Notes under the pieces: generated by a model
What the model was told of the DNA's origin: nothing
Databases searched by the model: none
The model's input: only the letters and a program-made list of their open reading frames with translations
In this document: positions 1 through 64,000 of the stretch, piece by piece
How the letters are laid out: each line of letters starts with the position of its first letter
Numbering within the stretch: position 1 is the stretch's first letter
IMG/VR virus record: IMGVR_UViG_3300021431_000075
Coordinates: 480,001-544,000 of that record
Source: a virus
Lineage: Duplodnaviria > Caudoviricetes
Direction: 5' to 3' (one strand)
Length of the DNA stretch: 64,000 nucleotides
Program-made: the position numbers and the translations under genes

Positions 1-647
1 ACCGGTTTTCCTTGTTTCTTTGATTTCTTTTTCTTGCGCTTCTTTTTTGGTCTTTCGTTCTTGATGTCCACCACTGTCTGATCGAACATCCTTACTAAGT
101 TCATTCCTGTTTCATTCAGAAGATTTATGCATTCTACACAAACCATCTGGTACTCTTTCGGAGTCGTTAATATGTCTTTTGTTTCTATGTCGATGAACAG
201 GTTGTTCATATATTTCGGAAGCTCGAACCCGACCAGACCATTTTCATCAGTTTGTGTGACGATTGGCACGCATTGCTCATCGACATACATCATGAGGGCT
301 TTTGTGAATATAGTGAACGTGTATGCAAGTTTGTCATATTCAACATGGTCCACATACATATAATATACGCCTTCATCTTGTACATTGCATTCTGAAAGGA
401 ATGGCTTGTACTCGTCGCTGAATGACCAGATGTACTTGTTTTTATAGAACTCGCATATTTGGTCGATTCTTTCAATCGGAAGTTCCTTCGTTGTCTTAAG
501 CGCCCATTCATCAATCATAATGTCATACATTTCAGGCGACAAGTGAACGACTGCATTTCCTTCATCGTCTATTTCCGTATGGCTGTTTATGATTTCTTCA
601 ATGTTGAACTTTCCACCTGTATGTAGTTCGAAATCACCGATTTTCAT
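1..647 (-). CDS. Hypothetical protein, truncated at the left window edge (MKIGDFELHTGG...; Lys-rich near the edge)
   Basis: Manual translation gives an ATG at 647 just downstream of the recA/uvsX stop and a frame open to the window edge. It is absent from the ORF track because there is no stop in the window. Confidence 0.7.
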   Translation of the reverse strand, partial: MKIGDFELHTGGKFNIEEIINSHTEIDDEGNAVVHLSPEMYDIMIDEWALKTTKELPIERIDQICEFYKNKYIWSFSDEYKPFLSECNVQDEGVYYMYVDHVEYDKLAYTFTIFTKALMMYVDEQCVPIVTQTDENGLVGFELPKYMNNLFIDIETKDILTTPKEYQMVCVECINLLNETGMNLVRMFDQTVVDIKNERPKKKRKKKKSKKQGKP

Positions 648-667
648 AATTTAGCGATTAATGTTTT

Positions 668-1945
668 TTATTGTTCTTGGCTATTGTCTTCAACCTCAAC
701 GTCATTTCCAAGATCGACCAAGTCTTCCAGTTCGTCGATGATGTCGAATGATGCTTGGTCTGGTAGTTCGAATGCAGGCTTGATGACCTTTTCGTCAAGT
801 TCATGTAGGAACTCATCTGTGAAAACTTCCGGAGTCCAGAGACCTGTCAGTGGAACAGTCTTTCCAAGATGCCCGATGACAAGATTTCTTGCCGTTTCTT
901 TTTCTTGGCAGTGAAGTGTCTGACCGTTGAACTCCCAAGAGTGAATCGTATCAGAGTCGCCTCCTGCTTTCTTCCATTCAGATTCAGAGAGGATTGAACC
1001 TCGGCAAATATGTGAAGTTTCCCAGTTGATATAGCTTTCCAGCCCGATGAACTTGTTGCTTGGAGCATGGTAGCTGATTGAGAATCTCACTTTTCTTGGA
1101 ATCGTGAAACGGGACTTTTCCACTTTCGCAGTCACCAAGACGCCGCTCTTTAGAACATCATCCTTGTTTGCCGCTTTCTCTGTCGCGTCAACAGCAGCCT
1201 TGTCCTGAAGTTTCGATGGAGAGAGCATAAGCGTGACTGACGAGTTGTAGTTGATTCCTGAACCGCCGCTGACAACACTCGTAGGGACATATGCGCCGAT
1301 TGTTTGGTATATGTGGGAAATAACCACGAAGATGATTCCGTTTCTTGCCATCGGAGTTGCATTGACACGGAAAAGAGCCTTGATGTTCTGTGCGCGAGTC
1401 ATATCTCTTTTGTCGCCGGCATTATCGAGCGTGTCTGCGAGTTCCTTGGTCGAGGTCAGGTTTCCGAGCGAATCAAGAACGATAAGGAACTTGTGGGCAG
1501 AACCGTACTTTGCTCGCATATCATCAAGGTTTTTGCAAGTGTTTGCAAGAATTTCAGATACTTCGGTTACAGTGTTGACCTGCTTAATCATGACTTTCGA
1601 AGTATCAACGCCGATTCGTCTCATGAAAGACTTGTCCATCGCGCCTTCCGAGTCAAGATACAAGATATTGTAGCCTTCGTTTTGCGCCTCACGACATATG
1701 TTACAAGCAAGGAATGACTTACCTGAACCCGGAACGCCGGCAAGTGTTGTTACACGACCGGACGGGATGCCGCCGAACAGACTTCCGCTGATTGCCGCAT
1801 TCAGCAGATAGTTTCCTGTTGAAATCCATTCGTTGATGTTGCTGTATGACGATTCCTCGATGATTTCGATATTGTCATCAATTCCTTTCATCATTTCAAA
1901 CACGTCAGGTAGTTCTCCTTCTTTCGTTACTTTCTTTTTAGCCAT
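668..1945 (-). CDS. uvsX: RecA/UvsX-like recombinase
   Basis: STG..LN..ISG, GGIPSGR, Walker A GVPGSGKS, YLDSE, Walker B IVLDSLG, SGGSG; phage-type acidic C-terminal extension. Confidence 0.93.
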   Translation of the reverse strand: MAKKKVTKEGELPDVFEMMKGIDDNIEIIEESSYSNINEWISTGNYLLNAAISGSLFGGIPSGRVTTLAGVPGSGKSFLACNICREAQNEGYNILYLDSEGAMDKSFMRRIGVDTSKVMIKQVNTVTEVSEILANTCKNLDDMRAKYGSAHKFLIVLDSLGNLTSTKELADTLDNAGDKRDMTRAQNIKALFRVNATPMARNGIIFVVISHIYQTIGAYVPTSVVSGGSGINYNSSVTLMLSPSKLQDKAAVDATEKAANKDDVLKSGVLVTAKVEKSRFTIPRKVRFSISYHAPSNKFIGLESYINWETSHICRGSILSESEWKKAGGDSDTIHSWEFNGQTLHCQEKETARNLVIGHLGKTVPLTGLWTPEVFTDEFLHELDEKVIKPAFELPDQASFDIIDELEDLVDLGNDVEVEDNSQEQ

Positions 1946-2175
1946 TTTCTGAAAAAGTTTTTGAGTTTCAAGAATATGTTTATATTACGTTTATGTTTAT
2001 GATTGTTGTCATTGCTGTTTTCTTTTAGTTGCTTGATGGTCTTGTCGTTTGTCTTGATGCCGTCAAGACTCATCATTTCTTTATACATCTCGTTGACATA
2101 GATGTTGAGATTTTGCCGGCTGTCTTGGATGGAACCGGCTTGAATTGTGCCTTGTGTATGTTTTCGAGATGGCAT
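1927..2175 (-). CDS. Small hypothetical protein
   Basis: 82-aa ORF between a class-II promoter (2204-2234) and uvsX, overlapping the uvsX start. Confidence 0.4.
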   Translation of the reverse strand: MPSRKHTQGTIQAGSIQDSRQNLNIYVNEMYKEMMSLDGIKTNDKTIKQLKENSNDNNHKHKRNINIFLKLKNFFRKWLKRK

Positions 2176-2203
2176 GCGATAAAAGAAACCATTAAGTCAA
2201 AAG

Positions 2204-2234
2204 AGTATACTTGATATTGTTTGTTTAGTTTAAA
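2204..2234 (-). promoter_or_regulatory. Phage class-II promoter TTTAAAC-N18-TATACT
   Basis: Same motif and spacing at 8 intergenic sites; upstream of the uvsX operon. Confidence 0.75.
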
Positions 2235-2292
2235 AATCTTCAAACTAAAATTATAAAAATTTCCACAAAGTCAAATTCAAGAAAATGCATAA

Positions 2293-2301
2293 TGATAAAT
2301 A
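2293..2301 (+). promoter_or_regulatory. Late-promoter-like TGATAAATA
   Basis: Recurrent motif upstream of virion-type genes; resembles the T4 late promoter TATAAATA. Confidence 0.6.
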
Positions 2302-2427
2302 CAAAAAGCGAGCTGAACGTGTTTCGGCTTTGCGAAAAACGGAAAAACACATACTATTATATGTTGTTTCCGAGAGATTCGGAAAACCGAAACTAACCAA
2401 TTAAAAAACCAACAATTCACTTAATAA

Positions 2428-3219
2428 ATGGATACTGTTGAAATGTTTTATGGCGACTCGCCGCTTGTTAAAGTATCTTTCTCTTATGGAACCATAGAAG
2501 AAGCAGCAAACGACTTGACTCCGGGTGCTTTGTCTTTCGGCTATGATGAAGCAACTAAGGCTGGTGCTGTTTTCAGAGTTGGAAAACTCGTCTCATCAAA
2601 GGTTCTTGATGTTGTCATTTCTGATACAGAGACTGATGGTGTCGGTCTTGTGTCTGTCAAGTATATTGACTATGATGGAACCGTAAAGGTACACACGTTC
2701 AATTCTGTTTCAGAAAGTAAGATTAACGAACTCTCTCAGCAGATTGGCGAAGCAGGGAATACTTACACGCAAGGAAGATTTATTGTCATTTCTGACGAAA
2801 ATGAAATTAGTGTCAACTACGATGAACTGTACCAGAGTGTTAAGGATGAACTGGAAAATGACGGAATCGGAAGCGCAGATGCAATCATCGAGGCTTTCGG
2901 TAACAGACTTGCTGCGATAGAAGATGGTTATGTCAGTGGTATTGAAGAAGAAGTTGTCGAGGGTAATGACTACACGACCGTTAAGTTCACTACGAAGTCA
3001 AAGGAAGATGCTGCGTCTGAACCGACTGTTTCAACTGTGGAGATAAAGTCTCCGAATGCTGACTTTTATAACAAGGTCAATGATGCGATTGCTGAAATTG
3101 AAAGTCTCGATACTTCGGTGAACGCACGTTTGGGAGAGATAGAAAACGAGATAGAAAGCATTGACGTGAACACACTTGAGTGGATGAATGTTCACGACTT
3201 GCTGGAAAATTATGATTGA
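2428..3219 (+). CDS. Putative virion fibre/adaptor protein (paralog 1)
   Basis: Shares the N-terminal module (FGYDEAT..G....G..VSSKVLD) with the next two ORFs; acidic coiled coil; L-x-W near the C-terminus. Confidence 0.6.
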   Translation: MDTVEMFYGDSPLVKVSFSYGTIEEAANDLTPGALSFGYDEATKAGAVFRVGKLVSSKVLDVVISDTETDGVGLVSVKYIDYDGTVKVHTFNSVSESKINELSQQIGEAGNTYTQGRFIVISDENEISVNYDELYQSVKDELENDGIGSADAIIEAFGNRLAAIEDGYVSGIEEEVVEGNDYTTVKFTTKSKEDAASEPTVSTVEIKSPNADFYNKVNDAIAEIESLDTSVNARLGEIENEIESIDVNTLEWMNVHDLLENYD

Positions 3220-3260
3220 TTACGAAATACACAAAATGCTATAAAATATAAATTCTAATA

Positions 3261-5177
3261 ATGCTTATGAATTCAAAAAATTTGATTCTTAAGAACATAA
3301 TTGACACAGAACCGGTGCTTGGTGCTGCTCCTTCAAATTCGAATGTTGTTAAGTTCGCGTTTACAGAGAATGCATCAAAGATTGCAACTGCGGAACAGGG
3401 TCAGATTTTGTTCTCACATATTCCTGCACTTGGCATTGATGGTTCTACCGGTGTTATATATGTAGGCGACCAGATTGTATCGTCTAAAGTTCTTGATGCT
3501 TCGTTTGTTGATCATTATGTTGAAGGCACAGTAAGCGGTACATATCTTTACGATAATGGTTTGTATTATGCAGATAATGACGAAAACATACCTACAGGTG
3601 TTAATAAAGTTGCAAAACAGACTGTTACTGTTCAGTATGTCAATGTTGCAAATGCTGTTGTTAGTGCATCGTTTGACAATGTTAATCCTGAGCTTGCACA
3701 GGCATTTGTAAAGGCACAGGCTGCTGCTGATGCTGAACGTTTGAACGACCTTGATGCTTCGGTAACGGAAATCAAGACATTTATTAAGAGTGATGCGGTT
3801 GTAACTGCTGCTGACAATTCTTCAAATGCTGTTATTGTTAATCATAGTGATGATACAAATGGTTATACATCTTACACTGTTGATGTTAAGGTAGATGATA
3901 AAACTATTAAGATTGACGGTACTTCTAAGGCAATTAAGGCTCCTAAGAGTATTGATGTTTCTGCTGGTGGAACTGGCGAAGAAGGAAAGAACTTCATCGT
4001 TTTGAAGAATGCCAATGGAGAAATAGAGAGTGCTATTGATGTTGCTAATATTATTGGTAACGGTATTGTACAGTCTGCTACTTATAATCCGGCAGATAAT
4101 AAACTCACAATCGTTTGGACTACTGCAACTGGTGATCAGGATACCGTAATTGATTTGGGTGCTTTGCTTGACATCAATGACGTGTTTATTGCAAATGATT
4201 CATCTGCTTATCTTGGCGTTACTCTTTCTGCAAGTACAATGACTCTTGCTACAAAAGTTCAAGACATTTCTACTGCTGATAAAGATAATACTGGTTTGCT
4301 TGATGCTTCTACAACTAAGACTTGGATTCTTGACCAGTTGAAAAATACAGAAATTGATGCTGCTGGTGACGACTATATTGATGTATCTATTGATTCCGAA
4401 AATAACAAGAAGGTTAATGTTTCTGCAAATGTTGCAGATTTGGAATATACAGCGGCTACAGCTTCTTCACATGCAACGTTGAGCGGAACTGTAAACACTC
4501 TTGTCGATGGTAGTCAAGCAGCAACTGCAATTTCCAATTTTGTAAACGGTAGATTGGATGCTTCTATTTCTGCTCTTGATGCAGAACAAAGCGGTAAGGA
4601 TGTAAATGTTAGTGTCGGTGTTACAGAAGTTGATGGTGTCATTACAGATGTTACAGTTACAGAAACTTATGCTACTGTTAGTTATACAGATAATGATACT
4701 ACATCTTGGAGTGTTACAACTCCTGCTGGTCTTGTTACTGGTAACGATCTTAACACATTGAAGAATTATGTAGATGACAAAGTTGAAGCTGCTGATTCGT
4801 CAGTTACTGTTAAAGAAAAAGAAACAGGAAATTATGTTTCCGTAACGATTGCAGAACTTGATGGTAAGTTAGATCAAGCAACTTCTTCAATGAGTGTTAC
4901 TTATGCAGATTATGCTAATACAACTGCTGGTATCGCAACTGACGCTTATGTAACTGCAGCAATTCAAGCTCTTGATCTTGCTTCTACCGCTACTGGTGCA
5001 AGTGCTCATGATGCAAGTTCTTTGGTAACAGTTACTATTTCTGAGACTGATGGTATCGTTAATATGAATAGTGTTGAAGTTAAGGTACATGAAGTTGCTA
5101 CTGCATCGGCTGACACTGACGGTCTTGCAACTGCAAAGGCTGTTAAGGATGCTCTTACTTGGTCTATTATTTCATAA
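3261..5177 (+). CDS. Putative tail/head fibre protein (paralog 2)
   Basis: Ala/Thr/Asp/Val-rich fibre-like repeats (VDDKTI, ITDVTV, GLATAKAVKD); shared N-terminal module; ends ALTWSIIS. Confidence 0.7.
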   Translation: MLMNSKNLILKNIIDTEPVLGAAPSNSNVVKFAFTENASKIATAEQGQILFSHIPALGIDGSTGVIYVGDQIVSSKVLDASFVDHYVEGTVSGTYLYDNGLYYADNDENIPTGVNKVAKQTVTVQYVNVANAVVSASFDNVNPELAQAFVKAQAAADAERLNDLDASVTEIKTFIKSDAVVTAADNSSNAVIVNHSDDTNGYTSYTVDVKVDDKTIKIDGTSKAIKAPKSIDVSAGGTGEEGKNFIVLKNANGEIESAIDVANIIGNGIVQSATYNPADNKLTIVWTTATGDQDTVIDLGALLDINDVFIANDSSAYLGVTLSASTMTLATKVQDISTADKDNTGLLDASTTKTWILDQLKNTEIDAAGDDYIDVSIDSENNKKVNVSANVADLEYTAATASSHATLSGTVNTLVDGSQAATAISNFVNGRLDASISALDAEQSGKDVNVSVGVTEVDGVITDVTVTETYATVSYTDNDTTSWSVTTPAGLVTGNDLNTLKNYVDDKVEAADSSVTVKEKETGNYVSVTIAELDGKLDQATSSMSVTYADYANTTAGIATDAYVTAAIQALDLASTATGASAHDASSLVTVTISETDGIVNMNSVEVKVHEVATASADTDGLATAKAVKDALTWSIIS

Positions 5178-5198
5178 AAAACTAATAATTTATTATAC

Positions 5199-5230
5199 AA
5201 AAGAGATGCAATAGAAATTGCATCTCTTTT
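5199..5230 (+). terminator. Rho-independent terminator
   Basis: AAAAGAGATGCAAT-AGAA-ATTGCATCTCTTTT hairpin followed by a T run. Confidence 0.8.
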
Positions 5231-5261
5231 TTTTATAGTCATTTTTGAGAAATGCGGAAAA

Positions 5262-5269
5262 GATAAATA
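5262..5269 (+). promoter_or_regulatory. Late-promoter-like GATAAATA
   Basis: About 30 nt upstream of the ORF starting at 5298. Confidence 0.6.
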
Positions 5270-5297
5270 TAAAAAGTAAAAAGTTATTCCAATAAAA

Positions 5298-6866
5298 ATG
5301 ATTCACAAACATTCGATAACAAAGAATATATTGGACGCAACTCCCGTGATTCTCGGTGCCGCACAAGGAAGCGATATGGTTACGTTTGCTTATGGTTCAC
5401 TCACAAAAGCACTCAATAGAACACAAAGTGGTGAAATCGAATTCGGTTATGATGAAGCAACTGGCGGTGGTCAGATTCTTGTCGGTGGTACGCCTGTGAC
5501 ATCCAAGATTCTCGACATTACATCTGTTCAGAAAGCAAATGCTTCTACAGGTGTAAAAACTATTACATTTACTTATGTAGATCCTGAACAAAAAGCAGGC
5601 ACTGGTAAAAGTACTTCAACATTTGAAGTAGTTGACGAGGCTGCCGCTAAGAGTTTTGTTACAGATTTAAGTACTGCACTTATCGGTGCTGCTAATGATG
5701 CATCCAGTCTTGATACAATTAATGCTGCTAAGAACTATGCAAAAGCCGCAGGTTGGACTATTGCTTATGATAATACTACTGATTCAAACAACCCAGTAAT
5801 TCAGTTGAAGAGTCAAGGTGGTACAGTAATTTCATCTATTTCAGCCAAAGCCTTTATCAAGGACGGTATGCTCAATTCAGCTACATTAGTTACTGAAAAA
5901 ACTGGTGAGGCGGCAGGTTCTGGTCCTTGGATTAAACTTACTTGGAATACAGATGCCGGTAAGGAAGATACTTATATTAATGTTCATTCGCTTGTTGATA
6001 CTTATACGACTGACAGAACAGACCAATTGTCAATTAGTGGTTATAAGATTAATCCTATAACTGCTGATCCTGCTGATTTGACAACCGGTACTCTTGATAG
6101 TTCAGCACTTGCTACTGCTGGACAAGTTAAGGCATATGTTGACGCAAAAGTTTCTGATAAGAATGTATCTGCTACTGGTGAAACTGGTGATAGTGCTCTT
6201 GTTACTGCATCTGCTAATAACAATGCAGTTACTGTTGGTTCTACTACAAAACTTCAGACTGCTGTTGATCTTGCTGAAACTGCTGTTCAGACTATATCAG
6301 AAGGTTCAAGCACCGAATCATATGTTGCTCTTACTGTTGGCACAAAGACAGATAGAGCTGTTGCAATCTCAATCAGTGATGCTGCTCTTGTAACAAAGAT
6401 TAATGCAATGGATGTATCTATTAACAATAACAATGCATCTATTGTTAGTCTTAATACATCAGTTAATGGATTAGAAACAAAAGTAAATGGTGGCTTATCA
6501 ACAGACAATGCAGATACTTATGTTAATGTTGCAATTGATTCTACAAATAAGTTCAAGATTGATGTAACTTCAAAAGAACCGCTTATAACTGCTGTTGCAA
6601 ATGCAAATAGTGCGGTTCAAAATGGTTCTGTTGGTACAAACGCAAAAGGGTTCTTGACTAATTCAAAAGGTACAGCAGGTACTGCTGATTCATCTAATTT
6701 GATTGTTAATTTTGTTAATGCTCCTATTAACACTTCTGCTAATCTTGGTGATTTGGGTTCTGGTGAAGGTACTACAACATTAGTAACTGCAAGAGCAATC
6801 AAGGATTTCGTAGATTCAAAGACTTCTGCTGCACTCAGTTGGATTATGCTTGACCCGCAATCATAA
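5298..6866 (+). CDS. Putative tail/head fibre protein (paralog 3)
   Basis: FIKDGML..., LATAGQVKAYVD fibre-like motifs; shared N-terminal module; ends ALSWIMLDPQS. Confidence 0.7.
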   Translation: MIHKHSITKNILDATPVILGAAQGSDMVTFAYGSLTKALNRTQSGEIEFGYDEATGGGQILVGGTPVTSKILDITSVQKANASTGVKTITFTYVDPEQKAGTGKSTSTFEVVDEAAAKSFVTDLSTALIGAANDASSLDTINAAKNYAKAAGWTIAYDNTTDSNNPVIQLKSQGGTVISSISAKAFIKDGMLNSATLVTEKTGEAAGSGPWIKLTWNTDAGKEDTYINVHSLVDTYTTDRTDQLSISGYKINPITADPADLTTGTLDSSALATAGQVKAYVDAKVSDKNVSATGETGDSALVTASANNNAVTVGSTTKLQTAVDLAETAVQTISEGSSTESYVALTVGTKTDRAVAISISDAALVTKINAMDVSINNNNASIVSLNTSVNGLETKVNGGLSTDNADTYVNVAIDSTNKFKIDVTSKEPLITAVANANSAVQNGSVGTNAKGFLTNSKGTAGTADSSNLIVNFVNAPINTSANLGDLGSGEGTTTLVTARAIKDFVDSKTSAALSWIMLDPQS

Positions 6867-6895
6867 TTCTTAATCAAAGTACATAATACTCACAC

Positions 6896-6928
6896 AAAGG
6901 CTTGCAATTTCAAAACTTGCAAGCCTTT
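6896..6928 (+). terminator. Rho-independent terminator
   Basis: AAAGGCTTGCAA...TTGCAAGCCTTT inverted repeat. Confidence 0.75.
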
Positions 6929-6993
6929 CTTAATTATTGTTAAATTTATTATCTTTTATATGTTCATCTCAATGTTTTCTTGATTTTTATTAT

Positions 6994-7001
6994 TATATTT
7001 G
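6994..7001 (+). promoter_or_regulatory. Bacteroidota sigma-A -7 element (TATATTTG)
   Basis: Matches TAnnTTTG, 29 nt upstream of the ATG at 7030. Confidence 0.6.
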
Positions 7002-7029
7002 CACAATCAATCTTAAACTCAAAAGAACA

Positions 7030-7698
7030 ATGGTATTTACAGACGAACAACTATTAGATATGAAGAACGAGTACATCTCGCTTCTTCGCTCGACAAACAG
7101 GAAAGGAATCGAGAACCTGATTAACTGGCTTGACACGAAGTCGGATTTTTTCTATGCTCCTGCCAGCACATACTATCACAACTCTGTCAAAGGCGGTCTT
7201 GTGAACCACTCTCTTAATGTCTATAAGGCAGCAAAGCACATTCTTGAAGGAGCCAAGCTTCTTGCAATTCCGGAAAAGAACATCAGTTCGATAACAGAAG
7301 ATTCCCTTATCATCTGCACACTTCTCCATGACTTATGCAAGACCAATTTTTATTCTCCTGTTCAGAAAGTCTGGAAAGACGAGTCGCTTCCATCTCCGCA
7401 ATGCTGGAAGAAGTACATGTCATATGAAATCAAGGACCGATTCCCTGTCGGACACGGTGAGAAGTCTGTCATCATGGCACAAGTCTTCATATCGCTCACT
7501 GCTTCTGAAATCTGTGCAATCAGGTGGCATATGGGTTTCACAGACTGCGGTTCATTTCTCTCTCCATATGAGAAGCCTGCGCTCATGGCTGCAATGAATG
7601 ACATTCCGCTTGTCGGAATCGTTGCGGAAGCAGACCACTTTGCATCGTTCATGATGGAACCTGAAATCAACCAGAAAGTTGATTGTCAAGTTTTCTAA
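7030..7698 (+). CDS. HD-domain phosphohydrolase
   Basis: APAS..YH, GGLVNHSLNV, LLHDLCK, HGEKS, IRWHMG, EADH; the ATG at 7030 (MVFTD) is preferred over the 6937 TTG. Confidence 0.85.
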   Translation: MVFTDEQLLDMKNEYISLLRSTNRKGIENLINWLDTKSDFFYAPASTYYHNSVKGGLVNHSLNVYKAAKHILEGAKLLAIPEKNISSITEDSLIICTLLHDLCKTNFYSPVQKVWKDESLPSPQCWKKYMSYEIKDRFPVGHGEKSVIMAQVFISLTASEICAIRWHMGFTDCGSFLSPYEKPALMAAMNDIPLVGIVAEADHFASFMMEPEINQKVDCQVF

Positions 7699-7722
7699 CT
7701 AACTTATAACTAACCAATTAAA

Positions 7723-7753
7723 AAAGAGACTTCGTTTTTTTTGAAGTCTCTTT
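7723..7753. terminator. Bidirectional terminator between convergent genes
   Basis: AAAGAGACTTC...GAAGTCTCTTT inverted repeat with flanking A/T runs. Confidence 0.75.
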
Positions 7754-7758
7754 ATTTT

Positions 7759-7830
7759 TTAGGCGAGAGCATCGCATAATAAGGCTTTGCTTTTTTCAAG
7801 AGTTTGTTCGCATTTCTCTTTATAATCCAT
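7759..7830 (-). pseudogene. Micro-ORF or gene remnant MDYKEKCEQTLEKSKALLCDALA
   Basis: 23-codon ORF read manually, ending at the terminator. Confidence 0.3.
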
Positions 7831-7843
7831 AATTATTTTGTTT

Positions 7844-8230
7844 TTAAAAGCTATACATATCCTTTGGAGCTTCTAATGCAAGACCTTTTTGAATAAGCCC
7901 TCTATAATCGAGGAAATGAGCGTTAAGCCAATCTATAAATAATGAAGCGTCATATGCATGATTAATTCTTGTTAAGTAAAAATTGTATTGAGACTTTTCC
8001 TCCTCAGTCATTGACGAAATGGTTCTAAGATAAGGCTTAATCTCACTTATTTTATAAAAAGTATATGGGGTGAAATTAGAATCGCTAACAGGCGAAACTT
8101 GTATATTTTTGTGGCTAACCGACTCAATATATGCATCATATTTGATAGTTCCGTCAGTTACGGACACAATTATACCATATGAATATCTTGCACTGAGGTC
8201 TTTCAACAATTCTCTTTCTTCTTGTGTCAT
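7844..8230 (-). CDS. Hypothetical phage protein
   Basis: 128-aa ORF with IKPYLR.ISSMTEEE and DYRGLI.KGLALEAP motifs recalled from Bacteroidota phage hypotheticals. Confidence 0.75.
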   Translation of the reverse strand: MTQEERELLKDLSARYSYGIIVSVTDGTIKYDAYIESVSHKNIQVSPVSDSNFTPYTFYKISEIKPYLRTISSMTEEEKSQYNFYLTRINHAYDASLFIDWLNAHFLDYRGLIQKGLALEAPKDMYSF

Positions 8231-8243
8231 AATTTATGTTACA

Positions 8244-8435
8244 TTAGTTGATTTTATTATATAATTCTACTAATGCTTCTTCCCACAATATAACATCATC
8301 ACCACACAATCTGATTGGTTTTAATTTATACATTGGTTCAATTGGACCATAAGATATTTCATATATCTCCAACGGTATCGTATCTCGTGTATGTTTTTTA
8401 GTGAACATGTCACCAATTTTAAATTTGCTTTCCAT
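8244..8435 (-). CDS. Small hypothetical protein (KFKIGD start)
   Basis: 63-aa ORF whose start overlaps the methyltransferase stop. Confidence 0.65.
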   Translation of the reverse strand: MESKFKIGDMFTKKHTRDTIPLEIYEISYGPIEPMYKLKPIRLCGDDVILWEEALVELYNKIN

Positions 8436-9421
8436 TATTTCTCATTATTTTTAACTCTCTTGACAACCAGTCTTTTGAATTTGCATTTGCCGTTCAATAT
8501 CGGTTTCGCAAAGTCATAGTTCTCTTGATTCACTCCGCCGTTCAGTTGTCCGAGTATTTCAAACAGAATGTCATTTCCATATGAATCCACAAAGTTGATA
8601 TAACCAAATTCGTTCAACTTGTCGAATGATGTTATCGGAACTCCCATCACTTCATAGTAGTCAACAGGAATCTCTGCCATCGAATTGACATTTATCGCGT
8701 CATAAGTGTCATATTTTGGATAGTCATCTGGATTGAACTTCTTTGTCAATATGGTTTTCTTCATTTTAGGGAACTCATAGTCAAGTGTCGTGAACCATCT
8801 CACTCCTTTAACCCTGATGAATCTTCTTCCTTCTGAATCAACTCCGCAACTTGTCCCGTCAAGCGGATAGTCATCCGGGATATAGAACTTGCGGTCTCCG
8901 CTGTGGATTGTTCCGCCGTACTTCAGTTTTCCGTCAACAACATTGCAGAATATGCCCTTGTATGTCAATGCATTCATATTTCCGAGAATGATGAAGTCTT
9001 TTTCCATCTTTAGAAGCATTGCCATGAACTCGCCGGAACGAGAGAACGGAGGATTCGTAACGATGATGTCTGCAGTCTTGATAAGTTCCGCAACTTCTTG
9101 CCCCATCATGTCGAATATGTTTTCAGTTAAACGTTCTCTGATAGAAAACTTGTCGATTTCAGCAAAGGTTCCCGCATTCTCTCCGTAAGATGTTGCAATC
9201 AGTTTCTTTAGTCCAAGTTCCTTGAACTTGTCCTTGAAGAACTTATAGAAGTTGCTGAATCTATAATCATCGCACGGACAATATACAATCTTTTCATTAA
9301 ACAAGTTCTTGTACAAAGTCATCTCTTTTTCAATGTCCTCGTACATCGTATAGAACTCGTCCGCCTTGTTTGTTCTTGCGGTTCTCAGGTTCTCGTTCGT
9401 CTTGTCTGTATTTCTCGGCAT
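8435..9421 (-). CDS. Adenine-specific DNA methyltransferase, EcoRI-methylase-like family
   Basis: DEFYT.YEDIEKE, VYCPCDD, ADIIVTNPPFS, YPKYD.YDAINV, MGVPIT; no restriction endonuclease nearby. Confidence 0.88.
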   Translation of the reverse strand: MPRNTDKTNENLRTARTNKADEFYTMYEDIEKEMTLYKNLFNEKIVYCPCDDYRFSNFYKFFKDKFKELGLKKLIATSYGENAGTFAEIDKFSIRERLTENIFDMMGQEVAELIKTADIIVTNPPFSRSGEFMAMLLKMEKDFIILGNMNALTYKGIFCNVVDGKLKYGGTIHSGDRKFYIPDDYPLDGTSCGVDSEGRRFIRVKGVRWFTTLDYEFPKMKKTILTKKFNPDDYPKYDTYDAINVNSMAEIPVDYYEVMGVPITSFDKLNEFGYINFVDSYGNDILFEILGQLNGGVNQENYDFAKPILNGKCKFKRLVVKRVKNNEK

Positions 9422-9432
9422 ATCTTATTAGA

Positions 9433-9921
9433 TTAGAATAGAGGGTCTGATGCAACTTCGTCGATTCTTTCGCTCATTCCCATGTTCGTGTAATAGTCAT
9501 CAAGTATCTCTGTTTTCATCTTGCATGATATGACTTTCTTTACGATGTAGTCATAGTTGAAGTCAAAGAATTCATTGATTGCTATGACTATCTCATATGC
9601 TGACAGAGTCTTTATCTTGGATAGATGTTCTTTCATGTAGTAGAACACCTTTGAGATATCTTCCTTCGGAATCTTGATTATTTTCGTTTCCTTGTCTGTA
9701 TAAGCTTCTGCGAATGGAGAGTTCTTGTATATCTCGTACAACTTGTTTGCTGTGTCTATCCTGTCTTGGTCAAGACTGATATCTTCTGTTATCGAGTAGT
9801 CATAACGGTCATACACCATCGGAGAAATCGCGATGGTCGAGTTGTTTAGCGATTCTGCATCTATTCCGCCGGTGAAGTAACCGTCGTTGCTTAACATCTT
9901 GGTCGTATTAATTCTTCCCAT
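9433..9921 (-). CDS. Hypothetical protein, possibly a T4 gp33-like late transcription co-activator
   Basis: C-terminal IVIAINEFFDFNYDYIVKKVISCKMKTEIL resembles the gp33 helical pattern by eye; follows the helicase. Confidence 0.4.
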   Translation of the reverse strand: MGRINTTKMLSNDGYFTGGIDAESLNNSTIAISPMVYDRYDYSITEDISLDQDRIDTANKLYEIYKNSPFAEAYTDKETKIIKIPKEDISKVFYYMKEHLSKIKTLSAYEIVIAINEFFDFNYDYIVKKVISCKMKTEILDDYYTNMGMSERIDEVASDPLF

Positions 9922-9967
9922 TTCTCATATGAGTCGATTTTTTTAAATAGATATGTTGTGTATTTAA

Positions 9968-11773
9968 TCACATCATTGGCGTCTGTGGAATGCCGTTTCC
10001 GGATGTATAATGGTACATGGTCTGTTTCTGCTCGCCTTGTTGGTTTTGATAACTTGCGGCATTGTCGTCAATATGATGGAATAGTGTCTTTTGTGGTGTC
10101 ATTACTCCGCCGAACAAATCTTGCGGAGTTTGTGGTATTGCCGGCTGCGGAGCAGTTGGTTGCCTCTGGATGACTGGCTGTGAAGGAAATGGAGCCATGT
10201 CCGGATCTGAAACAGGAATCTGTATTCCGTGATTCGAATCAAGCTGTCCGTATATGTCCGGATTGTCATTGAGAGACAGACCGTTCGGCATCGGGTTCTG
10301 TCCGTCCATAATAGGATTGAACTCGTTTATGGTAGCAGGCTGTGGCTGTATCGCCGGCATCGGCGCTGGGTTGCTTTTGCCTGAACCGGATAAGATTGTA
10401 TTTGTTGCGTCGAAACTTCCCGGAAGCGGAACAGTATCTGGAATGATTCCTTCTGACGGGTCTTCCTTGATGCGCATATAGTCTCCCGTGAACAGGTACT
10501 TCTTCTTGTCGCCCATGTTCGGAGAGTTTCGGAGCGCGATTGCCTTCAGGTAGTATATGCCGCTTGCTTTCATGACAGGAGTGCAAATGATACCGTATAG
10601 GCTATCGACAGTCGCGATAAGACCTGATGATTCGGCAACGGATGTCATGTCAAGGTCAGACGCGCCCATTCCTGCTCGGTTTGTCTGTGTCAGAGAGATG
10701 ACGCACCAGTCGTTTCTCTGTGCCATTGCTCGGATGTCCTCGCAAATGGACTTGATTTTCATATAGGTGTCCGGCGAGTTTCCGTATCTTGCATCAGCCA
10801 TGATGTTCACATAGTCGATGAACACGTTTCTGATTTTGAACTCCTTTCCTTCGATTGAGCGAGACTTCTCGACATTCAGGATGAATGATTCGATGTCATA
10901 GACAGTTGCTGATGAAGTTGGGAATTCTTCTACAATGAGCGCGCCGGGACCGAACATCGAGTTGGAGAACACAGATGAAAGACGTTGTTTCATCATGTTC
11001 AAGTCATCTGCATACTGGTCATAATCCCTAATTGGAATGCTCATCAGATTGGAGCCGATTCGGTGGTTCACAATCTGTACGGACATCTCAAGACTGATAT
11101 ATACGCAGTTGTCTCCGTTCAGGACTGAATTCGCGCACAGGTTACAGAGCCACATCGACTTTCCGACTTTTGGCGGTCCCATCAGCACGTTCAGCGTCTT
11201 CTTTGCCCAGCCTCCGTTCAAGCAGGTGTCCATGAACTTGTATCCGGTTGTTCGTGTCTCGACTTTCGACAGCTTGTGTTCCATCGGGTCGAAGAAGTCA
11301 TGACCGACTTTGTCTCCGAGAGTGAAGTTCGCATCCGAAGAGAACATCGTCTTGACTTTCTGGATGTATGTGTGAGCGCTTTCTGGAGTTACGTCATACT
11401 GCGTCTGCATCAGATAGCTGGACATCCTGTTCACCGCAACGATGAAGTTGTTCCACTCTGCAAATCCCTTTGTCGTGGAACGAAGCCAATCTTCTGCATA
11501 GTTGGACAGGTTTTTCCTACACGACCATATCGAACGGATGATGTCTCTCGGAAGTTCGGCAGTCTTTTCATTCTGCTGAATCAGAGTGTACACCATGTCT
11601 TCAGTAGGCTCTTCCTTGTATTCTATGATATATGGTTGGACCAACTCGAACAATTTCTTCAGGATGTCCTGCGAGAAGTATGTTGGCTTGAATATGGAAG
11701 CCATGTCATAGTTCTTGATGACATAGAAGAATATCAGTTGTTCGGTATAGTTATCTGTTGTAGTTACGTCCAT
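9968..11773 (-). CDS. Replicative DnaB/T4 gp41-like helicase with a Pro/Gln-rich C-terminal tail
   Basis: TGY..MD..LNGG, Walker A GPPKVGKS, YISLEMS, EFPT, FIDYVNIM, TQTNR, AESSG. Confidence 0.92.
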   Translation of the reverse strand: MDVTTTDNYTEQLIFFYVIKNYDMASIFKPTYFSQDILKKLFELVQPYIIEYKEEPTEDMVYTLIQQNEKTAELPRDIIRSIWSCRKNLSNYAEDWLRSTTKGFAEWNNFIVAVNRMSSYLMQTQYDVTPESAHTYIQKVKTMFSSDANFTLGDKVGHDFFDPMEHKLSKVETRTTGYKFMDTCLNGGWAKKTLNVLMGPPKVGKSMWLCNLCANSVLNGDNCVYISLEMSVQIVNHRIGSNLMSIPIRDYDQYADDLNMMKQRLSSVFSNSMFGPGALIVEEFPTSSATVYDIESFILNVEKSRSIEGKEFKIRNVFIDYVNIMADARYGNSPDTYMKIKSICEDIRAMAQRNDWCVISLTQTNRAGMGASDLDMTSVAESSGLIATVDSLYGIICTPVMKASGIYYLKAIALRNSPNMGDKKKYLFTGDYMRIKEDPSEGIIPDTVPLPGSFDATNTILSGSGKSNPAPMPAIQPQPATINEFNPIMDGQNPMPNGLSLNDNPDIYGQLDSNHGIQIPVSDPDMAPFPSQPVIQRQPTAPQPAIPQTPQDLFGGVMTPQKTLFHHIDDNAASYQNQQGEQKQTMYHYTSGNGIPQTPMM

Positions 11774-11832
11774 TACTAATTTCGATCACAGTAGTTCTTT
11801 GAAACTTTGCGTGATTTTTGAAAATTCTAAGA

Positions 11833-11863
11833 AGTATACATCAAAAAACGGCATTGGTTTAAA
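11833..11863 (-). promoter_or_regulatory. Phage class-II promoter TTTAAAC-N18-TATACT
   Basis: Upstream of the helicase. Confidence 0.75.
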
Positions 11864-11955
11864 TAAATTAAGATTTTTCTTGATAAAGATTTGAAATGCT
11901 TTAAAAAGCGCCAAATGTCGTGTTTTAAGATAAATATATAAAATTTCGATGCATA

Positions 11956-12210
11956 ATGTTTGGCTTGAACGGCTTGTTAAAAGAAGGCATCTATGTAATA
12001 GAGGGATATGCTCGTTGGGTTTGCGATGTGTTCAGGGGTGATGCATCTCCGCGTTACAAGCAGCGTTACAAAATATGCAAGGAATGCAAATACAACAAGC
12101 ATGGAGTTTGCAAGTTGTGCGGATGCATCATCAAGGCTAAGACCAGAGTGTCATATGAACTTGATGAGAACGGCATATCATTAGATGGTTGTCCGATGAA
12201 AAAGTGGTAG
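11956..12210 (+). CDS. Small Cys-rich putative zinc-binding protein
   Basis: R..ICKEC...C.LCGC...K......CP..KW pattern; preceded by GATAAATA at 11929-11936. Confidence 0.75.
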   Translation: MFGLNGLLKEGIYVIEGYARWVCDVFRGDASPRYKQRYKICKECKYNKHGVCKLCGCIIKAKTRVSYELDENGISLDGCPMKKW

Positions 12211-12219
12211 ATGAGTCAA

Positions 12220-12257
12220 AGAAAATCGCTCTACGTGTTGTTTTAGAGCGATTTTCT
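12220..12257. terminator. Bidirectional terminator
   Basis: AGAAAATCGCTCTA...TAGAGCGATTTTCT. Confidence 0.75.
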
Positions 12258-12277
12258 ATTTTTGTTGAGCCGAGTGC

Positions 12278-13615
12278 TTAATTGGCTTTCTGTTTCGGCT
12301 TTTTCTCTATCTTGAATTTCTTGTCGATGTTCTTTGATATGTACTCGCCGTCGATGACAATCTTCTTCTTTTTGGATGAAGGAGCGTCATACATAATCTG
12401 CTTCATTATCTTTTCGACGATTGACCTGAGCGCGCGTGCGCCTGTGTCGCCCTTTGACGCCTCGTCCACGATGTAGTCAAGGACTTCATCCGTTATCGTC
12501 AGTTCCTTCTTGTCAAGAGTCAGCAGTTTTGTGTACTGCTTGATAATCGCGTTTTTAGGCTCTGTTAAGATACGCTTGAGAGATTCCTTGTCAAGCGGTT
12601 CCACATATGTTATGATAGGAAGGCGTCCCACGAGTTCAGGGATGAAACCGTAGTTTCGGATGTCGTTCTGCTCGACATACTTAATCGGATTGTCCTTGTC
12701 CGGTTTCTCTGAATCAGGCTCTGTGTTGAGGTCGAATCCGACGGTTTTCATGTTCATCCTTGACTTGATGATTTCCTCGATTCCGATGAACGCGCCACCG
12801 AATATGAACATGATGTTCTTCGTATTGACTTTTATCATCTTTGCTTCCGGATGCTTTCTGCCGCCCTGTGGCGGAACAAGAACATCTGTTCCTTCAAGCA
12901 TTTTAAGCAATGCTTGCTGCACTCCTTCTCCGTTCACGTCTCTCGTGATTGACGAGTTCTTTGACTTTTTCCCGAGTTTGTCGCCCTCGTCCAGATAAAC
13001 GATTCCGCATTCTGCTTTCGCCACGTTGTAGTCGCATACTTGAAGAAGTCTTGTAAGGATTGACTCGACATCTTCCCCGACATATCCGGCTTCTGTGAAC
13101 ACGGTCGCGTCGGCAATACAGAAAGGCACGTCAAGAAGTTTTGCAAGTGTCTGCACGAGAATTGTCTTTCCGCTTCCGGATGGACCGCAAATGAGAATAT
13201 TTGACTTGTCTATCTGAACATCGTCTTCTGATGCCGATTCCGGTTGATGGATTCTCTTATAGTGGTTATACACCGCTACTGCAAGAGACTTTTTTGCTTC
13301 TTCCTGTCCGATGACATATTGGTCGAGATATGCCACGATGTCATGTGGCTTTGGAATCTTGAATTCTTTGGAAACTTCCGAAATCGGTTGCTTGTTCGAT
13401 TCCTCATACTCGTCCATTTCTTCAAATTCATAGTTGTCTAATGAACCGTGAGTCGCCTGTATGTGTTCGCTCAGGTTTGCAAGAGTCTGGATGCACTCGT
13501 CGCATATCATGCTTGACGAGTTTACACCTTTGAACATGTACTTCACTTCTGTTCGTGACTTGCCGCAGAAACTGCAGACATCTATTGGAATGTTGTTGTC
13601 TTTCTGTTCGCTCAT
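12278..13615 (-). CDS. clpX: ATP-dependent Clp protease ATP-binding subunit ClpX
   Basis: CSFCGK..ICDEC zinc domain, [50 protein letters not shown] loop, GARALR. Confidence 0.96.
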
Positions 13616-13698
13616 AGTTTATTTTGGAGAAATCTCTTGTTGTTTTATTTATTGATTAAATTTCTTTGGTTCATTGCAGAGAACTGAGAATCCATATA

Positions 13699-13729
13699 GT
13701 TTTACATTAAATTTTGTCGATAGTTTAAA
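13699..13729 (-). promoter_or_regulatory. Phage class-II promoter variant TTTAAAC-N18-TAAAAC
   Basis: Same spacing; upstream of clpX. Confidence 0.6.
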
Positions 13730-13839
13730 AAAGAATGTCATTTGATTGAAAAAGTTTTCAGAAATGCAGTTTTTCCAAAATAAATACATTATCTTTGCAG
13801 AAACAAATTAAATTAATGTGTAAGTTTTAACATATTGTT

Positions 13840-14211
13840 ATGAAGACGATAACTGGTTTCGATAATAATTTTGATTTCAGCAAGTTGATAAAGGTTGCCG
13901 ATTTAATATACTTTGATGGACCTCTATTGTCTCATTACATGAGTGATAATGGAGAAAACTATTTATTCCTTTGGGTTGATGCTGATGCCGACTATAATAG
14001 ATGGGTTGTAATTCGAACGGATATTTTGTCTATTCAACAATATCTTGACAGGAAAGTGAATCTGCGTTCTCTTGTGATGAATTCAAATGATGGTTTTGTT
14101 TTCTCTGTAGATATAGATGATGATATGAATTATTCTAACATAAAAGTTGTTCCTATCGATGAACTGCCTGAAAAATATTTTCCAACAGAAGATTCCTTCT
14201 ACAGTATGTAA
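13840..14211 (+). CDS. Hypothetical protein (possibly DUF6575-like)
   Basis: LIYFDGPLLS, YLFLWVD...YNRW, YFPTEDSF; preceded by TATCTTTG at 13790-13797. Confidence 0.7.
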   Translation: MKTITGFDNNFDFSKLIKVADLIYFDGPLLSHYMSDNGENYLFLWVDADADYNRWVVIRTDILSIQQYLDRKVNLRSLVMNSNDGFVFSVDIDDDMNYSNIKVVPIDELPEKYFPTEDSFYSM

Positions 14212-14290
14212 AAATGTTTATCTGAAATGCAATAATCTAAAAAGCAATAATTTGACTTAAATATTGTTTACATTAAGAATCATCAAACAA

Positions 14291-14322
14291 AAAACTTCAA
14301 GCAAATGACTGCTTGAAGTTTT
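14291..14322. terminator. Terminator between the 13840 ORF and the tRNA
   Basis: AAAACTTCAAGC...GCTTGAAGTTTT. Confidence 0.75.
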
Positions 14323-14330
14323 TTCTGATG

Positions 14331-14406
14331 TAGCGCAGACGAGACTCGAACTCGCATGACTCTACGTCCCGAACGTAGTCGGACACCAATTACCGGTTAC
14401 TGCGCT
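14331..14406 (-). tRNA. tRNA-Pro, anticodon CGG (no encoded CCA)
   Basis: Acceptor AGCGCAG/CTGCGCT+A; anticodon arm CTACG-TTCGGGA-CGTAG; T arm GCGAG-TTCGAGT-CTCGT; TGG in the D loop. Confidence 0.88.
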
Positions 14407-14418
14407 GTTTTGATGTTG

Positions 14419-14450
14419 CAAAGTTAAGAACTATTTTTGTTTCAAGCAAA
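14419..14450 (-). promoter_or_regulatory. Bacteroidota sigma-A promoter TTTG-N20-TAACTTTG driving the tRNA
   Basis: Canonical -33/-7 pair just upstream of the tRNA. Confidence 0.75.
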
Positions 14451-14465
14451 TTTTAGAGAACTTTT

Positions 14466-14744
14466 TTAATGTTTTTCTTTGCTTTTGAAATATTCCAAGT
14501 CTTGTTTTGCTATGTCGAGACCGTTTTGAGCATAACCGAGAATCTGTTTCTTGTCTTCTGGTTCATCAAGAACAAACTCGTCTATGTGTTCAATGATGAA
14601 AGATGCTTTCTCAATCGCTTTCTCGCAACTTTCCACATCGACAAGATTGTCTGAACTTATCATATTTCCCAAATAGAAGTATCTTAACTCTGAATTGAAG
14701 ATTTCAGATAGTCTTTTTATTTTTTCTGTAGTGCTTATTTCCAT
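14466..14744 (-). CDS. Hypothetical protein
   Basis: 92-aa ORF; TATCTTTG element at 14780-14787. Confidence 0.7.
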   Translation of the reverse strand: MEISTTEKIKRLSEIFNSELRYFYLGNMISSDNLVDVESCEKAIEKASFIIEHIDEFVLDEPEDKKQILGYAQNGLDIAKQDLEYFKSKEKH

Positions 14745-14954
14745 GATTTCAATTTTTTGATTAAATATAAATTTCAGTACAAAGATATGATGTTTTTTCG
14801 ATTAAGAGACACAAAATCGAGAATTTTTGTCGATTAACTCTGCAAATTTAAGGATTTTTTTCTAAATTGCAAAATTGCATATTTCAAAATTGCAATATAA
14901 ATGGCGACTATTATCAGAAACAGCCGCCATTGTGTTTATTTTGCTTTGTCTGAA

Positions 14955-15605
14955 TCAAGGCCACTCGCCGAGAGGCTTGCCGAAAAATGCGCCATATGCA
15001 GGATTCTCGTCGCTTATATTTCCATTAGCAGCATCAACATAAAGTTGTGCATGCGAGTTGCCGAAAATGTACTGTGCGTTTGCATCTTTCGTACCGATTT
15101 CCTTTCTCAAAACGCATTGTCTTGAATGCGGCTTCGGATAGTTGGTTTCAAAAACTTTCTCTATTGCTTCATCAAATGTTACCGCAATTTGCTCATCGTT
15201 CAAAACATAGTCCTCAATCCAGAAACCTTTTATTACTTCATATTCAGTATCCGCTCCGTTGTGTGTGCAGAAAACTACATGAACGTCTGCAGTAGTCGGA
15301 GAGCATTGTTCTACGACTTGGAACACGTTTCTAATAGTCTCAATCTCATTGCTTGCAGTGTCTCCGTCCATAAAGTACTTCAGAGTCACGCAGCTTTCAA
15401 ACCATCGGAAACCTTCTCCGTAAGTATTGAACATGTACTGTTTGTCAAGATTGATGGCACGCTCAAGATTGAGAGTCGCTTCTTCTGCCTGAACTTCTTC
15501 TTCGATAGGCTCTTCTGCTGGCTGGACCTTCTTCTTTCCGTCGCATGATACAAGGCAAATGGCAAATGCCAAAAGCATCATAAAGATTAATCTCGCTTTC
15601 TTCAT
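14955..15605 (-). CDS. Lipoprotein with a PepSY-like C-terminal region
   Basis: Signal peptide II MKKARLIFMMLLAFAICLVS|C; TFDEAIEK ... LYVDAANGNI. Confidence 0.75.
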   Translation of the reverse strand: MKKARLIFMMLLAFAICLVSCDGKKKVQPAEEPIEEEVQAEEATLNLERAINLDKQYMFNTYGEGFRWFESCVTLKYFMDGDTASNEIETIRNVFQVVEQCSPTTADVHVVFCTHNGADTEYEVIKGFWIEDYVLNDEQIAVTFDEAIEKVFETNYPKPHSRQCVLRKEIGTKDANAQYIFGNSHAQLYVDAANGNISDENPAYGAFFGKPLGEWP

Positions 15606-15651
15606 AATTTCGTTTTTCTAAAATTTCAATTTTTGTTATTATTTTTATTTG

Positions 15652-16869
15652 TTATTTGTCGCCCTTTGTCGTGAACAGGCTTAGTCTTGTCAGCGCGTTC
15701 ATGAACTTGCTGAACGGCATTATGATACAGTATAGTTTCTCTTTCGCATAGAGTTTTTCATCAGACTTCTTCTCATAGGAACCATACATGAACTCGTTCT
15801 TTGCTATGAAGTACATTGAAGACTGGAGCATTCTTACAAACCTGTCATTGTTGTCTCCGCTGATGATTACATAGTAGCCGTCGTTTGTCGTGTCCCACTT
15901 GCTCAAGTTTCCATTGCCGAGTTCCCAGTTCATTATCTTGTCGATGTCTCCCATGCTTCCTGTCATATCTCTTCCGTACTTTCCGATGATGCTGAACAGT
16001 TTGGGGACGATGCTTAATGAAATCGAGTTGATGTTCTCTATATCTTTTGTGAACTTCATCTTTCTCTTGCATACAGTGCAGTTTATCCTGTGTGCATAGA
16101 ATCTTTTCATCAGCATCGCGAACATATTCCTATATGACTCCAAGTCGTTGTTGTCCGGACCGTTCGTGTTCAAGAACATATACATGAGATTCTTGCTAAT
16201 ATATGTCAAATTCTTCAATTCTGTGAAAGAAATCGTGTGTCCTTCCCAATAAAGAGAGTACTCGAAGTCCTTGTTTTCATTATCGACATACATCTTGAAC
16301 AGCATCTCTCCGTTTGTCTGCTTTGTCTCGATGTGGTCAATAACAAACTCGATTTCGCCGGTAGCATAGTCGAAATTTACATTCTTCAACTTGATTTTGT
16401 ACTCGTTCTGGTTTCCGAACTTTCCGGACTTTTGGACAAAGTCGTCGATGCTGCTTATCTTGTTCTCGTCCGCCGGATCTATCGCAAACATACTTGACAG
16501 ACACTCGAATGACCAGTTCACGAAGCGGCTCTTTGACGAATAGTGAACCTCTTTCATTCTTCCGGTTCCGGCGACTTTCATTTCGAAGTATACCGTCTCG
16601 AAGTCTGAATCATCATCAACGACTTCATCATTGAATATCTCGTCATCCAGCGTATCAAAAAGGCTTTCAAACATTGGATAACCGAAGTCGGCATGCGGTC
16701 TCAGCAACCGTCTGCGGATTTTCTTTCTTTGCTCAAGTTCCCACTCTTTGTCGAAGTCGAAATCTTCCCCGCCATCAAACACGGATGTCAGAATATAGTC
16801 ATTGTTGTTGAATCTCAACTTCTTTGTGAATTCTCTCCCAGATATATGAAGTTTGCTATGATGTCTCAT
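15652..16869 (-). CDS. Hypothetical protein (ESLFD-motif family)
   Basis: Long ORF; ATG at 16869 preferred; TGATAAATA at 16904-16912. Confidence 0.7.
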   Translation of the reverse strand: MRHHSKLHISGREFTKKLRFNNNDYILTSVFDGGEDFDFDKEWELEQRKKIRRRLLRPHADFGYPMFESLFDTLDDEIFNDEVVDDDSDFETVYFEMKVAGTGRMKEVHYSSKSRFVNWSFECLSSMFAIDPADENKISSIDDFVQKSGKFGNQNEYKIKLKNVNFDYATGEIEFVIDHIETKQTNGEMLFKMYVDNENKDFEYSLYWEGHTISFTELKNLTYISKNLMYMFLNTNGPDNNDLESYRNMFAMLMKRFYAHRINCTVCKRKMKFTKDIENINSISLSIVPKLFSIIGKYGRDMTGSMGDIDKIMNWELGNGNLSKWDTTNDGYYVIISGDNNDRFVRMLQSSMYFIAKNEFMYGSYEKKSDEKLYAKEKLYCIIMPFSKFMNALTRLSLFTTKGDK

Positions 16870-16922
16870 TTTGGATAAAACTAAAATCAAAAATGACTTT
16901 TTTTATTTATCAAAATCATAGA

Positions 16923-17393
16923 CTAACTGAAAGAGTCGAGCCGTTTTTTCAAATCAAGATAGTGGTTCCACATGGCATAAAGCCTCGGTCCGGAAAACTC
17001 TTGGTGCAGGTCGTTGGCTGCTTTGTAGTATTCAAGTTCCGCTTCTATCGTGTCTGCCCGGAGAATCTGGTAGTCTGCTTCCTTGTACGCCATTGCAAGC
17101 TCATAGTCGATATGTTCAAGGTTTGCTCCGTATTCGTCATTGCCGATTGTCCTGAGAATCTCGTTCTTGATTTCCTCTCTTGAAGCAATCAACGCGTCCA
17201 AGCATTTGTCATCCGGCAATGACTCGGATTTTTCAACAGTCAGGGAACCGTCATTGTTCATAGTTACAGTGACTTGCCATTGCGGACCGCAATCTGCATG
17301 TTCCTGTTCAAATGACGGATCTTTTGCAGCCTGTTCAACATTGTGACTGTTGCTTGTTCCGAATAAAGTCTTGAATCTGTCTATGAAACTCAT
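16923..17393 (-). CDS. Hypothetical protein
   Basis: 156-aa ORF overlapping the upstream stop by 4 nt. Confidence 0.7.
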   Translation of the reverse strand: MSFIDRFKTLFGTSNSHNVEQAAKDPSFEQEHADCGPQWQVTVTMNNDGSLTVEKSESLPDDKCLDALIASREEIKNEILRTIGNDEYGANLEHIDYELAMAYKEADYQILRADTIEAELEYYKAANDLHQEFSGPRLYAMWNHYLDLKKRLDSFS

Positions 17394-18085
17394 TTGTTTG
17401 ACAAGAATATTTTAGAGAAGTTGTTGACATTTTCCATCAGTTCAGTTCCATATGCGTTCCACAAGTCTCTTGAATACTTCAGATTGAACTTCTCGATGTT
17501 TGCTATTATGTCTTTTAGCATTCTTGAAATGAACATGACAAGTTCTTCCCCGTATCCGATTTCGCTGTATAGACCGATGAGTCCGCTTATTAGAAAGTCA
17601 TCATAGAATATGTCAAGCGCCATGCATTCGGACAGGATGCTTTGGTGTATTGTCAGGTTGGAATCCTGATTGACGGAACTGTTGCATACTGCTGCATATA
17701 TGTTGCTCTTGCAAATGTCGATAATGTTCTTTGTTGAATCGTTTTCATCGAAGAAACTGAACATGCAAGACTCGAGACCGGATGATGCGTTCTCTGCATC
17801 TGTCACTTTCAGATACTTCCCGCCGCTGTTGTTATGCAAGCAGAAGATTCCGGAAACCATCAGAATGAATAAGTCGCTTTCTTTAAGAGAGAAACCGTAG
17901 TCTGTGTCCGGCTTTCTTGAGTTTTCGTATATGCATATGATATGATAGAGTATGCCAAGCGTCTTGTTGATGTTGTGGTACGGCAGAGATATGCTCGTAT
18001 TGTGCATCAAGTACCACTTGTATATCTCTATCAGGCTTTCGTTCGAGCAAATGACAGAATGGACCTTGTTTATGTCAAGTTTCAT
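17390..18085 (-). CDS. Degenerate HD-domain-like protein
   Basis: LPYHN..K.L and GIFCLHNNSGG sit where PYHN..H and ALFHD..HSG would be expected. Confidence 0.5.
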   Translation of the reverse strand: MKLDINKVHSVICSNESLIEIYKWYLMHNTSISLPYHNINKTLGILYHIICIYENSRKPDTDYGFSLKESDLFILMVSGIFCLHNNSGGKYLKVTDAENASSGLESCMFSFFDENDSTKNIIDICKSNIYAAVCNSSVNQDSNLTIHQSILSECMALDIFYDDFLISGLIGLYSEIGYGEELVMFISRMLKDIIANIEKFNLKYSRDLWNAYGTELMENVNNFSKIFLSNK

Positions 18086-18170
18086 TTATGTACATGCTTA
18101 ATTAAATGCAGCAGACCGGAATGGAACTTCTTGCGAGTCGGAAACCGGTCTGCTGCCAGCGTTGTGAGAA

Positions 18171-18566
18171 TTAACTGTTTAGAAATTTCGGATGCGGGAT
18201 CACATCTGTTTTGAATGCCGGTTCGACGACGATGTAAACTCGGACAGTATCAATCTCGGAACCGTTCTCGATGAAGTCGAACCTGATTGTCTTGTGCGGT
18301 CTCATCGCTCCGTCATTCCCGGTTATCCAGATAATCGAGCCGGGTTCCGGAAGCAAGTTGCAGTGAAATTCTTCTACCAGTATGTTGATTTCTGGAATTT
18401 CGTCCTCATTGTTCGAGACTGAATAAGAGATTATGGACACTGGAAGTTCTTGGTTCCTGATATTCTCAAGTTCTTGCTCGTTCTCTCTGATGATTTCATC
18501 AGAGAGTCGTTCCTCCAGTTCTTCGTTCGTCTCTTTTCTGAACAGGTTCTTGAATAACAAGCTCAT
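18171..18566 (-). CDS. Hypothetical protein
   Basis: 131-aa ORF within an operon-like run. Confidence 0.7.
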   Translation of the reverse strand: MSLLFKNLFRKETNEELEERLSDEIIRENEQELENIRNQELPVSIISYSVSNNEDEIPEINILVEEFHCNLLPEPGSIIWITGNDGAMRPHKTIRFDFIENGSEIDTVRVYIVVEPAFKTDVIPHPKFLNS

Positions 18567-18576
18567 ATCGTATCTC

Positions 18577-18948
18577 CTACTCTTCTACAAGAGACCAGAG
18601 CAAGTACTGCTGCTGCTTGTTCTCCACGATTTCCATGAACGGTCTAATCTTGCTGAATTCGACATTGTTCATGTATGAGATGAACGTGTTCATCTCGCCG
18701 ATTTCCATCTTGTCTTTCTTCGCCTCGATGAACCTAACCAAGTCAACAAGCTTCTTTCTGTCGCCCTCATTGTTCGTGATGATGGTTCCGTATGGTAGCG
18801 AACCGAGCGCGTTGTTGATAAGACTCAGAAACTTGTCTGTACACTTGAGATAGTGCTTGTACGTCTTAGTCTGTGGCTCTGGCATTGCAGAGTCGTCATC
18901 CATGATGATGTTTCCTTTGATTTCCTTCTTCTTTGAATTAGTAGCCAT
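18577..18948 (-). CDS. Hypothetical protein
   Basis: 123-aa ORF within an operon-like run. Confidence 0.7.
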   Translation of the reverse strand: MATNSKKKEIKGNIIMDDDSAMPEPQTKTYKHYLKCTDKFLSLINNALGSLPYGTIITNNEGDRKKLVDLVRFIEAKKDKMEIGEMNTFISYMNNVEFSKIRPFMEIVENKQQQYLLWSLVEE

Positions 18949-18986
18949 TTTTCTTTCCTATTGTTTCTTTTATAATGTTTCTTTTT

Positions 18987-19253
18987 TCAATTGAACTTCG
19001 GCATTGCAGGAATTGACGGCATGTTTAGGTTTCCGAACGTGTTGTCGAACTTCGGCATCATCGCTTGTTGCTTTGCCATCATGCTTTCCATGCTTGCCTG
19101 CTGCTGTGCGATCATATCGTTCTGGTCTGTCTGTTCTCCGTTCTGCTTCTCGACGAATTCATTGTGCGCTTCGACAATCATTATGATTTCAAACCACGGC
19201 ATTCTGTTGAAGTCTGTCCATGAGACGTGGATGTCTCTTGAAAGAACATACAT
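18987..19253 (-). CDS. Small baseplate/tail-chaperone extension ORF (possibly reached by +1 frameshift)
   Basis: SWTDFNRMPWFE...HNEFVEKQN resembles gpT-like chaperone tails; its frame stays open upstream to about 19490, overlapping the previous gene. Confidence 0.6.
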   Translation of the reverse strand: MYVLSRDIHVSWTDFNRMPWFEIIMIVEAHNEFVEKQNGEQTDQNDMIAQQQASMESMMAKQQAMMPKFDNTFGNLNMPSIPAMPKFN

Positions 19254-19386
19254 CAGGTCAGTCAGTTGCTTGTACGGAATCTTGAACAGATGAGACAGGT
19301 TGAACGTGTCAGAGCGGAAAAGTTCCGCAGCCGTATTTAGAAAAGTCCAGCTGCGGCTTTTCTTGATGAACTTCTCGTTCCAGTCA

Positions 19387-20409
19387 TTATATACCCAGTT
19401 CCTCGTCCAAATCCAGGGTGAAAATTGCCTTGAGTCCGCCGCGAAAGTTGAGCGGAGTCTCCTGCTCCGCGCCGCTACTGTCGTTGTATGTCATCTTCGG
19501 AGTGATTGCTTGTTCCAGTGCCGACTTGACTTTCGATATGAGAGACCAGTCTCTTATCGTATAGTTCATCGACTGTGACACAAGGTCGCTGTACGTCTTG
19601 TCCGATAGTTTCTTATAGTCGCTTACAAGAATCTGCGCGATTCTTATGAAGTCACGGTCAAACGGCTCTTGCATAGCCTGCTTCTTTGAGATGTACGTCT
19701 TGAACCACTGGATTGTTCCGATGGACGGTATATAGAAGTTCAACTGGTTTCTTTGAGGATTGTCCGACCTGAATGTAAAGCATCTCTTCTCCTCGTTATA
19801 GTACTTGAGGAGCCAGTCCGGAAGGTCTATGAAAGAAATATTGTCTTTCTTCACGATGACTGTGTCGTTCTCATTGAGGTTGATTTTCAGTTCATTGTGA
19901 CCTTCTGGGAAAGTGAAGTCCCTGATTGCAAGAATGATGTACAATCTGTCGATATCCTTGAGGTCTTTCCATTGTCCGATTCCGTATTCGGACGGGAACG
20001 AGATGATGCAGCAACGCTCGATGATGTAGTTGAGCGCGTCGTCAATCTCGGAAACATCCTTATCATCCATCATCGACCAGTGCCTGATGTCCGCTCCGGA
20101 TGCCGCACGGATGCTGATTTTTGTTCCGTTCGGATAGAATATGCCTCCGGATGGAAGGTCTTCGGTCGGAATCTGAATCCATCCGAGACCGAGTTCTCTT
20201 GTCTCGTTGAGAATCTCTTCGCGGCGGTTCTGCTGTGCCTCTGCAAGAGACATCTTCTCTACCGGCGGTTCCGGAGATTGTCCTTGTGGTTGCGAATTGC
20301 CGACTTTGGTAGCAGGACTCACGTTGCTTGATGCAGCGCGTTCTTGCTCTTCTTTCTTGGCATATTCCGCCATCACTTCTTCAATGGTTTTCTTTTGCTT
20401 ATCAGCCAT
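19387..20409 (-). CDS. Baseplate hub assembly / tail assembly chaperone-like protein
   Basis: DLPSGGIFYP...ISIRA..., DL..IDRLYIILAIRD.TF pattern typical of T4 gp26/gp51-like proteins. Confidence 0.65.
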   Translation of the reverse strand: MADKQKKTIEEVMAEYAKKEEQERAASSNVSPATKVGNSQPQGQSPEPPVEKMSLAEAQQNRREEILNETRELGLGWIQIPTEDLPSGGIFYPNGTKISIRAASGADIRHWSMMDDKDVSEIDDALNYIIERCCIISFPSEYGIGQWKDLKDIDRLYIILAIRDFTFPEGHNELKINLNENDTVIVKKDNISFIDLPDWLLKYYNEEKRCFTFRSDNPQRNQLNFYIPSIGTIQWFKTYISKKQAMQEPFDRDFIRIAQILVSDYKKLSDKTYSDLVSQSMNYTIRDWSLISKVKSALEQAITPKMTYNDSSGAEQETPLNFRGGLKAIFTLDLDEELGI

Positions 20410-20515
20410 AATATTCTTATAGTTTCAAATTATATATCTTTATTTCTTATCAAATGTGTATAAGAGATGAGGACAATTTTGCATCTTTTTGGTTAAAAGC
20501 GCTCAATTGTTAAAA

Positions 20516-20546
20516 AGTATACAACAAAAGTGTTGGAAAGTTTAAA
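20516..20546 (-). promoter_or_regulatory. Phage class-II promoter TTTAAAC-N18-TATACT
   Basis: Exact motif and spacing. Confidence 0.75.
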
Positions 20547-20552
20547 AAAACC

Positions 20553-22484
20553 TTATAGCCATGCTACATTTCCCTGATATAGCGTCGTTTCTTGTCCTGC
20601 CGAGTCTCCGGTGTCAGTCATGATTGCAAAGTATCTGTTTGCGGCGGGTACGCTCATAATCTGCTCTGCCTGTTCGCCTGTTATGTAGAAAACGAGAGTT
20701 CCGATACCGAGATTTTGCTTGGTTGAGTCAGGGTTCGGACTTATTGCCAATTTCTGTGTTCCGTCAAGCAACGGAAAGACAATCTTGTACTTGTACGGTC
20801 CTGTCAGGTCATAAGGAATCCTCGCATTGTCATCGTTGATATTGAACAGCTGGACAAGATAGTTGGAACTTGTCCTGTATAGCCTGAGCGTCATCTGTCC
20901 CTGGGTGTATATGTTCGCTCCGGTTCCGATGTTCTTTGCTACAAGGTTTGTCGAGTTGTAGTAGCTTCTTATGTACTTCTCTTTTATGTTCTCTTGTGGA
21001 GACACGATGTTATGTGTCGTTCTGTTAATCTTGTTGACAATCTTGTATGTGTTGACATTCAGATAGTTCTTGATGTCGTCCATATAGTTGTTCGCGTCAA
21101 CTGTCAGTGTCGCTATTCTGATAGCCTCGATTGCCTTATATACGTTCACGAGCCTGCAAGTGTACTTGAGACAGATTGCATATGCGCCGATTTTCTCGAT
21201 GATATTCTTGTTCGGGACGAATCTTGTTCTCCAGTACTCGACCGTGTTCATTTCCGCATTCTTGCTATAGTCGATGATTCTTGAATATGCCTCGTCATAA
21301 CCGTAGTCCGAATTTCCGACCTTATATACATAAGTGACGTTCAAGTCGTTATATATTTTCCATTTGATTGGTCTGTCGTCCGAATCGTTGTTATAGTATA
21401 GAGAGTCGCCTCCGTAGTCAACATCGTTTATTTCATCATCCGCCGTGTTCAGGTCATAGAAACTGTTCGTTGTTACTGGAATAGCGCCAGCTTCTATCTG
21501 TGCCATGATGTTTCCGTCGAGTTCGTATGAGTTCGTGCTGTCGCCGTAAGTCGGATAGTATATGATTGAATGGTCGTTCGGGTCTTCGTATATCCTGACG
21601 TTGAAGTAGTCTGAAGATACTTCCGGATTCATAGACGCGGAAACGACCGAGTCTGTCGTGAAACGAACGGCGGATAATTCAAAACTTCCGATGCGCACTT
21701 TGGCTGTGGCATCTGACTTTCCTGATGATACAGTTGCAAAGTCTATGATTGTGTTCGCGTTCGGATTCACCTTGTATTCGACATTGTCAAGAACGAAAGT
21801 GTAACTCGGGTTTATGGCATCTGCATAGTCCTTGAGAGCGATTCCGTACAGGGACGGAAACTCTATCGTGATGTATCTGTCATAGAACTTCGAGTTCATG
21901 AACAGCGGAGACTTCAGATAGCGGATGATGGTCCTGTTCTGGCTGTCTGTCGTGACTCCGTTGAAAAGGTCCTTGCTGACATATCCGCAGAAGATGGTCG
22001 CATCTGTTTCCTTCGTATAGCGCCTGCCGTCGTCCTCGTTGATGTCATAATTTGCTTTAGACTTCACCTGTAGAGTGAATCCGTCTATGTTGTCGAAGTT
22101 GAAGCCCCTGATGAAATAGATGTTTATCTGGTCATAGTAGAAACCGGCATTCGTTTTTTCTTCCGAGTACTTTACTACTGACGAAGTCTGATAGTTCATC
22201 GCATTCGCTATCGTTATTCTTGAGTCTGTTATGTGCTCGAAAGATGTTCCGTTCTCATCCGGATACATCTGGTAAATGGACATGTTCTTGTAGTAGTCTG
22301 CAGATGATGTGTATTTCGGTGCTTCCGTGTAGTATATGTTGTCATCGTTTCCCTTGTATATGTAATATCTGCTCGGCTGCGTGTAGCCGTCGATGCCCTG
22401 ATTGTTGATGATGTTGTACTGGTTGCTTCTATATTCAAGAAGAATCTGCGGAGTTACTCTATAGAAATTGGATGTGATAGCCAT
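20553..22484 (-). CDS. Hypothetical protein, probably virion structural
   Basis: 643-aa Tyr/Asn-rich ORF with beta-strand character. Confidence 0.65.
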   Translation of the reverse strand: MAITSNFYRVTPQILLEYRSNQYNIINNQGIDGYTQPSRYYIYKGNDDNIYYTEAPKYTSSADYYKNMSIYQMYPDENGTSFEHITDSRITIANAMNYQTSSVVKYSEEKTNAGFYYDQINIYFIRGFNFDNIDGFTLQVKSKANYDINEDDGRRYTKETDATIFCGYVSKDLFNGVTTDSQNRTIIRYLKSPLFMNSKFYDRYITIEFPSLYGIALKDYADAINPSYTFVLDNVEYKVNPNANTIIDFATVSSGKSDATAKVRIGSFELSAVRFTTDSVVSASMNPEVSSDYFNVRIYEDPNDHSIIYYPTYGDSTNSYELDGNIMAQIEAGAIPVTTNSFYDLNTADDEINDVDYGGDSLYYNNDSDDRPIKWKIYNDLNVTYVYKVGNSDYGYDEAYSRIIDYSKNAEMNTVEYWRTRFVPNKNIIEKIGAYAICLKYTCRLVNVYKAIEAIRIATLTVDANNYMDDIKNYLNVNTYKIVNKINRTTHNIVSPQENIKEKYIRSYYNSTNLVAKNIGTGANIYTQGQMTLRLYRTSSNYLVQLFNINDDNARIPYDLTGPYKYKIVFPLLDGTQKLAISPNPDSTKQNLGIGTLVFYITGEQAEQIMSVPAANRYFAIMTDTGDSAGQETTLYQGNVAWL

Positions 22485-22629
22485 GCTTTTTGAACATTTA
22501 TTGTTTAGTATTTATTTTAGTAATTGTATATTTTTATATTATAAACAATCAAAACTGCATAAAATATTCAATTATTTATATGTGAAAATATTGAGTCGAT
22601 GAGACTTATAATGTATAATTTTATAACAC

Positions 22630-24006
22630 TTAATGAAACCATTCATCAAGCCAATTGTTCATCTTTGCAACAATATATGCTCTATTAGACTTATAATAAA
22701 AATCACGTTTTGTTTTATATTTTTTTGATTCTTCATAACAAGTTTCATAATTCCAATAATTTTTTGGTTTTTTGATAAACCAATTATAATCATAAATCCA
22801 TTTGTTTTTACATGAAGTATGATATGCTGTTTGGTTACCTTTTTTGAATTCTCCACTTGTTCTATATTTTTTTGCTTCTTTGTAACAAGTTTCATAATTC
22901 CATTTTCCTTTTCCGATGCTACCAATCGAACCTGTTTTTGCTTTGTTCAATATAACCCATCCATTTTCTTTATATCTTTTTAGCCAGTATTCTTCTTTAA
23001 TCGCACCTTCTTTTATTGTTAGATTTGTTTCAAGAATCTTCATCTGTGGAACAGCAATATTATGTTTCTTGGCAAAAGAAGAAACACTATCTAAATCATA
23101 TATATGCTCTTTGTCTCTTATTTTTGCTCTCTTTACTAATGTTCTTCCAATATATGCTGAATTTTGTTCTTTAAATTCATAAACATAAACACAATCTATT
23201 TTATCTTTATATAAGTCAAATCTAATATCTTTGAGCCATTTATAATCATCAATCCATTTGTTTTTATGTGCAGCAAAGTATGCATATTGATTCTCATTTT
23301 TAAATTCACCTCTGGAACTGTATTTTTTTGCTTCGTTGTAACAGTTTTCATAATTCCAAAACCCATTTGGTTTTGCTATTTGTTCAAACCAAGTGTAATC
23401 ATCAATCCACTTGTTTTTGAATGCTGCTTTGTATGCTGATTGACAACCTTTTTGAAAATTTTTTCTTGTTTTATATTTTTTTGCTTCTTCGTAACAAGTT
23501 TCATAATTCCATTTTTGTTTTGTTTTTGATGGAGCAAACCAGATATAATCATCAATCCATTTGTTTCTAAGTGCAACATCATATGCGCTGTTACAATTTT
23601 TACTAAATTCATTTCTGGAACTGTATTTTTTTGCTTCATTGTAACAGTTTTCATAATTCCAAAACCCATTTGGTTTTGCTATTTGCTCAAACCAAGTGTA
23701 ATTATCAAGCCACTTGTTTTTTAATGCCGCATTGTATGCACCACTACTTCCTTTTTGAAATTTTTTTCTTGTTTTATATTTTTTTGCTTCTTCGTAACAA
23801 GCTTCATAATTCCATTTTATTTGGTTTAATGAACGTAATTTAATTCCATCGTCAAACCAATCATAATCATCAATCCAATTGTTTCGTCTTGCACCATTAT
23901 AAGCACTGTTATTGCTATGCTTAAATTCATTTCTTGTCTTATATTTTTGGGCTTCTGTATAACAATGATTATAGTTATCCCAATAACCTTTAGGGTTTCT
24001 TTTCAT
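22630..24006 (-). CDS. GIY-YIG-like putative homing endonuclease with tandem ~47-aa WNYExCYxEAKKY repeats
   Basis: CVYVYEF...AYIGRT...R..EH...E.YW...LNK nuclease-like core; about seven repeats; markedly AT-richer than its neighbours. Confidence 0.7.
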   Translation of the reverse strand: MKRNPKGYWDNYNHCYTEAQKYKTRNEFKHSNNSAYNGARRNNWIDDYDWFDDGIKLRSLNQIKWNYEACYEEAKKYKTRKKFQKGSSGAYNAALKNKWLDNYTWFEQIAKPNGFWNYENCYNEAKKYSSRNEFSKNCNSAYDVALRNKWIDDYIWFAPSKTKQKWNYETCYEEAKKYKTRKNFQKGCQSAYKAAFKNKWIDDYTWFEQIAKPNGFWNYENCYNEAKKYSSRGEFKNENQYAYFAAHKNKWIDDYKWLKDIRFDLYKDKIDCVYVYEFKEQNSAYIGRTLVKRAKIRDKEHIYDLDSVSSFAKKHNIAVPQMKILETNLTIKEGAIKEEYWLKRYKENGWVILNKAKTGSIGSIGKGKWNYETCYKEAKKYRTSGEFKKGNQTAYHTSCKNKWIYDYNWFIKKPKNYWNYETCYEESKKYKTKRDFYYKSNRAYIVAKMNNWLDEWFH

Positions 24007-24116
24007 ATTTAATTATTTTTTTAAATTTATCTTGATTTTATGTTTAATGAAATCTTGATTTTCAGCACAGAAAAAGCCGGCATTCAACTTAAGATGACCG
24101 GCTTGTTCTATAATAT

Positions 24117-24884
24117 TTAAAAGTTGATGATTCCGTATCCGACTCCGATTCCGATGTATGGTTTGAACTTCATGTCGCTTGTGAGACCGAAACCGACTTG
24201 CGGTCCTATGTGCCATCTTTTCTGCTTGAACTTTGACTTGATGACTGCGCTTTGTGTCGGGTCGATGACTGCTCCGGTTATGTCATTTATCTTTACAAAC
24301 GGGTTCTCGCTCCTTGCTATGAACTTGAGCTGCTTGTCGCGCTCAATCAAATCAACGGTCAAGTCAACCGGGATGTACAGGTTCGTAATAGTTGTCGAGA
24401 ATCCTGAGAAGTCCGATGCAACATCTGTGATGCCGGAAATCGAATAGTAGTAGTCAGGATGCGTGCTGTGCCAGTGTAGTTGCCTTTGTGTGGAGTCCGC
24501 GTCTGCCACGACTATAGAGTCTGCATCCGCATAGATGGTGTCCGTGTGGAAGTACTGCTTGATTTTGGTAATCGTGACCGGATGGTCTTTCAGGTTTCTG
24601 ACTTCGTCTGCAAGTTCGTCGTTTTGTTGCTTCAGTTCGTCAATCGTCTTGATGTATGTGTTCTTTGCAACATATTCCTCGTTCAGTTTGTTCTTGTATA
24701 TCTCAATCGAGTCGTTGACGATGACGACAGGCTTTAGAGAGCGCTTATAGTAGTGTCTTGCTGCAAGTATTCCTGCTGTTGCTGCAACAACAAGTATGAA
24801 GATAATCCAGTCTTTGACTGTCATTTTCTTCGCTACGGCAAGAATCCATTCAATCACTTGTGCTGCTATTGCTGTTAAGTTCAT
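24117..24884 (-). CDS. Membrane-anchored coiled-coil protein beside the endolysin (spanin-like candidate)
   Basis: N-terminal TM helix, coiled coil, C-terminal RWHIGPQVGFG...PYIGIGVGYGIINF beta-hairpin. Confidence 0.55.
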   Translation of the reverse strand: MNLTAIAAQVIEWILAVAKKMTVKDWIIFILVVAATAGILAARHYYKRSLKPVVIVNDSIEIYKNKLNEEYVAKNTYIKTIDELKQQNDELADEVRNLKDHPVTITKIKQYFHTDTIYADADSIVVADADSTQRQLHWHSTHPDYYYSISGITDVASDFSGFSTTITNLYIPVDLTVDLIERDKQLKFIARSENPFVKINDITGAVIDPTQSAVIKSKFKQKRWHIGPQVGFGLTSDMKFKPYIGIGVGYGIINF

Positions 24885-24910
24885 CTTGTATGAATGTATT
24901 TTAATGATTT

Positions 24911-25369
24911 TTAATTAGTTGCATTATGTTTTATGTATTCATCACAGTCGAAGTACATCTTGATTTCGCTTTTTCTTCTATCAATAAGAGACTTGTTCTT
25001 TCCGCCGGATGTGTATGTGTACTTCCAGAAGTCTCGCAGACCGTCATCATAAGGGTTCTTCTGAATCATTCTTCCAAGATCCGTGTTGGAAATGTTTCCG
25101 ACATTGAGAGCGAAAGAGAAGCAGGCATCGAACATGTTCTGGAACATGAACTTCTCGTCATAAATCAGGTTTACGTCATCTTCTATCGCTTTGTTGTCCT
25201 CGTAGAACATTTCTTTCAGTTCATCATCGGAGTATATTTTTGATTCGTCGATGTCGTCGCCCGTATGGTTGATTCCGACCACAAGAGTTCCGGACTGGTT
25301 TCTGTACGGCTTGTTCGAGTACGGCTCCAGACTCTTTATGAATTCATATCCCTTGTCACTCAGACGCAT
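24911..25369 (-). CDS. GH24 (phage lysozyme-like) endolysin with a divergent active site
   Basis: S.KG..FIK..E, PY....G...G..H, QNMFDA..SF..NVG, L..RR..E. Confidence 0.8.
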   Translation of the reverse strand: MRLSDKGYEFIKSLEPYSNKPYRNQSGTLVVGINHTGDDIDESKIYSDDELKEMFYEDNKAIEDDVNLIYDEKFMFQNMFDACFSFALNVGNISNTDLGRMIQKNPYDDGLRDFWKYTYTSGGKNKSLIDRRKSEIKMYFDCDEYIKHNATN

Positions 25370-25483
25370 TGTTTATATTATGTTTGAGTTATTTATCAAT
25401 GTGGCTGGAGTGATTTCTATTAAGAGATTTTTGTTTTGAAAAGCAAAAAGCAGATGCGTTGAACATCTGCTTTTCCTATTTTC

Positions 25484-26164
25484 TTATAAATTCGTCATAA
25501 TGATTTGTGTCACAAGTTCATTGAGTTGCTCTGGGGCTTTCGTCCAGAATTCTTCATAAGTTGCTGCAGTGTCATTTAGAACAGCATCACTCACGATTCT
25601 TACAGAAACGAAAGGTTTTGAGTATCTGTAGCAAGTTTGTGCAATCGAAGCGGACTCCATGTCGATGCCTATCGAGTTCATAAAGTTGTCATATATGGCA
25701 ATAGCCTTGTATTTTGTATCTACAAACCAGTCTCCGCTAACCACATAGCCTTTGTGTATGTTGAACTTCTTGTCCAGTTTGCTTGTGTCTATGTCGATGC
25801 ATTTGAACTTTGCTGGAAGATCTTGAACTTGTCCCAAGTCGTTCGGCACGCCGCACCACATATCATGGTATCCGACTTCTTCCGCTATGATGAAGTCTCC
25901 CGGAATGATTCCGTTTGGCTTCAGAGTTCCGCACACTCCGCTTGATATGATGAAATCTACATTGAATGTCTCAATCATCTTCATCGTGCAAAGTGCCGAG
26001 TTCACTTTTCCTATTCCGGACTTTGACACTATGATTATGTGTTCATCGTCAACAGAACCGATATAGAAGTCGAATAACCCCTTATTCTCATGGACTAATG
26101 AAAACTTGTTCTTGAAAAGTTCAAGTTCTTTGTCCATTGCTACTATTAAACCGATTGATTTCAT
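25484..26164 (-). CDS. mtnN: 5'-methylthioadenosine/S-adenosylhomocysteine nucleosidase
   Basis: IGLIVAMDKE, SGIGKVNSA, SGDWF, DMESASIAQTC, R.VSD. Confidence 0.92.
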   Translation of the reverse strand: MKSIGLIVAMDKELELFKNKFSLVHENKGLFDFYIGSVDDEHIIIVSKSGIGKVNSALCTMKMIETFNVDFIISSGVCGTLKPNGIIPGDFIIAEEVGYHDMWCGVPNDLGQVQDLPAKFKCIDIDTSKLDKKFNIHKGYVVSGDWFVDTKYKAIAIYDNFMNSIGIDMESASIAQTCYRYSKPFVSVRIVSDAVLNDTAATYEEFWTKAPEQLNELVTQIIMTNL

Positions 26165-26185
26165 ACTAAACTATTTTTCTTGGAT

Positions 26186-26216
26186 AGTATACAGAAAAAT
26201 AGCGGTTTGGTTTAAA
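26186..26216 (-). promoter_or_regulatory. Phage class-II promoter TTTAAAC-N18-TATACT
   Basis: Directly upstream of mtnN. Confidence 0.75.
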
Positions 26217-26225
26217 ATAAGACGG

Positions 26226-26558
26226 TTATTTTGTTTGTGTTTCTGCAAAATTAAAGCCGAACCCGCACAGTGAAAGCAGAAGAAGCGTTCTGTTGAACTC
26301 ATTTAATGTGAGTTCCTTGTGACCTTTCAAATCAACCATGTGAATGCGCATCTGGTTCACGTCAAGCGCCCTGCCGTCCTTATAGACTCCCATTACATAG
26401 TCGAATGCATCCAAAAAGAATTTGACCGACTTCTTGTCAAGTTCCGGACTCTCTATAATCTTGTCCCTGAACCTTATTGCTGATTCTTCAAAGGAAAGTC
26501 CTTCAAAACCAGCTTTCCACTCATCTATGTCGTCATTTTGTTTCTTTTTGTCAATCAT
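26226..26558 (-). CDS. Hypothetical protein
   Basis: 110-aa ORF. Confidence 0.7.
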   Translation of the reverse strand: MIDKKKQNDDIDEWKAGFEGLSFEESAIRFRDKIIESPELDKKSVKFFLDAFDYVMGVYKDGRALDVNQMRIHMVDLKGHKELTLNEFNRTLLLLSLCGFGFNFAETQTK

Positions 26559-26653
26559 TGCCTTAAAATATAATTTATTCCAACTATTTATTTGAAAAGA
26601 GCAGGGAACCTTAAAAACAGTTCTCTGCTCTTATCTGTTTGTGTTTATCTGGT

Positions 26654-27844
26654 TTAATAAGATTCGTCGTATATGATGAGCATGTTCTTCTTGATGAAGC
26701 ATCTCCATGCATGCTTTGTCATGTCATAGTATGTAATTATGTTCGGATTCTTGATTCTTTGCTGGTCCGGTGCAGCCTGTATGCTCGCGCCGTCTATTCT
26801 CGATAGAATTTCCGAAGATGTTGTTCCGAATGATTGCCTTTCGACGCCATTCTTCTTCTTGAAAACGAAATGGACGATTCCTTTGCTGAGAGTTTTCTTG
26901 AAAACTTCCGCATTGAAGAAAGTATCTTCACTTCGGTCTCTTCTCGGATTTTCAGAATCTACATATGTCATGATTTCCACTTCATAGTCATCCGGATCGT
27001 TGCCGAGCGTGATGCCGAGTTCTTCAGCGGTTTCCCTATAAGACGCCTTCCTTCCGGACCATTCGGTTCCATATGTCTCGTCGGTGCCTTCGTATATGTT
27101 GCCGTCCGCGCAATCTTTTGTTACTTTGTCATCTTTGATATCTGCGACAAGTTCTTCCATATTGTTGAACTCTCCGTCTGTCACGATATTGGATATGCGG
27201 TTCATGAACGCCGACTCGTCAGTAATCGTATTCGGGTCGATGATGTTGCCGTCCCGGTTTCCATCCGGCAATACAGAAATCTTGGGAACCACGTCAGATA
27301 TGCGCTTCACGTCCCAGAAACCGTGGATGATCTGGTCTATAGCGTCTGAAATCGAAGTCGCGTCAATCCATACTGTTACCACGTCATTGTCTATCGAGGA
27401 TATGTACTTGATGTAGTATGTAGTCTCGTTGAAATCGTCTGCATCCGGAAAGTTCGGAACAAGAGGATGTGTCACTCTTCTCGCCTGCGATTTCATCGGA
27501 GCAATCTCGCGGAGTCTCTGACTTACAGATACAGAATCCTGTTCAAGAGTATTGATGTCATAGTTGTGGCTGTTTGATGCTTCTATTGATGCTTCTCTTG
27601 CAACCCTCAGGTTAACCGGAACATCGTTCGGAGTCCCGACATTGCCTATGTTGATTGAGTATACGATGCCGTCCGCATATTTCTTGAAGTCAAGGAGTCT
27701 CTTTATGCACTTGAGATATTGCCAAGCTGATATTTTCCTGATATATGACTTGTTATTAAGCAGTTCTTCTTGCCTGTTGGCTGCACGCCTTGCAAGTTCT
27801 GGTGACATTTCATATAACTTCGAAGTATTTCTATCGCGTTTCAT
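26654..27844 (-). CDS. Protein with a C-terminal WYL_2/SH3-like (DUF2693-type) domain
   Basis: GIVHFVFKKKNG.ER...GTT ... ITYYD..K.AWRCF. Confidence 0.65.
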   Translation of the reverse strand: MKRDRNTSKLYEMSPELARRAANRQEELLNNKSYIRKISAWQYLKCIKRLLDFKKYADGIVYSINIGNVGTPNDVPVNLRVAREASIEASNSHNYDINTLEQDSVSVSQRLREIAPMKSQARRVTHPLVPNFPDADDFNETTYYIKYISSIDNDVVTVWIDATSISDAIDQIIHGFWDVKRISDVVPKISVLPDGNRDGNIIDPNTITDESAFMNRISNIVTDGEFNNMEELVADIKDDKVTKDCADGNIYEGTDETYGTEWSGRKASYRETAEELGITLGNDPDDYEVEIMTYVDSENPRRDRSEDTFFNAEVFKKTLSKGIVHFVFKKKNGVERQSFGTTSSEILSRIDGASIQAAPDQQRIKNPNIITYYDMTKHAWRCFIKKNMLIIYDESY

Positions 27845-27898
27845 AATTATGTAATTGTTTCGATTAAATTATAAGATATTTATTTAGTTGATGTTGCA

Positions 27899-29278
27899 TT
27901 ATGCGTTATAAACTTGCAAGAATGGAATAGTATAAGTATTTTCATTAATTCCTTTTTTATCGACAGTCATTTTATTATTTACATAATGAACACAATAAGA
28001 GTATATTAAATCATCACTGATGATGAAGCTGCTTGATATAAAAGTTCTTTCGAATGATGAAACCAAATCTTTTAAAGCATAAGAAAATTTATATTTGGAT
28101 AATGATTCATCAATTAAAGAAACGATATTTTCCAAATTACTGAATAATCCTTCAAGTTCATAAATTGCCGGAATGTACCAGTTTCCTTCTGTAGTTCCAA
28201 TCGGAGCATATTTGTATGTAATCATATTGGTTGGAAAGGTTCCTCGTTCATGATCGTCGCTAATTATTTGACTGTACCAATTCTCATCAAAATTTCCAAA
28301 TTTATCAATCTCGTCATTCATCATCTTATATAGTATCGGCTGGTTCTGATAACCGTGCATTTGAGATAACTGATTTATTAAATCTTTGTCCGGATTGAAT
28401 AAAAATGGTGCAAATGTGCAGAAACCATGTTTGATTTTATAACCGCTGCAACCATATTTGGGATAAAACAGGGATGCTATGTTCAATGCTGAAAATATCG
28501 CAGATTTGGTTCCAGGGATGACACATACAGCAATTGGATAGTTGAGCATGTCATCTTCAGTCTGCTGGCTGACAAGTTTTCCATCACGAGTTGCATACAG
28601 CAAAGAACCGATTTTGAAATCCTTGATTTTCTGGTTTGAACTTTCTGATAGATGAACCGGTCCTGTATATGACAATTGCGGTTTTCTAATTTTAATTGTT
28701 TGCTTGTTGTTTCCGAATAGTTTGGTGAACGTTAGCCTTATGTTTTGTGACTTTACTGAGAATTTGTCAAATATGCAACAATCATCAACAAATATGCTAT
28801 AATAATAGATTTCATCAGCATTGTGAGAAATTGTACTGATTAGTTTATAGAATAAGTTCGACCACAATCTGTAGGCATACTTAAAATCACAATCTTTGTT
28901 TAATTTGACATCTATAATAATATGTGGAAAAATGAAATCACTTGTTATTTCATTATATATTTCACGCATCTTTTCATAGATTTCCTTCCGGTTGATAAAA
29001 ATCTCATTTGACAATTTATTAACATCGCTTGTCTTACAAAACATTGCATCACCGATTTTATAACTAAAAATATGATACTCTATTAGAGGATGTGTTGATA
29101 GTATGTTATTTGTTGCTGTCAATAATGAGTATATTTGACGTTTTAACCGATTTTTAGCATAATCATATAGACATGTAAACGTTGATAGAATATCAAATCT
29201 TAACTGACAATCAAATTCAACATCATCAGTTATTTCGGTTGGTTCTATATTGTCAAAAAGGCTTTCGTTCAGTGTCAT
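27899..29278 (-). CDS. Hypothetical protein with an N-terminal LNESLFD motif and a C-terminal DUF1566/CLec-like domain
   Basis: PIAVCV, GNWYIPAIYEL, FISSS, terminal IPFL; AT-rich. Confidence 0.6.
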   Translation of the reverse strand: MTLNESLFDNIEPTEITDDVEFDCQLRFDILSTFTCLYDYAKNRLKRQIYSLLTATNNILSTHPLIEYHIFSYKIGDAMFCKTSDVNKLSNEIFINRKEIYEKMREIYNEITSDFIFPHIIIDVKLNKDCDFKYAYRLWSNLFYKLISTISHNADEIYYYSIFVDDCCIFDKFSVKSQNIRLTFTKLFGNNKQTIKIRKPQLSYTGPVHLSESSNQKIKDFKIGSLLYATRDGKLVSQQTEDDMLNYPIAVCVIPGTKSAIFSALNIASLFYPKYGCSGYKIKHGFCTFAPFLFNPDKDLINQLSQMHGYQNQPILYKMMNDEIDKFGNFDENWYSQIISDDHERGTFPTNMITYKYAPIGTTEGNWYIPAIYELEGLFSNLENIVSLIDESLSKYKFSYALKDLVSSFERTFISSSFIISDDLIYSYCVHYVNNKMTVDKKGINENTYTIPFLQVYNA

Positions 29279-29341
29279 GGAAAAACGATATTGTACATAT
29301 TAAGATATTTATCGTTTTCTGCCGAGCGAAAGCCTTTTTAA

Positions 29342-32300
29342 TCAAATCAGTTCTGGAATATCATAAATTCGATTGCTGCCGCTGGTCGGGCGTATCTGCG
29401 GGTTCTGCTCCAGTGAGTTTAAAGAAGCCGCTGACTGTTGATGCACTTCGTTCACATATATGTATGATGAAGGAGAAGCGAAGTAAATCTTGAATGATGC
29501 TCCGTTTTCATTGAATGTGGTCTTTAGCATTCGCAAGTGAATAACAGCAGTATTTGTGGCTCCAAATGCAACATATTTGTTATTGCCTTGTATGTCTATG
29601 AATACGGTTCCTGCTGACATTTCTCCGCCTGTCATGCCTGAATAGATCGGTTCCCATGTCGTTTCATTGTATCCGGTTATTTTTTTATTGATGCATATGT
29701 ACAAATCTTCAACAACAGGTCGTTCTATATTTGTATGATGATACAGGTTTGTCAGTTCTGGTGTTATGTGCAATTCCATCACATAGTAACCATTATAAGG
29801 AGACGCGGTGTTGCTTATAACATTCAATACATACTTCCTTAGATATTTCTCTATTGAGATGTTAAATGACTTTGCCGGCGCGTTGTTCGGGTCTCTTTTG
29901 TATAAGACTTCATAAGTATATTGGTTGGTTCCGTCTGCGATATATCTGAAACCGGAACTGTCAAACAACCATCCGCAATTCGGTTGTGTTGTAATTTCAT
30001 CACAGGTTGAATTATCAACATCAACGGTAAAGTCGTTCATGTGAACTTCCTTTGAACGGGTAGTGATGCCGTCCTTGACGATTTCCTTGTTTGCAAACGT
30101 AAACTTGAAACTTGAATCGGAACTTCTGACGCTCAATCCGTTTCCGGTTCCAATCCTTGATATGCTTCTGACTGGATATGCCTTTGCGCTGATGTTTATC
30201 GATATGGTCCTGTCTCCGTTCTTGCCGGTCATCTTTAAGAAATCTGTGAATGGATAATCTGTATAGACAAATGACGAATTGTCGATTGTGCGGTACTGCT
30301 TGTAGAAATCAATCGCAGTTTTTATTGAAACATAATGGCTATACGGAATGACTCTTTCAACATCATTGCTGTCTATCATCTTCAGTGTCGGAAGATTGTA
30401 GATGTTTGAATTCGTAGCAACTTGGATGATTTTTGTTCCTGTCAAGAAGTCTTTTATGTTGCTTGCCGTATATGTATTGCTATCGCCTGCCAATTTTATG
30501 TTTTGCAATACGGCAGACGGAATTCCTTGATTTATATTAATCAAGTATCTTCTTTTGAGAACATTCGTGGAACCGTGCATCTCATACTCTTCCACATATG
30601 ACTGGAAGTACACATGCGTATAGCAGCCTACGGCAGAGTTAAGATACATATATTCCTGTTCGTCCGTATATATCTCTATCTGGTCGTTCGAATAGTCGAA
30701 TTCTTGTTTTGTCGGAACGATTGCTACCGCTCTGAAGCATTCCACTGTTGTTGACGGTCTTTTCGACGCAGTTATTCTCACGCTATATATCTCTCCCTTG
30801 CTGCTTGTCGGCGAACCGTCTATAAGTGTTCCGATGGACCATTCAAGATGCGTGCTTGGTCTGTCGGATGAAGTCAGAAGTTCCCAACCTGGATCATCAG
30901 GTTCTGCATTTTTGTTTTGCGAGTAGTATATCTCAAACATATAACCGTCATATGAACTGTTGTCCAGCGGCTCGTTGTCTGGCAAAGTCAGGTTCCATGA
31001 GATGTCCCTGATATGACCTACGACTGTCGTATATAATTTTTTTGTTCCGGCTGTGTTGCTGGTCACGCTCCAGAACGGGTTGTAGTCGTCTGTTAGTGTC
31101 GTCTGGTATCCGCTTTGACCTTCGCCGTCATAAGTGTCTGAGAAAACAGCATATATGTCATACGTCTTGTACTTGACAGAGTCTATATAGAAGGCGACCG
31201 CGATTTTCTCTGTCCAGTTGTCGTTCAGAGAATATATGACATCCGGCCACTTGATTGTATTGTTATTGCCGTAAAAATAGCACTCTGCTGTATGGATTAT
31301 GTTGAACGACTCAAGTTCCGAACTCAAATAATAAATCAGCTTGTATGTGAATCCCGTATAGTCTTCGGTCGTTCTTGATATGCTCAATGCAATCTCCTTG
31401 TTGTATTTAGTCGGTGTTCTGAATGATAGCGGATTGCTTGTGTCTCCGTATCCTTTGACTTCATCCGAGATGACGACAGGTTCCATGCCATTGTAGTCTG
31501 TGCTGATAGTCAAGCCCGGCTGACCGATGACATAGAAATCATATGTTCTTGTGAACACAGGCTCGATGTTGATTATTATCGTCGATGCTTCTTGGTTGAT
31601 ATAGAAGTCGCAGTCGATATTCCAGTTCGGTTTGTCATATGCAAGTTCTTCCAATTCTGAAGTTTCCTCTATTGACTCGCCGTTCTCTATTATTTCCGTA
31701 GTGATTGAATAGTAAAGTTTCTCATAGCCGTAGTTTATCTGGCTGATGTTCAACGAGAAGTATGTGTATGCATATTCGGCAGGAGGTATCGGAAGACCGT
31801 CCTGTGAGACATAATACGCATAGATGTAGTAATCTTCGTCGCTTACGTCAACACATTCAAACCGTGGCAATGCTGAACCGATTTCTTCATCATACCTGTG
31901 CATATATGCAACATTTGCATTGATGAACGGAATGCCGGATACAGAATCGTTTTTCGGTATCCTTACATATATCTGCTTGTCGTTGTAGCCCTTGATTGCA
32001 TTTAACTTCAATGTGTAGTCGTCATATGACGGCATATTTGTTGTCGGAAGGTTGTTGATTGCAAATTGCATGTGTTCGCTTCCCTTTACAATCTTGCTGT
32101 ACTTCGACAATCTGGAACCTCTGAAGTACAAGTCCGCGCTAAGGTATCCATCCTCGTATCCGGTCGGACCCGGTCTCCATGGATTTAAAGGACCGATGTA
32201 TATCGTAAAGTCCAAGTCATGCGGTCTTGAATAGTTTGACTGATAGTCATGCTCCAAGAATCTTCTCATATACGGGAACACCATTTCGCCAGTTGGAGAG

Positions 32301-34171
32301 AGATTGTCAATGACATTAATCTGAAATGTGTTTCTCTGGATTTTCATCAATATGAACTTGACCCTTTCGTATCTCAAGTACCATGAGAAATTGTCCCTCT
32401 CGTCGTCAGTCCATTTCCATATGATGTTCGGATCGTATATCGGAACACTTGTTTCATCTCCTGTATCTTCATCAATATCATTGTAGAATCTCGGCACGAC
32501 ATCTTCCAGTGATGCATACATGCTGTCTCTCTCGTTCCAGAACAGCGAAAGAACTCGATTCCTACCGTCTGTTACGTTTATGCTGTATATGAGTTGCTGA
32601 TTGGATATGATACTCCAGTTCAAAATCTTTGTTAGTATGTAGTAGTTTGACTGGTTTTTCTTCTTTTCATAACTGTATATGTAGTTCTTTCCGGACTTTG
32701 TGAACGGAATTGCATCTTTTATATGCCTTTCATAATATTCGTTGAACTCGTCAGACTTATAGTAGTTTATGTAATCTGTTTCTCCATCGTATGCAGGCGG
32801 TTCTTCATCTGTTATTGCAACAATCAGGTTGTTTACATCTTCAGTTGTTATTAGATTTATGATTGGCGGAACATACTTCTTCACTGAATGGATGTTGAGC
32901 GTATAGTAATAGTACATCTTCTGACCGGTTGTCTCGTCAGTGATAGGAGTGTTCTTTAACTGATCGAATGATATTCTAAGGTCGCTTGTTATCTCAAGCC
33001 CTTCTGCCGTAAGAACTTCTGTTTCTTCTCCGGTGAGCGGATTGCACTCTGTTAGCACATAACCGATAGATTCATATATTTCCGTATCGGCAGACGGTCT
33101 AAAAAGGATTGTGCTTGGGTTCCGGTCTGTCGTGTTGTAAACCATATAGTTTGTCGGACTTATCAAGATTTCTGAAAAGTCCGTGTTGAGAACATCGTAC
33201 AGGTTGATTGAGTCGTCTGTTGATATGAAAATGATAACTGTATTGTTCTTCTTTGCATATATGTCTATTGTCACGTCGGATGACAGGTTCTTTATGTGGT
33301 AGTACTTTCCGAACTTGAAATCGATGGTGTCATAGTTTGGTCCAACTTGGCTTGCTGGTGTTCCGCCGTTGTCAGTCAGACAGCATCCGTTCGGTCTCAT
33401 CGTGAAACCGTTCAAGTCGAACTTGAGATAGTCCTGACCGCTGTCTGTGTCTTTTGTTCCCAGGTCCATGATTCTTGGTTTTGTCGCAGACGGTTTTTCA
33501 AACTTGAACCAGCACGCAGTTCCGCTCAATGTCGTGAAGATGACATCGAACGGATCGGTCGGAGCGTCGAACGGAGTATCTTCTGTCAATACGTTCATCG
33601 CATAAATCAGGTCTGCTGTCCATCTGACCGCGCCGCTTGACTGGACTATCGTCTTGTCAAGAACAAACGGTTTGAATCCGTGCAACTTGATAGTGACTTT
33701 CTTTTCCTTGTATATCGCATTCACGTCATCAAGAAGAACAAGGTTGTTTGAATCATATACCATGCCGTCGATGACCGGAGTCGTGCCCGGAAGCATTCCG
33801 TTGACATACAGTTCCGGCAACTGACCGACTTCGCCGGTGAACTTCACGGTCTTCTCGTCTTTTATCTTGACTTCCTCGACTGTCTCGTTTACCTTGTCTT
33901 CAACATATATGATTTTGTCATAGTTTTCTTCATCCTTGTTGTACAGTGTAACAGACAAGTTCTTGCAACGCTTTATCTCTGAATATGTCGGACATTTCTC
34001 AGACATTAGCGGGTTCATGAACCTTGTTGATGACGGATACTTGTTGACGAGTTCCGGACTGTGAGAGATGACCTTGTTCACGATTCTCTCCACATTGCAG
34101 ACCGATGCGTCTATCGGTTTCGGGATGACTATGTATGATGGAGGCGGAACTTGAATGTCGATTTGTGGCAT
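29342..34171 (-). CDS. Large hypothetical protein (1609 aa), probably virion structural
   Basis: Long ORF with beta-rich Tyr/Ile/Thr composition; TGATAAATA at 34202-34210. Confidence 0.7.
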   Translation of the reverse strand: MPQIDIQVPPPSYIVIPKPIDASVCNVERIVNKVISHSPELVNKYPSSTRFMNPLMSEKCPTYSEIKRCKNLSVTLYNKDEENYDKIIYVEDKVNETVEEVKIKDEKTVKFTGEVGQLPELYVNGMLPGTTPVIDGMVYDSNNLVLLDDVNAIYKEKKVTIKLHGFKPFVLDKTIVQSSGAVRWTADLIYAMNVLTEDTPFDAPTDPFDVIFTTLSGTACWFKFEKPSATKPRIMDLGTKDTDSGQDYLKFDLNGFTMRPNGCCLTDNGGTPASQVGPNYDTIDFKFGKYYHIKNLSSDVTIDIYAKKNNTVIIFISTDDSINLYDVLNTDFSEILISPTNYMVYNTTDRNPSTILFRPSADTEIYESIGYVLTECNPLTGEETEVLTAEGLEITSDLRISFDQLKNTPITDETTGQKMYYYYTLNIHSVKKYVPPIINLITTEDVNNLIVAITDEEPPAYDGETDYINYYKSDEFNEYYERHIKDAIPFTKSGKNYIYSYEKKKNQSNYYILTKILNWSIISNQQLIYSINVTDGRNRVLSLFWNERDSMYASLEDVVPRFYNDIDEDTGDETSVPIYDPNIIWKWTDDERDNFSWYLRYERVKFILMKIQRNTFQINVIDNLSPTGEMVFPYMRRFLEHDYQSNYSRPHDLDFTIYIGPLNPWRPGPTGYEDGYLSADLYFRGSRLSKYSKIVKGSEHMQFAINNLPTTNMPSYDDYTLKLNAIKGYNDKQIYVRIPKNDSVSGIPFINANVAYMHRYDEEIGSALPRFECVDVSDEDYYIYAYYVSQDGLPIPPAEYAYTYFSLNISQINYGYEKLYYSITTEIIENGESIEETSELEELAYDKPNWNIDCDFYINQEASTIIINIEPVFTRTYDFYVIGQPGLTISTDYNGMEPVVISDEVKGYGDTSNPLSFRTPTKYNKEIALSISRTTEDYTGFTYKLIYYLSSELESFNIIHTAECYFYGNNNTIKWPDVIYSLNDNWTEKIAVAFYIDSVKYKTYDIYAVFSDTYDGEGQSGYQTTLTDDYNPFWSVTSNTAGTKKLYTTVVGHIRDISWNLTLPDNEPLDNSSYDGYMFEIYYSQNKNAEPDDPGWELLTSSDRPSTHLEWSIGTLIDGSPTSSKGEIYSVRITASKRPSTTVECFRAVAIVPTKQEFDYSNDQIEIYTDEQEYMYLNSAVGCYTHVYFQSYVEEYEMHGSTNVLKRRYLININQGIPSAVLQNIKLAGDSNTYTASNIKDFLTGTKIIQVATNSNIYNLPTLKMIDSNDVERVIPYSHYVSIKTAIDFYKQYRTIDNSSFVYTDYPFTDFLKMTGKNGDRTISINISAKAYPVRSISRIGTGNGLSVRSSDSSFKFTFANKEIVKDGITTRSKEVHMNDFTVDVDNSTCDEITTQPNCGWLFDSSGFRYIADGTNQYTYEVLYKRDPNNAPAKSFNISIEKYLRKYVLNVISNTASPYNGYYVMELHITPELTNLYHHTNIERPVVEDLYICINKKITGYNETTWEPIYSGMTGGEMSAGTVFIDIQGNNKYVAFGATNTAVIHLRMLKTTFNENGASFKIYFASPSSYIYVNEVHQQSAASLNSLEQNPQIRPTSGSNRIYDIPELI

Positions 34172-34254
34172 AATGGAAATGACCTGAATTTTCTTGTTAT
34201 GTATTTATCAAAAAATAGAGCAGAATGCCATATTGCATCCTGCTCTATCTGTTC

Positions 34255-37149
34255 TTATGTGATTCTGATGAATATGTCTCTTGAACCGTTTGCTCGAGGC
34301 GGAATCATCAGCCATTTCTTCGGTTCCTCTTCGCATGCCTCTCTCATATAGAGAATCGTCTCCGGCAATGCTCCGAACTGAATCAGTGTTCCGTTGCCAT
34401 ACTCTTCGAAGAAGCCTTCTGGGGATATGTACTCAATCGGTTCTGAGTTTTCAGGGAACTTTCCTGTTCCGGTTCCGATTATCTTCGTATAGCCGCCGTC
34501 CACGTCGCTCAATATGTACGAGTAGTTCAAGTATAGTTCATTCGTGCACCAGAGCTTGAGCTTGTACTGGTTGTTGTGCTTGTAAGATGTCGTCAGTGTA
34601 ACATATGGATTGCCGCTCTGGTTCTCTGTTATGACTGTTGACGTGTCGTTCGGATTATCCCAGTCGTCTCTCCACACAGCGACATTGATATGGTTGTCTT
34701 CTGATGAAATCGAGTATGTATATACAGGAATGACAGACGGTCTGACGAACACGTCGATTTCGTCATACTCGTAGAAATATTCGAAAGTGTCGGCTTCCAT
34801 CGAGATTTCAAAAACGCCTTCTTCCTCGTTAGGAACTCCATAAGTGTCTGTCTGCACATGCTCTTGCCAGTTTCCCTTATAACCGCGCATGAAGTACTCG
34901 ATTGATGATATCTTTTGGCTTATTTCCGGAAGAAGAACAATCTTGAACCTGAAGTCAAATCCGGAAGTCATCTTGTATTTCCATAGCGAATAGAACATGC
35001 CGAGGTCTTGGACGACTCCGGAGCCTTCTGTTCCGTTGGATGTCATTGTCGTATCTGAAGTTTCCGGATTGTCGATAATGACATTCAGATTGCTTACAGA
35101 CAGCATGTCGTCATCCAAGAAATATATGTTGACAGTCTTCGGAATGTACTTCTTCATGCTTCGGATTGTCATTATGTAGTAGAAGTCGCCATTGACGAAC
35201 AGGTTCGTGTTCGTGTATGTTATGCTCTTTGCTTCTCTTGAGTCTGTGTCTGGCGGTCCGACCGGAGAGTTGTCTGAATATGCCATTCTCTGCATTGAAT
35301 ATGATATGACATCATTCGGACCGGTTTCCGTTATGGTCAGGCTTGTCTTGTTGTTATAATAGTTGTCCGCCTTTGTCGTATATGAATAACCTTCTATGTA
35401 CTCGTTAAAGTAGTTCTCGAATACCTTGATTGTGTCAGGCATCTTGTCTATCAACACATTGACCACGTCTATCTTTTGCGTGTCTATGTATATTGTAACA
35501 TCTCGTGACGGATTCGTTACAAGAGTGCCGTTGTTTTGGGCGTTGTTCGTGTTAGTCTTTCTGTTACCTAACATATAACTCCATTTCTTGATGATGGTAG
35601 GATCGTCTGCGAAAGGAGTCCAGCTGCATTTGATATAGACTATGTCATCTTCTGTCTCAAGTTCACAAGCGCCATCGTCAGGATATTCATAGTTTATTTT
35701 TTCAGATGGACTAAAGTTCATATCTTGCATATGAATCTGCATGAGTTCCAAATCTTCAGTCCCGGCAGGCGCGAATCCGATGAACACGTTTATGTTCGAC
35801 ATGACGACAAACCGGACCTTTCTTGGGATGTACTTCTCTTTCGGACGCAAGAAAAGAGAGCCGGAGAACCAGTCGATGTTTGACATAGGTCTCGGTCTCG
35901 GACGAATCGGGATGAATCCGGGAGTTGAACCTGCGCTTGTGTCTGTTGTTTCGGTTTCCGATTCTCTTACATATGTCATTTGAACCGTGCAAAAATCTCC
36001 ACTTACATATTGTTCCACATTGTCTGAATATGCGAGACGGCGTCCGTCTTTGTCATAGTATGTGCGCAAGTAGAGAATGCCGTCATATGCTCTTGAATCC
36101 TTTAGAGATACGTAGAAAGTTGCAGAATCAAGATGGTCGTATGATGTGAGGTATGTTGTTACAGTGTCATAGTAGTTCAAGACATACTCGTTGGTTGAGG
36201 CGTCTATGACGTCAAGGTCTCCCTGTGAAGATATGCTGATGACTCTACGCTCGATGACTTTTGCCACTATGTCGAATGTCAAGTCATCAATGATGTTGTC
36301 GAACTCATAGTCGGAGTCAAACAGGAACTCTTCGTCTTCAATCTCGATGCCGTTGACAAAACATTTGAACGACTCGTACCTGTTCGGAATGTCTTGGCAA
36401 TCCGGATTCATCTCGAATGTAAACGTGGTTCCTCTATCAAGAATGAATCTTATTGTCTGTTCATCTGTTATATATGAGATATAAGTGCAGTCAAGCGGTG
36501 TTCCGTCATCTTCGAAAATCTCTTTAAATATATCTTCTATCGGAGTGTTGATTGGAACGTTCCAGTTGATAAAGTTGAACGTAATCGTAAATACTCTGTC
36601 TTCGATTAGAACATCACGGAGTCGCACAAGCCGGTTCTGTGAATCATACATGTTTCGGACATAGTCGTCGATTTCATCTTCCGGTTTGGAACCGCGAATT
36701 CTGAGTTTTGACAACTGGTACCGTTCGCCGTTGAATTTGAATGTCTCTGCTGGAATCTCGCTCGTTTCCGGATGCTCCCTGTCAAGAGATATTGTGACTT
36801 CTTGTTCATCAGACTTTCGTATCTCTGAATATTTTGCACAATGGTAGTATAAAACTTTTTCAAGTAACGGCTTTCTTGTTCTTGGGTTGAACCCTATTGT
36901 AATATACACCTCTGTATCCGGCGTGACTTCGAAATCTCTTCCATACATCTGGTAAATGTACGGAGAGTCGTCTATGTATTCGCCGACAACGCTTTCAAGC
37001 GTACACATCGGATAATACTTGATGTCTTCTGTTTCTGTTTCTGAAATATCTACAGTTATGATTTCAGAGGCGTCTATGCCGCCCATCGAAGTGTTTGAAA
37101 TGCCAAGAACATGTTCGCCAAGATAACTCTCATCGACAAAATTATCCAT
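34255..37149 (-). CDS. Large acidic hypothetical protein (964 aa), probably virion structural
   Basis: Long ORF; TGATAAATA at 37177-37185. Confidence 0.7.
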   Translation of the reverse strand: MDNFVDESYLGEHVLGISNTSMGGIDASEIITVDISETETEDIKYYPMCTLESVVGEYIDDSPYIYQMYGRDFEVTPDTEVYITIGFNPRTRKPLLEKVLYYHCAKYSEIRKSDEQEVTISLDREHPETSEIPAETFKFNGERYQLSKLRIRGSKPEDEIDDYVRNMYDSQNRLVRLRDVLIEDRVFTITFNFINWNVPINTPIEDIFKEIFEDDGTPLDCTYISYITDEQTIRFILDRGTTFTFEMNPDCQDIPNRYESFKCFVNGIEIEDEEFLFDSDYEFDNIIDDLTFDIVAKVIERRVISISSQGDLDVIDASTNEYVLNYYDTVTTYLTSYDHLDSATFYVSLKDSRAYDGILYLRTYYDKDGRRLAYSDNVEQYVSGDFCTVQMTYVRESETETTDTSAGSTPGFIPIRPRPRPMSNIDWFSGSLFLRPKEKYIPRKVRFVVMSNINVFIGFAPAGTEDLELMQIHMQDMNFSPSEKINYEYPDDGACELETEDDIVYIKCSWTPFADDPTIIKKWSYMLGNRKTNTNNAQNNGTLVTNPSRDVTIYIDTQKIDVVNVLIDKMPDTIKVFENYFNEYIEGYSYTTKADNYYNNKTSLTITETGPNDVISYSMQRMAYSDNSPVGPPDTDSREAKSITYTNTNLFVNGDFYYIMTIRSMKKYIPKTVNIYFLDDDMLSVSNLNVIIDNPETSDTTMTSNGTEGSGVVQDLGMFYSLWKYKMTSGFDFRFKIVLLPEISQKISSIEYFMRGYKGNWQEHVQTDTYGVPNEEEGVFEISMEADTFEYFYEYDEIDVFVRPSVIPVYTYSISSEDNHINVAVWRDDWDNPNDTSTVITENQSGNPYVTLTTSYKHNNQYKLKLWCTNELYLNYSYILSDVDGGYTKIIGTGTGKFPENSEPIEYISPEGFFEEYGNGTLIQFGALPETILYMREACEEEPKKWLMIPPRANGSRDIFIRIT

Positions 37150-37286
37150 TAGAAACCAAGAGGATATACATTTTTGTATTTATCAAATATGAGAGTTTTG
37201 TCTTGTTTTTAAAGCATAAAACAAGACAAGTTCTTGAATTGCTTTTTGCATGGTTCAAGAACTTGTCCATTTGTTATTTTTGAAAT

Positions 37287-38513
37287 TTAGATGAATATCG
37301 GCATCCCTTCGTCCAGCGGTCTTGTATTGCTTAGTTTCTTCTCCAAGTCGCTGAATACTGCCGCTGTGAGCGCTTTCTTCTTGTTCGCGCCCTCGTATTC
37401 TGTTCCTTTCAGAAGTTCTTGCGCTCTCATGTTCTGGAATGATGTTCCGGAACAGTTTCTTACCATATAGTCGATGGTTTCCTTGTAGTCGCATATGTAC
37501 TTCGGAAACATCTCGCTGTTCAGTTCAACAAGCTGTCTCTGTCGCAGCAGTCTTTCGTTATAGTCTATGTCATCGACATGCTTCTTGCAAATCTTGTCAA
37601 GAGCGTCCGGCATCTTGTTGATGTTCTCTACAAGAGATTGAACGCTGTCCGAACCTGTCTGCTCCAGAATCTTCTTTGCTTTCAGCGGAGTTATTCTTAT
37701 AAGCTTTCCGTTCTTGTAGTAACCGTAGAATGACGGAACATTGTCTCCGTCATCTCCGCACAGAATCTTGTTCAGAACCACCATGTTCGGATTGTCCGGA
37801 TAAAGTTCGATAATGGAATTCGTTCTTATAAGTTCTTTTACGTAGTATTTCTGCGGGTCGAAACTCGTGAAGAATATGTCATTCACTTCAGGCTCGTTAT
37901 ACCAGTCCATGAACTCCTTTGTTACATACATTCTTCGGTTGCTGTTCTTTCCGCGGCCTGTCGTGTTATACACGACGCAGAACTGCTTCGTCTCCTTGTT
38001 GAATGATATGAGCTGCCTGATATCCGCATCTGCGCTGACAATGATTATATTGTAGTCCGGATGCTTCTCGAAAACGTCTTCCTTGATGAGCGCGATGATG
38101 TCATCGGCTTCTGCATGCTCGACATTTGCCACGTGCATATTCCTTTTTCTGAGAATCTCAAGTAAGTCGTCTGAACACTTGTATATGTTTTCCCAGTTCA
38201 CGTTCGGATCCTTGTCGCGATTGCTCTTGTAACCGTCTGATCCGGGAAGAATGTTCTTTCTCCATGCATGCTGCCCGTCTGTTGCTATGATGATGTTGGA
38301 CGGGTTGAACATGTTGATGACAGAGCAGACGTCAACAGCAAACTTGTTCGTGAATGACTTGAGATCCTCTTCAAGCTCGTAGCCGCTGACGACATGACCG
38401 AAGATTTTGTGTATGTACAGACTCCTGAACATCAGGTTCGACCAGTCGATGACCAGCAGAACCTTGGAGTTTGCCACATTGATATTTGTATTCAAATTAT
38501 TAGTTATCATCAC
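37287..38513 (-). CDS. rnh: T4 RNase H-like 5'-3' exonuclease (FEN/PIN fold)
   Basis: LVIDWSNL, WRK.....YKSNR, EADDII, VSADAD..QL, KILCGDDGDNVP. Confidence 0.88.
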   Translation of the reverse strand: MMITNNLNTNINVANSKVLLVIDWSNLMFRSLYIHKIFGHVVSGYELEEDLKSFTNKFAVDVCSVINMFNPSNIIIATDGQHAWRKNILPGSDGYKSNRDKDPNVNWENIYKCSDDLLEILRKRNMHVANVEHAEADDIIALIKEDVFEKHPDYNIIIVSADADIRQLISFNKETKQFCVVYNTTGRGKNSNRRMYVTKEFMDWYNEPEVNDIFFTSFDPQKYYVKELIRTNSIIELYPDNPNMVVLNKILCGDDGDNVPSFYGYYKNGKLIRITPLKAKKILEQTGSDSVQSLVENINKMPDALDKICKKHVDDIDYNERLLRQRQLVELNSEMFPKYICDYKETIDYMVRNCSGTSFQNMRAQELLKGTEYEGANKKKALTAAVFSDLEKKLSNTRPLDEGMPIFI

Positions 38514-38547
38514 TAATATTTACGATTTCTCTATTTATTGTTAAAAA

Positions 38548-38578
38548 GGTATACTAACGGTTTAACAAAAAGTTTAAA
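38548..38578 (-). promoter_or_regulatory. Phage class-II promoter TTTAAAC-N18-TATACC
   Basis: Upstream of the RNase H gene. Confidence 0.72.
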
Positions 38579-38602
38579 TAATTAGCGATGTTTTGTGATA
38601 AT

Positions 38603-40117
38603 TTATAGAGGTCCGTGGAAAATAAAGTCTCCGAACACGCTTCTTGAAGTCGGTCCCCACCCTGTCAGTATGGACAGAACGAACCAGATGTTCTTTAATG
38701 AAAGTCTCTTGTATCTCGGAAACGTGTCCGCTCCCTGCACGACGATACCCTCAAGCATCTGGAACATCTTCTTGATTCTTGGAACATTTTCAGAGCTCAA
38801 TAGATAGCGGACCTTGAATGCGGTCGGGTCAAGAAAGTACTCGACATCTTGTATCGGCGGGAATGCGGCGCGGATGATGCTCTCTATCTTTTCATAGTCC
38901 ATGATGTTCGTCCAGTTCGGTGACATCAGCGCAATGTTCGTTTTCGGGATGATTTCGACAAAGAGTCTGCCGGCGGTCAACGGATTCTGAGCAGACTTTG
39001 CAGTCATTAGCCACCCGTAGCTTTGTGGATGGATTCCCATGAACGGATTGTTCAGCATCGTTATTATGTGGTTCATTGACTCGTTGAACGCTTTCTGCAT
39101 CTGCGCGACCACGCTCAACATCTGTGTTATTTGCGAGAATATGTTCTGCATGACTCCGTCAAGTGTTCCGAACTTGACTTTCCGCAGAAGGTCAAGCAGC
39201 AAATCATTCTTTGCAATCATCAGATTGTTGATGATGACCTTTATCTGCAGAAATAGAGCGTCTATCCGAAGTGTCACATATTCCCTGTATTCAAGCGGAA
39301 GAATAACTTTTCCTCTGATGAATTCCGGCAGACCTGTTATGAGATTCAGAGCGGCATCCATCATGTTCAGTTTCTCCTGAATAAGCCTTATCGTAGCAAG
39401 CGTCTTTTCCGCTTTCTTGGAAACCTTGTCTCTTGCTTTCTCTGCTCTGTACCTTGTCGCGCAAGTCTTTGAGCAGTATCCGTTCTTGAGCAACTGGTCC
39501 ACATATTTTCCGCAATACGGACATTTCTGCTTCTTTGTTGGTATGGTTCCGGTCTTGTCGAATGACGACTCGTTCTCTGTCGATGACAATGTGAATGCTC
39601 TGTCGTGCATCTCGAACTTGATGCCGTTCTTGAATACACATCTGTTCAGCATGTATACGCTGTCTTCGAATTGGGCGAATCTTTTCAAGTATTCAGTCGG
39701 ATTCTCGAACTGCTCTGCGTTCCATTGTCCGGTTTTATTGTCAATCTTGAGACCGAACGCTTCTTCTGTTATGATTCCATCTTCGGAAAAGAACTGCAGA
39801 CTTGTTATGTCGTTCGGATTCGGAACAACTTTCGTGCTTTCTATATAGCTTTTGTATGCATTCTCATAGTCTGTCATCTTCTTGTTGTACATATCAGACA
39901 GTTGCTTTTGAGAGAACTTGCTGTCTCTTTTCTGCATTTCTGTGTTGTAGAACTTGTCATTCTCTGCACTGACAAGGGACTTGATGTATGCATAAAGTTC
40001 CTGCGTGTGCGTCGCTATGGCACCGATTAGAACTTTCGAGTTGAAAGTGTTTCCATAGTTGTCTGTATAGAAAGCCTGTATCCTCGGTCCTTCTGTTTTG
40101 ACTGTAAAAGAAGCCAT
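38603..40117 (-). CDS. Hypothetical protein with a CPYC...YCSxxC zinc finger and a helical C-terminal half
   Basis: 504-aa ORF; TGATAAATA at 40189-40197. Confidence 0.7.
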   Translation of the reverse strand: MASFTVKTEGPRIQAFYTDNYGNTFNSKVLIGAIATHTQELYAYIKSLVSAENDKFYNTEMQKRDSKFSQKQLSDMYNKKMTDYENAYKSYIESTKVVPNPNDITSLQFFSEDGIITEEAFGLKIDNKTGQWNAEQFENPTEYLKRFAQFEDSVYMLNRCVFKNGIKFEMHDRAFTLSSTENESSFDKTGTIPTKKQKCPYCGKYVDQLLKNGYCSKTCATRYRAEKARDKVSKKAEKTLATIRLIQEKLNMMDAALNLITGLPEFIRGKVILPLEYREYVTLRIDALFLQIKVIINNLMIAKNDLLLDLLRKVKFGTLDGVMQNIFSQITQMLSVVAQMQKAFNESMNHIITMLNNPFMGIHPQSYGWLMTAKSAQNPLTAGRLFVEIIPKTNIALMSPNWTNIMDYEKIESIIRAAFPPIQDVEYFLDPTAFKVRYLLSSENVPRIKKMFQMLEGIVVQGADTFPRYKRLSLKNIWFVLSILTGWGPTSRSVFGDFIFHGPL

Positions 40118-40212
40118 TGTTCTATAATAGAAATGCCGATAAACGATTGTTGGAAATCATTTTATCGGCACTGTTTTAATCGTTTCTCTATTTATCAAAT
40201 GAACTTGCAAAA

Positions 40213-40614
40213 TCATAGATTGCATTCGATGATCTTCGTCTTTCTGAACCGCTCGACAAAGAACACTTCCTCGAATACGCTGTGCAGGTTCTTGTGTTTT
40301 GCCACATTCGCGTTGTCTATCAGCACGAACTTGTCTATGTTAGGGTCGTCGCCGAACTTTGCCTTAAGCGAATGGTACAGAGTCTCGGAAAGGTTCTTGT
40401 TGATGTATATGATTCCCTGATACTTCTTCAACTTGGACATCGAGAGGATGTCTGTCGTTATCTCGTTGTTGATGTAGTACACGTTCGACGGCTTTGTTAT
40501 GTCGAGATTCAGACTTGATATGAAATTCTGAACATCTAATACATAGAAGTTCTTGATGTTGACTATCAAGTTCTGCAGTTTAGAATATGGTTCGGATGTG
40601 ACATATATATTCAT
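40213..40614 (-). CDS. Hypothetical protein
   Basis: 133-aa ORF. Confidence 0.7.
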   Translation of the reverse strand: MNIYVTSEPYSKLQNLIVNIKNFYVLDVQNFISSLNLDITKPSNVYYINNEITTDILSMSKLKKYQGIIYINKNLSETLYHSLKAKFGDDPNIDKFVLIDNANVAKHKNLHSVFEEVFFVERFRKTKIIECNL

Positions 40615-40659
40615 TTTTGATAATGAAACACGACTCTTTTTAATTTTTGATATATTGGA

Positions 40660-41889
40660 TTAGTCATTGCCTTGACTTTCTTCCTTCTTTGCATTGCTTG
40701 CCGAACTTTGCTTATAGAACTGTCCAAGACCGGCAGAAATTGATTCACGAACTTCTTCGATAGGAATAGTCGAAGTTAGACTATTTATGAACTTTTCCGC
40801 AAGACCTTCTTCGTAAACGTTACTGATAGTGTTATAAACTTCAACCGGCGGAAGAGTCAATCCAATTGACATCTTGATTTTGCACTTTTTCTTCTTTGAG
40901 CGAGAAATCATATTATTTATTAAGACATCATCTTCATCAGCATATTCCTGTTTCGGAGAACATTCATATGCAAGTCCGTCTTTTTTCAATAGCAGTTCTT
41001 TGAACTCGTCAATGGTGAACTTGAAATCGTAGTCTCCGAATTTAATTTCAATAGTTTCTGCTTTCCAGTGTTTAGACTGCCAGTCCAAGTCAATAGTCAG
41101 TTCATGTGATATTAAATCTTTCTGGTCTATTGGTTTGCAAGCGATTCCACAAGAGTTGTAATCATGAACATCTGTCACATATGTTAAATGCTCGTTCGGA
41201 ACAAATTCACAACTTGACTGTTGCTGCGGAACTGGCTGTGATGTTTGTTGTGGAACAGGTTGCTGTGTGCTCGGTTTTTGAATAGCAGGAGCCGGAGCTA
41301 CAGGCACTTGGTTGCTTTGCTGATATGCATCAGTAGTAGTCTCGTCGATTTCTGTCAGAATAGGTAGTTCTTCGAAGTTCGTGCTTATGACTTTTGTCTT
41401 AAGCAGATTCTTTCCGGGTTTTCCAAGTTCAAGTTCCGGATGAAGCGAGAGACGATAGTTGTCAAGCGGGTCGTACTCGAATCTTAAAGGAACTTTTGGC
41501 TGGATAAAGTCGATTCTGATTCCTTCTTTCAAATCCTGTGTTATCTGGAGATTCTGACCGCCCATGCCGGACACGTGCACGCCTGGGTCCGGAGCCTCGT
41601 ATACGACTCCGTCGTCTGCTTTCATTTTCTTGGAAGATGCCTTGACTTCATGTCGTTCAAGAGTCCATTTGTATTGTGGACCGTACAGTTCAATCATAAT
41701 TCTTCTGTTCAGCTTCGGATCTGTTTCCTTAACAGTACCAATGAATAGTTCATTGCACTTGCTTCCATCTTCGAAATAGTACAGTGTCATCTCATCGTCA
41801 GAGATGTCGTCTATATATTTCAGTTTCGTGACTTTCTGGTTCACAGTGTCGTTTTCCAAAATCTCAAGATGCTGATAAAACTTTGACAT
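40660..41889 (-). CDS. Hypothetical protein with a Pro/Gln linker
   Basis: 409-aa ORF. Confidence 0.7.
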   Translation of the reverse strand: MSKFYQHLEILENDTVNQKVTKLKYIDDISDDEMTLYYFEDGSKCNELFIGTVKETDPKLNRRIMIELYGPQYKWTLERHEVKASSKKMKADDGVVYEAPDPGVHVSGMGGQNLQITQDLKEGIRIDFIQPKVPLRFEYDPLDNYRLSLHPELELGKPGKNLLKTKVISTNFEELPILTEIDETTTDAYQQSNQVPVAPAPAIQKPSTQQPVPQQTSQPVPQQQSSCEFVPNEHLTYVTDVHDYNSCGIACKPIDQKDLISHELTIDLDWQSKHWKAETIEIKFGDYDFKFTIDEFKELLLKKDGLAYECSPKQEYADEDDVLINNMISRSKKKKCKIKMSIGLTLPPVEVYNTISNVYEEGLAEKFINSLTSTIPIEEVRESISAGLGQFYKQSSASNAKKEESQGND

Positions 41890-41923
41890 ATATAATGTTT
41901 CAATTAGTTTTCAATTTTTCTAT

Positions 41924-42094
41924 TTATTTGTCATCCAGTTCATTCTCGACTTCGATTTCGAAGTCTTCAAAGCCGAGAACCTTGCAGTCATATTCACAGT
42001 TGTCATCCGCTTTATTGTCAGCGTCAAAATGATCATCTTTGCTGTTGTTATTGTGAAATATGTGTATCAAGAAGTTCCAAATTTTTCTAAACAT
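41924..42094 (-). CDS. Small hypothetical protein (MFRKIWNF...)
   Basis: ATG at 42094 within the 70-aa ORF. Confidence 0.5.
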   Translation of the reverse strand: MFRKIWNFLIHIFHNNNSKDDHFDADNKADDNCEYDCKVLGFEDFEIEVENELDDK

Positions 42095-42179
42095 AGTTTG
42101 TCTTTCTTCTGGGGACAGTAGAGAATGCTGAAGCAAAAAGCAATAAGATAAAGACTGTTATTGTATCAAAAATCAAGAA

Positions 42180-42557
42180 TTAATCAGCAGATTCTGTCTG
42201 AATTATCTCTGGTTCTGCTGTTTTCTTGCGTTTCTTTGCGGTCGGTTGCTCTTGTGGGAACTCCGGTGCCATCATGTTTACTTTGTTCGCGCCGATGGAC
42301 GATGATATTGACTTTATGCCCATCAGACCGGCTGAAATTCCGAACACTGTGATGATCTTGTCAATGAACAGGAGAATCACTGCCGACTCCTTGACATTGA
42401 ACATATAGAAAATCACAAGAACAACAAACAGCATCATGCATACAAGCGATGAAATGAGACCGATAGTCTTTGTGGAACTTGTCTTTCCGCTGTTGTTCAG
42501 GAATATCTCAACCAGAGAGAATTTTGTTGCATCATATGGCATGGCAAAAGTCATCAT
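42180..42557 (-). CDS. Two-TM membrane protein, holin-like candidate
   Basis: N..GKTSS.K motif followed by two hydrophobic helices and a charged tail; TGATAAATA at 42564-42572. Confidence 0.55.
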   Translation of the reverse strand: MMTFAMPYDATKFSLVEIFLNNSGKTSSTKTIGLISSLVCMMLFVVLVIFYMFNVKESAVILLFIDKIITVFGISAGLMGIKSISSSIGANKVNMMAPEFPQEQPTAKKRKKTAEPEIIQTESAD

Positions 42558-42562
42558 TTTCT

Positions 42563-42724
42563 CTATTTATCAATAGAAGGAACCAAAATGCGGATTATAG
42601 TGAATAAATGCTTCTTTAACTTGACAAATTTTATATATGCTTTTGGATGAAATGTCTTGATTTCATAAATCCACAAGTCGAATGACTGTGGAATGCTGAA
42701 GCCTTTCAATATGTATTTTATCAT
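42563..42724 (-). CDS. Unannotated 53-aa ORF (MIKYILKGFSIPQSFDLW...)
   Basis: Read manually; starts 28 nt downstream of the class-II promoter. Confidence 0.4.
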   Translation of the reverse strand: MIKYILKGFSIPQSFDLWIYEIKTFHPKAYIKFVKLKKHLFTIIRILVPSIDK

Positions 42725-42751
42725 CGCTTTTTTGCTAAAAACTCTTTTGAA

Positions 42752-42782
42752 AGTATACTATATAATGTACAAATAGTTTAAA
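42752..42782 (-). promoter_or_regulatory. Phage class-II promoter TTTAAAC-N18-TATACT
   Basis: Exact motif and spacing. Confidence 0.72.
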
Positions 42783-42930
42783 AAGAGATATGGGTACTCT
42801 CGCGAGCACCCATACCAGAAAGAAAAATTGAAACTAATTGAAAAACGAGCAAAATCGTTTTTTCAAAGTTTCTTTTAATTTGCAAGATTCTGAAGTTTTT
42901 GATTTCAGAATCTTGCGTGCAGGTTAAGGA

Positions 42931-44529
42931 TTAGAGGTCCTTGAATATCTCATCCGGGTCGAAGTCGAAGTCATCTGGATTTTCATCGTCAGATGACTTT
43001 TCTCCATCTCCGTCTCCGTCGTCTTCATTTGATTCATCGCCATCTTCTACAATTTCACCGATGTTCTGTGTGAACTCCTCTTCTGTCACGCCCCACTTGT
43101 CTATGAGAACTTCTTTGAACTTAGGAAGCTCGTCTGTGTCTGTGAGGGTGAGCTTGTATGAACCGTCTGCATCTTCTTCGCTGCTGTCATCAGACTGTTC
43201 TTCATCTTCATCAGAAGTTTCTTCTTCATCGTCGTCTTCATAAAGGCGGTTCTTGTACTTGCGACCGAAAGACTCTTCTGTCTTCTTTTCTTGTTCTTCT
43301 TCACCTTCTTCTTCCTTGTCAGAAGTTTCTTCCTCATTGTCTTCTTCTGATTCTTCATCTTCAACAGGAGAAATCTCGATAACATCTTCTGGAATGCCTG
43401 CTTCGATGCAGTCGCTCTTAAGATCCTCTGCATCTTCCTTGCTTGCAAGAGTGATTACGATAGAACCGAGTTCCTCGACTGTATCTTCGTCAGGGTTCTC
43501 GTCAGATGACTTGTCATCGTCGCCTTCTTCTGGTTTTTCTTCTGAATCTTTATCCTTGTTTTCTTCTTCATTATCATCAGTCTGGAAGTCGCTTGGATTC
43601 AGACTCTTGAAATCAAACTTGTCGTCTGCTTCGTCATCCTTATGTTCATCGTCTTCCCTGAGAGCAAGTGCTTTTCTGTATGAAATCTCCTCATCAAGAA
43701 TCTTACGAATCTTGTTCTTCTTGTCAAGCTGTTCATGGAGCTTCTTAACACCGTCTGCCTCATTGAGACCAGCGATTTCTTTCTGTATCTTTGCAATCTG
43801 GTTAGTGAGTTTTTCAAGAAGAACTTCAAGTTCGTTTGTTGTGTATTCAACGATTGCCTTGTTATTAATCTTAACATCTGGATAGATGGACTTCTTTCCA
43901 GCCTTAAGGGACTCGCACACGAGCTTGTATGTCTTTGGACCGAGCTTGCTCTTGATATAAGACTGCTTTGCCTTTAGCATCGCGCGACGTGCGACACTCT
44001 CAGAAAGTCTATTTCCTGTCATATTGTCAATGACATCATTGAGAGTAACATTCTTGTTGTTTGGCTTGCGGTAGTTGCCGTGAAGCGCTTCATAGAGATT
44101 GACAAGATTGCCGCTGTTCTTCTTTGCTGCCGGACGCTTCTTGCTTTCATTTACACGTCTTGCAGCGGGCTTGCGTTGAATCTGCTTTCTCTCGTTCATA
44201 GTGCTTCTGCTTACTGGAGCAGTTCTCTTCTTTGGACAGCAACTTCTTTTCTTTTCGAACAAGTCGATTTCATTGGCATAATCAATGTCATCATCGACTA
44301 TGTATCTGTTCACATCAACATCAGCAACGACTTCAAATGCTTCTTCGATGTCTTCATAATCAATATCACCACTAACGACCATAATGAGGTCATTGTTATC
44401 TTCTTTGTAACCAGCTACATTCGCGCCGGCATCAATAAGAAAGTTTTTTATGTCCTGAATTCTAACAGATGGATTGATGTCAGTCTTCAGAAGTGTAATA
44501 TTAATATTTACAGGTGCGCTAATTTTCAT
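42931..44529 (-). CDS. Highly acidic protein with multiple x-x-E processing-like motifs (prohead core/internal protein candidate)
   Basis: LFE, MNE, VNES, LYE, LSES, LNE, LRE, LYE motifs; D/E-rich C-terminal half; TGATAAATA at 44561-44569. Confidence 0.6.
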   Translation of the reverse strand: MKISAPVNINITLLKTDINPSVRIQDIKNFLIDAGANVAGYKEDNNDLIMVVSGDIDYEDIEEAFEVVADVDVNRYIVDDDIDYANEIDLFEKKRSCCPKKRTAPVSRSTMNERKQIQRKPAARRVNESKKRPAAKKNSGNLVNLYEALHGNYRKPNNKNVTLNDVIDNMTGNRLSESVARRAMLKAKQSYIKSKLGPKTYKLVCESLKAGKKSIYPDVKINNKAIVEYTTNELEVLLEKLTNQIAKIQKEIAGLNEADGVKKLHEQLDKKNKIRKILDEEISYRKALALREDDEHKDDEADDKFDFKSLNPSDFQTDDNEEENKDKDSEEKPEEGDDDKSSDENPDEDTVEELGSIVITLASKEDAEDLKSDCIEAGIPEDVIEISPVEDEESEEDNEEETSDKEEEGEEEQEKKTEESFGRKYKNRLYEDDDEEETSDEDEEQSDDSSEEDADGSYKLTLTDTDELPKFKEVLIDKWGVTEEEFTQNIGEIVEDGDESNEDDGDGDGEKSSDDENPDDFDFDPDEIFKDL

Positions 44530-44693
44530 TTTTCAAAACCACTAAATATTTTATATATTGTATTTATCATTATTGAATTGCCATATTTTCTTGAATTGTT
44601 TGCAGTTATGGAATGTAATGTTTGCATGATAGACAAAAAAGAAAGCATCCTGTTGATTGGATGCTTTCTTCTGTGAATCTATATGAGTTCTTA

Positions 44694-47195
44694 TTAAACC
44701 TCGGCTGTGTCGATTGGAATGATATGTTGAGGCTTTACACCATATTTAACAAGTTCTTTAACTTTTCCATCAAGACTATCCTTAGTATTCAGTACGATGA
44801 CAAAGAACTTTTGACTTAGTACTTTCTTCGGAAGATTGGCAAGTTGAGAAATGTTATCTTCAGCATCAGTCATTAGAATCAATAGAGTATGCTTGTCTTT
44901 GTAATACTCTTTTAGACTTCTGACATGCTCAACAGATCTTACAATATCTGTACCGCCACCAGGGTCTTTGTCTTTGTTGTATATTATTTTGGACTTCTTT
45001 AATGAATCAGGATCTTTCTTTTCCCAAGTTCTGACTCTTGATTCAAAAATGTCTGTTGAGAAGTATGTCAATGCACTGTTCTGAATCTTGATTTCTTTTT
45101 GTTTTTCAAGATTGAATATTTCTACGAACACTCTTGCAAGAACTTCAGAACTTATTGAACCGGATGCGTCTATAAGATAGAATACATCTGCAAAATTATA
45201 TCTCGGTTCTATTCTATTCTTTTCCTTAGCATTAACAAGACGGTCTCCACGCCAAGTAGAAGATAATCTTGGCTTTTTGATAGTTTTGTATATCTTTGGA
45301 TCAAGACCTGCTTCTTTCAGACAATTCTTTAAGAGTTTCTTCCAGTTGATGACCGGTTCCACTTTGAGGAGTTCTTGAATTTCTCTGATTCTTCTGGCCA
45401 ACGGACTGTCTTTTCCGCCCAATGAAGATAATTCATCTGCGTTGGCATCAAACAATCTACAAGCGTCTTCAATAGGATCTTTTAATTTTTCCTTTTTGCC
45501 GTATTGCTTCCTTTCCTCTTTGAAAATCTTCATTCCCTCTTCTTTCGAAATCATATCACCTCCAAGAGAAGAACCGCAATTAACATCGTATTTTTGTTGG
45601 GCATTTACTGCGTCAATGTTACTATTCCATACATCATCTCTGCCGCCGATTATCATTTCTTTTCCAACGCCTTTCGATGAACTATTGTTTTGTGATGGAT
45701 TTCCTCCACCCTCTTGACCGGGTTGAACGCCACCGTTAGTACTGCCTTGGTTTCCGCCTTGCTGACCACCTTGGTTTCCGCCTTGCTGACCACCTTGGTT
45801 GCCACCCTGCTGACCACCTTGGTTGCCGCCCTGCTGACCACCTTGGTTGCCACCCTGCTGACTACCTTGGTTGCCACCCTGCTGTCCGCCTTGGTTTCCG
45901 CCTTGCTGACCACCCTGCTGACCACCTTGCTGTCCACCTTGCTGTCCACCTTGCTGACCGCCTTGCTGACCGCCTTGGTTTCCGCCTTGCTGACCACCCT
46001 GCTGACCGCCTTGCTGACCGCCTTGCTGACCACCTTGGTTTCCACCTTGCTGACCGCTTTGCTGACCTCCTTGCTGTCCGCCTTGCTGACCGCTTTGTTG
46101 ACCTCCTTGCTGTCCGCCTTGCTGACCGCCTTGCTGACCGCCTTGCTGACCGCCTTGCTGACCGCCTTGCTGTCCGCCTTGCTGACCGCCTTGCTGTCCG
46201 CCTTGGTTGCCTTGGTTTCCTTGCTGTCCGTCTTGGTTTCCACCTTGCTGCCCACCTTGGTTTCCACCCTGCTGTCCACCTTGCTGACCGCCTTGCTGAC
46301 CACCCTGCTGACCGCCTTGCTGACCACCCTGCTGACCGCCTTGCTGACCGCCTTGCTGACCGCCTTGCTGACCGCCTTGCTGTCCGCCTTGGTTGCCTTG
46401 GTTTCCTTGCTGTCCGTCTTGGTTTCCACCTTGCTGACCATCTTGCTGAATATCATTGGTAAGTGACTGTGGTGGTATCTTGCTCAACACATCATTCATT
46501 TCCGGTAACAGAATATCATATATGTCTTCGCATACTCTTAAACCGAATCTGCTGTTTTTTCCATCTTTTGTGTAGCATCCACCGATAGTTTCTGTACATC
46601 CGTCGAATTCAGGAAACTGTGTCTCGATATCTCTGTTAATTTCTTCATCACCGGCAACGTTCATTAAGAAGAACTTGTTCTGATTGGTTGTGATAGAATT
46701 ATCATGTTTGATTCCTCGTTCCAAGTGTCTGTATATCTTATGATAACACTCATGAATAAGAACAAATAATAGATAACGATGTGTATAGAATACTACATCT
46801 TTTTTCCACTGGTCTCTCTTTTCTTTTGAATCATTACTGGATGGTCTATTTTTTGCAAGATCGTTGAGTTTTGTTCCTGCTTTTTCATCTTCACCGCCAG
46901 CAATACTAAACAATTTAATAGCAAATGACGGATTAAAGTATATATAGAATCCATCAGTTGCTGCAGTATCCACACGATATGTCCAAATGACATCTGTGTA
47001 AAATTTACCTATAGATGCATATTTTGAACTTGATGACTTAAGATGCTCATCGAATATTGCAGTGAATTGCTCAATGATACGATTGATGTCAACTGTACGT
47101 TCTTCAATACTGCCATCATCATTGTGAGTTCTCAATACAATGTCACCATTTTCTGCTGATTGTCTGATAACTTCATCAGTTGTTATTTCGCTCAT
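44694..47195 (-). CDS. DUF2201-like metallopeptidase plus VWA domain protein with a long (GGQQ)n linker
   Basis: TAATDG..IYFNP.F, HECYH (HExxH), N.A.D.EIN; MIDAS DASGS, GGGTD, MTD. Confidence 0.85.
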   Translation of the reverse strand: MSEITTDEVIRQSAENGDIVLRTHNDDGSIEERTVDINRIIEQFTAIFDEHLKSSSSKYASIGKFYTDVIWTYRVDTAATDGFYIYFNPSFAIKLFSIAGGEDEKAGTKLNDLAKNRPSSNDSKEKRDQWKKDVVFYTHRYLLFVLIHECYHKIYRHLERGIKHDNSITTNQNKFFLMNVAGDEEINRDIETQFPEFDGCTETIGGCYTKDGKNSRFGLRVCEDIYDILLPEMNDVLSKIPPQSLTNDIQQDGQQGGNQDGQQGNQGNQGGQQGGQQGGQQGGQQGGQQGGQQGGQQGGQQGGQQGGQQGGNQGGQQGGNQDGQQGNQGNQGGQQGGQQGGQQGGQQGGQQGGQQGGQQGGQQGGQQSGQQGGQQGGQQSGQQGGNQGGQQGGQQGGQQGGQQGGNQGGQQGGQQGGQQGGQQGGQQGGQQGGNQGGQQGGNQGSQQGGNQGGQQGGNQGGQQGGNQGGQQGGNQGGQQGGNQGSTNGGVQPGQEGGGNPSQNNSSSKGVGKEMIIGGRDDVWNSNIDAVNAQQKYDVNCGSSLGGDMISKEEGMKIFKEERKQYGKKEKLKDPIEDACRLFDANADELSSLGGKDSPLARRIREIQELLKVEPVINWKKLLKNCLKEAGLDPKIYKTIKKPRLSSTWRGDRLVNAKEKNRIEPRYNFADVFYLIDASGSISSEVLARVFVEIFNLEKQKEIKIQNSALTYFSTDIFESRVRTWEKKDPDSLKKSKIIYNKDKDPGGGTDIVRSVEHVRSLKEYYKDKHTLLILMTDAEDNISQLANLPKKVLSQKFFVIVLNTKDSLDGKVKELVKYGVKPQHIIPIDTAEV
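45740..46445. repeat. ~12-bp coding tandem repeat (GGQQ/GGNQ)
   Basis: Dozens of ccttgctgaccg/ccttggtttccg units; includes a higher-order duplication of the GGNQDGQQGNQGNQ block. Confidence 0.95.
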
Positions 47196-47230
47196 AATTT
47201 TGATTTTTGTAATTTGTTATTTTTCTGTTG

Positions 47231-47238
47231 CAAAGATA
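47231..47238 (-). promoter_or_regulatory. Bacteroidota sigma-A -7 element (TATCTTTG)
   Basis: 36 nt upstream of the VWA gene, downstream of a terminator-like hairpin at about 47285-47322. Confidence 0.6.
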
Positions 47239-47337
47239 CAAAGATTGATTGATATAAACAATATTATTAATCCTAAAAAATACTAAAATGCCAGTCATTT
47301 ACCAAAAAACAACTGGCATTTTCAAAATATTTAATTA

Positions 47338-50300
47338 TTATTTACCAAGACCTTTGTTGTTAATAGTATTGTAAGCGCCTTCAACAAGATATTTCAACAT
47401 CTTGAATAATGCAATACAACTAATGAAATTAGCATTGTCTTTGTCCATATTCTTAAGATTAGCAAAACTTCCATTGATTAAGTTGAAGTCAATAGTAGTC
47501 TTTGTTTCTTTATCGACGACTTTCTTCTTAAGGTCTATCTTTGCATACTTGGTAATATAAGATGTCAGACTTGTGCTGTCATCGTCATTCTTGCTATACT
47601 TGAACTGACCAATCAAGTCATTGGACAATGTGAGAATTTGTGACTTAATCAAATACTTGACAACATTTACCATGTACTTATAGAACTTCACCTTATCATA
47701 CATGACACAAATCACAGCCTTGATGTGATAGTCGAACTTCTCAGGATTCAAAAGAACATTATTTGTTACTGTCTTAACATTATCCTTGTTGTATGACAAT
47801 GTAACTATCTCTTTGAACTTATTGTCAATCTTTCCAATAGCAGATTCTTTCAGTTTGAATGTTGTTGGTTCATAATCACTTCCGAAGTATTCAGCAAAGA
47901 TTTTTCCAAATGGACTCAAACGCTTAGAACCGTCAGGGATGACAGTCAATGCACGAAGCATCTTTTCAAATATGTTCTTGCTGTTTGGTGTTCCGGAACT
48001 TGCTGTCTTGCTATCTTGAAGTTCTCTGAACGTACGAACGCCTTGCAAGTACTTAATCATCTCTTCAAAATCTCCTTGAGCATTCTGGTTAGGATAATTC
48101 TCCAACAAATATCTGAATACAAGTTCAGTCTTGATTCTTTCACCCTTCCAAGAAGAACCGGTTACTGTCTGACCGGAGTCTGGAGCAGTCATACTCTTTG
48201 TAGGAGAAGATATGTTATCTTTGAACAATTTGTCTTTGTTTACATAGCATCCTGTTGTATAGATGTCTAATATGTCTTGTGGTTCAAATTCCTTGTAGAA
48301 ATCATAGAACTTCTGCATATCTGTAATTTCATTGTCTCCGTGGTTGTCAGTAGGTTCAACTGTCCATACTTGTGAAATGATTTCATAAAGTATGTTTTCA
48401 AGAGCAGTTTCAATAGTTCCCGGATTATATTCAGTAAGTTCTTCATAGAACTTTCCTGCTTTTTCTTTGTAGAACTTATTGAATTTTTCTTCAGGAATTT
48501 TAGAAACAATGGTTGCAAATGCTTTATTGTTTAATAAGGTTCTGCCTTCTGTATCAGTTGTAGCGAAATCTGTAAGTTCATAAGGTCTTTCATCTTCATC
48601 TACATAACCATCTTTATAACGTAATTTTGATTTTCGTGTTATTCCATAATTTGATAATATCATCAATAATGGCAATAATACATCATCAATATACCGTTTC
48701 GTAGCATTTTCATGAGTACGAGGGTTTATACTCTTATAGTTACCTTTCGTTACACTACCGGCTTCTGGTGCCAAGATATCTTCTCTTGTTACTGCTTCGA
48801 TTCCCCTGTTGCTATTAGCAGACTGACCTATAACGAAACCTTGACCTTCACCCTTAATTCTTTTACTAATAGCTTCAAAGTCGATGTTTGCTGCTTTGCC
48901 TTCGCGGTCATAACCGCCATTATCAATAGTAGGATACCATACTGCATCACCCGCAATTGCTTCAATATAGTCTACAATCATTGGCAATATGTTTGGCAAA
49001 CCAGTTTCAGTATTTACTTGTTTTGCCCATTTTAACCAGTCGCTCTTCTTTGGTACGAAATGGATGATAGTAAAACGGTTAGAAATTGCAGGCTGTTCGA
49101 ATTCTTTGAATGACATTTTTGCTTCTTCTGCTTCTCCTGCAACATCAATTTCTCGGTTTGATGCAGTAACAACAGCCCAAGATTTTGCAAGTCTTAACGA
49201 GCCAATAGTTTTTGCACAAATACCCATGAACAAAGGAAGTGCAGATGGAGCACAACGAAGCAATTCGTCCAAGAAAAGAATACCACCCTGATAATCCTCT
49301 GCCTTTTCTATATTCCAATATGTCGTGTTATTTATAAATTCTTTTTCATCAAAGTTTTGTTTCAATGCATCCATTGCCGTCTGGTCTTTTGTTCTATGAA
49401 GACATCTTGCAAATAATAATTCATTTTTATAGTTCTCTGTATTATCAGAACTAAAATTATAAGCAGGAAGCCAAGACAATGCTGCTTCTTCAACACGTTT
49501 CAAATCTGTGAATGAGTCGTCCGGAATTGGAATCCTAACACTATCGCTTTCCAGTTTACCACAGTCAACATATTGAATATCCATGTTTATTGCCAGTTCT
49601 GGATCGTTTCTGAAATCGTTAACCAATTGCTTTACGATTTGGGTTTTTCCGACACCCGGAGCGCCAAAAATTAACGGAACAAAACCCGGATTTGGAGTTG
49701 AGAGAATAAGTTTTTCTTTTGTCTGTTTTGCTGCTTCTAAGTTTTGAGAAACTTCTTTTAATTTCTTTTCCTTGCGTTCTATATATTTCTTAAGATTTTC
49801 TGCTTTTTCTCCGGTTGCTTTCTCTAAATCATTTTTAAAATTTTGAATATCGTTGTTTAATGAATTTATTTTTAATGTATAATTGTAAATATTATTATTG
49901 GTATATTTAATACGATTAAAATCAATCTGGCTTTGTACCAAGCCCTTGACAGTTGATACTAATTCTGTAGCATCGCATATTGAACCGGAGTAATACTTTC
50001 CTGTATCTTCATTTTGTGGCGCATACAAAGTCATCGGAGCTTCCTCGTTCAAGCGATGAGAGTTATAAAACGTGCGATTGACATAACTTATTGATTCTTC
50101 AACAGTTTTGTCAGTCGTGCCGGCAACATTCATAACACGCTTCCAGTATCTCTCGATTTGAGGAATTTCATATCTTGCAGCCACTGCGTCAATTGCTTGC
50201 TCAATGTTAGGTCTCTTGATATTGATTCCGTTTTCATTGGCTATGTTTATATTATCATCAGATGAATAAAATGTAACGCCTTCTGGCATCTCGCCACGAG

Positions 50301-50661
50301 ACTGAAGAATGGCAAGATTGATTGGGTTGCAGAAAGAGTTTGCATTAAATTCGCCATTTTGTGAACTGATTGCAATGAAACCTTTCACTTTCTTCATCAC
50401 TACCTGAAAAGCATCTTTCACCTTTCTTCCGATAGACTTAATGGCATCAATAAAACCCTCGTTGATGTATATGTCACTCATCGGGATTCCTCTCTCGATT
50501 CGACCGTTCGTAAATTTGATTGTACATGTCTCTGCATTCTCGTTGATGTTAAGGAGTTTACCGCCAATCTTGTACTGGACGTCGTCCATAACATGGAGAA
50601 TCGTAACAGGAATGTTTAGATTTTTATTATTTCTCATTTTTACAATAAGTATTTTATCCAT
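47338..50661 (-). CDS. Large MoxR-like AAA+ ATPase
   Basis: Walker A GAPGVGKT, Walker B ILFLDEL.R, sensor VTASNR, PAISNRF, NPRT; adjacent to the DUF2201/VWA gene. Confidence 0.85.
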   Translation of the reverse strand: MDKILIVKMRNNKNLNIPVTILHVMDDVQYKIGGKLLNINENAETCTIKFTNGRIERGIPMSDIYINEGFIDAIKSIGRKVKDAFQVVMKKVKGFIAISSQNGEFNANSFCNPINLAILQSRGEMPEGVTFYSSDDNINIANENGINIKRPNIEQAIDAVAARYEIPQIERYWKRVMNVAGTTDKTVEESISYVNRTFYNSHRLNEEAPMTLYAPQNEDTGKYYSGSICDATELVSTVKGLVQSQIDFNRIKYTNNNIYNYTLKINSLNNDIQNFKNDLEKATGEKAENLKKYIERKEKKLKEVSQNLEAAKQTKEKLILSTPNPGFVPLIFGAPGVGKTQIVKQLVNDFRNDPELAINMDIQYVDCGKLESDSVRIPIPDDSFTDLKRVEEAALSWLPAYNFSSDNTENYKNELLFARCLHRTKDQTAMDALKQNFDEKEFINNTTYWNIEKAEDYQGGILFLDELLRCAPSALPLFMGICAKTIGSLRLAKSWAVVTASNREIDVAGEAEEAKMSFKEFEQPAISNRFTIIHFVPKKSDWLKWAKQVNTETGLPNILPMIVDYIEAIAGDAVWYPTIDNGGYDREGKAANIDFEAISKRIKGEGQGFVIGQSANSNRGIEAVTREDILAPEAGSVTKGNYKSINPRTHENATKRYIDDVLLPLLMILSNYGITRKSKLRYKDGYVDEDERPYELTDFATTDTEGRTLLNNKAFATIVSKIPEEKFNKFYKEKAGKFYEELTEYNPGTIETALENILYEIISQVWTVEPTDNHGDNEITDMQKFYDFYKEFEPQDILDIYTTGCYVNKDKLFKDNISSPTKSMTAPDSGQTVTGSSWKGERIKTELVFRYLLENYPNQNAQGDFEEMIKYLQGVRTFRELQDSKTASSGTPNSKNIFEKMLRALTVIPDGSKRLSPFGKIFAEYFGSDYEPTTFKLKESAIGKIDNKFKEIVTLSYNKDNVKTVTNNVLLNPEKFDYHIKAVICVMYDKVKFYKYMVNVVKYLIKSQILTLSNDLIGQFKYSKNDDDSTSLTSYITKYAKIDLKKKVVDKETKTTIDFNLINGSFANLKNMDKDNANFISCIALFKMLKYLVEGAYNTINNKGLGK

Positions 50662-50704
50662 TTAATTATTTATTTTCCAAAAAAGAAATGCATAATCGGT
50701 TTGA

Positions 50705-51493
50705 TTATGCATTCTTTTGACCATTCTCGGTTAATTTTATGATACCGAATACCGCATAATTGATTATGTCAAGATAGTTCGAATCGACACCTTCCGAGAT
50801 TAGCGTTTTTCCGTCATTCATCTCAATCATCATGTTTCTTGAAATCTTTGTTAGAATGAAGTCTGTATATGAGCAGGTTCGCATCAGTCTCCATGCTTCG
50901 TTGTAGTCATGGTTCTTCTTCATCATCAAATCAAAAGCAAGTTTCGCAAACTTGTCATATTTGATGATTGCTTCATCGACACTCAAGTCATTGACCGAAT
51001 AGTCAGTCTCAAGCTGAATAAGCGCGATGATTCCGTAATTGACGATTGCTATGAATTCAGGATATATTCCCTCTCCGACTTTCGATATGCCAATGTCCTC
51101 AAGATTTCTTATCCTTGTTGCTTTGATAAGCAACTGGTCTGTGACAGACATCGGTCTCAAGAACTTCCAACTTACGCCATAGTCCTTAATCTTATCAATG
51201 AAGATGTTTCTGCATTCTTTCAGCGCGGCTATGAACTCTTGTTCTGTTCTTGATGCGTTGTCGGTCATATTGTTTTGTTCTCTTGCTTTTGCTTGCTCTG
51301 TTGTCTGGTCTAAATGATTTTTTTCCGGTTCTGATGGTTTTTGTTCTTTTGATTCAATTTCTGAATTGATGTAGTTTTCTTCTTTCTGAATCCCATCTAC
51401 ATCTGCTGAACTGTTAATGCTTTCTTTGAAGTTTCTCTGAAGCTTATCAACACAGTTGGAAAATTCTTGCTGATTTGTGAATGTTTCGCTCAT
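50705..51493 (-). CDS. DUF1599 (nucleotide-modification-associated) tandem-domain protein
   Basis: K..DYG.SW and KNHDY.EAW repeats, D.INYA; upstream TTTG-N19-TATATTTG promoter at 51569-51599. Confidence 0.82.
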   Translation of the reverse strand: MSETFTNQQEFSNCVDKLQRNFKESINSSADVDGIQKEENYINSEIESKEQKPSEPEKNHLDQTTEQAKAREQNNMTDNASRTEQEFIAALKECRNIFIDKIKDYGVSWKFLRPMSVTDQLLIKATRIRNLEDIGISKVGEGIYPEFIAIVNYGIIALIQLETDYSVNDLSVDEAIIKYDKFAKLAFDLMMKKNHDYNEAWRLMRTCSYTDFILTKISRNMMIEMNDGKTLISEGVDSNYLDIINYAVFGIIKLTENGQKNA

Positions 51494-51667
51494 CTTTATT
51501 TCATTTCTTTTTTTCTTATTTTATATATCAATCTCTATTTTCAATAGAGATTTTTTTCATTCATTTTGCAAATATAAAGAAAAAAATTAAGTCTGCAAAA
51601 AATTGTTAATTTTTTTGCAGACTTTTGATGTTTATGGTTGGAAATTCAATCGTTTAGAATGATTTCA

Positions 51668-54268
51668 TCAAGAAAAGTTTATAGTCACGTCATACTTGGC
51701 AAGGTCTTCAATCTGTTTTGCATTTCCAGCATTGTAGATATATGCAATCTGGTTATGCTCTCCGAGATTCACGCCTGAAACAAATTCACCGTTGTACTTG
51801 CAGTTCTTGAAGTTGATTGTCATAGTGCTGATTGCTTCTGTGATTGCTGGATTCTGAAGCATCGCATCGTTTTGTGCAGGCTGGTAGAGAAGAAGACCGG
51901 CATAAGTGAAATCCGTCTTGCCAGCATCCTCGTAGTTCCATTCAACGTTCTCGAAATTGATAGTGATGTTCTTTGAGTTTGCATAGTTAGCAATTCTCAT
52001 CACATTGGAGTTTTCAGGGTCTAAGTTGAAGTAACTATCCTTGACAGTGATAACTGCGTTTTCAGCAGGAGTATAGACATTGATGATGTTGTGTTTGAGT
52101 TTCACATCGTCGATGTATATGTTGCTGAATGTAACAGTCTTGTTCAGGCTGCTTGCATCGTTTGGTGTCTGAGAACCTTCGAACATGTTGTATACGGTTG
52201 TCGTCTCGTCTGTAATCGTCAAGTTCTTGACTTCGAGTTCAGGAGTCTTGTAGTTAATCTTTCCGTTGTTCGTTCCGTCTTTGCCGCCGCCGATTTCAAT
52301 GCCATCGACAACCACGTTGTCAGTAGCATTCAATTTGATTGTTGAGTCAACTTCTCCGCCAACGACTGCGATAGCCTTGAATGTAGTCTCGCTGGAAGTC
52401 ATTGCTTCAACAGCCTCTGTAGATGTCAAGACAAGATTTGTCTGCAATGCGGTTTCTGCAGGGATTGCTGCGATTTCTGCTGATGTTGATGCTACAGCAA
52501 GGTTGGTCTGGTTCTTTTCAAGAACTTCGATTCTTGTAAGAAGCTTTGAGAGCATTCTATTGACTTCATTTGCAGAAGTGAAGTTGCTATCATTAGTAAG
52601 TTCGCTGACATTTTCTGGAACAGTAACATTAACATTTCCTTCTGTATCAGGTTTCTGACCATTGACAGTCTTTACAAACTTGCTCATGTCTGTTGCAAGA
52701 ACATCAAGTTGTTCAGCAGAGAGTTTTGTTTGATATGTTTGTGCAATGTTTGCAAATTCAGTTGCAACATCATTTGCATTTGCATAATTTGCAAGTTCAT
52801 CACTTGTTGCATAACCTTCAAGAGCATCTTGTGTAAGATAATTACCTTTTTCTTGATAATGTTCTGCTACGCTTGCATCGGTTGCATAGTTTTCAAGTTC
52901 TGTCTTTGCTGCATAAGTTGATGCAAGGTCGGTAGTTTTCGTATATTCTTCAAGTGCAGTTGAAATGTCAGACTTCTTTGCAAAGTTTTCACCGAGAGAT
53001 GCTTCTGTCAAGTAGCCCTTTCCTTCAAGTTCAGTTTTAGTTACGAGATTGTTAAGATCTGTCTTTGCTGCATAAGTTGATGCAATGTCGGTAGTTTTCG
53101 TATATTCTTCAAGTGCAGTTGAAATGTCAGACTTCTTTGCAAAGTTTTCACCGAGAGATGCTTCTGTCAAGTAGCCCTTTCCTTCAAGTTCGGTTTTGGA
53201 CACGAGAACGTTAAGATCTGTCTTTAATGCATATCCTTCAAGTGCGCTTGCTGTAAGATAATTTCCTTTTGGTTGATAATTATCTTCAACATCTTTGCTC
53301 TTTGCATAGCCTTCAAGTGCAGTTCCGGTCAAAAAGTTCTTGCCGTCGATGATTGTATTTACATCACTTTCGGTTGTAAAGCCATTAACTTCTGATTTCT
53401 TTGCATAAGTAGATTCAACGTCTGCGCTTTTTGCATAGCCTTCAAGTGCAGTTTCAGTCAAGAAGTTCTTGCCGTTGATGATTGTATTTACATCACTTTC
53501 GGTTGTAAAGCCGCTAACATCCGTTTTCTTTGCATAAGTAGAATCAACATCTGCGCTCTTTGCATAGCCTTCAAGCGTGCTTGCAGTGATATACTCTCCC
53601 TTTTGCTGATAGTAACCGTCGGCTTGTGTCTTTGTAAGGAAATTTTCAACTTGAGAGTTGATTTCATCAATATCGGCTGCCATCTTTGCTGCGCCAGATG
53701 TGTCATTCTTAATCCAGTCAGCAATTTCTTTCAAAGTGTCAAAATCTGCATCTGCGTTTGCAACAACTTTTGCAATCTCTGTTGAAATCTTGGAATCAAC
53801 TTCTGATTTCTTGCAATAATCGTTGAGTGTCGCCATCGTGACGAAATTCGTCAAATCTGCAAGAGCATTAATCTGTGCATCTGTAAGTTTGTCCTGCTTT
53901 CCTGCCAAATCGGAACTTGATGCGAAACCGAACGATGACAAGCTGACAGTAGCAGGATTCTTGCCTTCATTATATGTCAGAACAAGATTTCCATTTGAAA
54001 CTGAAACACTCTTGATGTAGTAGTCCTTGTCGTTTGATTTGTATTTGTTGATAGCAGTAGTGATTTTCTGGTCAACCTTGTTCTCGCTGATTCCTCCCGG
54101 ACCGCCAGAAGATGCGATTGCCTTTGCAATCTTTTTGTCAACATCTGTTTGTGTGACATGGTTCTCCTTAGCCGCCGCTGCTGCTTGCTCGACAATCTTC
54201 TGATTAGCTTCTTTCAAGTCTTGCCAGTCGTCTATAAACTGCTGCGCATTGTTTGTTTTAAGAGACAT
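51668..54268 (-). CDS. Tail-fibre-like protein with internal 43-aa and 53-aa repeats and a beta-rich C-terminal domain
   Basis: DFDTLKEIADWI, YAKK.D, GNYLT, VKTVNGQKPD..GNV, VSELTND motifs; TGATAAATA at 54310-54318. Confidence 0.75.
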   Translation of the reverse strand: MSLKTNNAQQFIDDWQDLKEANQKIVEQAAAAAKENHVTQTDVDKKIAKAIASSGGPGGISENKVDQKITTAINKYKSNDKDYYIKSVSVSNGNLVLTYNEGKNPATVSLSSFGFASSSDLAGKQDKLTDAQINALADLTNFVTMATLNDYCKKSEVDSKISTEIAKVVANADADFDTLKEIADWIKNDTSGAAKMAADIDEINSQVENFLTKTQADGYYQQKGEYITASTLEGYAKSADVDSTYAKKTDVSGFTTESDVNTIINGKNFLTETALEGYAKSADVESTYAKKSEVNGFTTESDVNTIIDGKNFLTGTALEGYAKSKDVEDNYQPKGNYLTASALEGYALKTDLNVLVSKTELEGKGYLTEASLGENFAKKSDISTALEEYTKTTDIASTYAAKTDLNNLVTKTELEGKGYLTEASLGENFAKKSDISTALEEYTKTTDLASTYAAKTELENYATDASVAEHYQEKGNYLTQDALEGYATSDELANYANANDVATEFANIAQTYQTKLSAEQLDVLATDMSKFVKTVNGQKPDTEGNVNVTVPENVSELTNDSNFTSANEVNRMLSKLLTRIEVLEKNQTNLAVASTSAEIAAIPAETALQTNLVLTSTEAVEAMTSSETTFKAIAVVGGEVDSTIKLNATDNVVVDGIEIGGGKDGTNNGKINYKTPELEVKNLTITDETTTVYNMFEGSQTPNDASSLNKTVTFSNIYIDDVKLKHNIINVYTPAENAVITVKDSYFNLDPENSNVMRIANYANSKNITINFENVEWNYEDAGKTDFTYAGLLLYQPAQNDAMLQNPAITEAISTMTINFKNCKYNGEFVSGVNLGEHNQIAYIYNAGNAKQIEDLAKYDVTINFS

Positions 54269-54408
54269 AATGGTATTTTTGAATTTGTGACGATTTATCT
54301 ATTATAAATTATTTATCAAAATGTCTCTATTTGTCATTTGGTTCAAATGCAATAATGAAAAAAAAACAGCATCCGATTGAATGCTGTTTTTTTTTGATTT
54401 TTTGATAG

Positions 54409-54882
54409 TTATTGTTCTTCTTCAACTTCAAAATTTTCAAGATTTGTAGATGGTTTCTTGCTCTTTCTTCCGTTCTTTGACGGACTCTTTTTCTCTTGAC
54501 TGTTTTCAACAGGTTCTCCGTCAAGCATGTATATGTTTCCTATTTGCAGCGTTTCCGGTTCTTCCATAATCGAGTTAGAGTCTATCGACTGTATATTTAG
54601 AATCTGTGAGAAAGATGCTTCGAACTTTTCGATTCTTTGCGTCAGGTTATTGAGTTGCTCATTGATTTTCACGAACTCGTCGCTGTTGTTGTTCTTCAAA
54701 TCTTCGTAGTTGACAGACAGTTCATCGAACTTCTCGTTGACTGTATCAACAGAATCGACAAGATCTCCGATGCCTTTCTTTTTGCCGCCGAGAATTACAA
54801 GAACAAGCATAATTATCTGAACTACAAATACTAATAATATTAATGTCGTTTGTAGTCCGCTGCTTAATAAAAGTGTTACCAT
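54409..54882 (-). CDS. Membrane-anchored coiled-coil protein
   Basis: N-terminal hydrophobic helix followed by a coiled coil; overlaps the M13 gene stop. Confidence 0.65.
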   Translation of the reverse strand: MVTLLLSSGLQTTLILLVFVVQIIMLVLVILGGKKKGIGDLVDSVDTVNEKFDELSVNYEDLKNNNSDEFVKINEQLNNLTQRIEKFEASFSQILNIQSIDSNSIMEEPETLQIGNIYMLDGEPVENSQEKKSPSKNGRKSKKPSTNLENFEVEEEQ

Positions 54883-56894
54883 AATTTCGCTCTTCTTTCT
54901 TTGTTTATATATAATTTATCATTCTTGCTTATTTTGAATGCTGAATACCACTCGTCGAACATCGGAAGTGTGCCGTTCACCCTGATGTAGTTGGGGCAAT
55001 GCTCGTCATTTTCTATTCTGTGCTTGATGACTTCTTCTGTCGATACGCCAGCCCAGCAGTTTGCAAAGTTGAGGAAGAAACGCTTCTTCCAGTCATAGCC
55101 GTCCTTCATCATTCCGTTCTTTCCGTACAGTTCTGCTTCGCTGAACATCGGTTCTCCGCGGTCATCTTTCATTGCAAGCAGTTCAGACAGGTATCGAACT
55201 TTTTCACCGTATATCATCTTAAGCGCGTTGTATGCAATCTTGAGACCGCCAAAGTCTGCGATATTCTCATTCAGCGTCAAGTCTCCGTTGCACTTGATTC
55301 CGGGAAGCGCGTAAATCTCGTTGAAATGGTCTCTTGTGTTCTCGGATAGTTCGTCGAACTCCTCACTTTCATCATCAGTCCACCAGTCGAACACGTTTCC
55401 GTCTATGCCGAACAGTCTTCCATAACTGTCAAAGCCGTGTGTCATCTCATGACCGATAATAACACCTATGCCCCCATAGTTGTCCGAATCATCCGCATCC
55501 TTGTTGAAGAACGGTTCCTGCAATACAGCTGCAGGAAAGCAAATCTCGTTCTTCATCGGACTGTAGCATGCATTGACTTTGTGTGCATACATCGGCCACT
55601 CTTCCATATCAACATCCTTGTCGAAATAGTCATTGATATATCTATTGTGAGAATATACCATAATCTCCCTTGTCATCTCGAAGTATGACACGTTGCTATT
55701 GACCGGCATGTCGGTATAGTCTTTCCACTTGTCCGGATAACCGACCTTGCACTTCATCATGGAAAGTTTCTTCAATGCATAGTTCTTTGTTTCCGGACAA
55801 AGCCATGACTGGTTTGATATGATTTCAGCATAACTTTTCTTAAGGTTTTCTATCAATAAAATCATCTTGTCTTTCGACTCTTTCGGAAAGAATTTCTCTA
55901 CATACTTCTGTGCAAATGTCTCACTGAAGAAACTTTCAACTTTGTCAAGTTCGCGTTTCCACAGTTCAGGTCTCTCTTTGACGCCGGTCATGAACTGAAT
56001 GAACTCGAATGCGATTTCTTCTATGTCAACTCTTAATGTATCTTTATAATTATCAATAAGATGGAAGATTGCATTGTCTTTCATCTCGACAAGAGTCATC
56101 GTGTTAATCAGTTCAAATGCTTTCTTGATGGCATCAACTTGAGCGATGTTCACTTTCTTCACATCGTTCATTCCGAACCAAGACAAATACTTGTTCAAAT
56201 CAAACTCGACAAGCTTGCTTGCTTCCTCTATATCCATCATATGATAGTTATACATCGGGTCCATGCACAGTTCTTCGATGCTGTATGAAACTTCCGCTAT
56301 CTGGCAGTCAAAGTCAATAACAGTGTCTATGATTCTGTCTATGTCGTTTTTCTGGAAATTGAGGGCAGTTAGAATATCAACCTTGTTCTTTGCAAACTTC
56401 TTCAGAACTTCTTGCTTGTACGGGTCGTTTGATGTGTAATATGACTTGTTGTTCAGAAGGAGCTTCTGTGAAAGCATCACTTCATAGTGGTTCGAATTCT
56501 TGAAATCCGGGACACACTCGACGCATAGCAAGAAATTGTATGCAAGTTCTTTCTGGCAGAATTCAATGACTTCGTCTTTTGTGTTGAAAGACATTATCTT
56601 GTTGATGTACGGAAGCATGACACGTATTCCTTCCGAGTCTCTTTTGTCATAGTTGGACATCGTCTTGTAGAATGTTGCAATCTTGTATGACATGACATCC
56701 CCGCCGCCGGGATTCTTAACAATCTCGTCAAGAATTTCCCGGTTCTGCTGTCTGACTTTGTTCTCTATGACATTCCAGCAGTCCCATTGTGCTTCGTCAT
56801 CAGGTTTCGGATTCAACTCAATCCACTTTCCGGTAGCAAACTTGAAAAAGTCGTCACCGGGCTTTATGTCATTATTAATATACTCTTTGTTCAT
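54876..56894 (-). CDS. pepO: M13 family zinc endopeptidase (PepO/neprilysin-like), no signal peptide
   Basis: PGDDFF...G.W, VGYPDKW, VNA.Y.P..NEI.FPA, GHEMTHGFD, ENIADFGG, R.NG. Confidence 0.93.
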   Translation of the reverse strand: MNKEYINNDIKPGDDFFKFATGKWIELNPKPDDEAQWDCWNVIENKVRQQNREILDEIVKNPGGGDVMSYKIATFYKTMSNYDKRDSEGIRVMLPYINKIMSFNTKDEVIEFCQKELAYNFLLCVECVPDFKNSNHYEVMLSQKLLLNNKSYYTSNDPYKQEVLKKFAKNKVDILTALNFQKNDIDRIIDTVIDFDCQIAEVSYSIEELCMDPMYNYHMMDIEEASKLVEFDLNKYLSWFGMNDVKKVNIAQVDAIKKAFELINTMTLVEMKDNAIFHLIDNYKDTLRVDIEEIAFEFIQFMTGVKERPELWKRELDKVESFFSETFAQKYVEKFFPKESKDKMILLIENLKKSYAEIISNQSWLCPETKNYALKKLSMMKCKVGYPDKWKDYTDMPVNSNVSYFEMTREIMVYSHNRYINDYFDKDVDMEEWPMYAHKVNACYSPMKNEICFPAAVLQEPFFNKDADDSDNYGGIGVIIGHEMTHGFDSYGRLFGIDGNVFDWWTDDESEEFDELSENTRDHFNEIYALPGIKCNGDLTLNENIADFGGLKIAYNALKMIYGEKVRYLSELLAMKDDRGEPMFSEAELYGKNGMMKDGYDWKKRFFLNFANCWAGVSTEEVIKHRIENDEHCPNYIRVNGTLPMFDEWYSAFKISKNDKLYINKERRAKLW

Positions 56895-56929
56895 CGAATA
56901 ATGAATGTAACTTATCTTTCTTTGTTTGT

Positions 56930-57919
56930 CTAAAACAGAGGCTGTGAGTGTACGAGATTGTTCGGTATTTGCTGGTATCCGAGAATGTCAAGGACTTTGT
57001 TGCAGAATGACAATATTGTTTTCTCGAACTGAATATCCATGTCTATGCTGACTCTGAACTCTCCCGGAAAACTCCCCGGAACATAGGCAAATACTTCATA
57101 AGGGTTGTTTGCTGCATTTGAATAGAACCACTTGATTTTATCAGCATTCTTAATCGGGTTGTATTTTACTTTGTACTTCTTGTTCTCCGGCTTGTTCAGG
57201 AAGTAGTTGTACACTCCTGCGGCCTTGATGTGAGCCGGACACTTGTCTGCAATCACAAGCTCTCCCTTGTCTTTCAGTATGTAGTTGTCATAGTTTCCGA
57301 CGGATGAGCCGAACGAAATCATATCCGGGTCCTTGTACTCGAAATCGGCTTTATATTTCTCTATTTTTCCGACAAGCATGTCAAGACTGAGTTTCTCGTC
57401 GTTGTCACGGTACCAGTCAAGAACGAACTTGACGAAGTCCTCCATGCATTCGCGTGCGTATTCGGACGTAGAACTCTTTACAATCTCAAGTCCCTTGTAT
57501 AGAATATGAGAGCCTTTCGGCAAGTAGATGTTAGGCTCCTCCCAGCATTTTGACATCGCATATCTTTTCTTTGCAAAAAGCAGAGTCGTGTCCGCTATCT
57601 TCTCGAGCTCAAGATTCTGTATGTTCTTGTCACAGTTGTATTCTTTTGCATACTCTTCATATTTATTATTCATGTACGGTCCGAGAGAATAGTTCCACAA
57701 GTCAACAACGAACTTCGTTTGATCTTCTTTTGGAACATTGCACCATTTCAAGATTCTTCCGAACTCTACATAAATCGAGTTGTGGACGAGAATTTCGTTC
57801 GCAAAAAACATATGGGTTTCGCCGACTTCGATGTCATATACATATTCATCATCAAAGTCCGGAAGCACTTCGATGCTTTTTATATTTTCTACCTTATAAT
57901 TTGTTTGACTAAAATCCAT
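56930..57919 (-). CDS. DNA polymerase B C-terminal fragment fused to split-intein C-half
   Basis: YVYDIEV...H.FFAN.ILVHN|S intein end, then SIYV, LELE, KKRYA, KGLEIVKSST; ATG at 57919 (the ORF track starts at a TTG at 57931). Confidence 0.92.
   Translation of the reverse strand: MDFSQTNYKVENIKSIEVLPDFDDEYVYDIEVGETHMFFANEILVHNSIYVEFGRILKWCNVPKEDQTKFVVDLWNYSLGPYMNNKYEEYAKEYNCDKNIQNLELEKIADTTLLFAKKRYAMSKCWEEPNIYLPKGSHILYKGLEIVKSSTSEYARECMEDFVKFVLDWYRDNDEKLSLDMLVGKIEKYKADFEYKDPDMISFGSSVGNYDNYILKDKGELVIADKCPAHIKAAGVYNYFLNKPENKKYKVKYNPIKNADKIKWFYSNAANNPYEVFAYVPGSFPGEFRVSIDMDIQFEKTILSFCNKVLDILGYQQIPNNLVHSQPLF
57779..57919 (-). mobile_element. Split intein C-fragment (about 47 aa)
   Basis: Blocks F and G with terminal His-Asn followed by Ser+1. 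Confidence 0.9.
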
Positions 57920-57989
57920 GATTTTTAACAATTAAAACATAAGCAAATAAACTTATAATGTGAAAATATAAGTATTTTCGCTTATAAAT

Positions 57990-58355
57990 TTAGACAGGAA
58001 TCTTGATGTACACGGGAATGTAATCCGTTTGACCTTTTTCTTTGAACAAGATAAACAAATAGTCGGTATCGAATTCAATATCGTTTGTTTTGACAGGATG
58101 CTCATCATCCAGCAAGTCAACATTCACGACGGTTTCTGAAGTTGCTCCGTTCGTGTCTGTGTACTGGATGATTTTGCCGCTCAATGAACCATGTGAATCA
58201 TCAAGAACGCTAAATCTCGTCACATAGTAGTTCTTGATCTCATATTTGCTTTTGTCTGCATCAAAAAACAAGTCATTTGAACCATTTGACATTTCGATTG
58301 TAATGCCTTCTTTTTCATTGCGTATCTTGTACTTTGAAGTTAGCGGATTTTCCAT
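57990..58355 (-). CDS. Hypothetical protein inserted between the split-intein halves
   Basis: 121-aa ORF; no HNH, LAGLIDADG or GIY-YIG motif visible. Confidence 0.7.
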   Translation of the reverse strand: MENPLTSKYKIRNEKEGITIEMSNGSNDLFFDADKSKYEIKNYYVTRFSVLDDSHGSLSGKIIQYTDTNGATSETVVNVDLLDDEHPVKTNDIEFDTDYLFILFKEKGQTDYIPVYIKIPV

Positions 58356-58365
58356 AAATTTAATT

Positions 58366-59409
58366 TTAAATTGTTATTATCTTGTCGGTTTCCGGATTTA
58401 TTTCTTGCGCAGTAACTGATATGAGAATTCCGTCCCTGACGACCATGCAAGAGTGATCTCCTGTCACGATGACTTCTTTGCCGGATTCTGTTGTTATCTT
58501 GTACTTTGACTTCTTGACCTTATGTCGCATGATGTATCTGATTTGTTTATCACAAACTGTATCTGTGCTTGCGTCATATGTCTTTGTCGTTAATGTGATG
58601 TCTGACGGCGCAGGTACGACTTGGGTTCCGTTCGGAAGCATTATTACAGTATCAATGTTCATGTACTTGATTGCAGCGAAAGCGTCTTTGATTGCTATCT
58701 TTTCATCATTTATATCAATAACCGAGTTCCCGTCAATGCTGTCTGTGTCTCCTGCCACGCTTAATGATTCAGTTCCGTCAAGATAATCATATTCTGGACC
58801 GGTCAAAGGCTTTGATTCCGTTGTCTTTCCCTTTGATATGTCGAATGTTCTTGCAAGTTCGGGATTGACTTTTAGTTTGTCCCATAATTTCGCATTTCTC
58901 TTGAACCAGTCGCAGTGACCTTGGCTGTTGTCCTTGATGCATCCGATTAGATCCGGCGTCAGTCTCTTTCCCTTTTTGACAGCAGGGACATAGCTCTCGC
59001 ATTCTTCCCATGTTCCGCTGGCATAATAGTCTTCCGGCTTTTCTTTTGAACCGAAGTCAAAACGTTTTCCATCTTTGTCTATGTGAATCCACTGGTAATG
59101 TAGAATAATGTCCGGATTGCTTTGAAAGATTCCGCTAAAGTACCTGTTCACAGAGTTCTCCGAGAAGTGGTTCAGGTCTCTTCCTTGCGCTGTAATGCTT
59201 TCTGCTATTGCCGTATTGTGTGCAAAGAAGTGCTTACTTCCCAATGCGCCATATACCGAGTTGATGAACTTCTTGATGGCAAGCTGCTTTGTCTCGAAGT
59301 ATCCGGCACGGCTGTGCAAGTCAACGACTTGTTTCTTCAATTCTTCTATTGGACAGTCATACGGATTCTTGAGCCACGCATACTTGAATTTGTCTATTTT
59401 ATTGTCCAT
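58366..59409 (-). CDS. DNA polymerase B fingers/palm fragment fused to split-intein N-half
   Basis: Motif B QLAIKKFINSVYGALG, AESITAQGR, AGDTD| then intein block A SIDGNSVI and block B VIVTGDHS. Confidence 0.92.
   Translation of the reverse strand: MDNKIDKFKYAWLKNPYDCPIEELKKQVVDLHSRAGYFETKQLAIKKFINSVYGALGSKHFFAHNTAIAESITAQGRDLNHFSENSVNRYFSGIFQSNPDIILHYQWIHIDKDGKRFDFGSKEKPEDYYASGTWEECESYVPAVKKGKRLTPDLIGCIKDNSQGHCDWFKRNAKLWDKLKVNPELARTFDISKGKTTESKPLTGPEYDYLDGTESLSVAGDTDSIDGNSVIDINDEKIAIKDAFAAIKYMNIDTVIMLPNGTQVVPAPSDITLTTKTYDASTDTVCDKQIRYIMRHKVKKSKYKITTESGKEVIVTGDHSCMVVRDGILISVTAQEINPETDKIITI
58369..58740 (-). mobile_element. Split intein N-fragment (124 aa)
   Basis: Ser1 directly after GDTD; TxDH block B; ends at a stop codon with no endonuclease domain or block G. 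Confidence 0.9.
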
Positions 59410-59447
59410 TTTTGCTTTTTTGAAAACCGATAAAAACTAAACCATCT

Positions 59448-59478
59448 ATTTTACAAAAAAAATGCCGAAAAGTTTAAA
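59448..59478 (-). promoter_or_regulatory. Phage class-II promoter TTTAAAC-N18-TAAAAT
   Basis: Upstream of the polB N-fragment gene. Confidence 0.7.
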
Positions 59479-59530
59479 ATAAAAAAGACAGAAATCAAAA
59501 TTTCATTGAAAACTGTCTTTTGCTTAATAG

Positions 59531-60679
59531 TTATTTCTTGTCTTTTGCTGTTTTTGAAGCAGTTGATGACTTTGATTTTGCTTTGCTTGACGCAGGTTTC
59601 TTCTTTGTAGCAGGTTTCTTTGCAGGAGACTTTGGCTTTGGTTTTGATGAAGTTGCTGCTGGTTTCTTTTCTTCAACCGGCTTTTCAACTTCAACTGGCT
59701 TTTCAACTTCAACTGGCTTTTGATCTTCAACTGGCTTTTGTTCTTCAACCGGCTTTTGTTCTTCAACCGGCTTTTGTTCTTCAACCGGCTTTTGTTCTTC
59801 AACCTGTTCTTTTTCCAGCGCTTCTGCTTCTTCAAGCATCTGAAGCATGTCAAGAGATTCTGCTGTGAATGGGTCGAGTTGTTCTTCGACTGGTTCTTCT
59901 GCTTTCGGAACCTCGATTTCCACTTTGTTCGGTTCTTCTTGTTCGGAAACCTCTTCAATGACGGCAGCATCTTCTATTGTTGCCACGACCGGTTCTTCTT
60001 CAATCTGTTCTTCTTCAACTGTTTCAGCAGTATCATCAACCCCAACAACTTTATCATCTTCTTCAATGTCATCATCAGTTCCGATGAAATCCCTTATCGC
60101 GTCAGCCATGTCTATTTCAGGCTTTTTGAAATCAACCGGAGCTGCTGGAGCATCTTGTGCTTGTGCCTCTATTTCCTTTATCTGTTCTGGAGTAAGCATC
60201 GTGGATTCTATGGTCTCGCTCTTGCGTGCCTGCTTTATCTTCATCGCTCTCCTGATTTTAGCAAGAGTGTCCTCAATTGAGTTCGCAGGATGCTCGACAA
60301 CCTTGATTCCAGCAGCCTTGTTGCTGCTCTTGTACGGTTCGTTCTCCAGACTTGTATGTTCGTCGAACTCGTCTTCCATCTGCTCGATTCTGTCCTGCCA
60401 GTTCTTGTAGTAGTCTTTCTGGTCGTTTATAATCTGATTCTCCTTAATCTTCATATATGCTTGCGCAGCATTGACATTATGGTTCATCCCTGTTATCACA
60501 TTAGGAACTCCGGTTTCCCAAGTTCCTTCTGTCGGACGCTCCACTACTCCGGAACCGTACTTCTGGTTCGGTCTATAGCTGTTGAAACTGCGGAAATAGT
60601 CTCCCCAGTCGTCAATCATATTGACTCTTGTCGTTGTCGGACCTGATGACAACGGAACATTTTTCTTCTTATTAGTCAT
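59531..60679 (-). CDS. Low-complexity protein: acidic region, (PVEEQK)n repeat and histone-H1-like basic tail
   Basis: 382-aa ORF with a K/A/P/S-rich C-terminus. Confidence 0.75.
   Translation of the reverse strand: MTNKKKNVPLSSGPTTTRVNMIDDWGDYFRSFNSYRPNQKYGSGVVERPTEGTWETGVPNVITGMNHNVNAAQAYMKIKENQIINDQKDYYKNWQDRIEQMEDEFDEHTSLENEPYKSSNKAAGIKVVEHPANSIEDTLAKIRRAMKIKQARKSETIESTMLTPEQIKEIEAQAQDAPAAPVDFKKPEIDMADAIRDFIGTDDDIEEDDKVVGVDDTAETVEEEQIEEEPVVATIEDAAVIEEVSEQEEPNKVEIEVPKAEEPVEEQLDPFTAESLDMLQMLEEAEALEKEQVEEQKPVEEQKPVEEQKPVEEQKPVEDQKPVEVEKPVEVEKPVEEKKPAATSSKPKPKSPAKKPATKKKPASSKAKSKSSTASKTAKDKK
59670..59805. repeat. 18-bp coding tandem repeat (KPVEEQ/KPVEVE)
   Basis: ttcttcaaccggcttttg-type units, about 7 copies. 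Confidence 0.9.
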
Positions 60680-60714
60680 TGCAATTAGTTTTAATTTTTC
60701 TTTATTGTTGGTTG

Positions 60715-61209
60715 TTATTTGAGGTACTTCTTGAACTTGTCAACAATCGGTTTCCAGTTGATTTCCTCTGTCTTGTAAACTTTCTTGAAGCAATGGAGAA
60801 TCGTATAGAAGAAGTCAATGACCTCGTCCATCGTCTTGAAGATGATTCTTGTGCTGATATAAGGATTTCCCATGCCGTTATCTATCAGGTCGAATCCGAT
60901 GTTCGGGTATTTGGTATCCTTAATCATTTTAATCAGTTTCTCGGTCTTGTTCTCGCCAAGAGAAGTGTTCATCAAGTCGAAATCATTCTTCGTGAGCTTG
61001 ATGGAAGAAAGAGGAACCGGCGCGAAAGTTCCGTTGTTGTCGTATTTCTTGTATGCTTTCGGACCGAGAACGTTCATGATGAAGTCTTTTCTACTCTCCT
61101 TTGACTTCTCTTCCGCTCTCTGCAGTGCCTTCGTGTTCTTGATGAGCTGGTTCATCTGCTCTGTGCTGTCGAAGTAAGATTCGACAAGCATGTGTATATA
61201 CTTGTTCAT
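60715..61209 (-). CDS. Hypothetical protein (N-terminal LVESYFD motif)
   Basis: 164-aa ORF. Confidence 0.7.
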   Translation of the reverse strand: MNKYIHMLVESYFDSTEQMNQLIKNTKALQRAEEKSKESRKDFIMNVLGPKAYKKYDNNGTFAPVPLSSIKLTKNDFDLMNTSLGENKTEKLIKMIKDTKYPNIGFDLIDNGMGNPYISTRIIFKTMDEVIDFFYTILHCFKKVYKTEEINWKPIVDKFKKYLK

Positions 61210-61221
61210 TGTCGTTCAATT

Positions 61222-62217
61222 TTAAAATTCATTTCCTAAAATCCCGCTTGTTGAGATTCTCCTGTCTGCTCCGCTGTTGTTGTCGGAAACCACGAGATAT
61301 TTCTCGTAGCCGATGGTTAGTTTCACGATGAACTTCCTGACCAAATCCTCATATTCGCCAGAATAGTATTCATCGTCATAATCATCGCTTGCTCTGTACT
61401 CGTCTCTTGCGCTGTCGATTGCGTCAACAAGGGCAAGCAGGTCTTTCCAAGAAGATATGATGATAGATGGTTCTATTGAAACTTCATCGTCAGAATCAAA
61501 CTCAATTACAGCATCATTATGACCGTACATCTCGCATATCATCTTGACAAACTCGATGTCGAACTCGTCTGTTCCTGTCATAATCTCTGCAAGACCGGAG
61601 TCCGTCTTGATTGAAGTTATCTCGCAGAAGTCATCTTCATACTTGTGGTTGTAGAATTTGTCGTCGTAGTACTTTGCCTCATAGTCTGTGAACTTGTACT
61701 CGTCGATGAGTCGTTCCCTTGCTTCGATTTCTTCAGGGTCGTTCATCTTCTCTATCTCGCTTTCCTGCAGTCTCAATGCAGACCATCCGAATTTCCTGTG
61801 AAAGTCGTTCTTGAATTCCTTTTCCATAATCTTGACTGTCTTTGGCATCAGGGCGACACGCTTCATCGTCTTGGAGTCGAATATCCAGACAAACTTCAGT
61901 GATGTGCCGCTGTTGTCTCTATATGTGAAGTTGCATATCGTCCCCTTGTGCTTCTTCTGGTCTCCGGCTCCGATGCCGGTAACAATGTCTCCGATATGCA
62001 TCTGTCCGTCATAAATCTTGTCATACTTCTTCTTCTGGTCCTTGTCGTTTCCTCTTTGAGAGAGATTCGTTGACAATGGAACAAGATTGTACTGGAAGCC
62101 CCAGTTGTACGGAGTCTCTCCATAAGGAGAGTTGATTCCGTAACCGTAGCCTTCAAGCATTTTGTTCACCTGACTGTATATCTTGTCTTGTATGTTATCT
62201 TTGATGGACATTGACAA
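61222..62217 (-). CDS. Hypothetical protein
   Basis: 331-aa ORF; internal LRLQES motif separates a basic half from an acidic half. Confidence 0.7.
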   Translation of the reverse strand: MSMSIKDNIQDKIYSQVNKMLEGYGYGINSPYGETPYNWGFQYNLVPLSTNLSQRGNDKDQKKKYDKIYDGQMHIGDIVTGIGAGDQKKHKGTICNFTYRDNSGTSLKFVWIFDSKTMKRVALMPKTVKIMEKEFKNDFHRKFGWSALRLQESEIEKMNDPEEIEARERLIDEYKFTDYEAKYYDDKFYNHKYEDDFCEITSIKTDSGLAEIMTGTDEFDIEFVKMICEMYGHNDAVIEFDSDDEVSIEPSIIISSWKDLLALVDAIDSARDEYRASDDYDDEYYSGEYEDLVRKFIVKLTIGYEKYLVVSDNNSGADRRISTSGILGNEF

Positions 62218-62253
62218 CTGATGCTTTTTGATAGTTGTTAAATTGCTGATTTT

Positions 62254-62802
62254 TTAGTCGTTCGGCTTGCAGATTCTGAACAAATATACATACTTGTGAA
62301 TAGTCTCAATGAATCCGGAAGTGGCATTTCTACATCCTTCGTACTCGATGTCATCGGTGTGACACTGGAACCAGTTGTTCACGCAAATCTTGAGCTCGTT
62401 GATGATTTCAAGCGGATTCTCTGAAATCGGAAGTTCAATCTTGTTGAACTGCTTGTTGTTTGCAGAGAACTGACCGATAATCGACTGGATGTTCTCGGCA
62501 ATAGTGTCGATATATTCTGACAACTCTTCGAAGAATTCGTCGATTGCCTTGTGCATAGACATGTTCTCCGCTGCCCAGTGAAGAATCTGGAACTTCTCCT
62601 TGAATGCTATCAACTTTGTAACATACAGAATGTCATCGCATTGCTGTTCTGTGCAACCGATTTCCTTGCAGTCGTCGCACACGCATTTCACGTCAGCGAC
62701 ATACTGAACTTCCTCAGGAGTTATATTCTGCGTGATGTAACGAACTGCTTCCTTTGACATCAGCGGAGAATACTGTGGATTGTTGTATTGGTCCATTATC
62801 AA
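62254..62802 (-). CDS. Ferritin/Dps-like four-helix protein (DUF5856-like)
   Basis: ILHW......HKAIDEF.E.L....D..AE ... K.VYL; GATAAATA at 62866-62873. Confidence 0.7.
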   Translation of the reverse strand: MIMDQYNNPQYSPLMSKEAVRYITQNITPEEVQYVADVKCVCDDCKEIGCTEQQCDDILYVTKLIAFKEKFQILHWAAENMSMHKAIDEFFEELSEYIDTIAENIQSIIGQFSANNKQFNKIELPISENPLEIINELKICVNNWFQCHTDDIEYEGCRNATSGFIETIHKYVYLFRICKPND

Positions 62803-62909
62803 AAATGATTATTTTTCAATGTTCAACTTGCGATAAATTGCCGCATAGAATTGTATATTATAAGATATTTATCTTTGCGGAAAACAATCGCTGATTTCTT
62901 GACAACAAA

Positions 62910-62941
62910 AAGAGCGGAAACTCTATTGAAGTTCCGCTCTT
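62910..62941 (-). terminator. Rho-independent terminator after the tail sheath gene
   Basis: AAGAGCGGAA...TTCCGCTCTT. Confidence 0.75.
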
Positions 62942-62964
62942 CCAAAATATTATAATTTCTAAAA

Positions 62965-64000
62965 TTATGCTGGAATATCTGTATGCTTGCGCAGACGGAT
63001 TCTGTTCACGATTCTCTCCATTCCGTGACCGACTACCACGTTGATGTCAACGATACCGAGATACTGGTCGATGATTTCGGCGGTGTTGTTTGTCTCGTCG
63101 CAGATGAGCTCGTACCAGTCGATTGCGCCGGAAAGCTTCATTGCCTCGAGAATCGGAGTGATTGCAGTCACGATTGAAGCGCGAGTCTGCGGGTTGTTGT
63201 ACTTGAAGTTGTAAGTCTTAAGTACGTTGTACACTGCGATTTCAAGAGTGTTGAGAGTTTCACGGGTATTCAGCTTGTTGAAGTCTGACTTCGTCTCCTG
63301 ATAGCAAGTCTGGTTTCCGTAAATCTTGATGAGGTTGTTCTCGCGGATGAGAGAGTTGATGCCGATTGGCTCCAGATAGTCTCTATCTTCCGTATCGAGG
63401 TCGCATTCAAGACCGATAACCTTGTTGTTGCTGATGACGCCGTCCATGTTAGCCACGATTGCATAAGGGTCGCCGCCCTGGAACTTGTGCATGAACGTGT
63501 TGGAAATGTCAGCTGCAGGCGGAACGATGATGTTATGACCGTTCTCCCTGTAAATCAGGTGAGGGAAGAACACTGCGCTGTACTTGGAACCGTTTGCCTC
63601 AGTGTTGATGACACTGAACATCTTGGTGCTGTACATGTCAGGGTTTCCGCCTTCAGCGATGTACTTGGTGCTGAACGATGGCTTAACATAAGTGTTCGCG
63701 TCATATGTAGCGCAGAAGCAAGGGTCGCTTGAAATCTCGAACTGATGCTTGCTTGGAGCATTGAGAAGAGCAGTCGTCTTTTCTCTGTTGTATGCGAGAC
63801 GTGCAAGATAGACCTTGCCGCCAAGGTTGTCATCAAGACCGTATGACATGGAGTCTACAATGTAGCGGTAGTCAACCATGTTGCTGTTGCAGAGACCTCT
63901 TTGGATTCCCTCGTCCTCAAGAACCGAGTAAATCTTCTTGATACCCTCGTTGATGCTGATTCTTCCGTTCTCGTCATAGCCCGGACGGTGACGTGCCGAT
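62965..64000 (-). CDS. Contractile tail sheath protein, C-terminal part (5' end outside the window)
   Basis: VPPAA, DRDYL...GINSL, IYGNQT, LN.RE, F..N...TR, CDETNNT.EIID; frame open to the window edge. Confidence 0.9.
   Translation of the reverse strand, partial: SARHRPGYDENGRISINEGIKKIYSVLEDEGIQRGLCNSNMVDYRYIVDSMSYGLDDNLGGKVYLARLAYNREKTTALLNAPSKHQFEISSDPCFCATYDANTYVKPSFSTKYIAEGGNPDMYSTKMFSVINTEANGSKYSAVFFPHLIYRENGHNIIVPPAADISNTFMHKFQGGDPYAIVANMDGVISNNKVIGLECDLDTEDRDYLEPIGINSLIRENNLIKIYGNQTCYQETKSDFNKLNTRETLNTLEIAVYNVLKTYNFKYNNPQTRASIVTAITPILEAMKLSGAIDWYELICDETNNTAEIIDQYLGIVDINVVVGHGMERIVNRIRLRKHTDIPA

Follow-up and report, generated by a model that had tools for sequence, protein, structure and literature searches.

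The window analysed here is a stretch of 64,000 nt that corresponds to positions 480001-544000 of the complete 673,114-bp genome of a Lak-related rumen phage. It carries genes for a RecA/UvsX-like recombinase, a DnaB-like helicase, ClpX, a nucleoside phosphorylase, a 5'-3' exonuclease and parts of a family-B DNA polymerase, with copies of a bipartite sequence element that we refer to as class 1 (Table 1). Scanning the window with the pattern TTTAAAC-N18-TAWAMY gives exactly eight matches, all on the minus strand, where dinucleotide shuffles lead to an expectation of 0.01, and in each of the eight the TA is preceded by G. The eight minus-strand sites reported in an initial annotation of this DNA, as well as their invariant spacing with G as the last of the 18 nucleotides, are thus all present. 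TTTAAAC itself occurs nine times in the window, always on the minus strand, and the one copy that does not belong to a class 1 site (29417-29423) lies inside a 1609-aa ORF and is without a -10 box.

Table 1. Class 1 sites (predicted promoters), late boxes and associated genes, in coordinates of the window.
Feature	Position	Strand	Context or match
Class 1 site, TTTAAAC-N17-GTATACT	2204..2234	minus	28 nt upstream of ATG at 2175, which opens small ORF 1927-2175, then RecA/UvsX-like gene
RecA/UvsX-like recombinase gene	668..1945	minus	Pfam RecA, 1.4e-18
Class 1 site, GTATACT	11833..11863	minus	59 nt before DnaB-like gene
DnaB-like replicative helicase gene	9968..11773	minus	Pfam DnaB_C, 8.1e-15
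Class 1 site, weaker -10 box GTAAAAC	13699..13729	minus	83 nt before clpX
Late box AATAAATA	13646-13653		Between class 1 site 13699..13729 and clpX
ClpX gene	12278..13615	minus	Pfam AAA_2, zf-C4_ClpX, ClpB_D2-small
Class 1 site, GTATACT	20516..20546	minus	106 nt before 340-aa gene 19387-20409 (phrog_36717)
Class 1 site, GTATACT	26186..26216	minus	21 nt before nucleoside phosphorylase/MtnN-type gene
Nucleoside phosphorylase/MtnN-type gene	25484-26164		PNP_UDP_1, 1.7e-33
Class 1 site, GTATACC	38548..38578	minus	37 nt before 5'-3' exonuclease gene
Late box	38532-38539		Directly behind class 1 site 38548..38578
5'-3' exonuclease/RNase H-type (T4 RNase H type) gene	37287-38510		Pfam
Class 1 site, GTATACT	42752..42782	minus	27 nt before small ORF 42563-42724, then 42180-42554 and more genes
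Class 1 site, weaker -10 box GTAAAAT	59448..59478	minus	38 nt before gene 58366-59409
Middle family-B DNA polymerase fragment fused to intein N-half	58366..59409	minus	Pfam DNA_pol_B, Intein_splicing
Partner gene, intein C-half and rest of PolB	56930-57919		Pfam

Pfam matches bear out the names uvsX, helicase, clpX, mtnN and RNase H that had been given to five of the downstream genes. However, what had been described as a 'hub/chaperone operon' begins with a gene of unknown function, and the gene labelled 'polB-N' is really the middle fragment of PolB joined to the N-half of an intein. The true N-terminal PolB fragment (genome 478274-479863) lies just before the window and has its own class 1 site.

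Class 1 sites across the genome and in relatives

Genome-wide, 34 sites match the strict class 1 pattern and approximately 43 a relaxed version of it. The 34 sites are found at a spacing of 18, every other spacing from 10 to 26 giving no more than two, and 30 lie entirely within intergenic DNA, where shuffling of the intergenic DNA predicts 0.25. Nearly all intergenic sites (41 of 44) lie ahead of a gene read in the same direction, at a distance of 7-182 nt and with a median of 37 nt to the start codon as placed by an ad hoc gene caller. The consensus is TTTAAAC-Y-W-W-N9-(T-rich)-N3-GTATACT, in which AAAC is invariant and both boxes contain 6-bp palindromes (TTTAAA and GTATAC). Between the end of one site (173148-173178) and tRNA-Arg(TCT) (173060-173134) there are 13 nt, within which the transcription start must fit the normal geometry between -10 and +1. 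Two sites, one at 479967-479997 on the plus strand and one at 81332, conform to nothing stricter than the loosest pattern and have probably arisen by chance.

Six syntenic comparisons with metagenomic relatives, which come from the STEW18/STEW19 rumen samples, show box 1 to be 100% and box 2 90% identical, whereas identity falls to 73% in the spacer and 57-59% in the flanks. Relative L170 keeps the helicase site at syntenic position 9906-9936 and the clpX site at 8058-8088, the latter reading GTATACC rather than the GTAAAAC present here. Scanning IMG/VR for exact copies of TTTAAAC-N17-GTATACT was uninformative, yielding only isolated hits among the matches listed. Both boxes are somewhat scarce in coding DNA (54 copies of TTTAAAC observed versus 71-115 expected, and 50 of GTATAC versus 64-98), but the shortfall is no more than moderate and model-dependent, so we do not claim avoidance. 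The class 1 elements are intergenic, orientated in the sense direction, rigidly spaced and conserved in relatives, and are almost certainly promoters of a single phage-specific class, which agrees with the regulon for replication and accessory genes that the initial annotation proposed. Their distinction from the Bacteroidota consensus also holds, as host-type TTTG-N19-TAnnTTTG sequences occur separately in the same genome.

These host-type promoters (TTTG/TAnnTTTG) number approximately 33, and there are in addition approximately 158 intergenic RATAAATA late boxes, mostly 18-32 nt before start codons, a class that fits the T4 late promoter (gp55) family. T4 late promoters have a single TATAAATA-type -10 and no -35, and the class 1 sites, being bipartite, are not of this type.

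Pfam and PHROG matches for genes downstream of class 1 sites include RecA, DnaB, the PolB pieces, clamp-loader-like, SSB, SbcC/Mre11-like and FEN proteins, together with UvsW-, UvrD- and XPD-like helicases, MetK, FTHFS, ClpX, ClpP and five DNA methyltransferases. A gp55-like late sigma gene (phrog_234, 5.8e-11) is located 62 nt behind the class 1 site at 459144-459174; a Pfam search for the gp45 clamp C-domain was negative. Two elements that are devoid of ORFs and appear RNA-like (genome 585714-585983 and 643562-643784) are positioned directly behind perfect class 1 sites.

An ECF-type sigma factor as the candidate reader

Only one protein in the genome has both sigma regions 2 and 4, a 306-aa ECF-type sigma factor encoded at 633132-634052. 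Region 2 matches PF04542 (8.8e-12, residues 90-151), and the protein passes the TIGR02937 ECF model with 51.9 bits against a cut-off of 42.9, covering positions 5-161 of 165. Region 4 is counted as present, although PF04545 taken alone is weak (E 0.014-0.0016), and a homologue (P0007) has both r4 and r4_2 matches. There is no Pfam match to region 1 or region 3, but an acidic N-terminal extension of approximately 85 residues and a linker of approximately 45 residues are unmodelled. The best PDB matches are SigW and SigL, with B. subtilis SigW the best solved relative; among NCBIfam models the protein scores best with the Bacteroidetes ECF subfamily TIGR02985, at 63.6 bits and below its cut-off. 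An AF2 model built from a seven-sequence alignment has a mean pLDDT of 53 and is too weak for a fold search, and only its region 4 part, with four helices at residues 198-266 (pLDDT 74-86), exceeds 74. No relatives of the sigma factor were recovered in a locus search of IMG/VR.

The sigma gene follows a terminator hairpin and a host-type promoter (TTTG-N17-TATCTTTG), and should thus be made early by the unmodified host polymerase; three groups of relatives have a host-type promoter before this gene as well. Abutting its stop codon in all relatives is a conserved 166-aa gene whose product has a hydrophobic tail at its end. This neighbour has no match in Pfam, PHROGs or NCBIfam, and no recognisable anti-sigma domain is encoded beside the sigma factor. 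Prediction of a complex between sigma residues 60-290 and the 166-aa protein scored 0.25 against a mark of 0.32, giving no answer either way.

We consider it probable that the host core enzyme, directed by the 306-aa sigma factor, reads the class 1 sites, with AAAC as the core of the -35 and GTATAC as the core of the -10 at a fixed distance, a judgement that applies to this explanation as a whole. Both the assignment of this reader and the 'middle' timing are ones we infer from sequence. Searches of the genome for the RNA polymerase beta and beta' families, with valid controls, found neither; with no phage RNA polymerase, transcription from class 1 sites would fall to the host core enzyme. Class 1 sites have the AAC core in the -35 and the fixed spacer length expected of ECF-type promoters. 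Moreover, the promoters appear to vary together with the sigma factor. In relatives whose sigma is 68-98% identical the sites keep TTTAAAC...GTATAC, whereas in those at 44-49% identity, which include contigs L123, L166 and L171, they read nnnAAACTA-N..-GTATAAT, retaining AAAC, and the region 4 recognition helix has SRVKN or SKVKN rather than HDAKN, a co-variation seen in a few short contigs, of which L123/L124 and L171 are taken as one phage because they are from the same sample.

Together with the host-type promoters and the RATAAATA boxes, the class 1 sites suggest a relay from the host sigma through the phage ECF sigma to the gp55-like sigma. The host sigma would transcribe the phage ECF sigma gene early, and the ECF sigma would then switch on approximately 43 units for replication, recombination, nucleotide and SAM/folate metabolism, the five methyltransferases, ClpX, ClpP, a tRNA and the two RNA-like elements. 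Its targets would also include the gene of the gp55-like late sigma, the presumed reader of the approximately 158 late boxes. Here a host-type early promoter precedes the gene for a phage sigma, and a distinct, uniform promoter class precedes replication-phase genes, most likely a clear illustration of the phage sigma relay, a strategy already known.

T4 uses appropriation of the host sigma by MotA and AsiA for the same class of genes, and the present phage is T4-like in its genes for replication and late transcription. The host primary sigma (Bacteroidota sigma-A) might similarly be remodelled by a TTTAAAC-binding phage activator that escaped recognition, and the lack of known function for most of the 650 genes favours this, as does the presence in GTATAC of the loose motif TAnnnT, from which a primary-sigma-like reading would be possible on sequence alone. 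We nevertheless regard such an arrangement as rather unlikely. Neither MotA (PF09114) nor AsiA (PF09010) has a homologue in the genome; of the phage-encoded sigma factor or activator foreseen in the initial annotation, a sigma70-family gene is present, outside the window, but an activator of the MotA/AsiA type is not found. Appropriation leaves the -10 host-type, but here it is GTATAC(T) and not the TAnnTTTG used approximately 33 times in the same genome, and the host consensus explains neither the conserved G before the TA nor the C at position 5 of the hexamer. It would also leave a complete phage sigma factor without any other evident regulon.

ECF sigmas are numerous in Bacteroidota, and the match of the phage sigma to TIGR02985 indicates that host sigmas of similar specificity may exist. 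A host alternative sigma of the ECF type could then read the sites, the phage having copied the promoter of a host stress regulon and its own sigma serving otherwise. This appears unlikely, since a lytic programme of approximately 43 promoters would depend on a factor that the host normally keeps inactive, and the motif varies between phage lineages along with the sequence of the phage sigma. In addition, the other promoter classes fit host sigma-A and gp55, which would leave the phage sigma with none to read.

Divergent phage RNA polymerases such as those of phiKZ and crAss-like phages escape Pfam models, and a search for the T7-type family was negative but uninformative, because its control matched nowhere. 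That an unrecognised, highly divergent single- or multi-subunit phage polymerase reads the class 1 sites is nonetheless improbable, given the negative beta and beta' searches and a bipartite -35/-10 arrangement with 18-bp spacing that is typical of sigma factors; the T4-like group that includes Lak also consists of jumbo phages with sigma factors and without an RNA polymerase (PMC7824862). Finally, the palindromes in both boxes are reminiscent of operators and restriction/modification sites, but it is very improbable that the element is bound by a repressor or by a protein of replication or packaging instead of being a promoter, as it is strongly asymmetric overall and always in the sense direction of the next gene, its distances to start codons and to the tRNA 5' end fit a promoter, and it also heads the two ORF-less elements.

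Relationship to known systems and the ORF-less elements

The proposed sigma relay resembles those of Bacillus phage SPO1 gp28 (a middle sigma), phiEco32 gp36 and the phage 7-11 sigmas (PMC4331800, PMC13401047), in that a sigma made early from a host-type promoter would redirect the host core polymerase to a uniform bipartite phage promoter before replication-phase genes, and a further sigma would take the late genes. It differs from these in having an ECF-type sigma and a Bacteroidota host whose own promoters (-33/-7) are very different, in a late step of T4 type (gp55-like, RATAAATA) rather than SPO1 gp33/34, and in its 673-kb genome known from sequence only. T4 middle promoters (a MotA box with a sigma-70 -10, and AsiA) serve the same classes of gene (replication, recombination, nucleotide metabolism and gene 55), but the class 1 system has no motA or asiA, no MotA box at -30 and no host-type -10, and a dedicated sigma appears to take the role.

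ECF promoters, such as those of B. subtilis SigW, SigX and SigV (tgaAACntttt-N-CGTA/CGTC), are typically built on an AAC core in the -35, a spacer of fixed length and tracts of T (PMC5758882), and class 1 shares with these and with E. coli RpoE promoters the AAC core, fixed and T-rich spacer and a short -10 containing G and T. The invariant TTT extends the -35 upstream, however, and two observations run against an ECF reading: the -10 is GTATAC and not of the classic CGT type (CGTA/CGTC), and the sigma gene is not directly preceded by an autoregulatory copy of its presumed promoter, as the genes of most ECF sigmas are, the nearest class 1 site (636403-636433) lying before the preceding gene. 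The lack of a recognisable adjoining anti-sigma domain is a further difference.

Broadly, the phage can be placed with the 'group 2' jumbo phages including Lak, having a minimal (gp55-like) and a fuller sigma and no RNA polymerase (PMC7824862; PMC6784885). Its DnaB homologues include those of Lak megaphages, with 53% identity to a Lak-type phage recoded with TAG=Q; the present phage uses the standard code and has a GC content of 40.6%. With 12 kb of the window as query, megablast against the phages in GenBank gave no match. The Lak and jumbo phage papers list sigma genes and no promoters (PMC7824862; PMC6784885), the word 'promoter' does not occur in PMC6784885 or PMC8346664, and none are described for the Lak group in the papers searched. 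The present analysis provides a transcription map for an uncultured Lak-related megaphage, with three promoter classes, a candidate middle-class sigma and a predicted regulon of approximately 43 units, and suggests that in T4-like giants infecting Bacteroidota an ECF-type sigma may fill the role of MotA/AsiA. The compact sigma/promoter pair, being unlike -33/-7 promoters, is a possible orthogonal expression switch in Bacteroides or Prevotella, and the motif could help to locate small RNAs and middle genes when related contigs from metagenomes are annotated.

The two ORF-less elements match no family in Rfam. They have a scaffold in common with the DNA that immediately follows the 3' ends of the two IS607-type TnpB genes of the phage, and thus look like orphan omega-RNA genes. 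It is conceivable, though unlikely, that the class 1 regulon includes an RNA-guided layer, in which middle-phase guide RNAs, if TnpB loads them, might direct the targeting or regulation of DNA, perhaps at late promoters of the phage itself. An overlap with the extended late-promoter sequence TTTTCAAAATAAAT is seen for one of the predicted guides, and its 14-nt match to late promoters may be coincidental, because these bases, read on the other strand of the element, themselves make up a box resembling a late promoter.

Class-1 sites and their positions

The bipartite class-1 element, TTTAAAC-N18-TA(T/A)A(C/A)(T/C) with the consensus TTTAAAC-N17-GTATACT (box 1 and box 2, the -10 box), has exactly eight matches in the window against 0.01 expected from dinucleotide-preserving shuffles, all on the minus strand and at the places listed in the initial annotation. 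TTTAAAC itself occurs nine times (13.3 expected); eight occurrences belong to class-1 sites, and the ninth lacks a -10 box and falls within a 1609-aa ORF. The window covers positions 480001-544000 of a single contig of 673,114 bp. This contig is listed in IMG/VR as a viral record, bears direct terminal repeats, is rated 100% complete, has a GC content of 40.6% and uses the standard genetic code; 650 genes were predicted with a dicodon model trained on long ORFs. Genome-wide there are 34 strict sites, and the invariant spacing is borne out, as all 34 have a spacing of 18 and every other spacing from 10 to 26 is represented by two sites at most. Thirty of them are entirely intergenic (0.25 expected in shuffled intergenic DNA), and only a single genomic site carries a one-base variant of box 1 when GTATA(C/A)T and the spacing are held fixed. 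The position matrix reads TTTAAAC-Y-W-W, a T-rich stretch 4-8 nt ahead of box 2, then G-TATACT, with the G present in 90% of sites.

When box 2 is loosened to (G)TAnnn(T/C), 44 sites are intergenic, and 41 of these aim at a co-directional gene with its start codon 7-182 nt downstream (median 37 nt). Two stand ahead of ORF-less elements, and the site at genome position 479967, which has a poor box 2, is probably a chance match. One site ends 13 nt ahead of tRNA-Arg(TCT), which confines the transcript start to those 13 nt and thus to normal -10 to +1 geometry. Neither coding DNA nor the antisense orientation has a similar motif frequency, and it is close to certain that the class-1 sites are promoters. 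At one locus two class-1 promoters diverge back to back, the TTTAAAC boxes being separated by 14 nt, and drive genes on opposite strands.

Genes behind the class-1 sites

The first sizeable genes downstream in the window encode RecA/UvsX-like, DnaB-like and ClpX proteins, a PNP_UDP_1 (MtnN-type) phosphorylase, a T4 RNase H-type 5'-3' exonuclease and a PolB fragment joined to an intein N-half, and the remaining sites precede a 340-aa protein of unknown function and small ORFs. Most gene labels assigned initially stand; that of a 'hub/chaperone operon' lacked confirmation, being the locus of the 340-aa protein, and 'polB-N' encodes the middle rather than the N-terminal PolB fragment. Sites outside the window precede genes for replication and repair (N-terminal PolB fragment, clamp-loader-like ATPase, gp32-like SSB, helicases of UvsW, UvrD and XPD type, SbcC/Rad50-like and Mre11-like proteins), five DNA methyltransferases (C5 in four cases, N6/N4 in one), metabolism (SAM synthetase, formate-THF ligase, a GMP-reductase-like protein, a fucosyltransferase) and ClpP.

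The family-B DNA polymerase is split into at least three pieces. Its exonuclease-domain piece lies ahead of the window with its own class-1 promoter, and the two window genes are split-intein candidates, one ending in an intein N-half and the other starting with a C-half, with a 121-aa ORF between them. Downstream of the PolB fragments the phage also carries a full-length gene for an M13 (neprilysin-type) metallopeptidase.

Coordinates of promoter elements, genes and mobile-element features
Feature	Frame	Coordinates	Strand	Remark
Class-1 sites	window	2204-2234, 11833-11863, 13699-13729, 20516-20546, 26186-26216, 38548-38578, 42752-42782, 59448-59478	-	
Ninth TTTAAAC	window	29417-29423		
Late boxes, examples	window	2294-2301, 5262-5269	+	(A/G)ATAAATA
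Late boxes, examples	window	29306-29313, 34202-34209, 37177-37184	-	(A/G)ATAAATA
Host-type promoters	window	14408-14450, 14843-14874, 47231-47261, 51569-51600		TTTG-N19-TAnnTTTG
PolB genes	window	56930-59409	-	
PolB gene, intein N-half	window	58366-59409		
PolB gene, intein C-half	window	56930-57919		
PolB exonuclease-domain piece	genome	478274-479863		
M13 metallopeptidase	window	54876-56894	-	
Class-1 site	genome	173148-173178		ahead of tRNA
tRNA-Arg(TCT)	genome	173060-173134		
Diverging class-1 promoters	genome	401785-401860		
Class-1 site	genome	459144-459174		ahead of gp55-like gene
306-aa sigma gene	genome	633132-634052		
166-aa gene	genome	632630-633130	-	
ORF-less elements with class-1 site	genome	585714-586020, 643562-643830	-	perfect sites 585990-586020, 643800-643830
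Related core copy	genome	117443-117601	-	directly 3' of IS607-type tnpB
Related core copy	genome	200983-201134	+	directly 3' of IS607-type tnpB
IS607-like unit	genome	117609-119994	-	serine-recombinase TnpA + TnpB
IS607-like unit	genome	198553-200977	+	serine-recombinase TnpA + TnpB

A candidate sigma factor and its relatives

A phage sigma factor or activator had been proposed to read these sites, and the genome was found to contain two sigma-like genes. One encodes a 129-aa gp55-like late sigma (phrog_234, 5.8e-11) with region 2 only, and lies 62 nt behind a class-1 site. The other encodes a 306-aa protein that matches Sigma70_r2 (8.8e-12) and phrog_1740 'RNA polymerase sigma factor', and passes the ECF superfamily model TIGR02937 over regions 2 and 4 (51.9 bits, cut-off 42.9). 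It is most similar to the Bacteroidetes ECF subfamily TIGR02985 and, of the proteins with solved structures, to B. subtilis SigW; the AF2 model is poor overall, with a four-helix region-4 bundle at pLDDT 74-86. Its gene is preceded by a terminator-like hairpin followed by a host-type promoter, TTTG-N17-TATCTTTG, so that this gene should be early and is not obviously autoregulated. Related metagenomic contigs of three groups (L120-122, L123-125 and L166/L168) likewise have a host-type promoter ahead of their sigma gene. In every relative the sigma stop codon is adjoined by a conserved gene for a 166-aa protein that ends in a hydrophobic tail and matches no family, a position that suggests an anti-sigma factor or cofactor.

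Homologues of the 306-aa sigma (98, 77, 68, 49, 44 and 42% identity) are present on rumen and other metagenomic contigs, and those of DnaB in closer relatives and in TAG=Q-recoded Lak-type megaphages (53% identity). Class-1 sites occur at syntenic places in contigs with 68-77% identical sigmas and in the DnaB/ClpX-bearing contig L170; in six syntenic comparisons identity is 100% in box 1, 90% in box 2, 73% in the spacer and 57-59% in the flanks. In lineages with 44-49% identical sigmas the sites ahead of orthologous genes (ClpX-like, DnaB, PolB and a 276-278-aa gene) read nnnAAACTA-N..-GTATAAT, with the AAAC core and spacing kept but neither the TTT extension nor the C of TATACT, and the region-4 recognition helix has SRVKN or SKVKN in place of HDAKN. 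Sequence comparison thus suggests that sigma and promoter co-vary, from few sites and with same-sample contigs assumed to be one phage.

In the best model, a three-step sigma relay, host sigma-A promoters would drive early genes including that of the ECF-type sigma, which would then direct transcription of the class-1 'middle' regulon; the gp55-like sigma is part of that regulon and would in turn direct that of the RATAAATA late genes. An unknown activator that appropriates host sigma-A for the class-1 sites is an unlikely alternative, a host ECF sigma reading them slightly more so, and a hidden phage RNA polymerase is improbable; that the element is a non-promoter site is scarcely credible. 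Taken together, the four are opposed mainly by the non-host -10 box, by gene content, as searches of the genome found neither RNAP beta nor beta' (controls valid) and neither MotA nor AsiA, by the lineage-specific motif change, by the strictly sense direction of the sites and by the tRNA geometry.

The proposed relay is mechanistically of the same type as those of SPO1 gp28 and phiEco32 gp36, here joined to a T4-type late system. Known ECF promoters combine an AAC core at -35 with T-tracts and a spacer of fixed length (tgaAACntttt ... CGTA/CGTC; PMC5758882), the same layout as class 1 (ttTAAACt ... tGTATAC). In the T4-like 'group 2' jumbo phages, to which Lak belongs, Iyer et al. (PMC7824862) had already noted a minimal sigma alongside a fuller one and the lack of RNAP. 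The Lak papers mention sigma factors and the word 'promoter' is absent from their text; the promoter class and regulon are therefore new, and the principle is already known.

Other promoter classes and ORF-less elements

K-mer enrichment in upstream regions revealed further promoter classes. The late class, (A/G)ATAAATA, resembles the T4 late promoter and has ~158 intergenic sites genome-wide, mostly 18-32 nt ahead of start codons, including an extended sub-class, ATAAATATCTTATAATA, of ~32 sites; similar extended boxes are present in the relative L172 (GATAAATATCTTATAAAT) and the Lak-type contig L173 (GATAAATATCTTGATAAT). The Bacteroidota consensus TTTG-N19-TAnnTTTG is intergenic at 33 of 47 genomic sites, although intergenic DNA makes up 9.6% of the genome. 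These host-type promoters, the rumen origin of relatives and the kinship with Lak point to a Prevotella-like host. All three classes are interleaved within the window, and the clpX and exonuclease genes each have a late box in addition to a class-1 site.

Two perfect class-1 sites head near-identical ORF-less elements of ~300 nt each. Their core recurs directly 3' of the IS607-like units, and they therefore look like orphan TnpB omega-RNA genes; their fold z-score is -2.4, and an Rfam search with them matched no family. In one element, a 14-nt stretch where the guide is predicted to lie matches two late promoters; targeting of these remains putative because those nucleotides also make up a late-type box in the complementary strand. 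TnpA and TnpB were confirmed in one of the two IS607-like units, and in each a class-1-like site with a weak -10 (TTTAAAC-N17-GTAACAT) lies 31 nt ahead of tnpA; the insertion sequence appears to be tailored to the promoter class that the phage itself uses.

Follow-up and report, generated by a model that had tools for sequence, protein, structure and literature searches.

A naturally split Ser1/Ser+1 intein that probably restores catalytic motif C of a three-piece DNA polymerase in a 673-kb Lak-like megaphage

Introduction

The PolB1 split intein of Aeromonas phage Aes123 has been characterised by a crystal structure and through engineered derivatives (PMC11923092). Its group covers the Aeromonas T4-like phages Aes123, Aes508 and AS-gz and the 'CL' and 'CLm' inteins, with 9hth as the probable structure. 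The N-half (IntN) of the Aes123 intein aggregates, and splicing in vitro reached only ~30% (PMC11923092). In the annotation of Aes508, the polymerase locus reads gp43A, a Seg endonuclease, gp43B-1 with the N-intein, a Vsr-domain ORF, and the C-intein with gp43B-2. Other characterised cysteine-less PolB split inteins are CP21 PolB1, LCGC14 PolB2 and GOM-OPS-1 PolB2 (PMC12707363) as well as PolB16 OarG (PMC10189870). Inteins that follow the Ser1 oxyester route carry a specific NX motif, in which a conserved His follows Arg or Lys (PMC10189870). Loci in which split-intein halves flank a free-standing homing endonuclease gene have been described as "fractured genes" (Dassa et al. 2009, PMC2677866).

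We analysed a window of 64,000 nucleotides (positions 480,001 to 544,000 of IMG/VR record IMGVR_UViG_3300021431_000075) from a 673-kb Lak-like, gut-type megaphage whose sole DNA polymerase is encoded as three pieces. Its nearest named relatives are the Prevotella Lak megaphages (48-56% amino-acid identity), which fits the Bacteroidota jumbo phage origin proposed in an initial annotation made from the sequence and its open reading frames. With a probability of about 0.88, we interpret the locus as encoding a naturally split class-1 Ser1/Ser+1 cysteine-independent intein, inserted at the DTD/S site in motif C of a T4-type PolB and trans-spliced within a three-polypeptide polymerase.

Results

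Locus organisation

The PolB middle piece with IntN, a small gap protein, and the C-half (IntC) with the C-terminal PolB piece are encoded by three genes in three different reading frames (Table 1). The stop codon is TAA in the IntN and gap genes and TAG in the C-terminal PolB gene. The initial annotation had read the first gene as PolB from motif B to AGDTD followed by a 124-aa IntN beginning with Ser1, and the last as IntC followed by SIYV and the PolB elements KKRYA/KGLE; the ORF reading, Pfam and PHROG agree with it on both genes. For the spliced product, predicted at ~505 aa with motif C rejoined as AGDTD-SIYV, the computed length is 505 aa.

Table 1. Features of the split-polymerase locus (window coordinates).
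Feature	Coordinates	Strand	Description
ORF of PolB middle piece and IntN, 347 aa	58366-59409	(-)	KKFINSVYG (motif B), AGDTD, SIDGNSVI ... VIVTGDHS ... KIITI, TAA
PolB middle extein	58741..59409	(-)	residues 1-223 of the 347-aa product; second fingers helix, motif B KKFINSVYG to AGDTD (first half of motif C)
74-aa insertion in middle extein	58897..59118	(-)	residues 98-171; three conserved Cys
Intein N-half, 124 aa	58369..58740	(-)	Ser1, block A SIDGNSVIDI, NX motif RH, block B VTGDHS, RHKVKKSKYK; Pfam PF14890
IntN gene stop TAA	58366-58368		
Gap gene, 121 aa	57990..58355	(-)	all-beta in the predicted model; starts 10 nt past the IntN stop
ORF of IntC and PolB C-terminal piece, 329 aa from ATG	56930-57919	(-)	47-aa IntC ending YVYDIEVGETHMFFANEILVHN, then SIYVEFGR…KKRYA…KGLE
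Intein C-half, 47 aa	57779..57919	(-)	net charge -9; block F YVYDIEVGETHMFFA, block G NEILVHN; Pfam PF14890
PolB C-terminal extein, 282 aa	56930..57778	(-)	from Ser+1: SIYVEFGR (second half of motif C), KKRYA, KGLE, thumb; TAG stop

Polymerase pieces

The first PolB piece lies just beyond the window, at a distance of 57 kb; this 532-aa, gp43A-like protein contains the exonuclease domain and motif A (DFASLYPS), and its C-terminal end follows the first fingers helix. The first 45 residues of the middle piece precede motif B, and the alignment of PHROG 1918 (gp43B-like, 382 positions) to this piece begins at profile position 16. A break between motif A and motif B, within the fingers and without an intein, is a feature of the T4-like split gene 43 (gp43A/gp43B) and is present here. 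Pfam DNA_pol_B matched both intein-bearing genes, in the middle extein as well as in the C-terminal one. PHROG 262 and 1918, both "DNA polymerase", matched the middle extein and also the C-terminal extein (3e-32 and 1e-36, respectively), and PHROG 27191 matched the PolB fragment together with IntN at 2e-22. All PolB motifs are intact across the pieces. A search of the 673-kb genome for another replicative polymerase returned no PolA and no Pol III alpha, only the three PolB pieces. Downstream of the split PolB, the source phage and Lak phages share an M13 peptidase gene.

Based on alignment, the 74-aa insertion is without counterpart in Lak-A/B/C, PTm1 and LR756500; it is present in lineage L020 and, by length class, in many relatives of 340-360 aa. 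Its dN/dS is 0.03, and Rfam identified no intron within it.

Intein halves

Pfam Intein_splicing (PF14890) matched the N-half gene (E 1.3e-8) and the C-half gene (E 6.8e-6), with IntN covering profile positions 25-89 and IntC positions 119-155. The IntN score of 35.3 bits is just below the curated cut-off of 35.8, and the IntC score of 26.4 bits is also below it, as expected because each query is half a domain. The best solved relative was PDB 9hth_A (IntN E 5.5e-12, IntC E 0.006), an entry named only "DNA-directed DNA polymerase"; because the Aes508 intein sequence matches 9hth_A, the entry probably represents the crystal structure of the Aes123 PolB1 intein in PMC11923092.

In alignments of the source-phage intein with those of Lak-A1, Lak-A2, Lak-B5, LR756500, Aes508 and PTm1, the DTD/S junction, the R-H of the NX motif, T-x-x-H, VYDIE, the block F His and the HN/S junction were invariant, and VTGDHS, YVYDIEV..H.FFAN and ILVHN were conserved. 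The two polypeptides together carry all four splicing blocks: A/N1, B/N3 (T-x-x-H), F/C2 and G/C1. Ser1 directly follows GDTD, and Ser+1 directly follows the intein-terminal HN; these two residues, the penultimate His and the terminal Asn were invariant in 11 close variants and six distant relatives. The NX motif, R295 H296 (IMRHKV), was likewise invariant in the distant-relative alignment and among the close variants.

As initially noted, IntN contains two non-nucleophile cysteines (Cys63 and Cys98) and both nucleophiles are Ser. The two cysteines are conserved among close variants, and IntC has none. The intein is thus not "cysteine-less" in the strict sense; since Cys63 and Cys98 occupy non-nucleophile positions, the chemistry is still expected to be thiol-independent. 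The proposed pairing of a basic IntN with an acidic IntC holds in part: IntC carries a strongly negative charge (Table 1) and IntN residues 63-93, which include RHKVKKSKYK, carry +6, yet over its full length IntN is slightly acidic (-2), and charge complementarity is therefore local, not global.

IntN with eight extein residues was co-folded with IntC with 13. The ipSAE was 0.88 (runs 0.87-0.89), against 0.00 for the best of three controls; contact agreement was at least 91% and partner pLDDT at least 72. Of 78 solved complexes, 51 attain the mark applied to co-folds, as do 2 of 108 mismatched pairs. Solved structures of split-intein complexes already exist, so this result indicates likeness to them and is not independent proof. 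The profile matches in each ORF, the DTD/S and HN/S junctions aligned with Aes508, and the co-fold came out as the initial annotation would predict, and its assignment to a Ser1/Ser+1 motif-C split intein akin to Aes123 PolB1 is upheld by family searches, alignment, co-fold and conservation.

Selection and recurrence

The dN/dS values were 0.06-0.13 for IntN, 0.03-0.12 for IntC and 0.015-0.04 for the exteins (middle extein 0.015-0.02, against two variants; C-terminal extein 0.02-0.04). Based on these ratios, both intein halves are under purifying selection. The 347/121/329-aa layout was kept by all 12-15 independent variants at ≥90% identity from NCBI, JGI, ENA and Logan; an assembly error, which the initial annotation had named as a way in which it could fail, is not borne out by these assemblies. 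Proteins that join the PolB middle piece to IntN form 85 clusters in a large protein database.

Comparison with known inteins

The same intein occurs at the same DTD/S site in Lak-A, Lak-B and Lak-C, in Tenacibaculum phage PTm1 and in Aeromonas phage Aes508, and it is present in all 15 published Lak genomes (MK250015-MK250029, unannotated records). In Campylobacter phage CC_R7, a contiguous 153-aa intein occupies this site.

The locus resembles Aes123 PolB1 in its T4-type gp43 host protein, DTD/S site, Ser1/Ser+1 chemistry, typical split (IntN ~120 aa, IntC ~40 aa) and three-piece polymerase (gp43A, gp43B-1, gp43B-2). However, identity to the Aes intein is just 39.5% for IntN and 47% for IntC, and unlike in Aes123 the source-phage IntN has two non-catalytic cysteines. 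The gap holds a 121-aa beta protein here and a 353-aa Vsr-domain endonuclease in Aes, the gp43A-like gene is 57 kb off here and adjacent there, and the source phage lacks the group I intron and has the 74-aa extein insertion.

The Lak polymerase is orthologous and also in three pieces, with 48% (IntN) and 67% (IntC) identity to Lak-A1. Neither the 74-aa insertion nor the 121-aa gap protein is found in Lak-A/B/C; the Lak gap contains small ORFs and a 372-aa ORF that requires TAG=Q to stay open, and that of Lak-A2 only an 80-aa ORF. The N-terminal PolB piece is 6 kb off in Lak-B and ~220 kb off, on the other strand, in Lak-A and Lak-C.

Compared by description, CP21, LCGC14, GOM-OPS-1 and PolB16 share PolB hosts, Ser1/Ser+1 and the NX-motif His with the source-phage intein. 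PolB16 OarG also has the GDTD N-extein found here; its split is atypical, with a 15-aa IntN, unlike that of the source phage (PMC10189870).

Gap protein

The co-oriented N-extein-IntN gene, small intervening gene and IntC-C-extein gene, with their tight spacing, resemble a fractured gene, and Vsr/MTES_1575-like gap genes extend the likeness to Lak-A1, Lak-B5, LR756500, PTm1 and Aes508. Such a gene is kept in Lak-A1, B and C and is missing from Lak-A2 and the source phage: relatives have a free-standing homing endonuclease between the halves, whereas the intervening gene of the source phage is not a recognisable one. We rejected the candidate assignment to a homing endonuclease or its remnant, as hhalign comparison with the gap genes of Lak-A1, LR756500 and Aes508 gave probabilities of <1%.

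Searches with the gap protein returned no Pfam match, only a weak PHROG match, no nuclease motif and no paralogue within the genome, and BLASTP found no match to the 80-aa gap ORF of Lak-A2. Its homologues occupy the same gap in at least eight lineages (L012-L014, L017, L020-L023), and in the lineages examined the gap gene starts 1-13 nt after the IntN stop or overlaps it. The protein is conserved and, with dN/dS about 0.2, under purifying selection. It was modelled from eight sequences (pLDDT 71) and again, using AF2, from 19 (pLDDT 92). With an E threshold of 0.001, Foldseek searches of the PDB and BFVD with both models returned nothing; VIA-align placed pairs of beta-propeller blades closest, with a Z of 4.6, and Atlas TM-scores were ≤0.43.

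Alternative explanations

By itself, the co-fold supports association alone, and the intein halves could be splicing-dead, a mere non-covalent clasp joining two polymerase pieces. We consider this improbable. Distant relatives share, without exception, every residue that splicing requires: the nucleophiles Ser1 and Ser+1, the R-H of the NX motif, T-x-x-H, Asp and His of block F, and the His-Asn pair that ends the intein. An unspliced 171-aa Hint domain between DTD and SIYV would lie inside catalytic motif C, and the homologous Aes123 intein splices (PMC11923092). It is highly improbable that the break is an assembly error or is removed before translation ends (by intron, bypass or recoding), leaving the intein effectively contiguous, even though Aes508 gp43B-1 contains a group I intron and TAG is recoded in Lak relatives (PMC8346664). 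An Rfam search of 56000-60500, which covers the gap and the 74-aa insertion, detected no group I intron and no other RNA element; at E up to 1 it gave one chance snoRNA match, outside the genes. Recoding that would join the genes was rejected as well, given the TAA stops of the IntN and gap genes, three genes in three frames and a coding density in the window that already reaches 88% with code 11; TAG readthrough would lengthen the C-terminal gene by 5 codons. Purifying selection acts on the conserved protein that the gap ORF encodes, and the layout recurs in many independent assemblies and in Lak, PTm1 and Aes508. That a gene in three pieces over 57 kb might be the decaying remnant of a disused polymerase is extremely improbable in view of the extein dN/dS of 0.015-0.04, the intact PolB motifs, a 673-kb genome without other replicative polymerase, and the same three pieces conserved across all Lak genomes; neither frameshifted PolB alleles in relatives nor an other-family polymerase in the genome was found.

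Discussion

The trans-spliced split-intein interpretation is supported by homology, a full set of catalytic residues, halves that are predicted to be complementary, purifying selection, and recurrence in independent assemblies. In the mechanism that we propose, the polymerase would be made as three polypeptides: a gp43A-like piece, the middle piece with IntN, and IntC with the C-terminal piece. A single Hint domain would form as acidic IntC and the basic IntN patch come together and fold, and splicing would follow the oxyester route of Ser1 N-O shift, transesterification to Ser+1, terminal Asn cyclisation and O-N shift. The product would be a 505-aa gp43B-like chain with the GDTDSIYV motif whole and the junction peptide GDTDSIYVEFGR. 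This chain and the gp43A-like piece may then function together without a covalent link, as the two parts do in T4-like phages with split gene 43. Splicing itself, and the dependence of replication on it, are what we infer from this arrangement. Considering the ~30% in vitro splicing of Aes123, high efficiency here is not to be assumed.

The locus is probably a fractured gene that lost its homing endonuclease. An intervening gene without endonuclease features fits a stage in the model of PMC2677866 in which the endonuclease has been lost and the halves have not yet drifted apart. The conserved gap protein is the most original element of the locus. A speculative and rather unlikely role for it is that of a dedicated split-polymerase partner made in step with IntN, either as a holdase for the aggregation-prone IntN precursor or as a new homing or maintenance factor replacing the Vsr-like endonuclease.

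The intein was initially described as a probably uncharacterised member of its family. This stands for the source-phage copy; however, Aes508 had already been annotated alike and its intein studied biochemically, and Aes123 and three PolB homologues have been characterised. It is a new copy within a published, common split-intein PolB family, and the general picture of inteins is unchanged. New details are the exonuclease/motif A part 57 kb apart, the gap protein without endonuclease and the 74-aa extein insertion. Cysteine-independent split inteins are in demand for protein ligation, and this divergent Ser1/Ser+1 split intein, ~40% identical to that of Aes, may prove orthogonal to the tools now available. 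In the Lak literature that we consulted, we found no description of a Lak intein. Based on our interpretation, the Lak clade and its 673-kb relative, which are the largest gut phages known, would depend on a trans-spliced, genome-scattered polymerase for replication.

Split polymerase genes in the window

The PolB locus of the window contains three co-oriented genes on the minus strand (see table). The 347-aa product spans PolB from the second fingers helix, through motif B (KKFINSVYG), to AGDTD and then continues as SIDGNSVIDI … IMRHKV … VIVTGDHS … KIITI to a TAA stop; the 329-aa product starts with MDFSQ…DFDDEYVYDIEVGETHMFFANEILVHN, followed by SIYVEFGR…KKRYA…KGLE. Both genes match Pfam DNA_pol_B. 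PHROGs returned "DNA polymerase" families, among them phrog_27191, with a profile that spans a PolB fragment and the intein N-half (IntN). Pfam Intein_splicing identified both IntN (E 1.3e-8, profile positions 25-89) and the C-half, IntC (E 6.8e-6, profile positions 119-155). Based on scripted counts, IntN is 124 aa long with two Cys and a net charge of +6 on residues 63-93, IntC is 47 aa long with no Cys and a net charge of -9, and the predicted spliced product is 505 aa; these values agree with the numbers given in the initial annotation, which had read the locus as a PolB broken at motif C and rejoined by a split intein.

Features of the PolB locus and of other loci discussed (window positions unless a locus or the genome is named)
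Feature	Position	Strand	Product
PolB middle + IntN gene	59409-58366	-	347 aa
Gap gene	58355-57990	-	121 aa
IntC + PolB C-terminal gene	57919-56930	-	329 aa, from ATG
PolB exonuclease domain + motif A (DFASLYPS) gene	genome 478274-479872	same as other pieces	532 aa
M13 family metallopeptidase	54876-56894	-	672 aa
Very acidic protein	59531-60679	-	382 aa
tRNA Pro-CGG	14330-14406		
Gap homologue and IntC-PolB gene, metagenomic relative	L018:1065-1743		
Extra small gap ORF, more distant relative	L020:3929-4312		127 aa
C5 cytosine DNA methyltransferase with mini-intein	L025:1165-2721 (G000:C1:374003-375559)	+	518 aa
Intein-free methyltransferase paralogue	L001:2-427		
Weak Intein_splicing match	L028:1363-1995 (G000:C1:380918-381550)		
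Weak Intein_splicing match	G000:C1:560144-560512		

Between motifs B and C, PolB carries an insertion of 74 aa in which three Cys are conserved. It is common in relatives of 340-360 aa, is missing in the Prevotella Lak megaphages Lak-A/B/C, and is strongly constrained (dN/dS 0.03).

The next gene downstream of the PolB C-terminal gene encodes the M13 metallopeptidase, with both Pfam domains; its presence at this position in Lak-A1, Lak-A2 and close variants as well marks the synteny as old. The acidic protein encoded just upstream of the middle gene combines PVEEQK/PVEVEK repeats arranged in tandem with a tail rich in Lys, and its sole match is a low-complexity "Cementoin" repeat. Under code 11, coding density in the window is 88%, and 3 of its 47 long ORFs end in TAG; the single tRNA in the window is Pro-CGG, and no suppressor tRNA was found there.

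Genome setting and the N-terminal piece

The window covers bases 480001-544000 of a virus record that is 673,114 bp long with direct terminal repeats. Among named phages, the Prevotella Lak megaphages are the closest, with 48-56% aa identity across all three polymerase pieces. The position of the N-terminal (532-aa) piece varies widely among these phages: in the genome of the window it lies downstream of the C-terminal piece at a distance of 57 kb, in Lak-B it is 6 kb away, and in Lak-A and Lak-C it is ~220 kb away on the opposite strand. The break between the 532-aa and middle pieces falls in the fingers, without an intein, where gp43B-like proteins (phrog_1918) begin; in some T4-like phages, gene 43 is split in a matching way, as mentioned in a passage of PMC2677866 citing Petrov and Karam. 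As neither a family A polymerase nor a Pol III alpha was found in the genome, the three PolB pieces are its only recognizable replicative polymerase.

Evidence for probable trans-splicing

Both intein halves match the same solved chain, 9hth_A (E 5.5e-12 for IntN, its closest structure), whose entry bears just the title "DNA-directed DNA polymerase"; its similarity to the Aeromonas phage Aes508 intein suggests that this is the structure of the Aes123 PolB1 intein reported in PMC11923092. Aligned with Lak-A1, Lak-A2, Lak-B5, the 462-kb phage LR756500, Tenacibaculum phage PTm1 and Aes508, the window intein shares the conserved junctions DTD|S and HN|S, block B T-x-x-H, block F VYDIE with its His, and the R-H pair of the NX motif, which is specific to Ser1 inteins as defined in PMC10189870.

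When IntN and IntC were co-folded, both with a short stretch of extein (flanking PolB) sequence, they were predicted to associate, with an ipSAE of 0.88 (0.87-0.89 across runs) versus 0.00 for the best control, contact agreement of at least 91% and partner pLDDT of at least 72; among solved complexes, 51 of 78 reach the mark applied, compared with 2 of 108 mismatched pairs. Since split-intein structures have already been solved, this result indicates likeness to known split inteins and is not independent proof. The model places the basic YKITTE strand of IntN against the NIKSIEV strand of IntC, in line with what the capture step would require. Comparison with two natural variants gave a dN/dS of 0.06-0.13 for IntN, 0.03-0.12 for IntC and 0.015-0.04 for the exteins.

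Taken together, homology, catalytic residues, co-folding, selection and recurrence across assemblies support the split-intein interpretation of the initial annotation, whose sequence observations hold, and we consider genuine trans-splicing of the PolB halves very probable (about 0.88). The halves might instead form a clasp that holds the pieces together and does not splice; this is unlikely, because every catalytic residue is retained and the intein domain would sit within motif C. Decay of the polymerase pieces into a pseudogene is excluded by the low extein dN/dS and by the lack of another polymerase in the genome.

Removal of the gap at the RNA level, recoding, or the assembly error that the initial annotation had raised would each make the interruption only apparent. 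Against all of these, the three genes lie in three different frames with two TAA stops, no Rfam intron model matched at the locus, and the gap gene is itself under selection. Many independent assemblies also agree: identical proteins occur on four contigs (NCBI, JGI, ENA and Logan), and the 347/121/329-aa lengths are kept in all 12-15 variants at ≥90% identity.

Known relatives of the intein

The split intein of the window belongs to a kind already described, and its novelty is modest. The annotation of Aes508 (JN377894) lists gp43A, a Seg-like endonuclease, gp43B-1 "including group I intron and N-intein," an ORF with a Vsr domain, and gp43B-2 "including C-intein"; that of PTm1 reads "intein-containing split DNA polymerase precursor," "VSR endonuclease" and "DNA polymerase." The Aes123 PolB1 intein has been characterized, and the CL and CLm inteins were engineered from it (PMC11923092). 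Tests have also covered three more PolB homologues (PMC12707363) and PolB16, an atypically split intein found in a sheep gut metagenome (PMC10189870). The initial suggestion of a probably uncharacterized member holds for this divergent copy, with 39.5% (IntN) and 47% (IntC) identity to the Aes508 intein. Identity to Lak-A1 is 48% and 67%, respectively. In Campylobacter phage CC_R7, the DTD|S site is likewise occupied by an intein, one that is contiguous and 153 aa long. Querying with the IntN region returned 85 clusters of PolB-middle+IntN proteins. The Lak paper examined does not mention inteins, and in the literature searched we found no paper linking Lak phages to a split PolB intein.

Gap content and the 121-aa protein

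Gap content differs among relatives. The Lak-A1 and Lak-B5 gaps contain small ORFs and a 372-aa ORF, open only with TAG=Gln, with weak Vsr/MTES_1575-type matches; the LR756500 gap encodes a 567-aa DUF7487+MTES_1575 protein, and Lak-A2 has an 80-aa ORF alone. The 121-aa gap protein of the window showed no relation to any of these gap genes. It is encoded by a real gene, with a dN/dS of ~0.2, and in a variant with a 90%-identical polymerase it is 63% identical.

An exhaustive profile search yielded 19 gap-protein representatives, and we inspected ten loci in addition to that of the window. In eight of these (L012, L013, L014, L017, L020, L021, L022 and L023), the gap homologue overlaps the IntN gene or starts 1-13 nt past its stop, and the IntC gene follows in seven; L023, which is cut short, has a different ORF after the gap homologue, and the IntC gene is not seen. 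At L020, one more small ORF, of no family, separates the gap homologue from the IntC gene, so gap content keeps turning over. At L018, the gap homologue directly precedes the IntC-PolB gene and the upstream gene is unrelated to PolB; here the intein halves appear uncoupled, with the gap protein staying with the IntC gene. At L024, the context is different. The same search returned P0048, a 113-aa protein with an IntC-like N-terminus (MEFQQSNYKIENIASIERLDDFDDEYVYDVEVDDT) and then the second half of the gap protein, meeting at a shared DDT; either recombination or a chimeric assembly accounts for it.

AlphaFold, with the 19 sequences, predicted an all-beta gap protein with confidence (pLDDT 92, pTM 0.84); Foldseek gave no match, and no structural relative was convincing (best Z 4.6, to pairs of propeller blades). 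In the fractured-gene model, the gap arrangement fits the stage that follows loss of the endonuclease (PMC2677866), and the close linkage of the gap gene to the IntN gene would allow for a polymerase-tied role.

Other intein matches in the genome

The C5 cytosine DNA methyltransferase has a contiguous Cys1/Cys+1 mini-intein within catalytic motif IV (YSSP|CFVAGTKV … GICVHN|CTDFS; Intein_splicing E 3.3e-13), and its intein-free paralogue (…YSSPCQDFS…) adjoins the PolB N-terminal gene. Of the two weak matches, one is a free-standing 210-aa Hint-like ORF (CLDSATPI … TPNHVF … ISHD) with no obvious exteins, and the other is an intein within a 944-aa frame.

Significance

The window intein is a possible new orthogonal, thiol-independent split intein. 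Also worth noting are the conserved protein encoded in the intein gap and a three-piece replicase scattered over megaphage genomes.

Follow-up and report, generated by a model that had tools for sequence, protein, structure and literature searches.

Three dispersed genes, two of them bearing the halves of a split intein, very probably make up the family-B DNA polymerase of a 673-kb phage genome

The window, that is, the whole stretch of 64,000 nucleotides analysed here, corresponds to G000:C1:480001-544000 of a 673,114-bp virus record, which carries direct terminal repeats and was rated 100% complete. The GC content is about 40%, and long ORFs are well readable under code 11. Within the window, two polymerase-related reading frames flank a small gene on the minus strand: piece 2, an ORF of 347 aa (58366-59409), and piece 3, an ORF spanning 56930-57931, the true start of which is the ATG at 57919. 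A further reading frame, piece 1, is placed outside the window. The features considered are the following, with positions in window coordinates unless the genome record is named:

56930..57778, minus strand: C-extein, gp43B-2-like, 282 aa plus stop (PF00136 positions 260-391; aligned to P0369 residues 639-916)
57779..57919, minus strand: C-intein, 47 aa from ATG 57919 (PF14890 positions 119-155; blocks F/G VYDIEVGETHMFFANEILVHN)
57990..58355, minus strand: ORF121, 121 aa, passenger gene between the intein halves, conserved in L005 and L007
58369..58740, minus strand: N-intein, 124 aa (PF14890, 1.3e-8; PDB 9HTH, 5e-13)
58741..59409, minus strand: middle extein, gp43B-1-like, residues 1-223 of piece 2 (PF00136 positions 149-201; aligned to P0369 residues 510-641)
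59449..59476, minus strand: candidate phage promoter TAAACT-N16-GTAAAA, 39 nt 5′ of the piece 2 ATG
59531-60679, minus strand: gene for a repeat-rich protein of 382 aa, 5′ of piece 2 (Cementoin Pfam match, 6.4e-9)
G000:C1:478274-479872, minus strand: piece 1, gp43A-like, 532-aa frame (PF03104, 3.7e-9; PF00136)

The middle extein comprises the second fingers helix and motif B, the palm with an insertion, and motif C as far as GDTD. As the initial annotation had stated, this segment is short (223 aa) and reaches motif B about 40 residues after its start, the sequence KKFINSVYG occupying residues 46-54 of piece 2. Motif C was read as VAGDTD|S at residues 218-224, with both of its aspartates on piece 2, and the alanine remarked upon earlier does stand where most PolBs have a tyrosine. 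Since A or G replaces this tyrosine throughout the clade, even in members that are unsplit or have no intein, the substitution gives no sign of decay. Between motifs B and C there is indeed an insertion, but it is smaller than the ~100 aa first proposed: the family alignment and the comparison with the Lak phages and the unsplit protein P0369 placed it at residues ~100-172, with a length of ~75-85 aa. This palm insertion is clade-specific and common to the nearer relatives, intein-free ones included; a zinc site within it was considered and rejected, as its three cysteines were not kept in all members. The gene 5′ of piece 2 (59531-60679) is indeed unrelated to polymerases, its repeat-rich product presenting tandem KPVEEQ-type repeats and a Lys-rich tail.

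The remainder of piece 2, residues 224-347, constitutes the N-intein and is followed by a TAA stop at 58366-58368. This segment matched the Aes123 PolB1 intein (PDB 9HTH) with a value of 5e-13 over residues 221-345, was alignable with the N-inteins of Aes508 and PTm1, and preserves the splicing residues Ser1, in SIDGNS, and the block B TxxH motif, in VTGDHS. The C-intein, which conforms to the pattern VYDIEV...H.F..N.ILVHNS, with HN followed by the +1 Ser, was alignable with the C-inteins of Aes508, PTm1, L005 and L007, whose genes begin at the equivalent Met. The intein has no catalytic Cys, and Ser1, TxxH, block F, HN and the +1 Ser are conserved across the family. In comparison with L005, a relative at 89% identity, dN/dS amounted to 0.08 in the N-intein and 0.03 in the C-extein, and dN was 0.065 for the middle extein; judged by these substitution ratios, the intein and the C-extein are under purifying selection. 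The homologous Aes123 PolB1 split intein, which belongs to the PolB genes of T4-like Aeromonas phages, is cysteine-less and naturally split, trans-splices in vitro and serves as a protein-engineering tool (PMC11923092, PMC12707363).

The C-extein of piece 3 starts with the +1 Ser of DTDS (SIYVEFGR) and continues with KKRY, the thumb and a C-terminal tail ending in PLF; a PF25408 match on piece 3 was under its cut-off and was dismissed as spurious. Directly 3′ of piece 3 lies a full-length gene for an M13 (neprilysin-type) metallopeptidase (54876-56894, minus strand), an unusual phage gene, and this synteny is kept in L005-L008. In L005, a TnpB-like gene (PF07282) and a Y1 transposase were found 3 kb downstream of the polymerase pieces (L005:11007-12949), with no counterpart in the window.

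No exonuclease domain or motif A was found in the window, as had been claimed from its sequence, and the sole PF03104 match in the whole genome lies outside it, at G000:C1:479099-479506. A profile search of the complete genome with PF03104 and PF00136 recovered PolB sequences at exactly three places, and the separate ORF foreseen in the initial annotation, with exonuclease and motif A and ending in the fingers domain, was thereby located at G000:C1:478274-479872. From its ATG, piece 1 encodes 529 aa (G000:C1:478274-479863, minus strand, equivalent to L001:676-2265), the same as in its database copy P0272. Its frame lies 128-1726 bases before the window start and ~59.5 kb from piece 2. It shares its strand with piece 3 and comes ~57 kb downstream of it, which gives the gene order middle, C, N. 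Piece 1 presents Exo I (FCDIEVD), Exo II (NFLNFD), Exo III (YQCID) and motif A (DFASLYPS), the exonuclease and motif A residues being invariant in 25 relatives, and ends ~30 residues past the first fingers helix YYNLRKQAKNDRK (YYNLRKQAK). The DNA_pol_B model was covered at positions 25-144 by piece 1 and from 149 onward by piece 2, which indicates that nothing is missing between the pieces.

With respect to other polymerases, a separate N-terminal PolB gene thus exists in this genome and no full-length PolB accompanies it, the PF00136 matches being confined to pieces 1, 2 and 3. A Pfam profile search of the whole genome found no second PolB and no PolA or Pol III alpha domains. A minimal split Pol III alpha has been described in this jumbo-phage group by Iyer et al. 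2021 (PMC7824862), and PF07733 might miss such a form, so that the family-B enzyme is to be understood as the only recognisable replicative polymerase. Three other PF14890 (Intein_splicing) matches were observed outside the window, at G000:C1:374339-374683 (+), 381056-381298 (+) and 560144-560512 (-); one of them is strong (3.3e-13, in a 521-aa frame) and one lies within a 944-aa frame, which indicates that inteins also occur in other genes of this phage.

The relationship among the three pieces was established by comparison with P0369, an unsplit and intein-free protein of 916 aa that is colinear with all of them, nothing being missing or duplicated. Its residues 1-486 correspond to piece 1 (45% identity), residues 510-641 to the middle extein (45-51%) and residues 639-916 to the C-extein (46%), and the gap at the fingers is spanned in this unsplit protein by ~23 aa. 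Moreover, the intein-free relatives P0020, P0031, P0036 and P0051 (518-563 aa), which start at the same fingers position as piece 2, presented the uninterrupted sequence GDTDSIYVEFGRI over the predicted junction, which fixes the splice site at D223|S1...HN|S+1. Taken together, the pieces hold the complete catalytic set of a T4 gp43-type polymerase, with Exo I-III and motif A on piece 1, motif B and GDTD on piece 2, and S and KKRY on piece 3. At the break in the fingers helices, the flanking parts are separate genes, each with its own start and stop.

When piece 1 was modelled in complex with the extein of piece 2, the ipSAE reached 0.81, against 0.00 for the best of three controls. Of 80 solved complexes, 58 attained this mark, as did 2 of 110 mismatched pairs. 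Many PolB structures having been solved, however, the result may stem from resemblance to them and is no demonstration that the chains bind. The runs had at least 95% of contacts in common, with a partner pLDDT of at least 76, and the modelled interface joined residues 489-528 to residues 4-56 and the motif A region to residues 58-87. Modelling of the complex had been proposed in the initial annotation. For finger-tip splits of the gp43A/gp43B type, biochemical work is on record for Aeromonas phage 25 only, whose gp43A and gp43B co-purify and show activity (PMC2988022, citing Petrov 2010). A Pfu polymerase split at the finger tip was still active (PMC3061061).

On the basis of these sequence comparisons, the replicative family-B (T4 gp43-type) polymerase of this phage is very probably made of three gene products, two of them trans-spliced and one associated non-covalently, which agrees with the earlier proposal of an active site built from one non-covalent partner and two spliced fragments, now supported by the finding of piece 1 and by the colinearity of P0369. 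In the proposed mechanism, the two halves of the intein would come together and join pieces 2 and 3 by trans-splicing at D223|S, generating a gp43B-like chain of ~505 aa. Piece 1 would then bind the spliced chain non-covalently, mainly by antiparallel pairing of the fingers helices and contact between motif A and the palm, and the outcome would be a complete two-chain polymerase-exonuclease. The split intein itself would derive from a "fractured gene" element whose free-standing VSR-like homing endonuclease was lost here and kept in relatives.

A first alternative holds that pieces 2 and 3 are never spliced and that three chains act non-covalently, held together in part by catalytically idle intein halves. 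Natural split inteins can splice poorly, the wild-type Aes intein reaching only about 30% in vitro, and protein trans-splicing has been shown for the Aes, CP21 and LCGC14 homologues only (PMC11923092, PMC12707363 for the latter point; PMC11923092 for the former). In addition, a passage of PMC3045599 describes the split NrdA enzyme of Aeh1 as assembling via interaction domains derived from a mobile element. Such an assembly is nevertheless unlikely here, given that all the splicing residues (Ser1, TxxH, block F, HN and the +1 Ser) are present family-wide, that purifying selection acts on the intein, and that the active site would probably be obstructed by an unspliced intein of 171 aa within motif C, beside the catalytic aspartates.

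It might also be argued that the pieces are the decaying remains of a pseudogene and that replication is carried out by a host enzyme or by another phage polymerase, as the gene is divided into three pieces in three reading frames, its homing endonuclease was lost and its motif C deviates from YGDTDS. This is very unlikely, because the catalytic motifs are all intact, dN/dS values are 0.03-0.08, hundreds of clusters keep the pieces without stops down to ~40% identity, the genome search brought up neither a second PolB nor a PolA or Pol III alpha, and the A/G of motif C extends to the unsplit forms of the clade. Judged by this conservation, the polymerase pieces are working genes, not relics.

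An artefact, whether by misassembly, an unrecognised intron, ribosomal bypass or an alternative code dividing a gene that is really contiguous, would find precedent in the code 15 of the Lak relatives and in the group I intron of the Aes508 gp43B-1 gene, but it is barely credible when piece boundaries are identical in independent assemblies (L005-L008 and 15 Lak genomes), when the pieces end in TAA and occupy three frames, when Rfam found no RNA family at E<=1 in window 56800-59600, and when the position of piece 1, which shares the strand of piece 3 and lies 57 kb downstream of it, leaves no read-through able to join the pieces in order. Accordingly, both the joining of piece 2, ORF121 and piece 3 by read-through or another genetic code and the presence of an intron or RNA element between the pieces were rejected.

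With the reading of three gene products as the preferred one, the expression of the pieces can be considered. The motif TAAAC-N17-GTA.A. has 46 copies in the genome, against 9-17 in shuffled sequences, and 41 of these 46 precede an ORF by at most 200 nt. At genome position 479929, a perfect copy (GTATAC) is found ahead of piece 1, 29 nt before the TTG and 38 nt before the ATG. The form TAAACT-N16-GTA(T/A)A(C/A) is a statistical pattern from which we infer a promoter function, and the promoter that the initial annotation had assigned to piece 2 at 59448-59478 coincides with a copy of this genome-wide motif at 59449-59476, its role as a promoter being putative. Since the same class of candidate promoter is found before pieces 1 and 2, these genes are probably expressed together. 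Piece 2, ORF121 and piece 3 are probably carried on one transcript, and no terminator-like sites were found in window 56700-59700.

ORF121 is located ten bases downstream of piece 2 and has homologues in the same place in L005 (64% identity) and L007 (27% identity), in addition to three clusters of further homologues (P0392-P0394). It belongs to no Pfam family; Foldseek against the PDB returned nothing at E<=0.001, the best Atlas score of 0.76 did not amount to a match, and its AlphaFold model is weak, with an all-beta fold and a pLDDT of 65. Neither Aes508_035 nor a 129-aa ORF of Lak-B8 presented similarity to ORF121. In L007, a relative at 60% identity, and in Lak-B8, the intein halves are separated by an ORF of 372-383 aa that is homologous to Aes508_035 (1e-23), with 41% identity between the two. 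This VSR-like endonuclease is absent from between the intein halves in the window and in L005, where only ORF121 is found; by its gene content, the locus of the window is an endonuclease-less derivative of a fractured-gene intein. It is conceivable, if improbable, that the scattering of the genes over 60 kb and the retention of ORF121 are functional, with ORF121 acting as an assembly or splicing cofactor or regulator and separate expression gating polymerase formation. If true, this would represent a post-translational switch on replication in megaphages.

Relatives of these genes are numerous. A word-indexed search with the middle extein recovered 156 clusters, most of them combining PF00136 and PF14890 in 265-365 aa and some on contigs of up to 531 kb, and an exhaustive search recovered 296 representatives, only a few of which were full-length proteins. 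In most of these 296 the match begins at about residue 8, which indicates that they start at the same finger-tip break. Similarly, piece 1 has 228 relatives of ~490-540 aa, on contigs of up to 744 kb, one of them being a 503-aa protein recorded at NCBI as "DNA polymerase" of Wendovervirus sonii (660-kb record). The related-locus search with the middle piece found no close relatives of the locus in viral contigs. L005-L008 and Lak-B8, which are independent assemblies, share the layout of the pieces described here.

Other arrangements were also observed among the relatives. Some piece 1 relatives matched PF03104 only, namely P0275, P0300, P0304, P0311-P0313, P0319 and P0341 (426-440 aa) and P0310 (823 aa); these cover ~80% of piece 1 and end just before motif A, and a further break or insert may exist at motif A in some phages. 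Conversely, P0365 and P0369 (914 and 916 aa) are unsplit and intein-free, with 45-51% identity to the proteins of this phage. As they are closer to it than the split gp43A of Aes508 (25%), either the finger-tip split has been undone by re-fusion or it originated more than once.

With the present analysis, the annotation of the replicative polymerase is settled for a phage genome that ranks among the largest on record. The same reading covers the unannotated records of Lak and other huge phages, whose enzyme has gone under the name of a "classic" family-B polymerase or plain "DNA polymerase". Where gene callers and marker-gene phylogenies expect a single PolB gene, they will instead meet three partial matches, at distances that can reach hundreds of kilobases. 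Many natural, cysteine-less split inteins akin to the Aes123 PolB1 intein used in protein engineering are also contributed by this family. In terms of mechanistic principle, nothing new is added.

Family-B polymerases made from separately encoded parts include the split-intein PolB of Nanoarchaeum equitans and the two-gene PolB of Methanothermobacter. These enzymes and that of phiKZ consist of two pieces, with other break points and in other lineages, and are not known to combine a non-covalent split with a split intein. The core of the two-chain phiKZ PolB (DNAP-N/DNAP-C) was solved by cryo-EM (PMC13648687).

Much closer is the system of Aes508/Aes123 (JN377894), which comprises gp43A, a Seg-like HEG, gp43B-1 with a group I intron and the N-intein, the VSR-like Aes508_035, and the C-intein with gp43B-2. 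The design in three pieces is shared, gp43A breaks off at the corresponding point of the fingers (residues 123-524 of P0001 are matched by residues 105-492 of the 498 of Aes508 gp43A), and a homologous cysteine-less intein is inserted at DTD|S (PDB 9HTH). The VSR-like endonuclease of Aes508 is homologous to that found in L007 and Lak-B8, relatives of the phage studied here. In Aes508, however, all pieces are gathered in one 5-kb cluster in N-to-C order, whereas piece 1 lies ~57 kb downstream of piece 3 in this phage, which has neither the intron nor the Seg or VSR endonuclease, carries ORF121 and the extra palm insertion of ~75-85 aa, and shares an extein identity of only ~25%. Tenacibaculum phage PTm1 (AP019524), whose host belongs to the phylum Bacteroidota, as do those of the Lak phages, likewise has three pieces, with both break points in the same positions and a homologous split intein, distributed as ORF-236, ORF-239 (an intein-containing precursor), a VSR endonuclease and ORF-241. 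Unlike in this phage, its pieces are in order within 6 kb, the endonuclease is kept and there is no palm insertion. Since Aes508 and PTm1 were annotated alike, the three-piece design was already known, and the novelty implied when this locus was initially described was overstated.

The closest named relatives, at 48-55% identity, are the Prevotella megaphages Lak-A1, B1-B9 and C1, together with the huge phages LR756500-504 and LR745206, in all of which these three pieces recur and piece 1 is unlinked. The distance to piece 1 is 9 kb in Lak-B8, ~223-227 kb in Lak-A1 and Lak-C1, where it is on the opposite strand, and 10-280 kb in LR756500-504 and LR745206; LR756504 appears to be intein-free. 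The GenBank records of the Lak and LR genomes carry no annotation, and the Lak papers and the jumbo-phage survey examined make no mention of a split PolB or of an intein in PolB. In contrast to the phage described here, the Lak phages retain the VSR-like endonuclease, have no palm insertion and are read under code 15. Compared with the annotated systems of Aes508 and PTm1, the present one differs in the dispersal of the genes, the loss of the homing endonuclease and the conserved 121-aa passenger between the intein halves.
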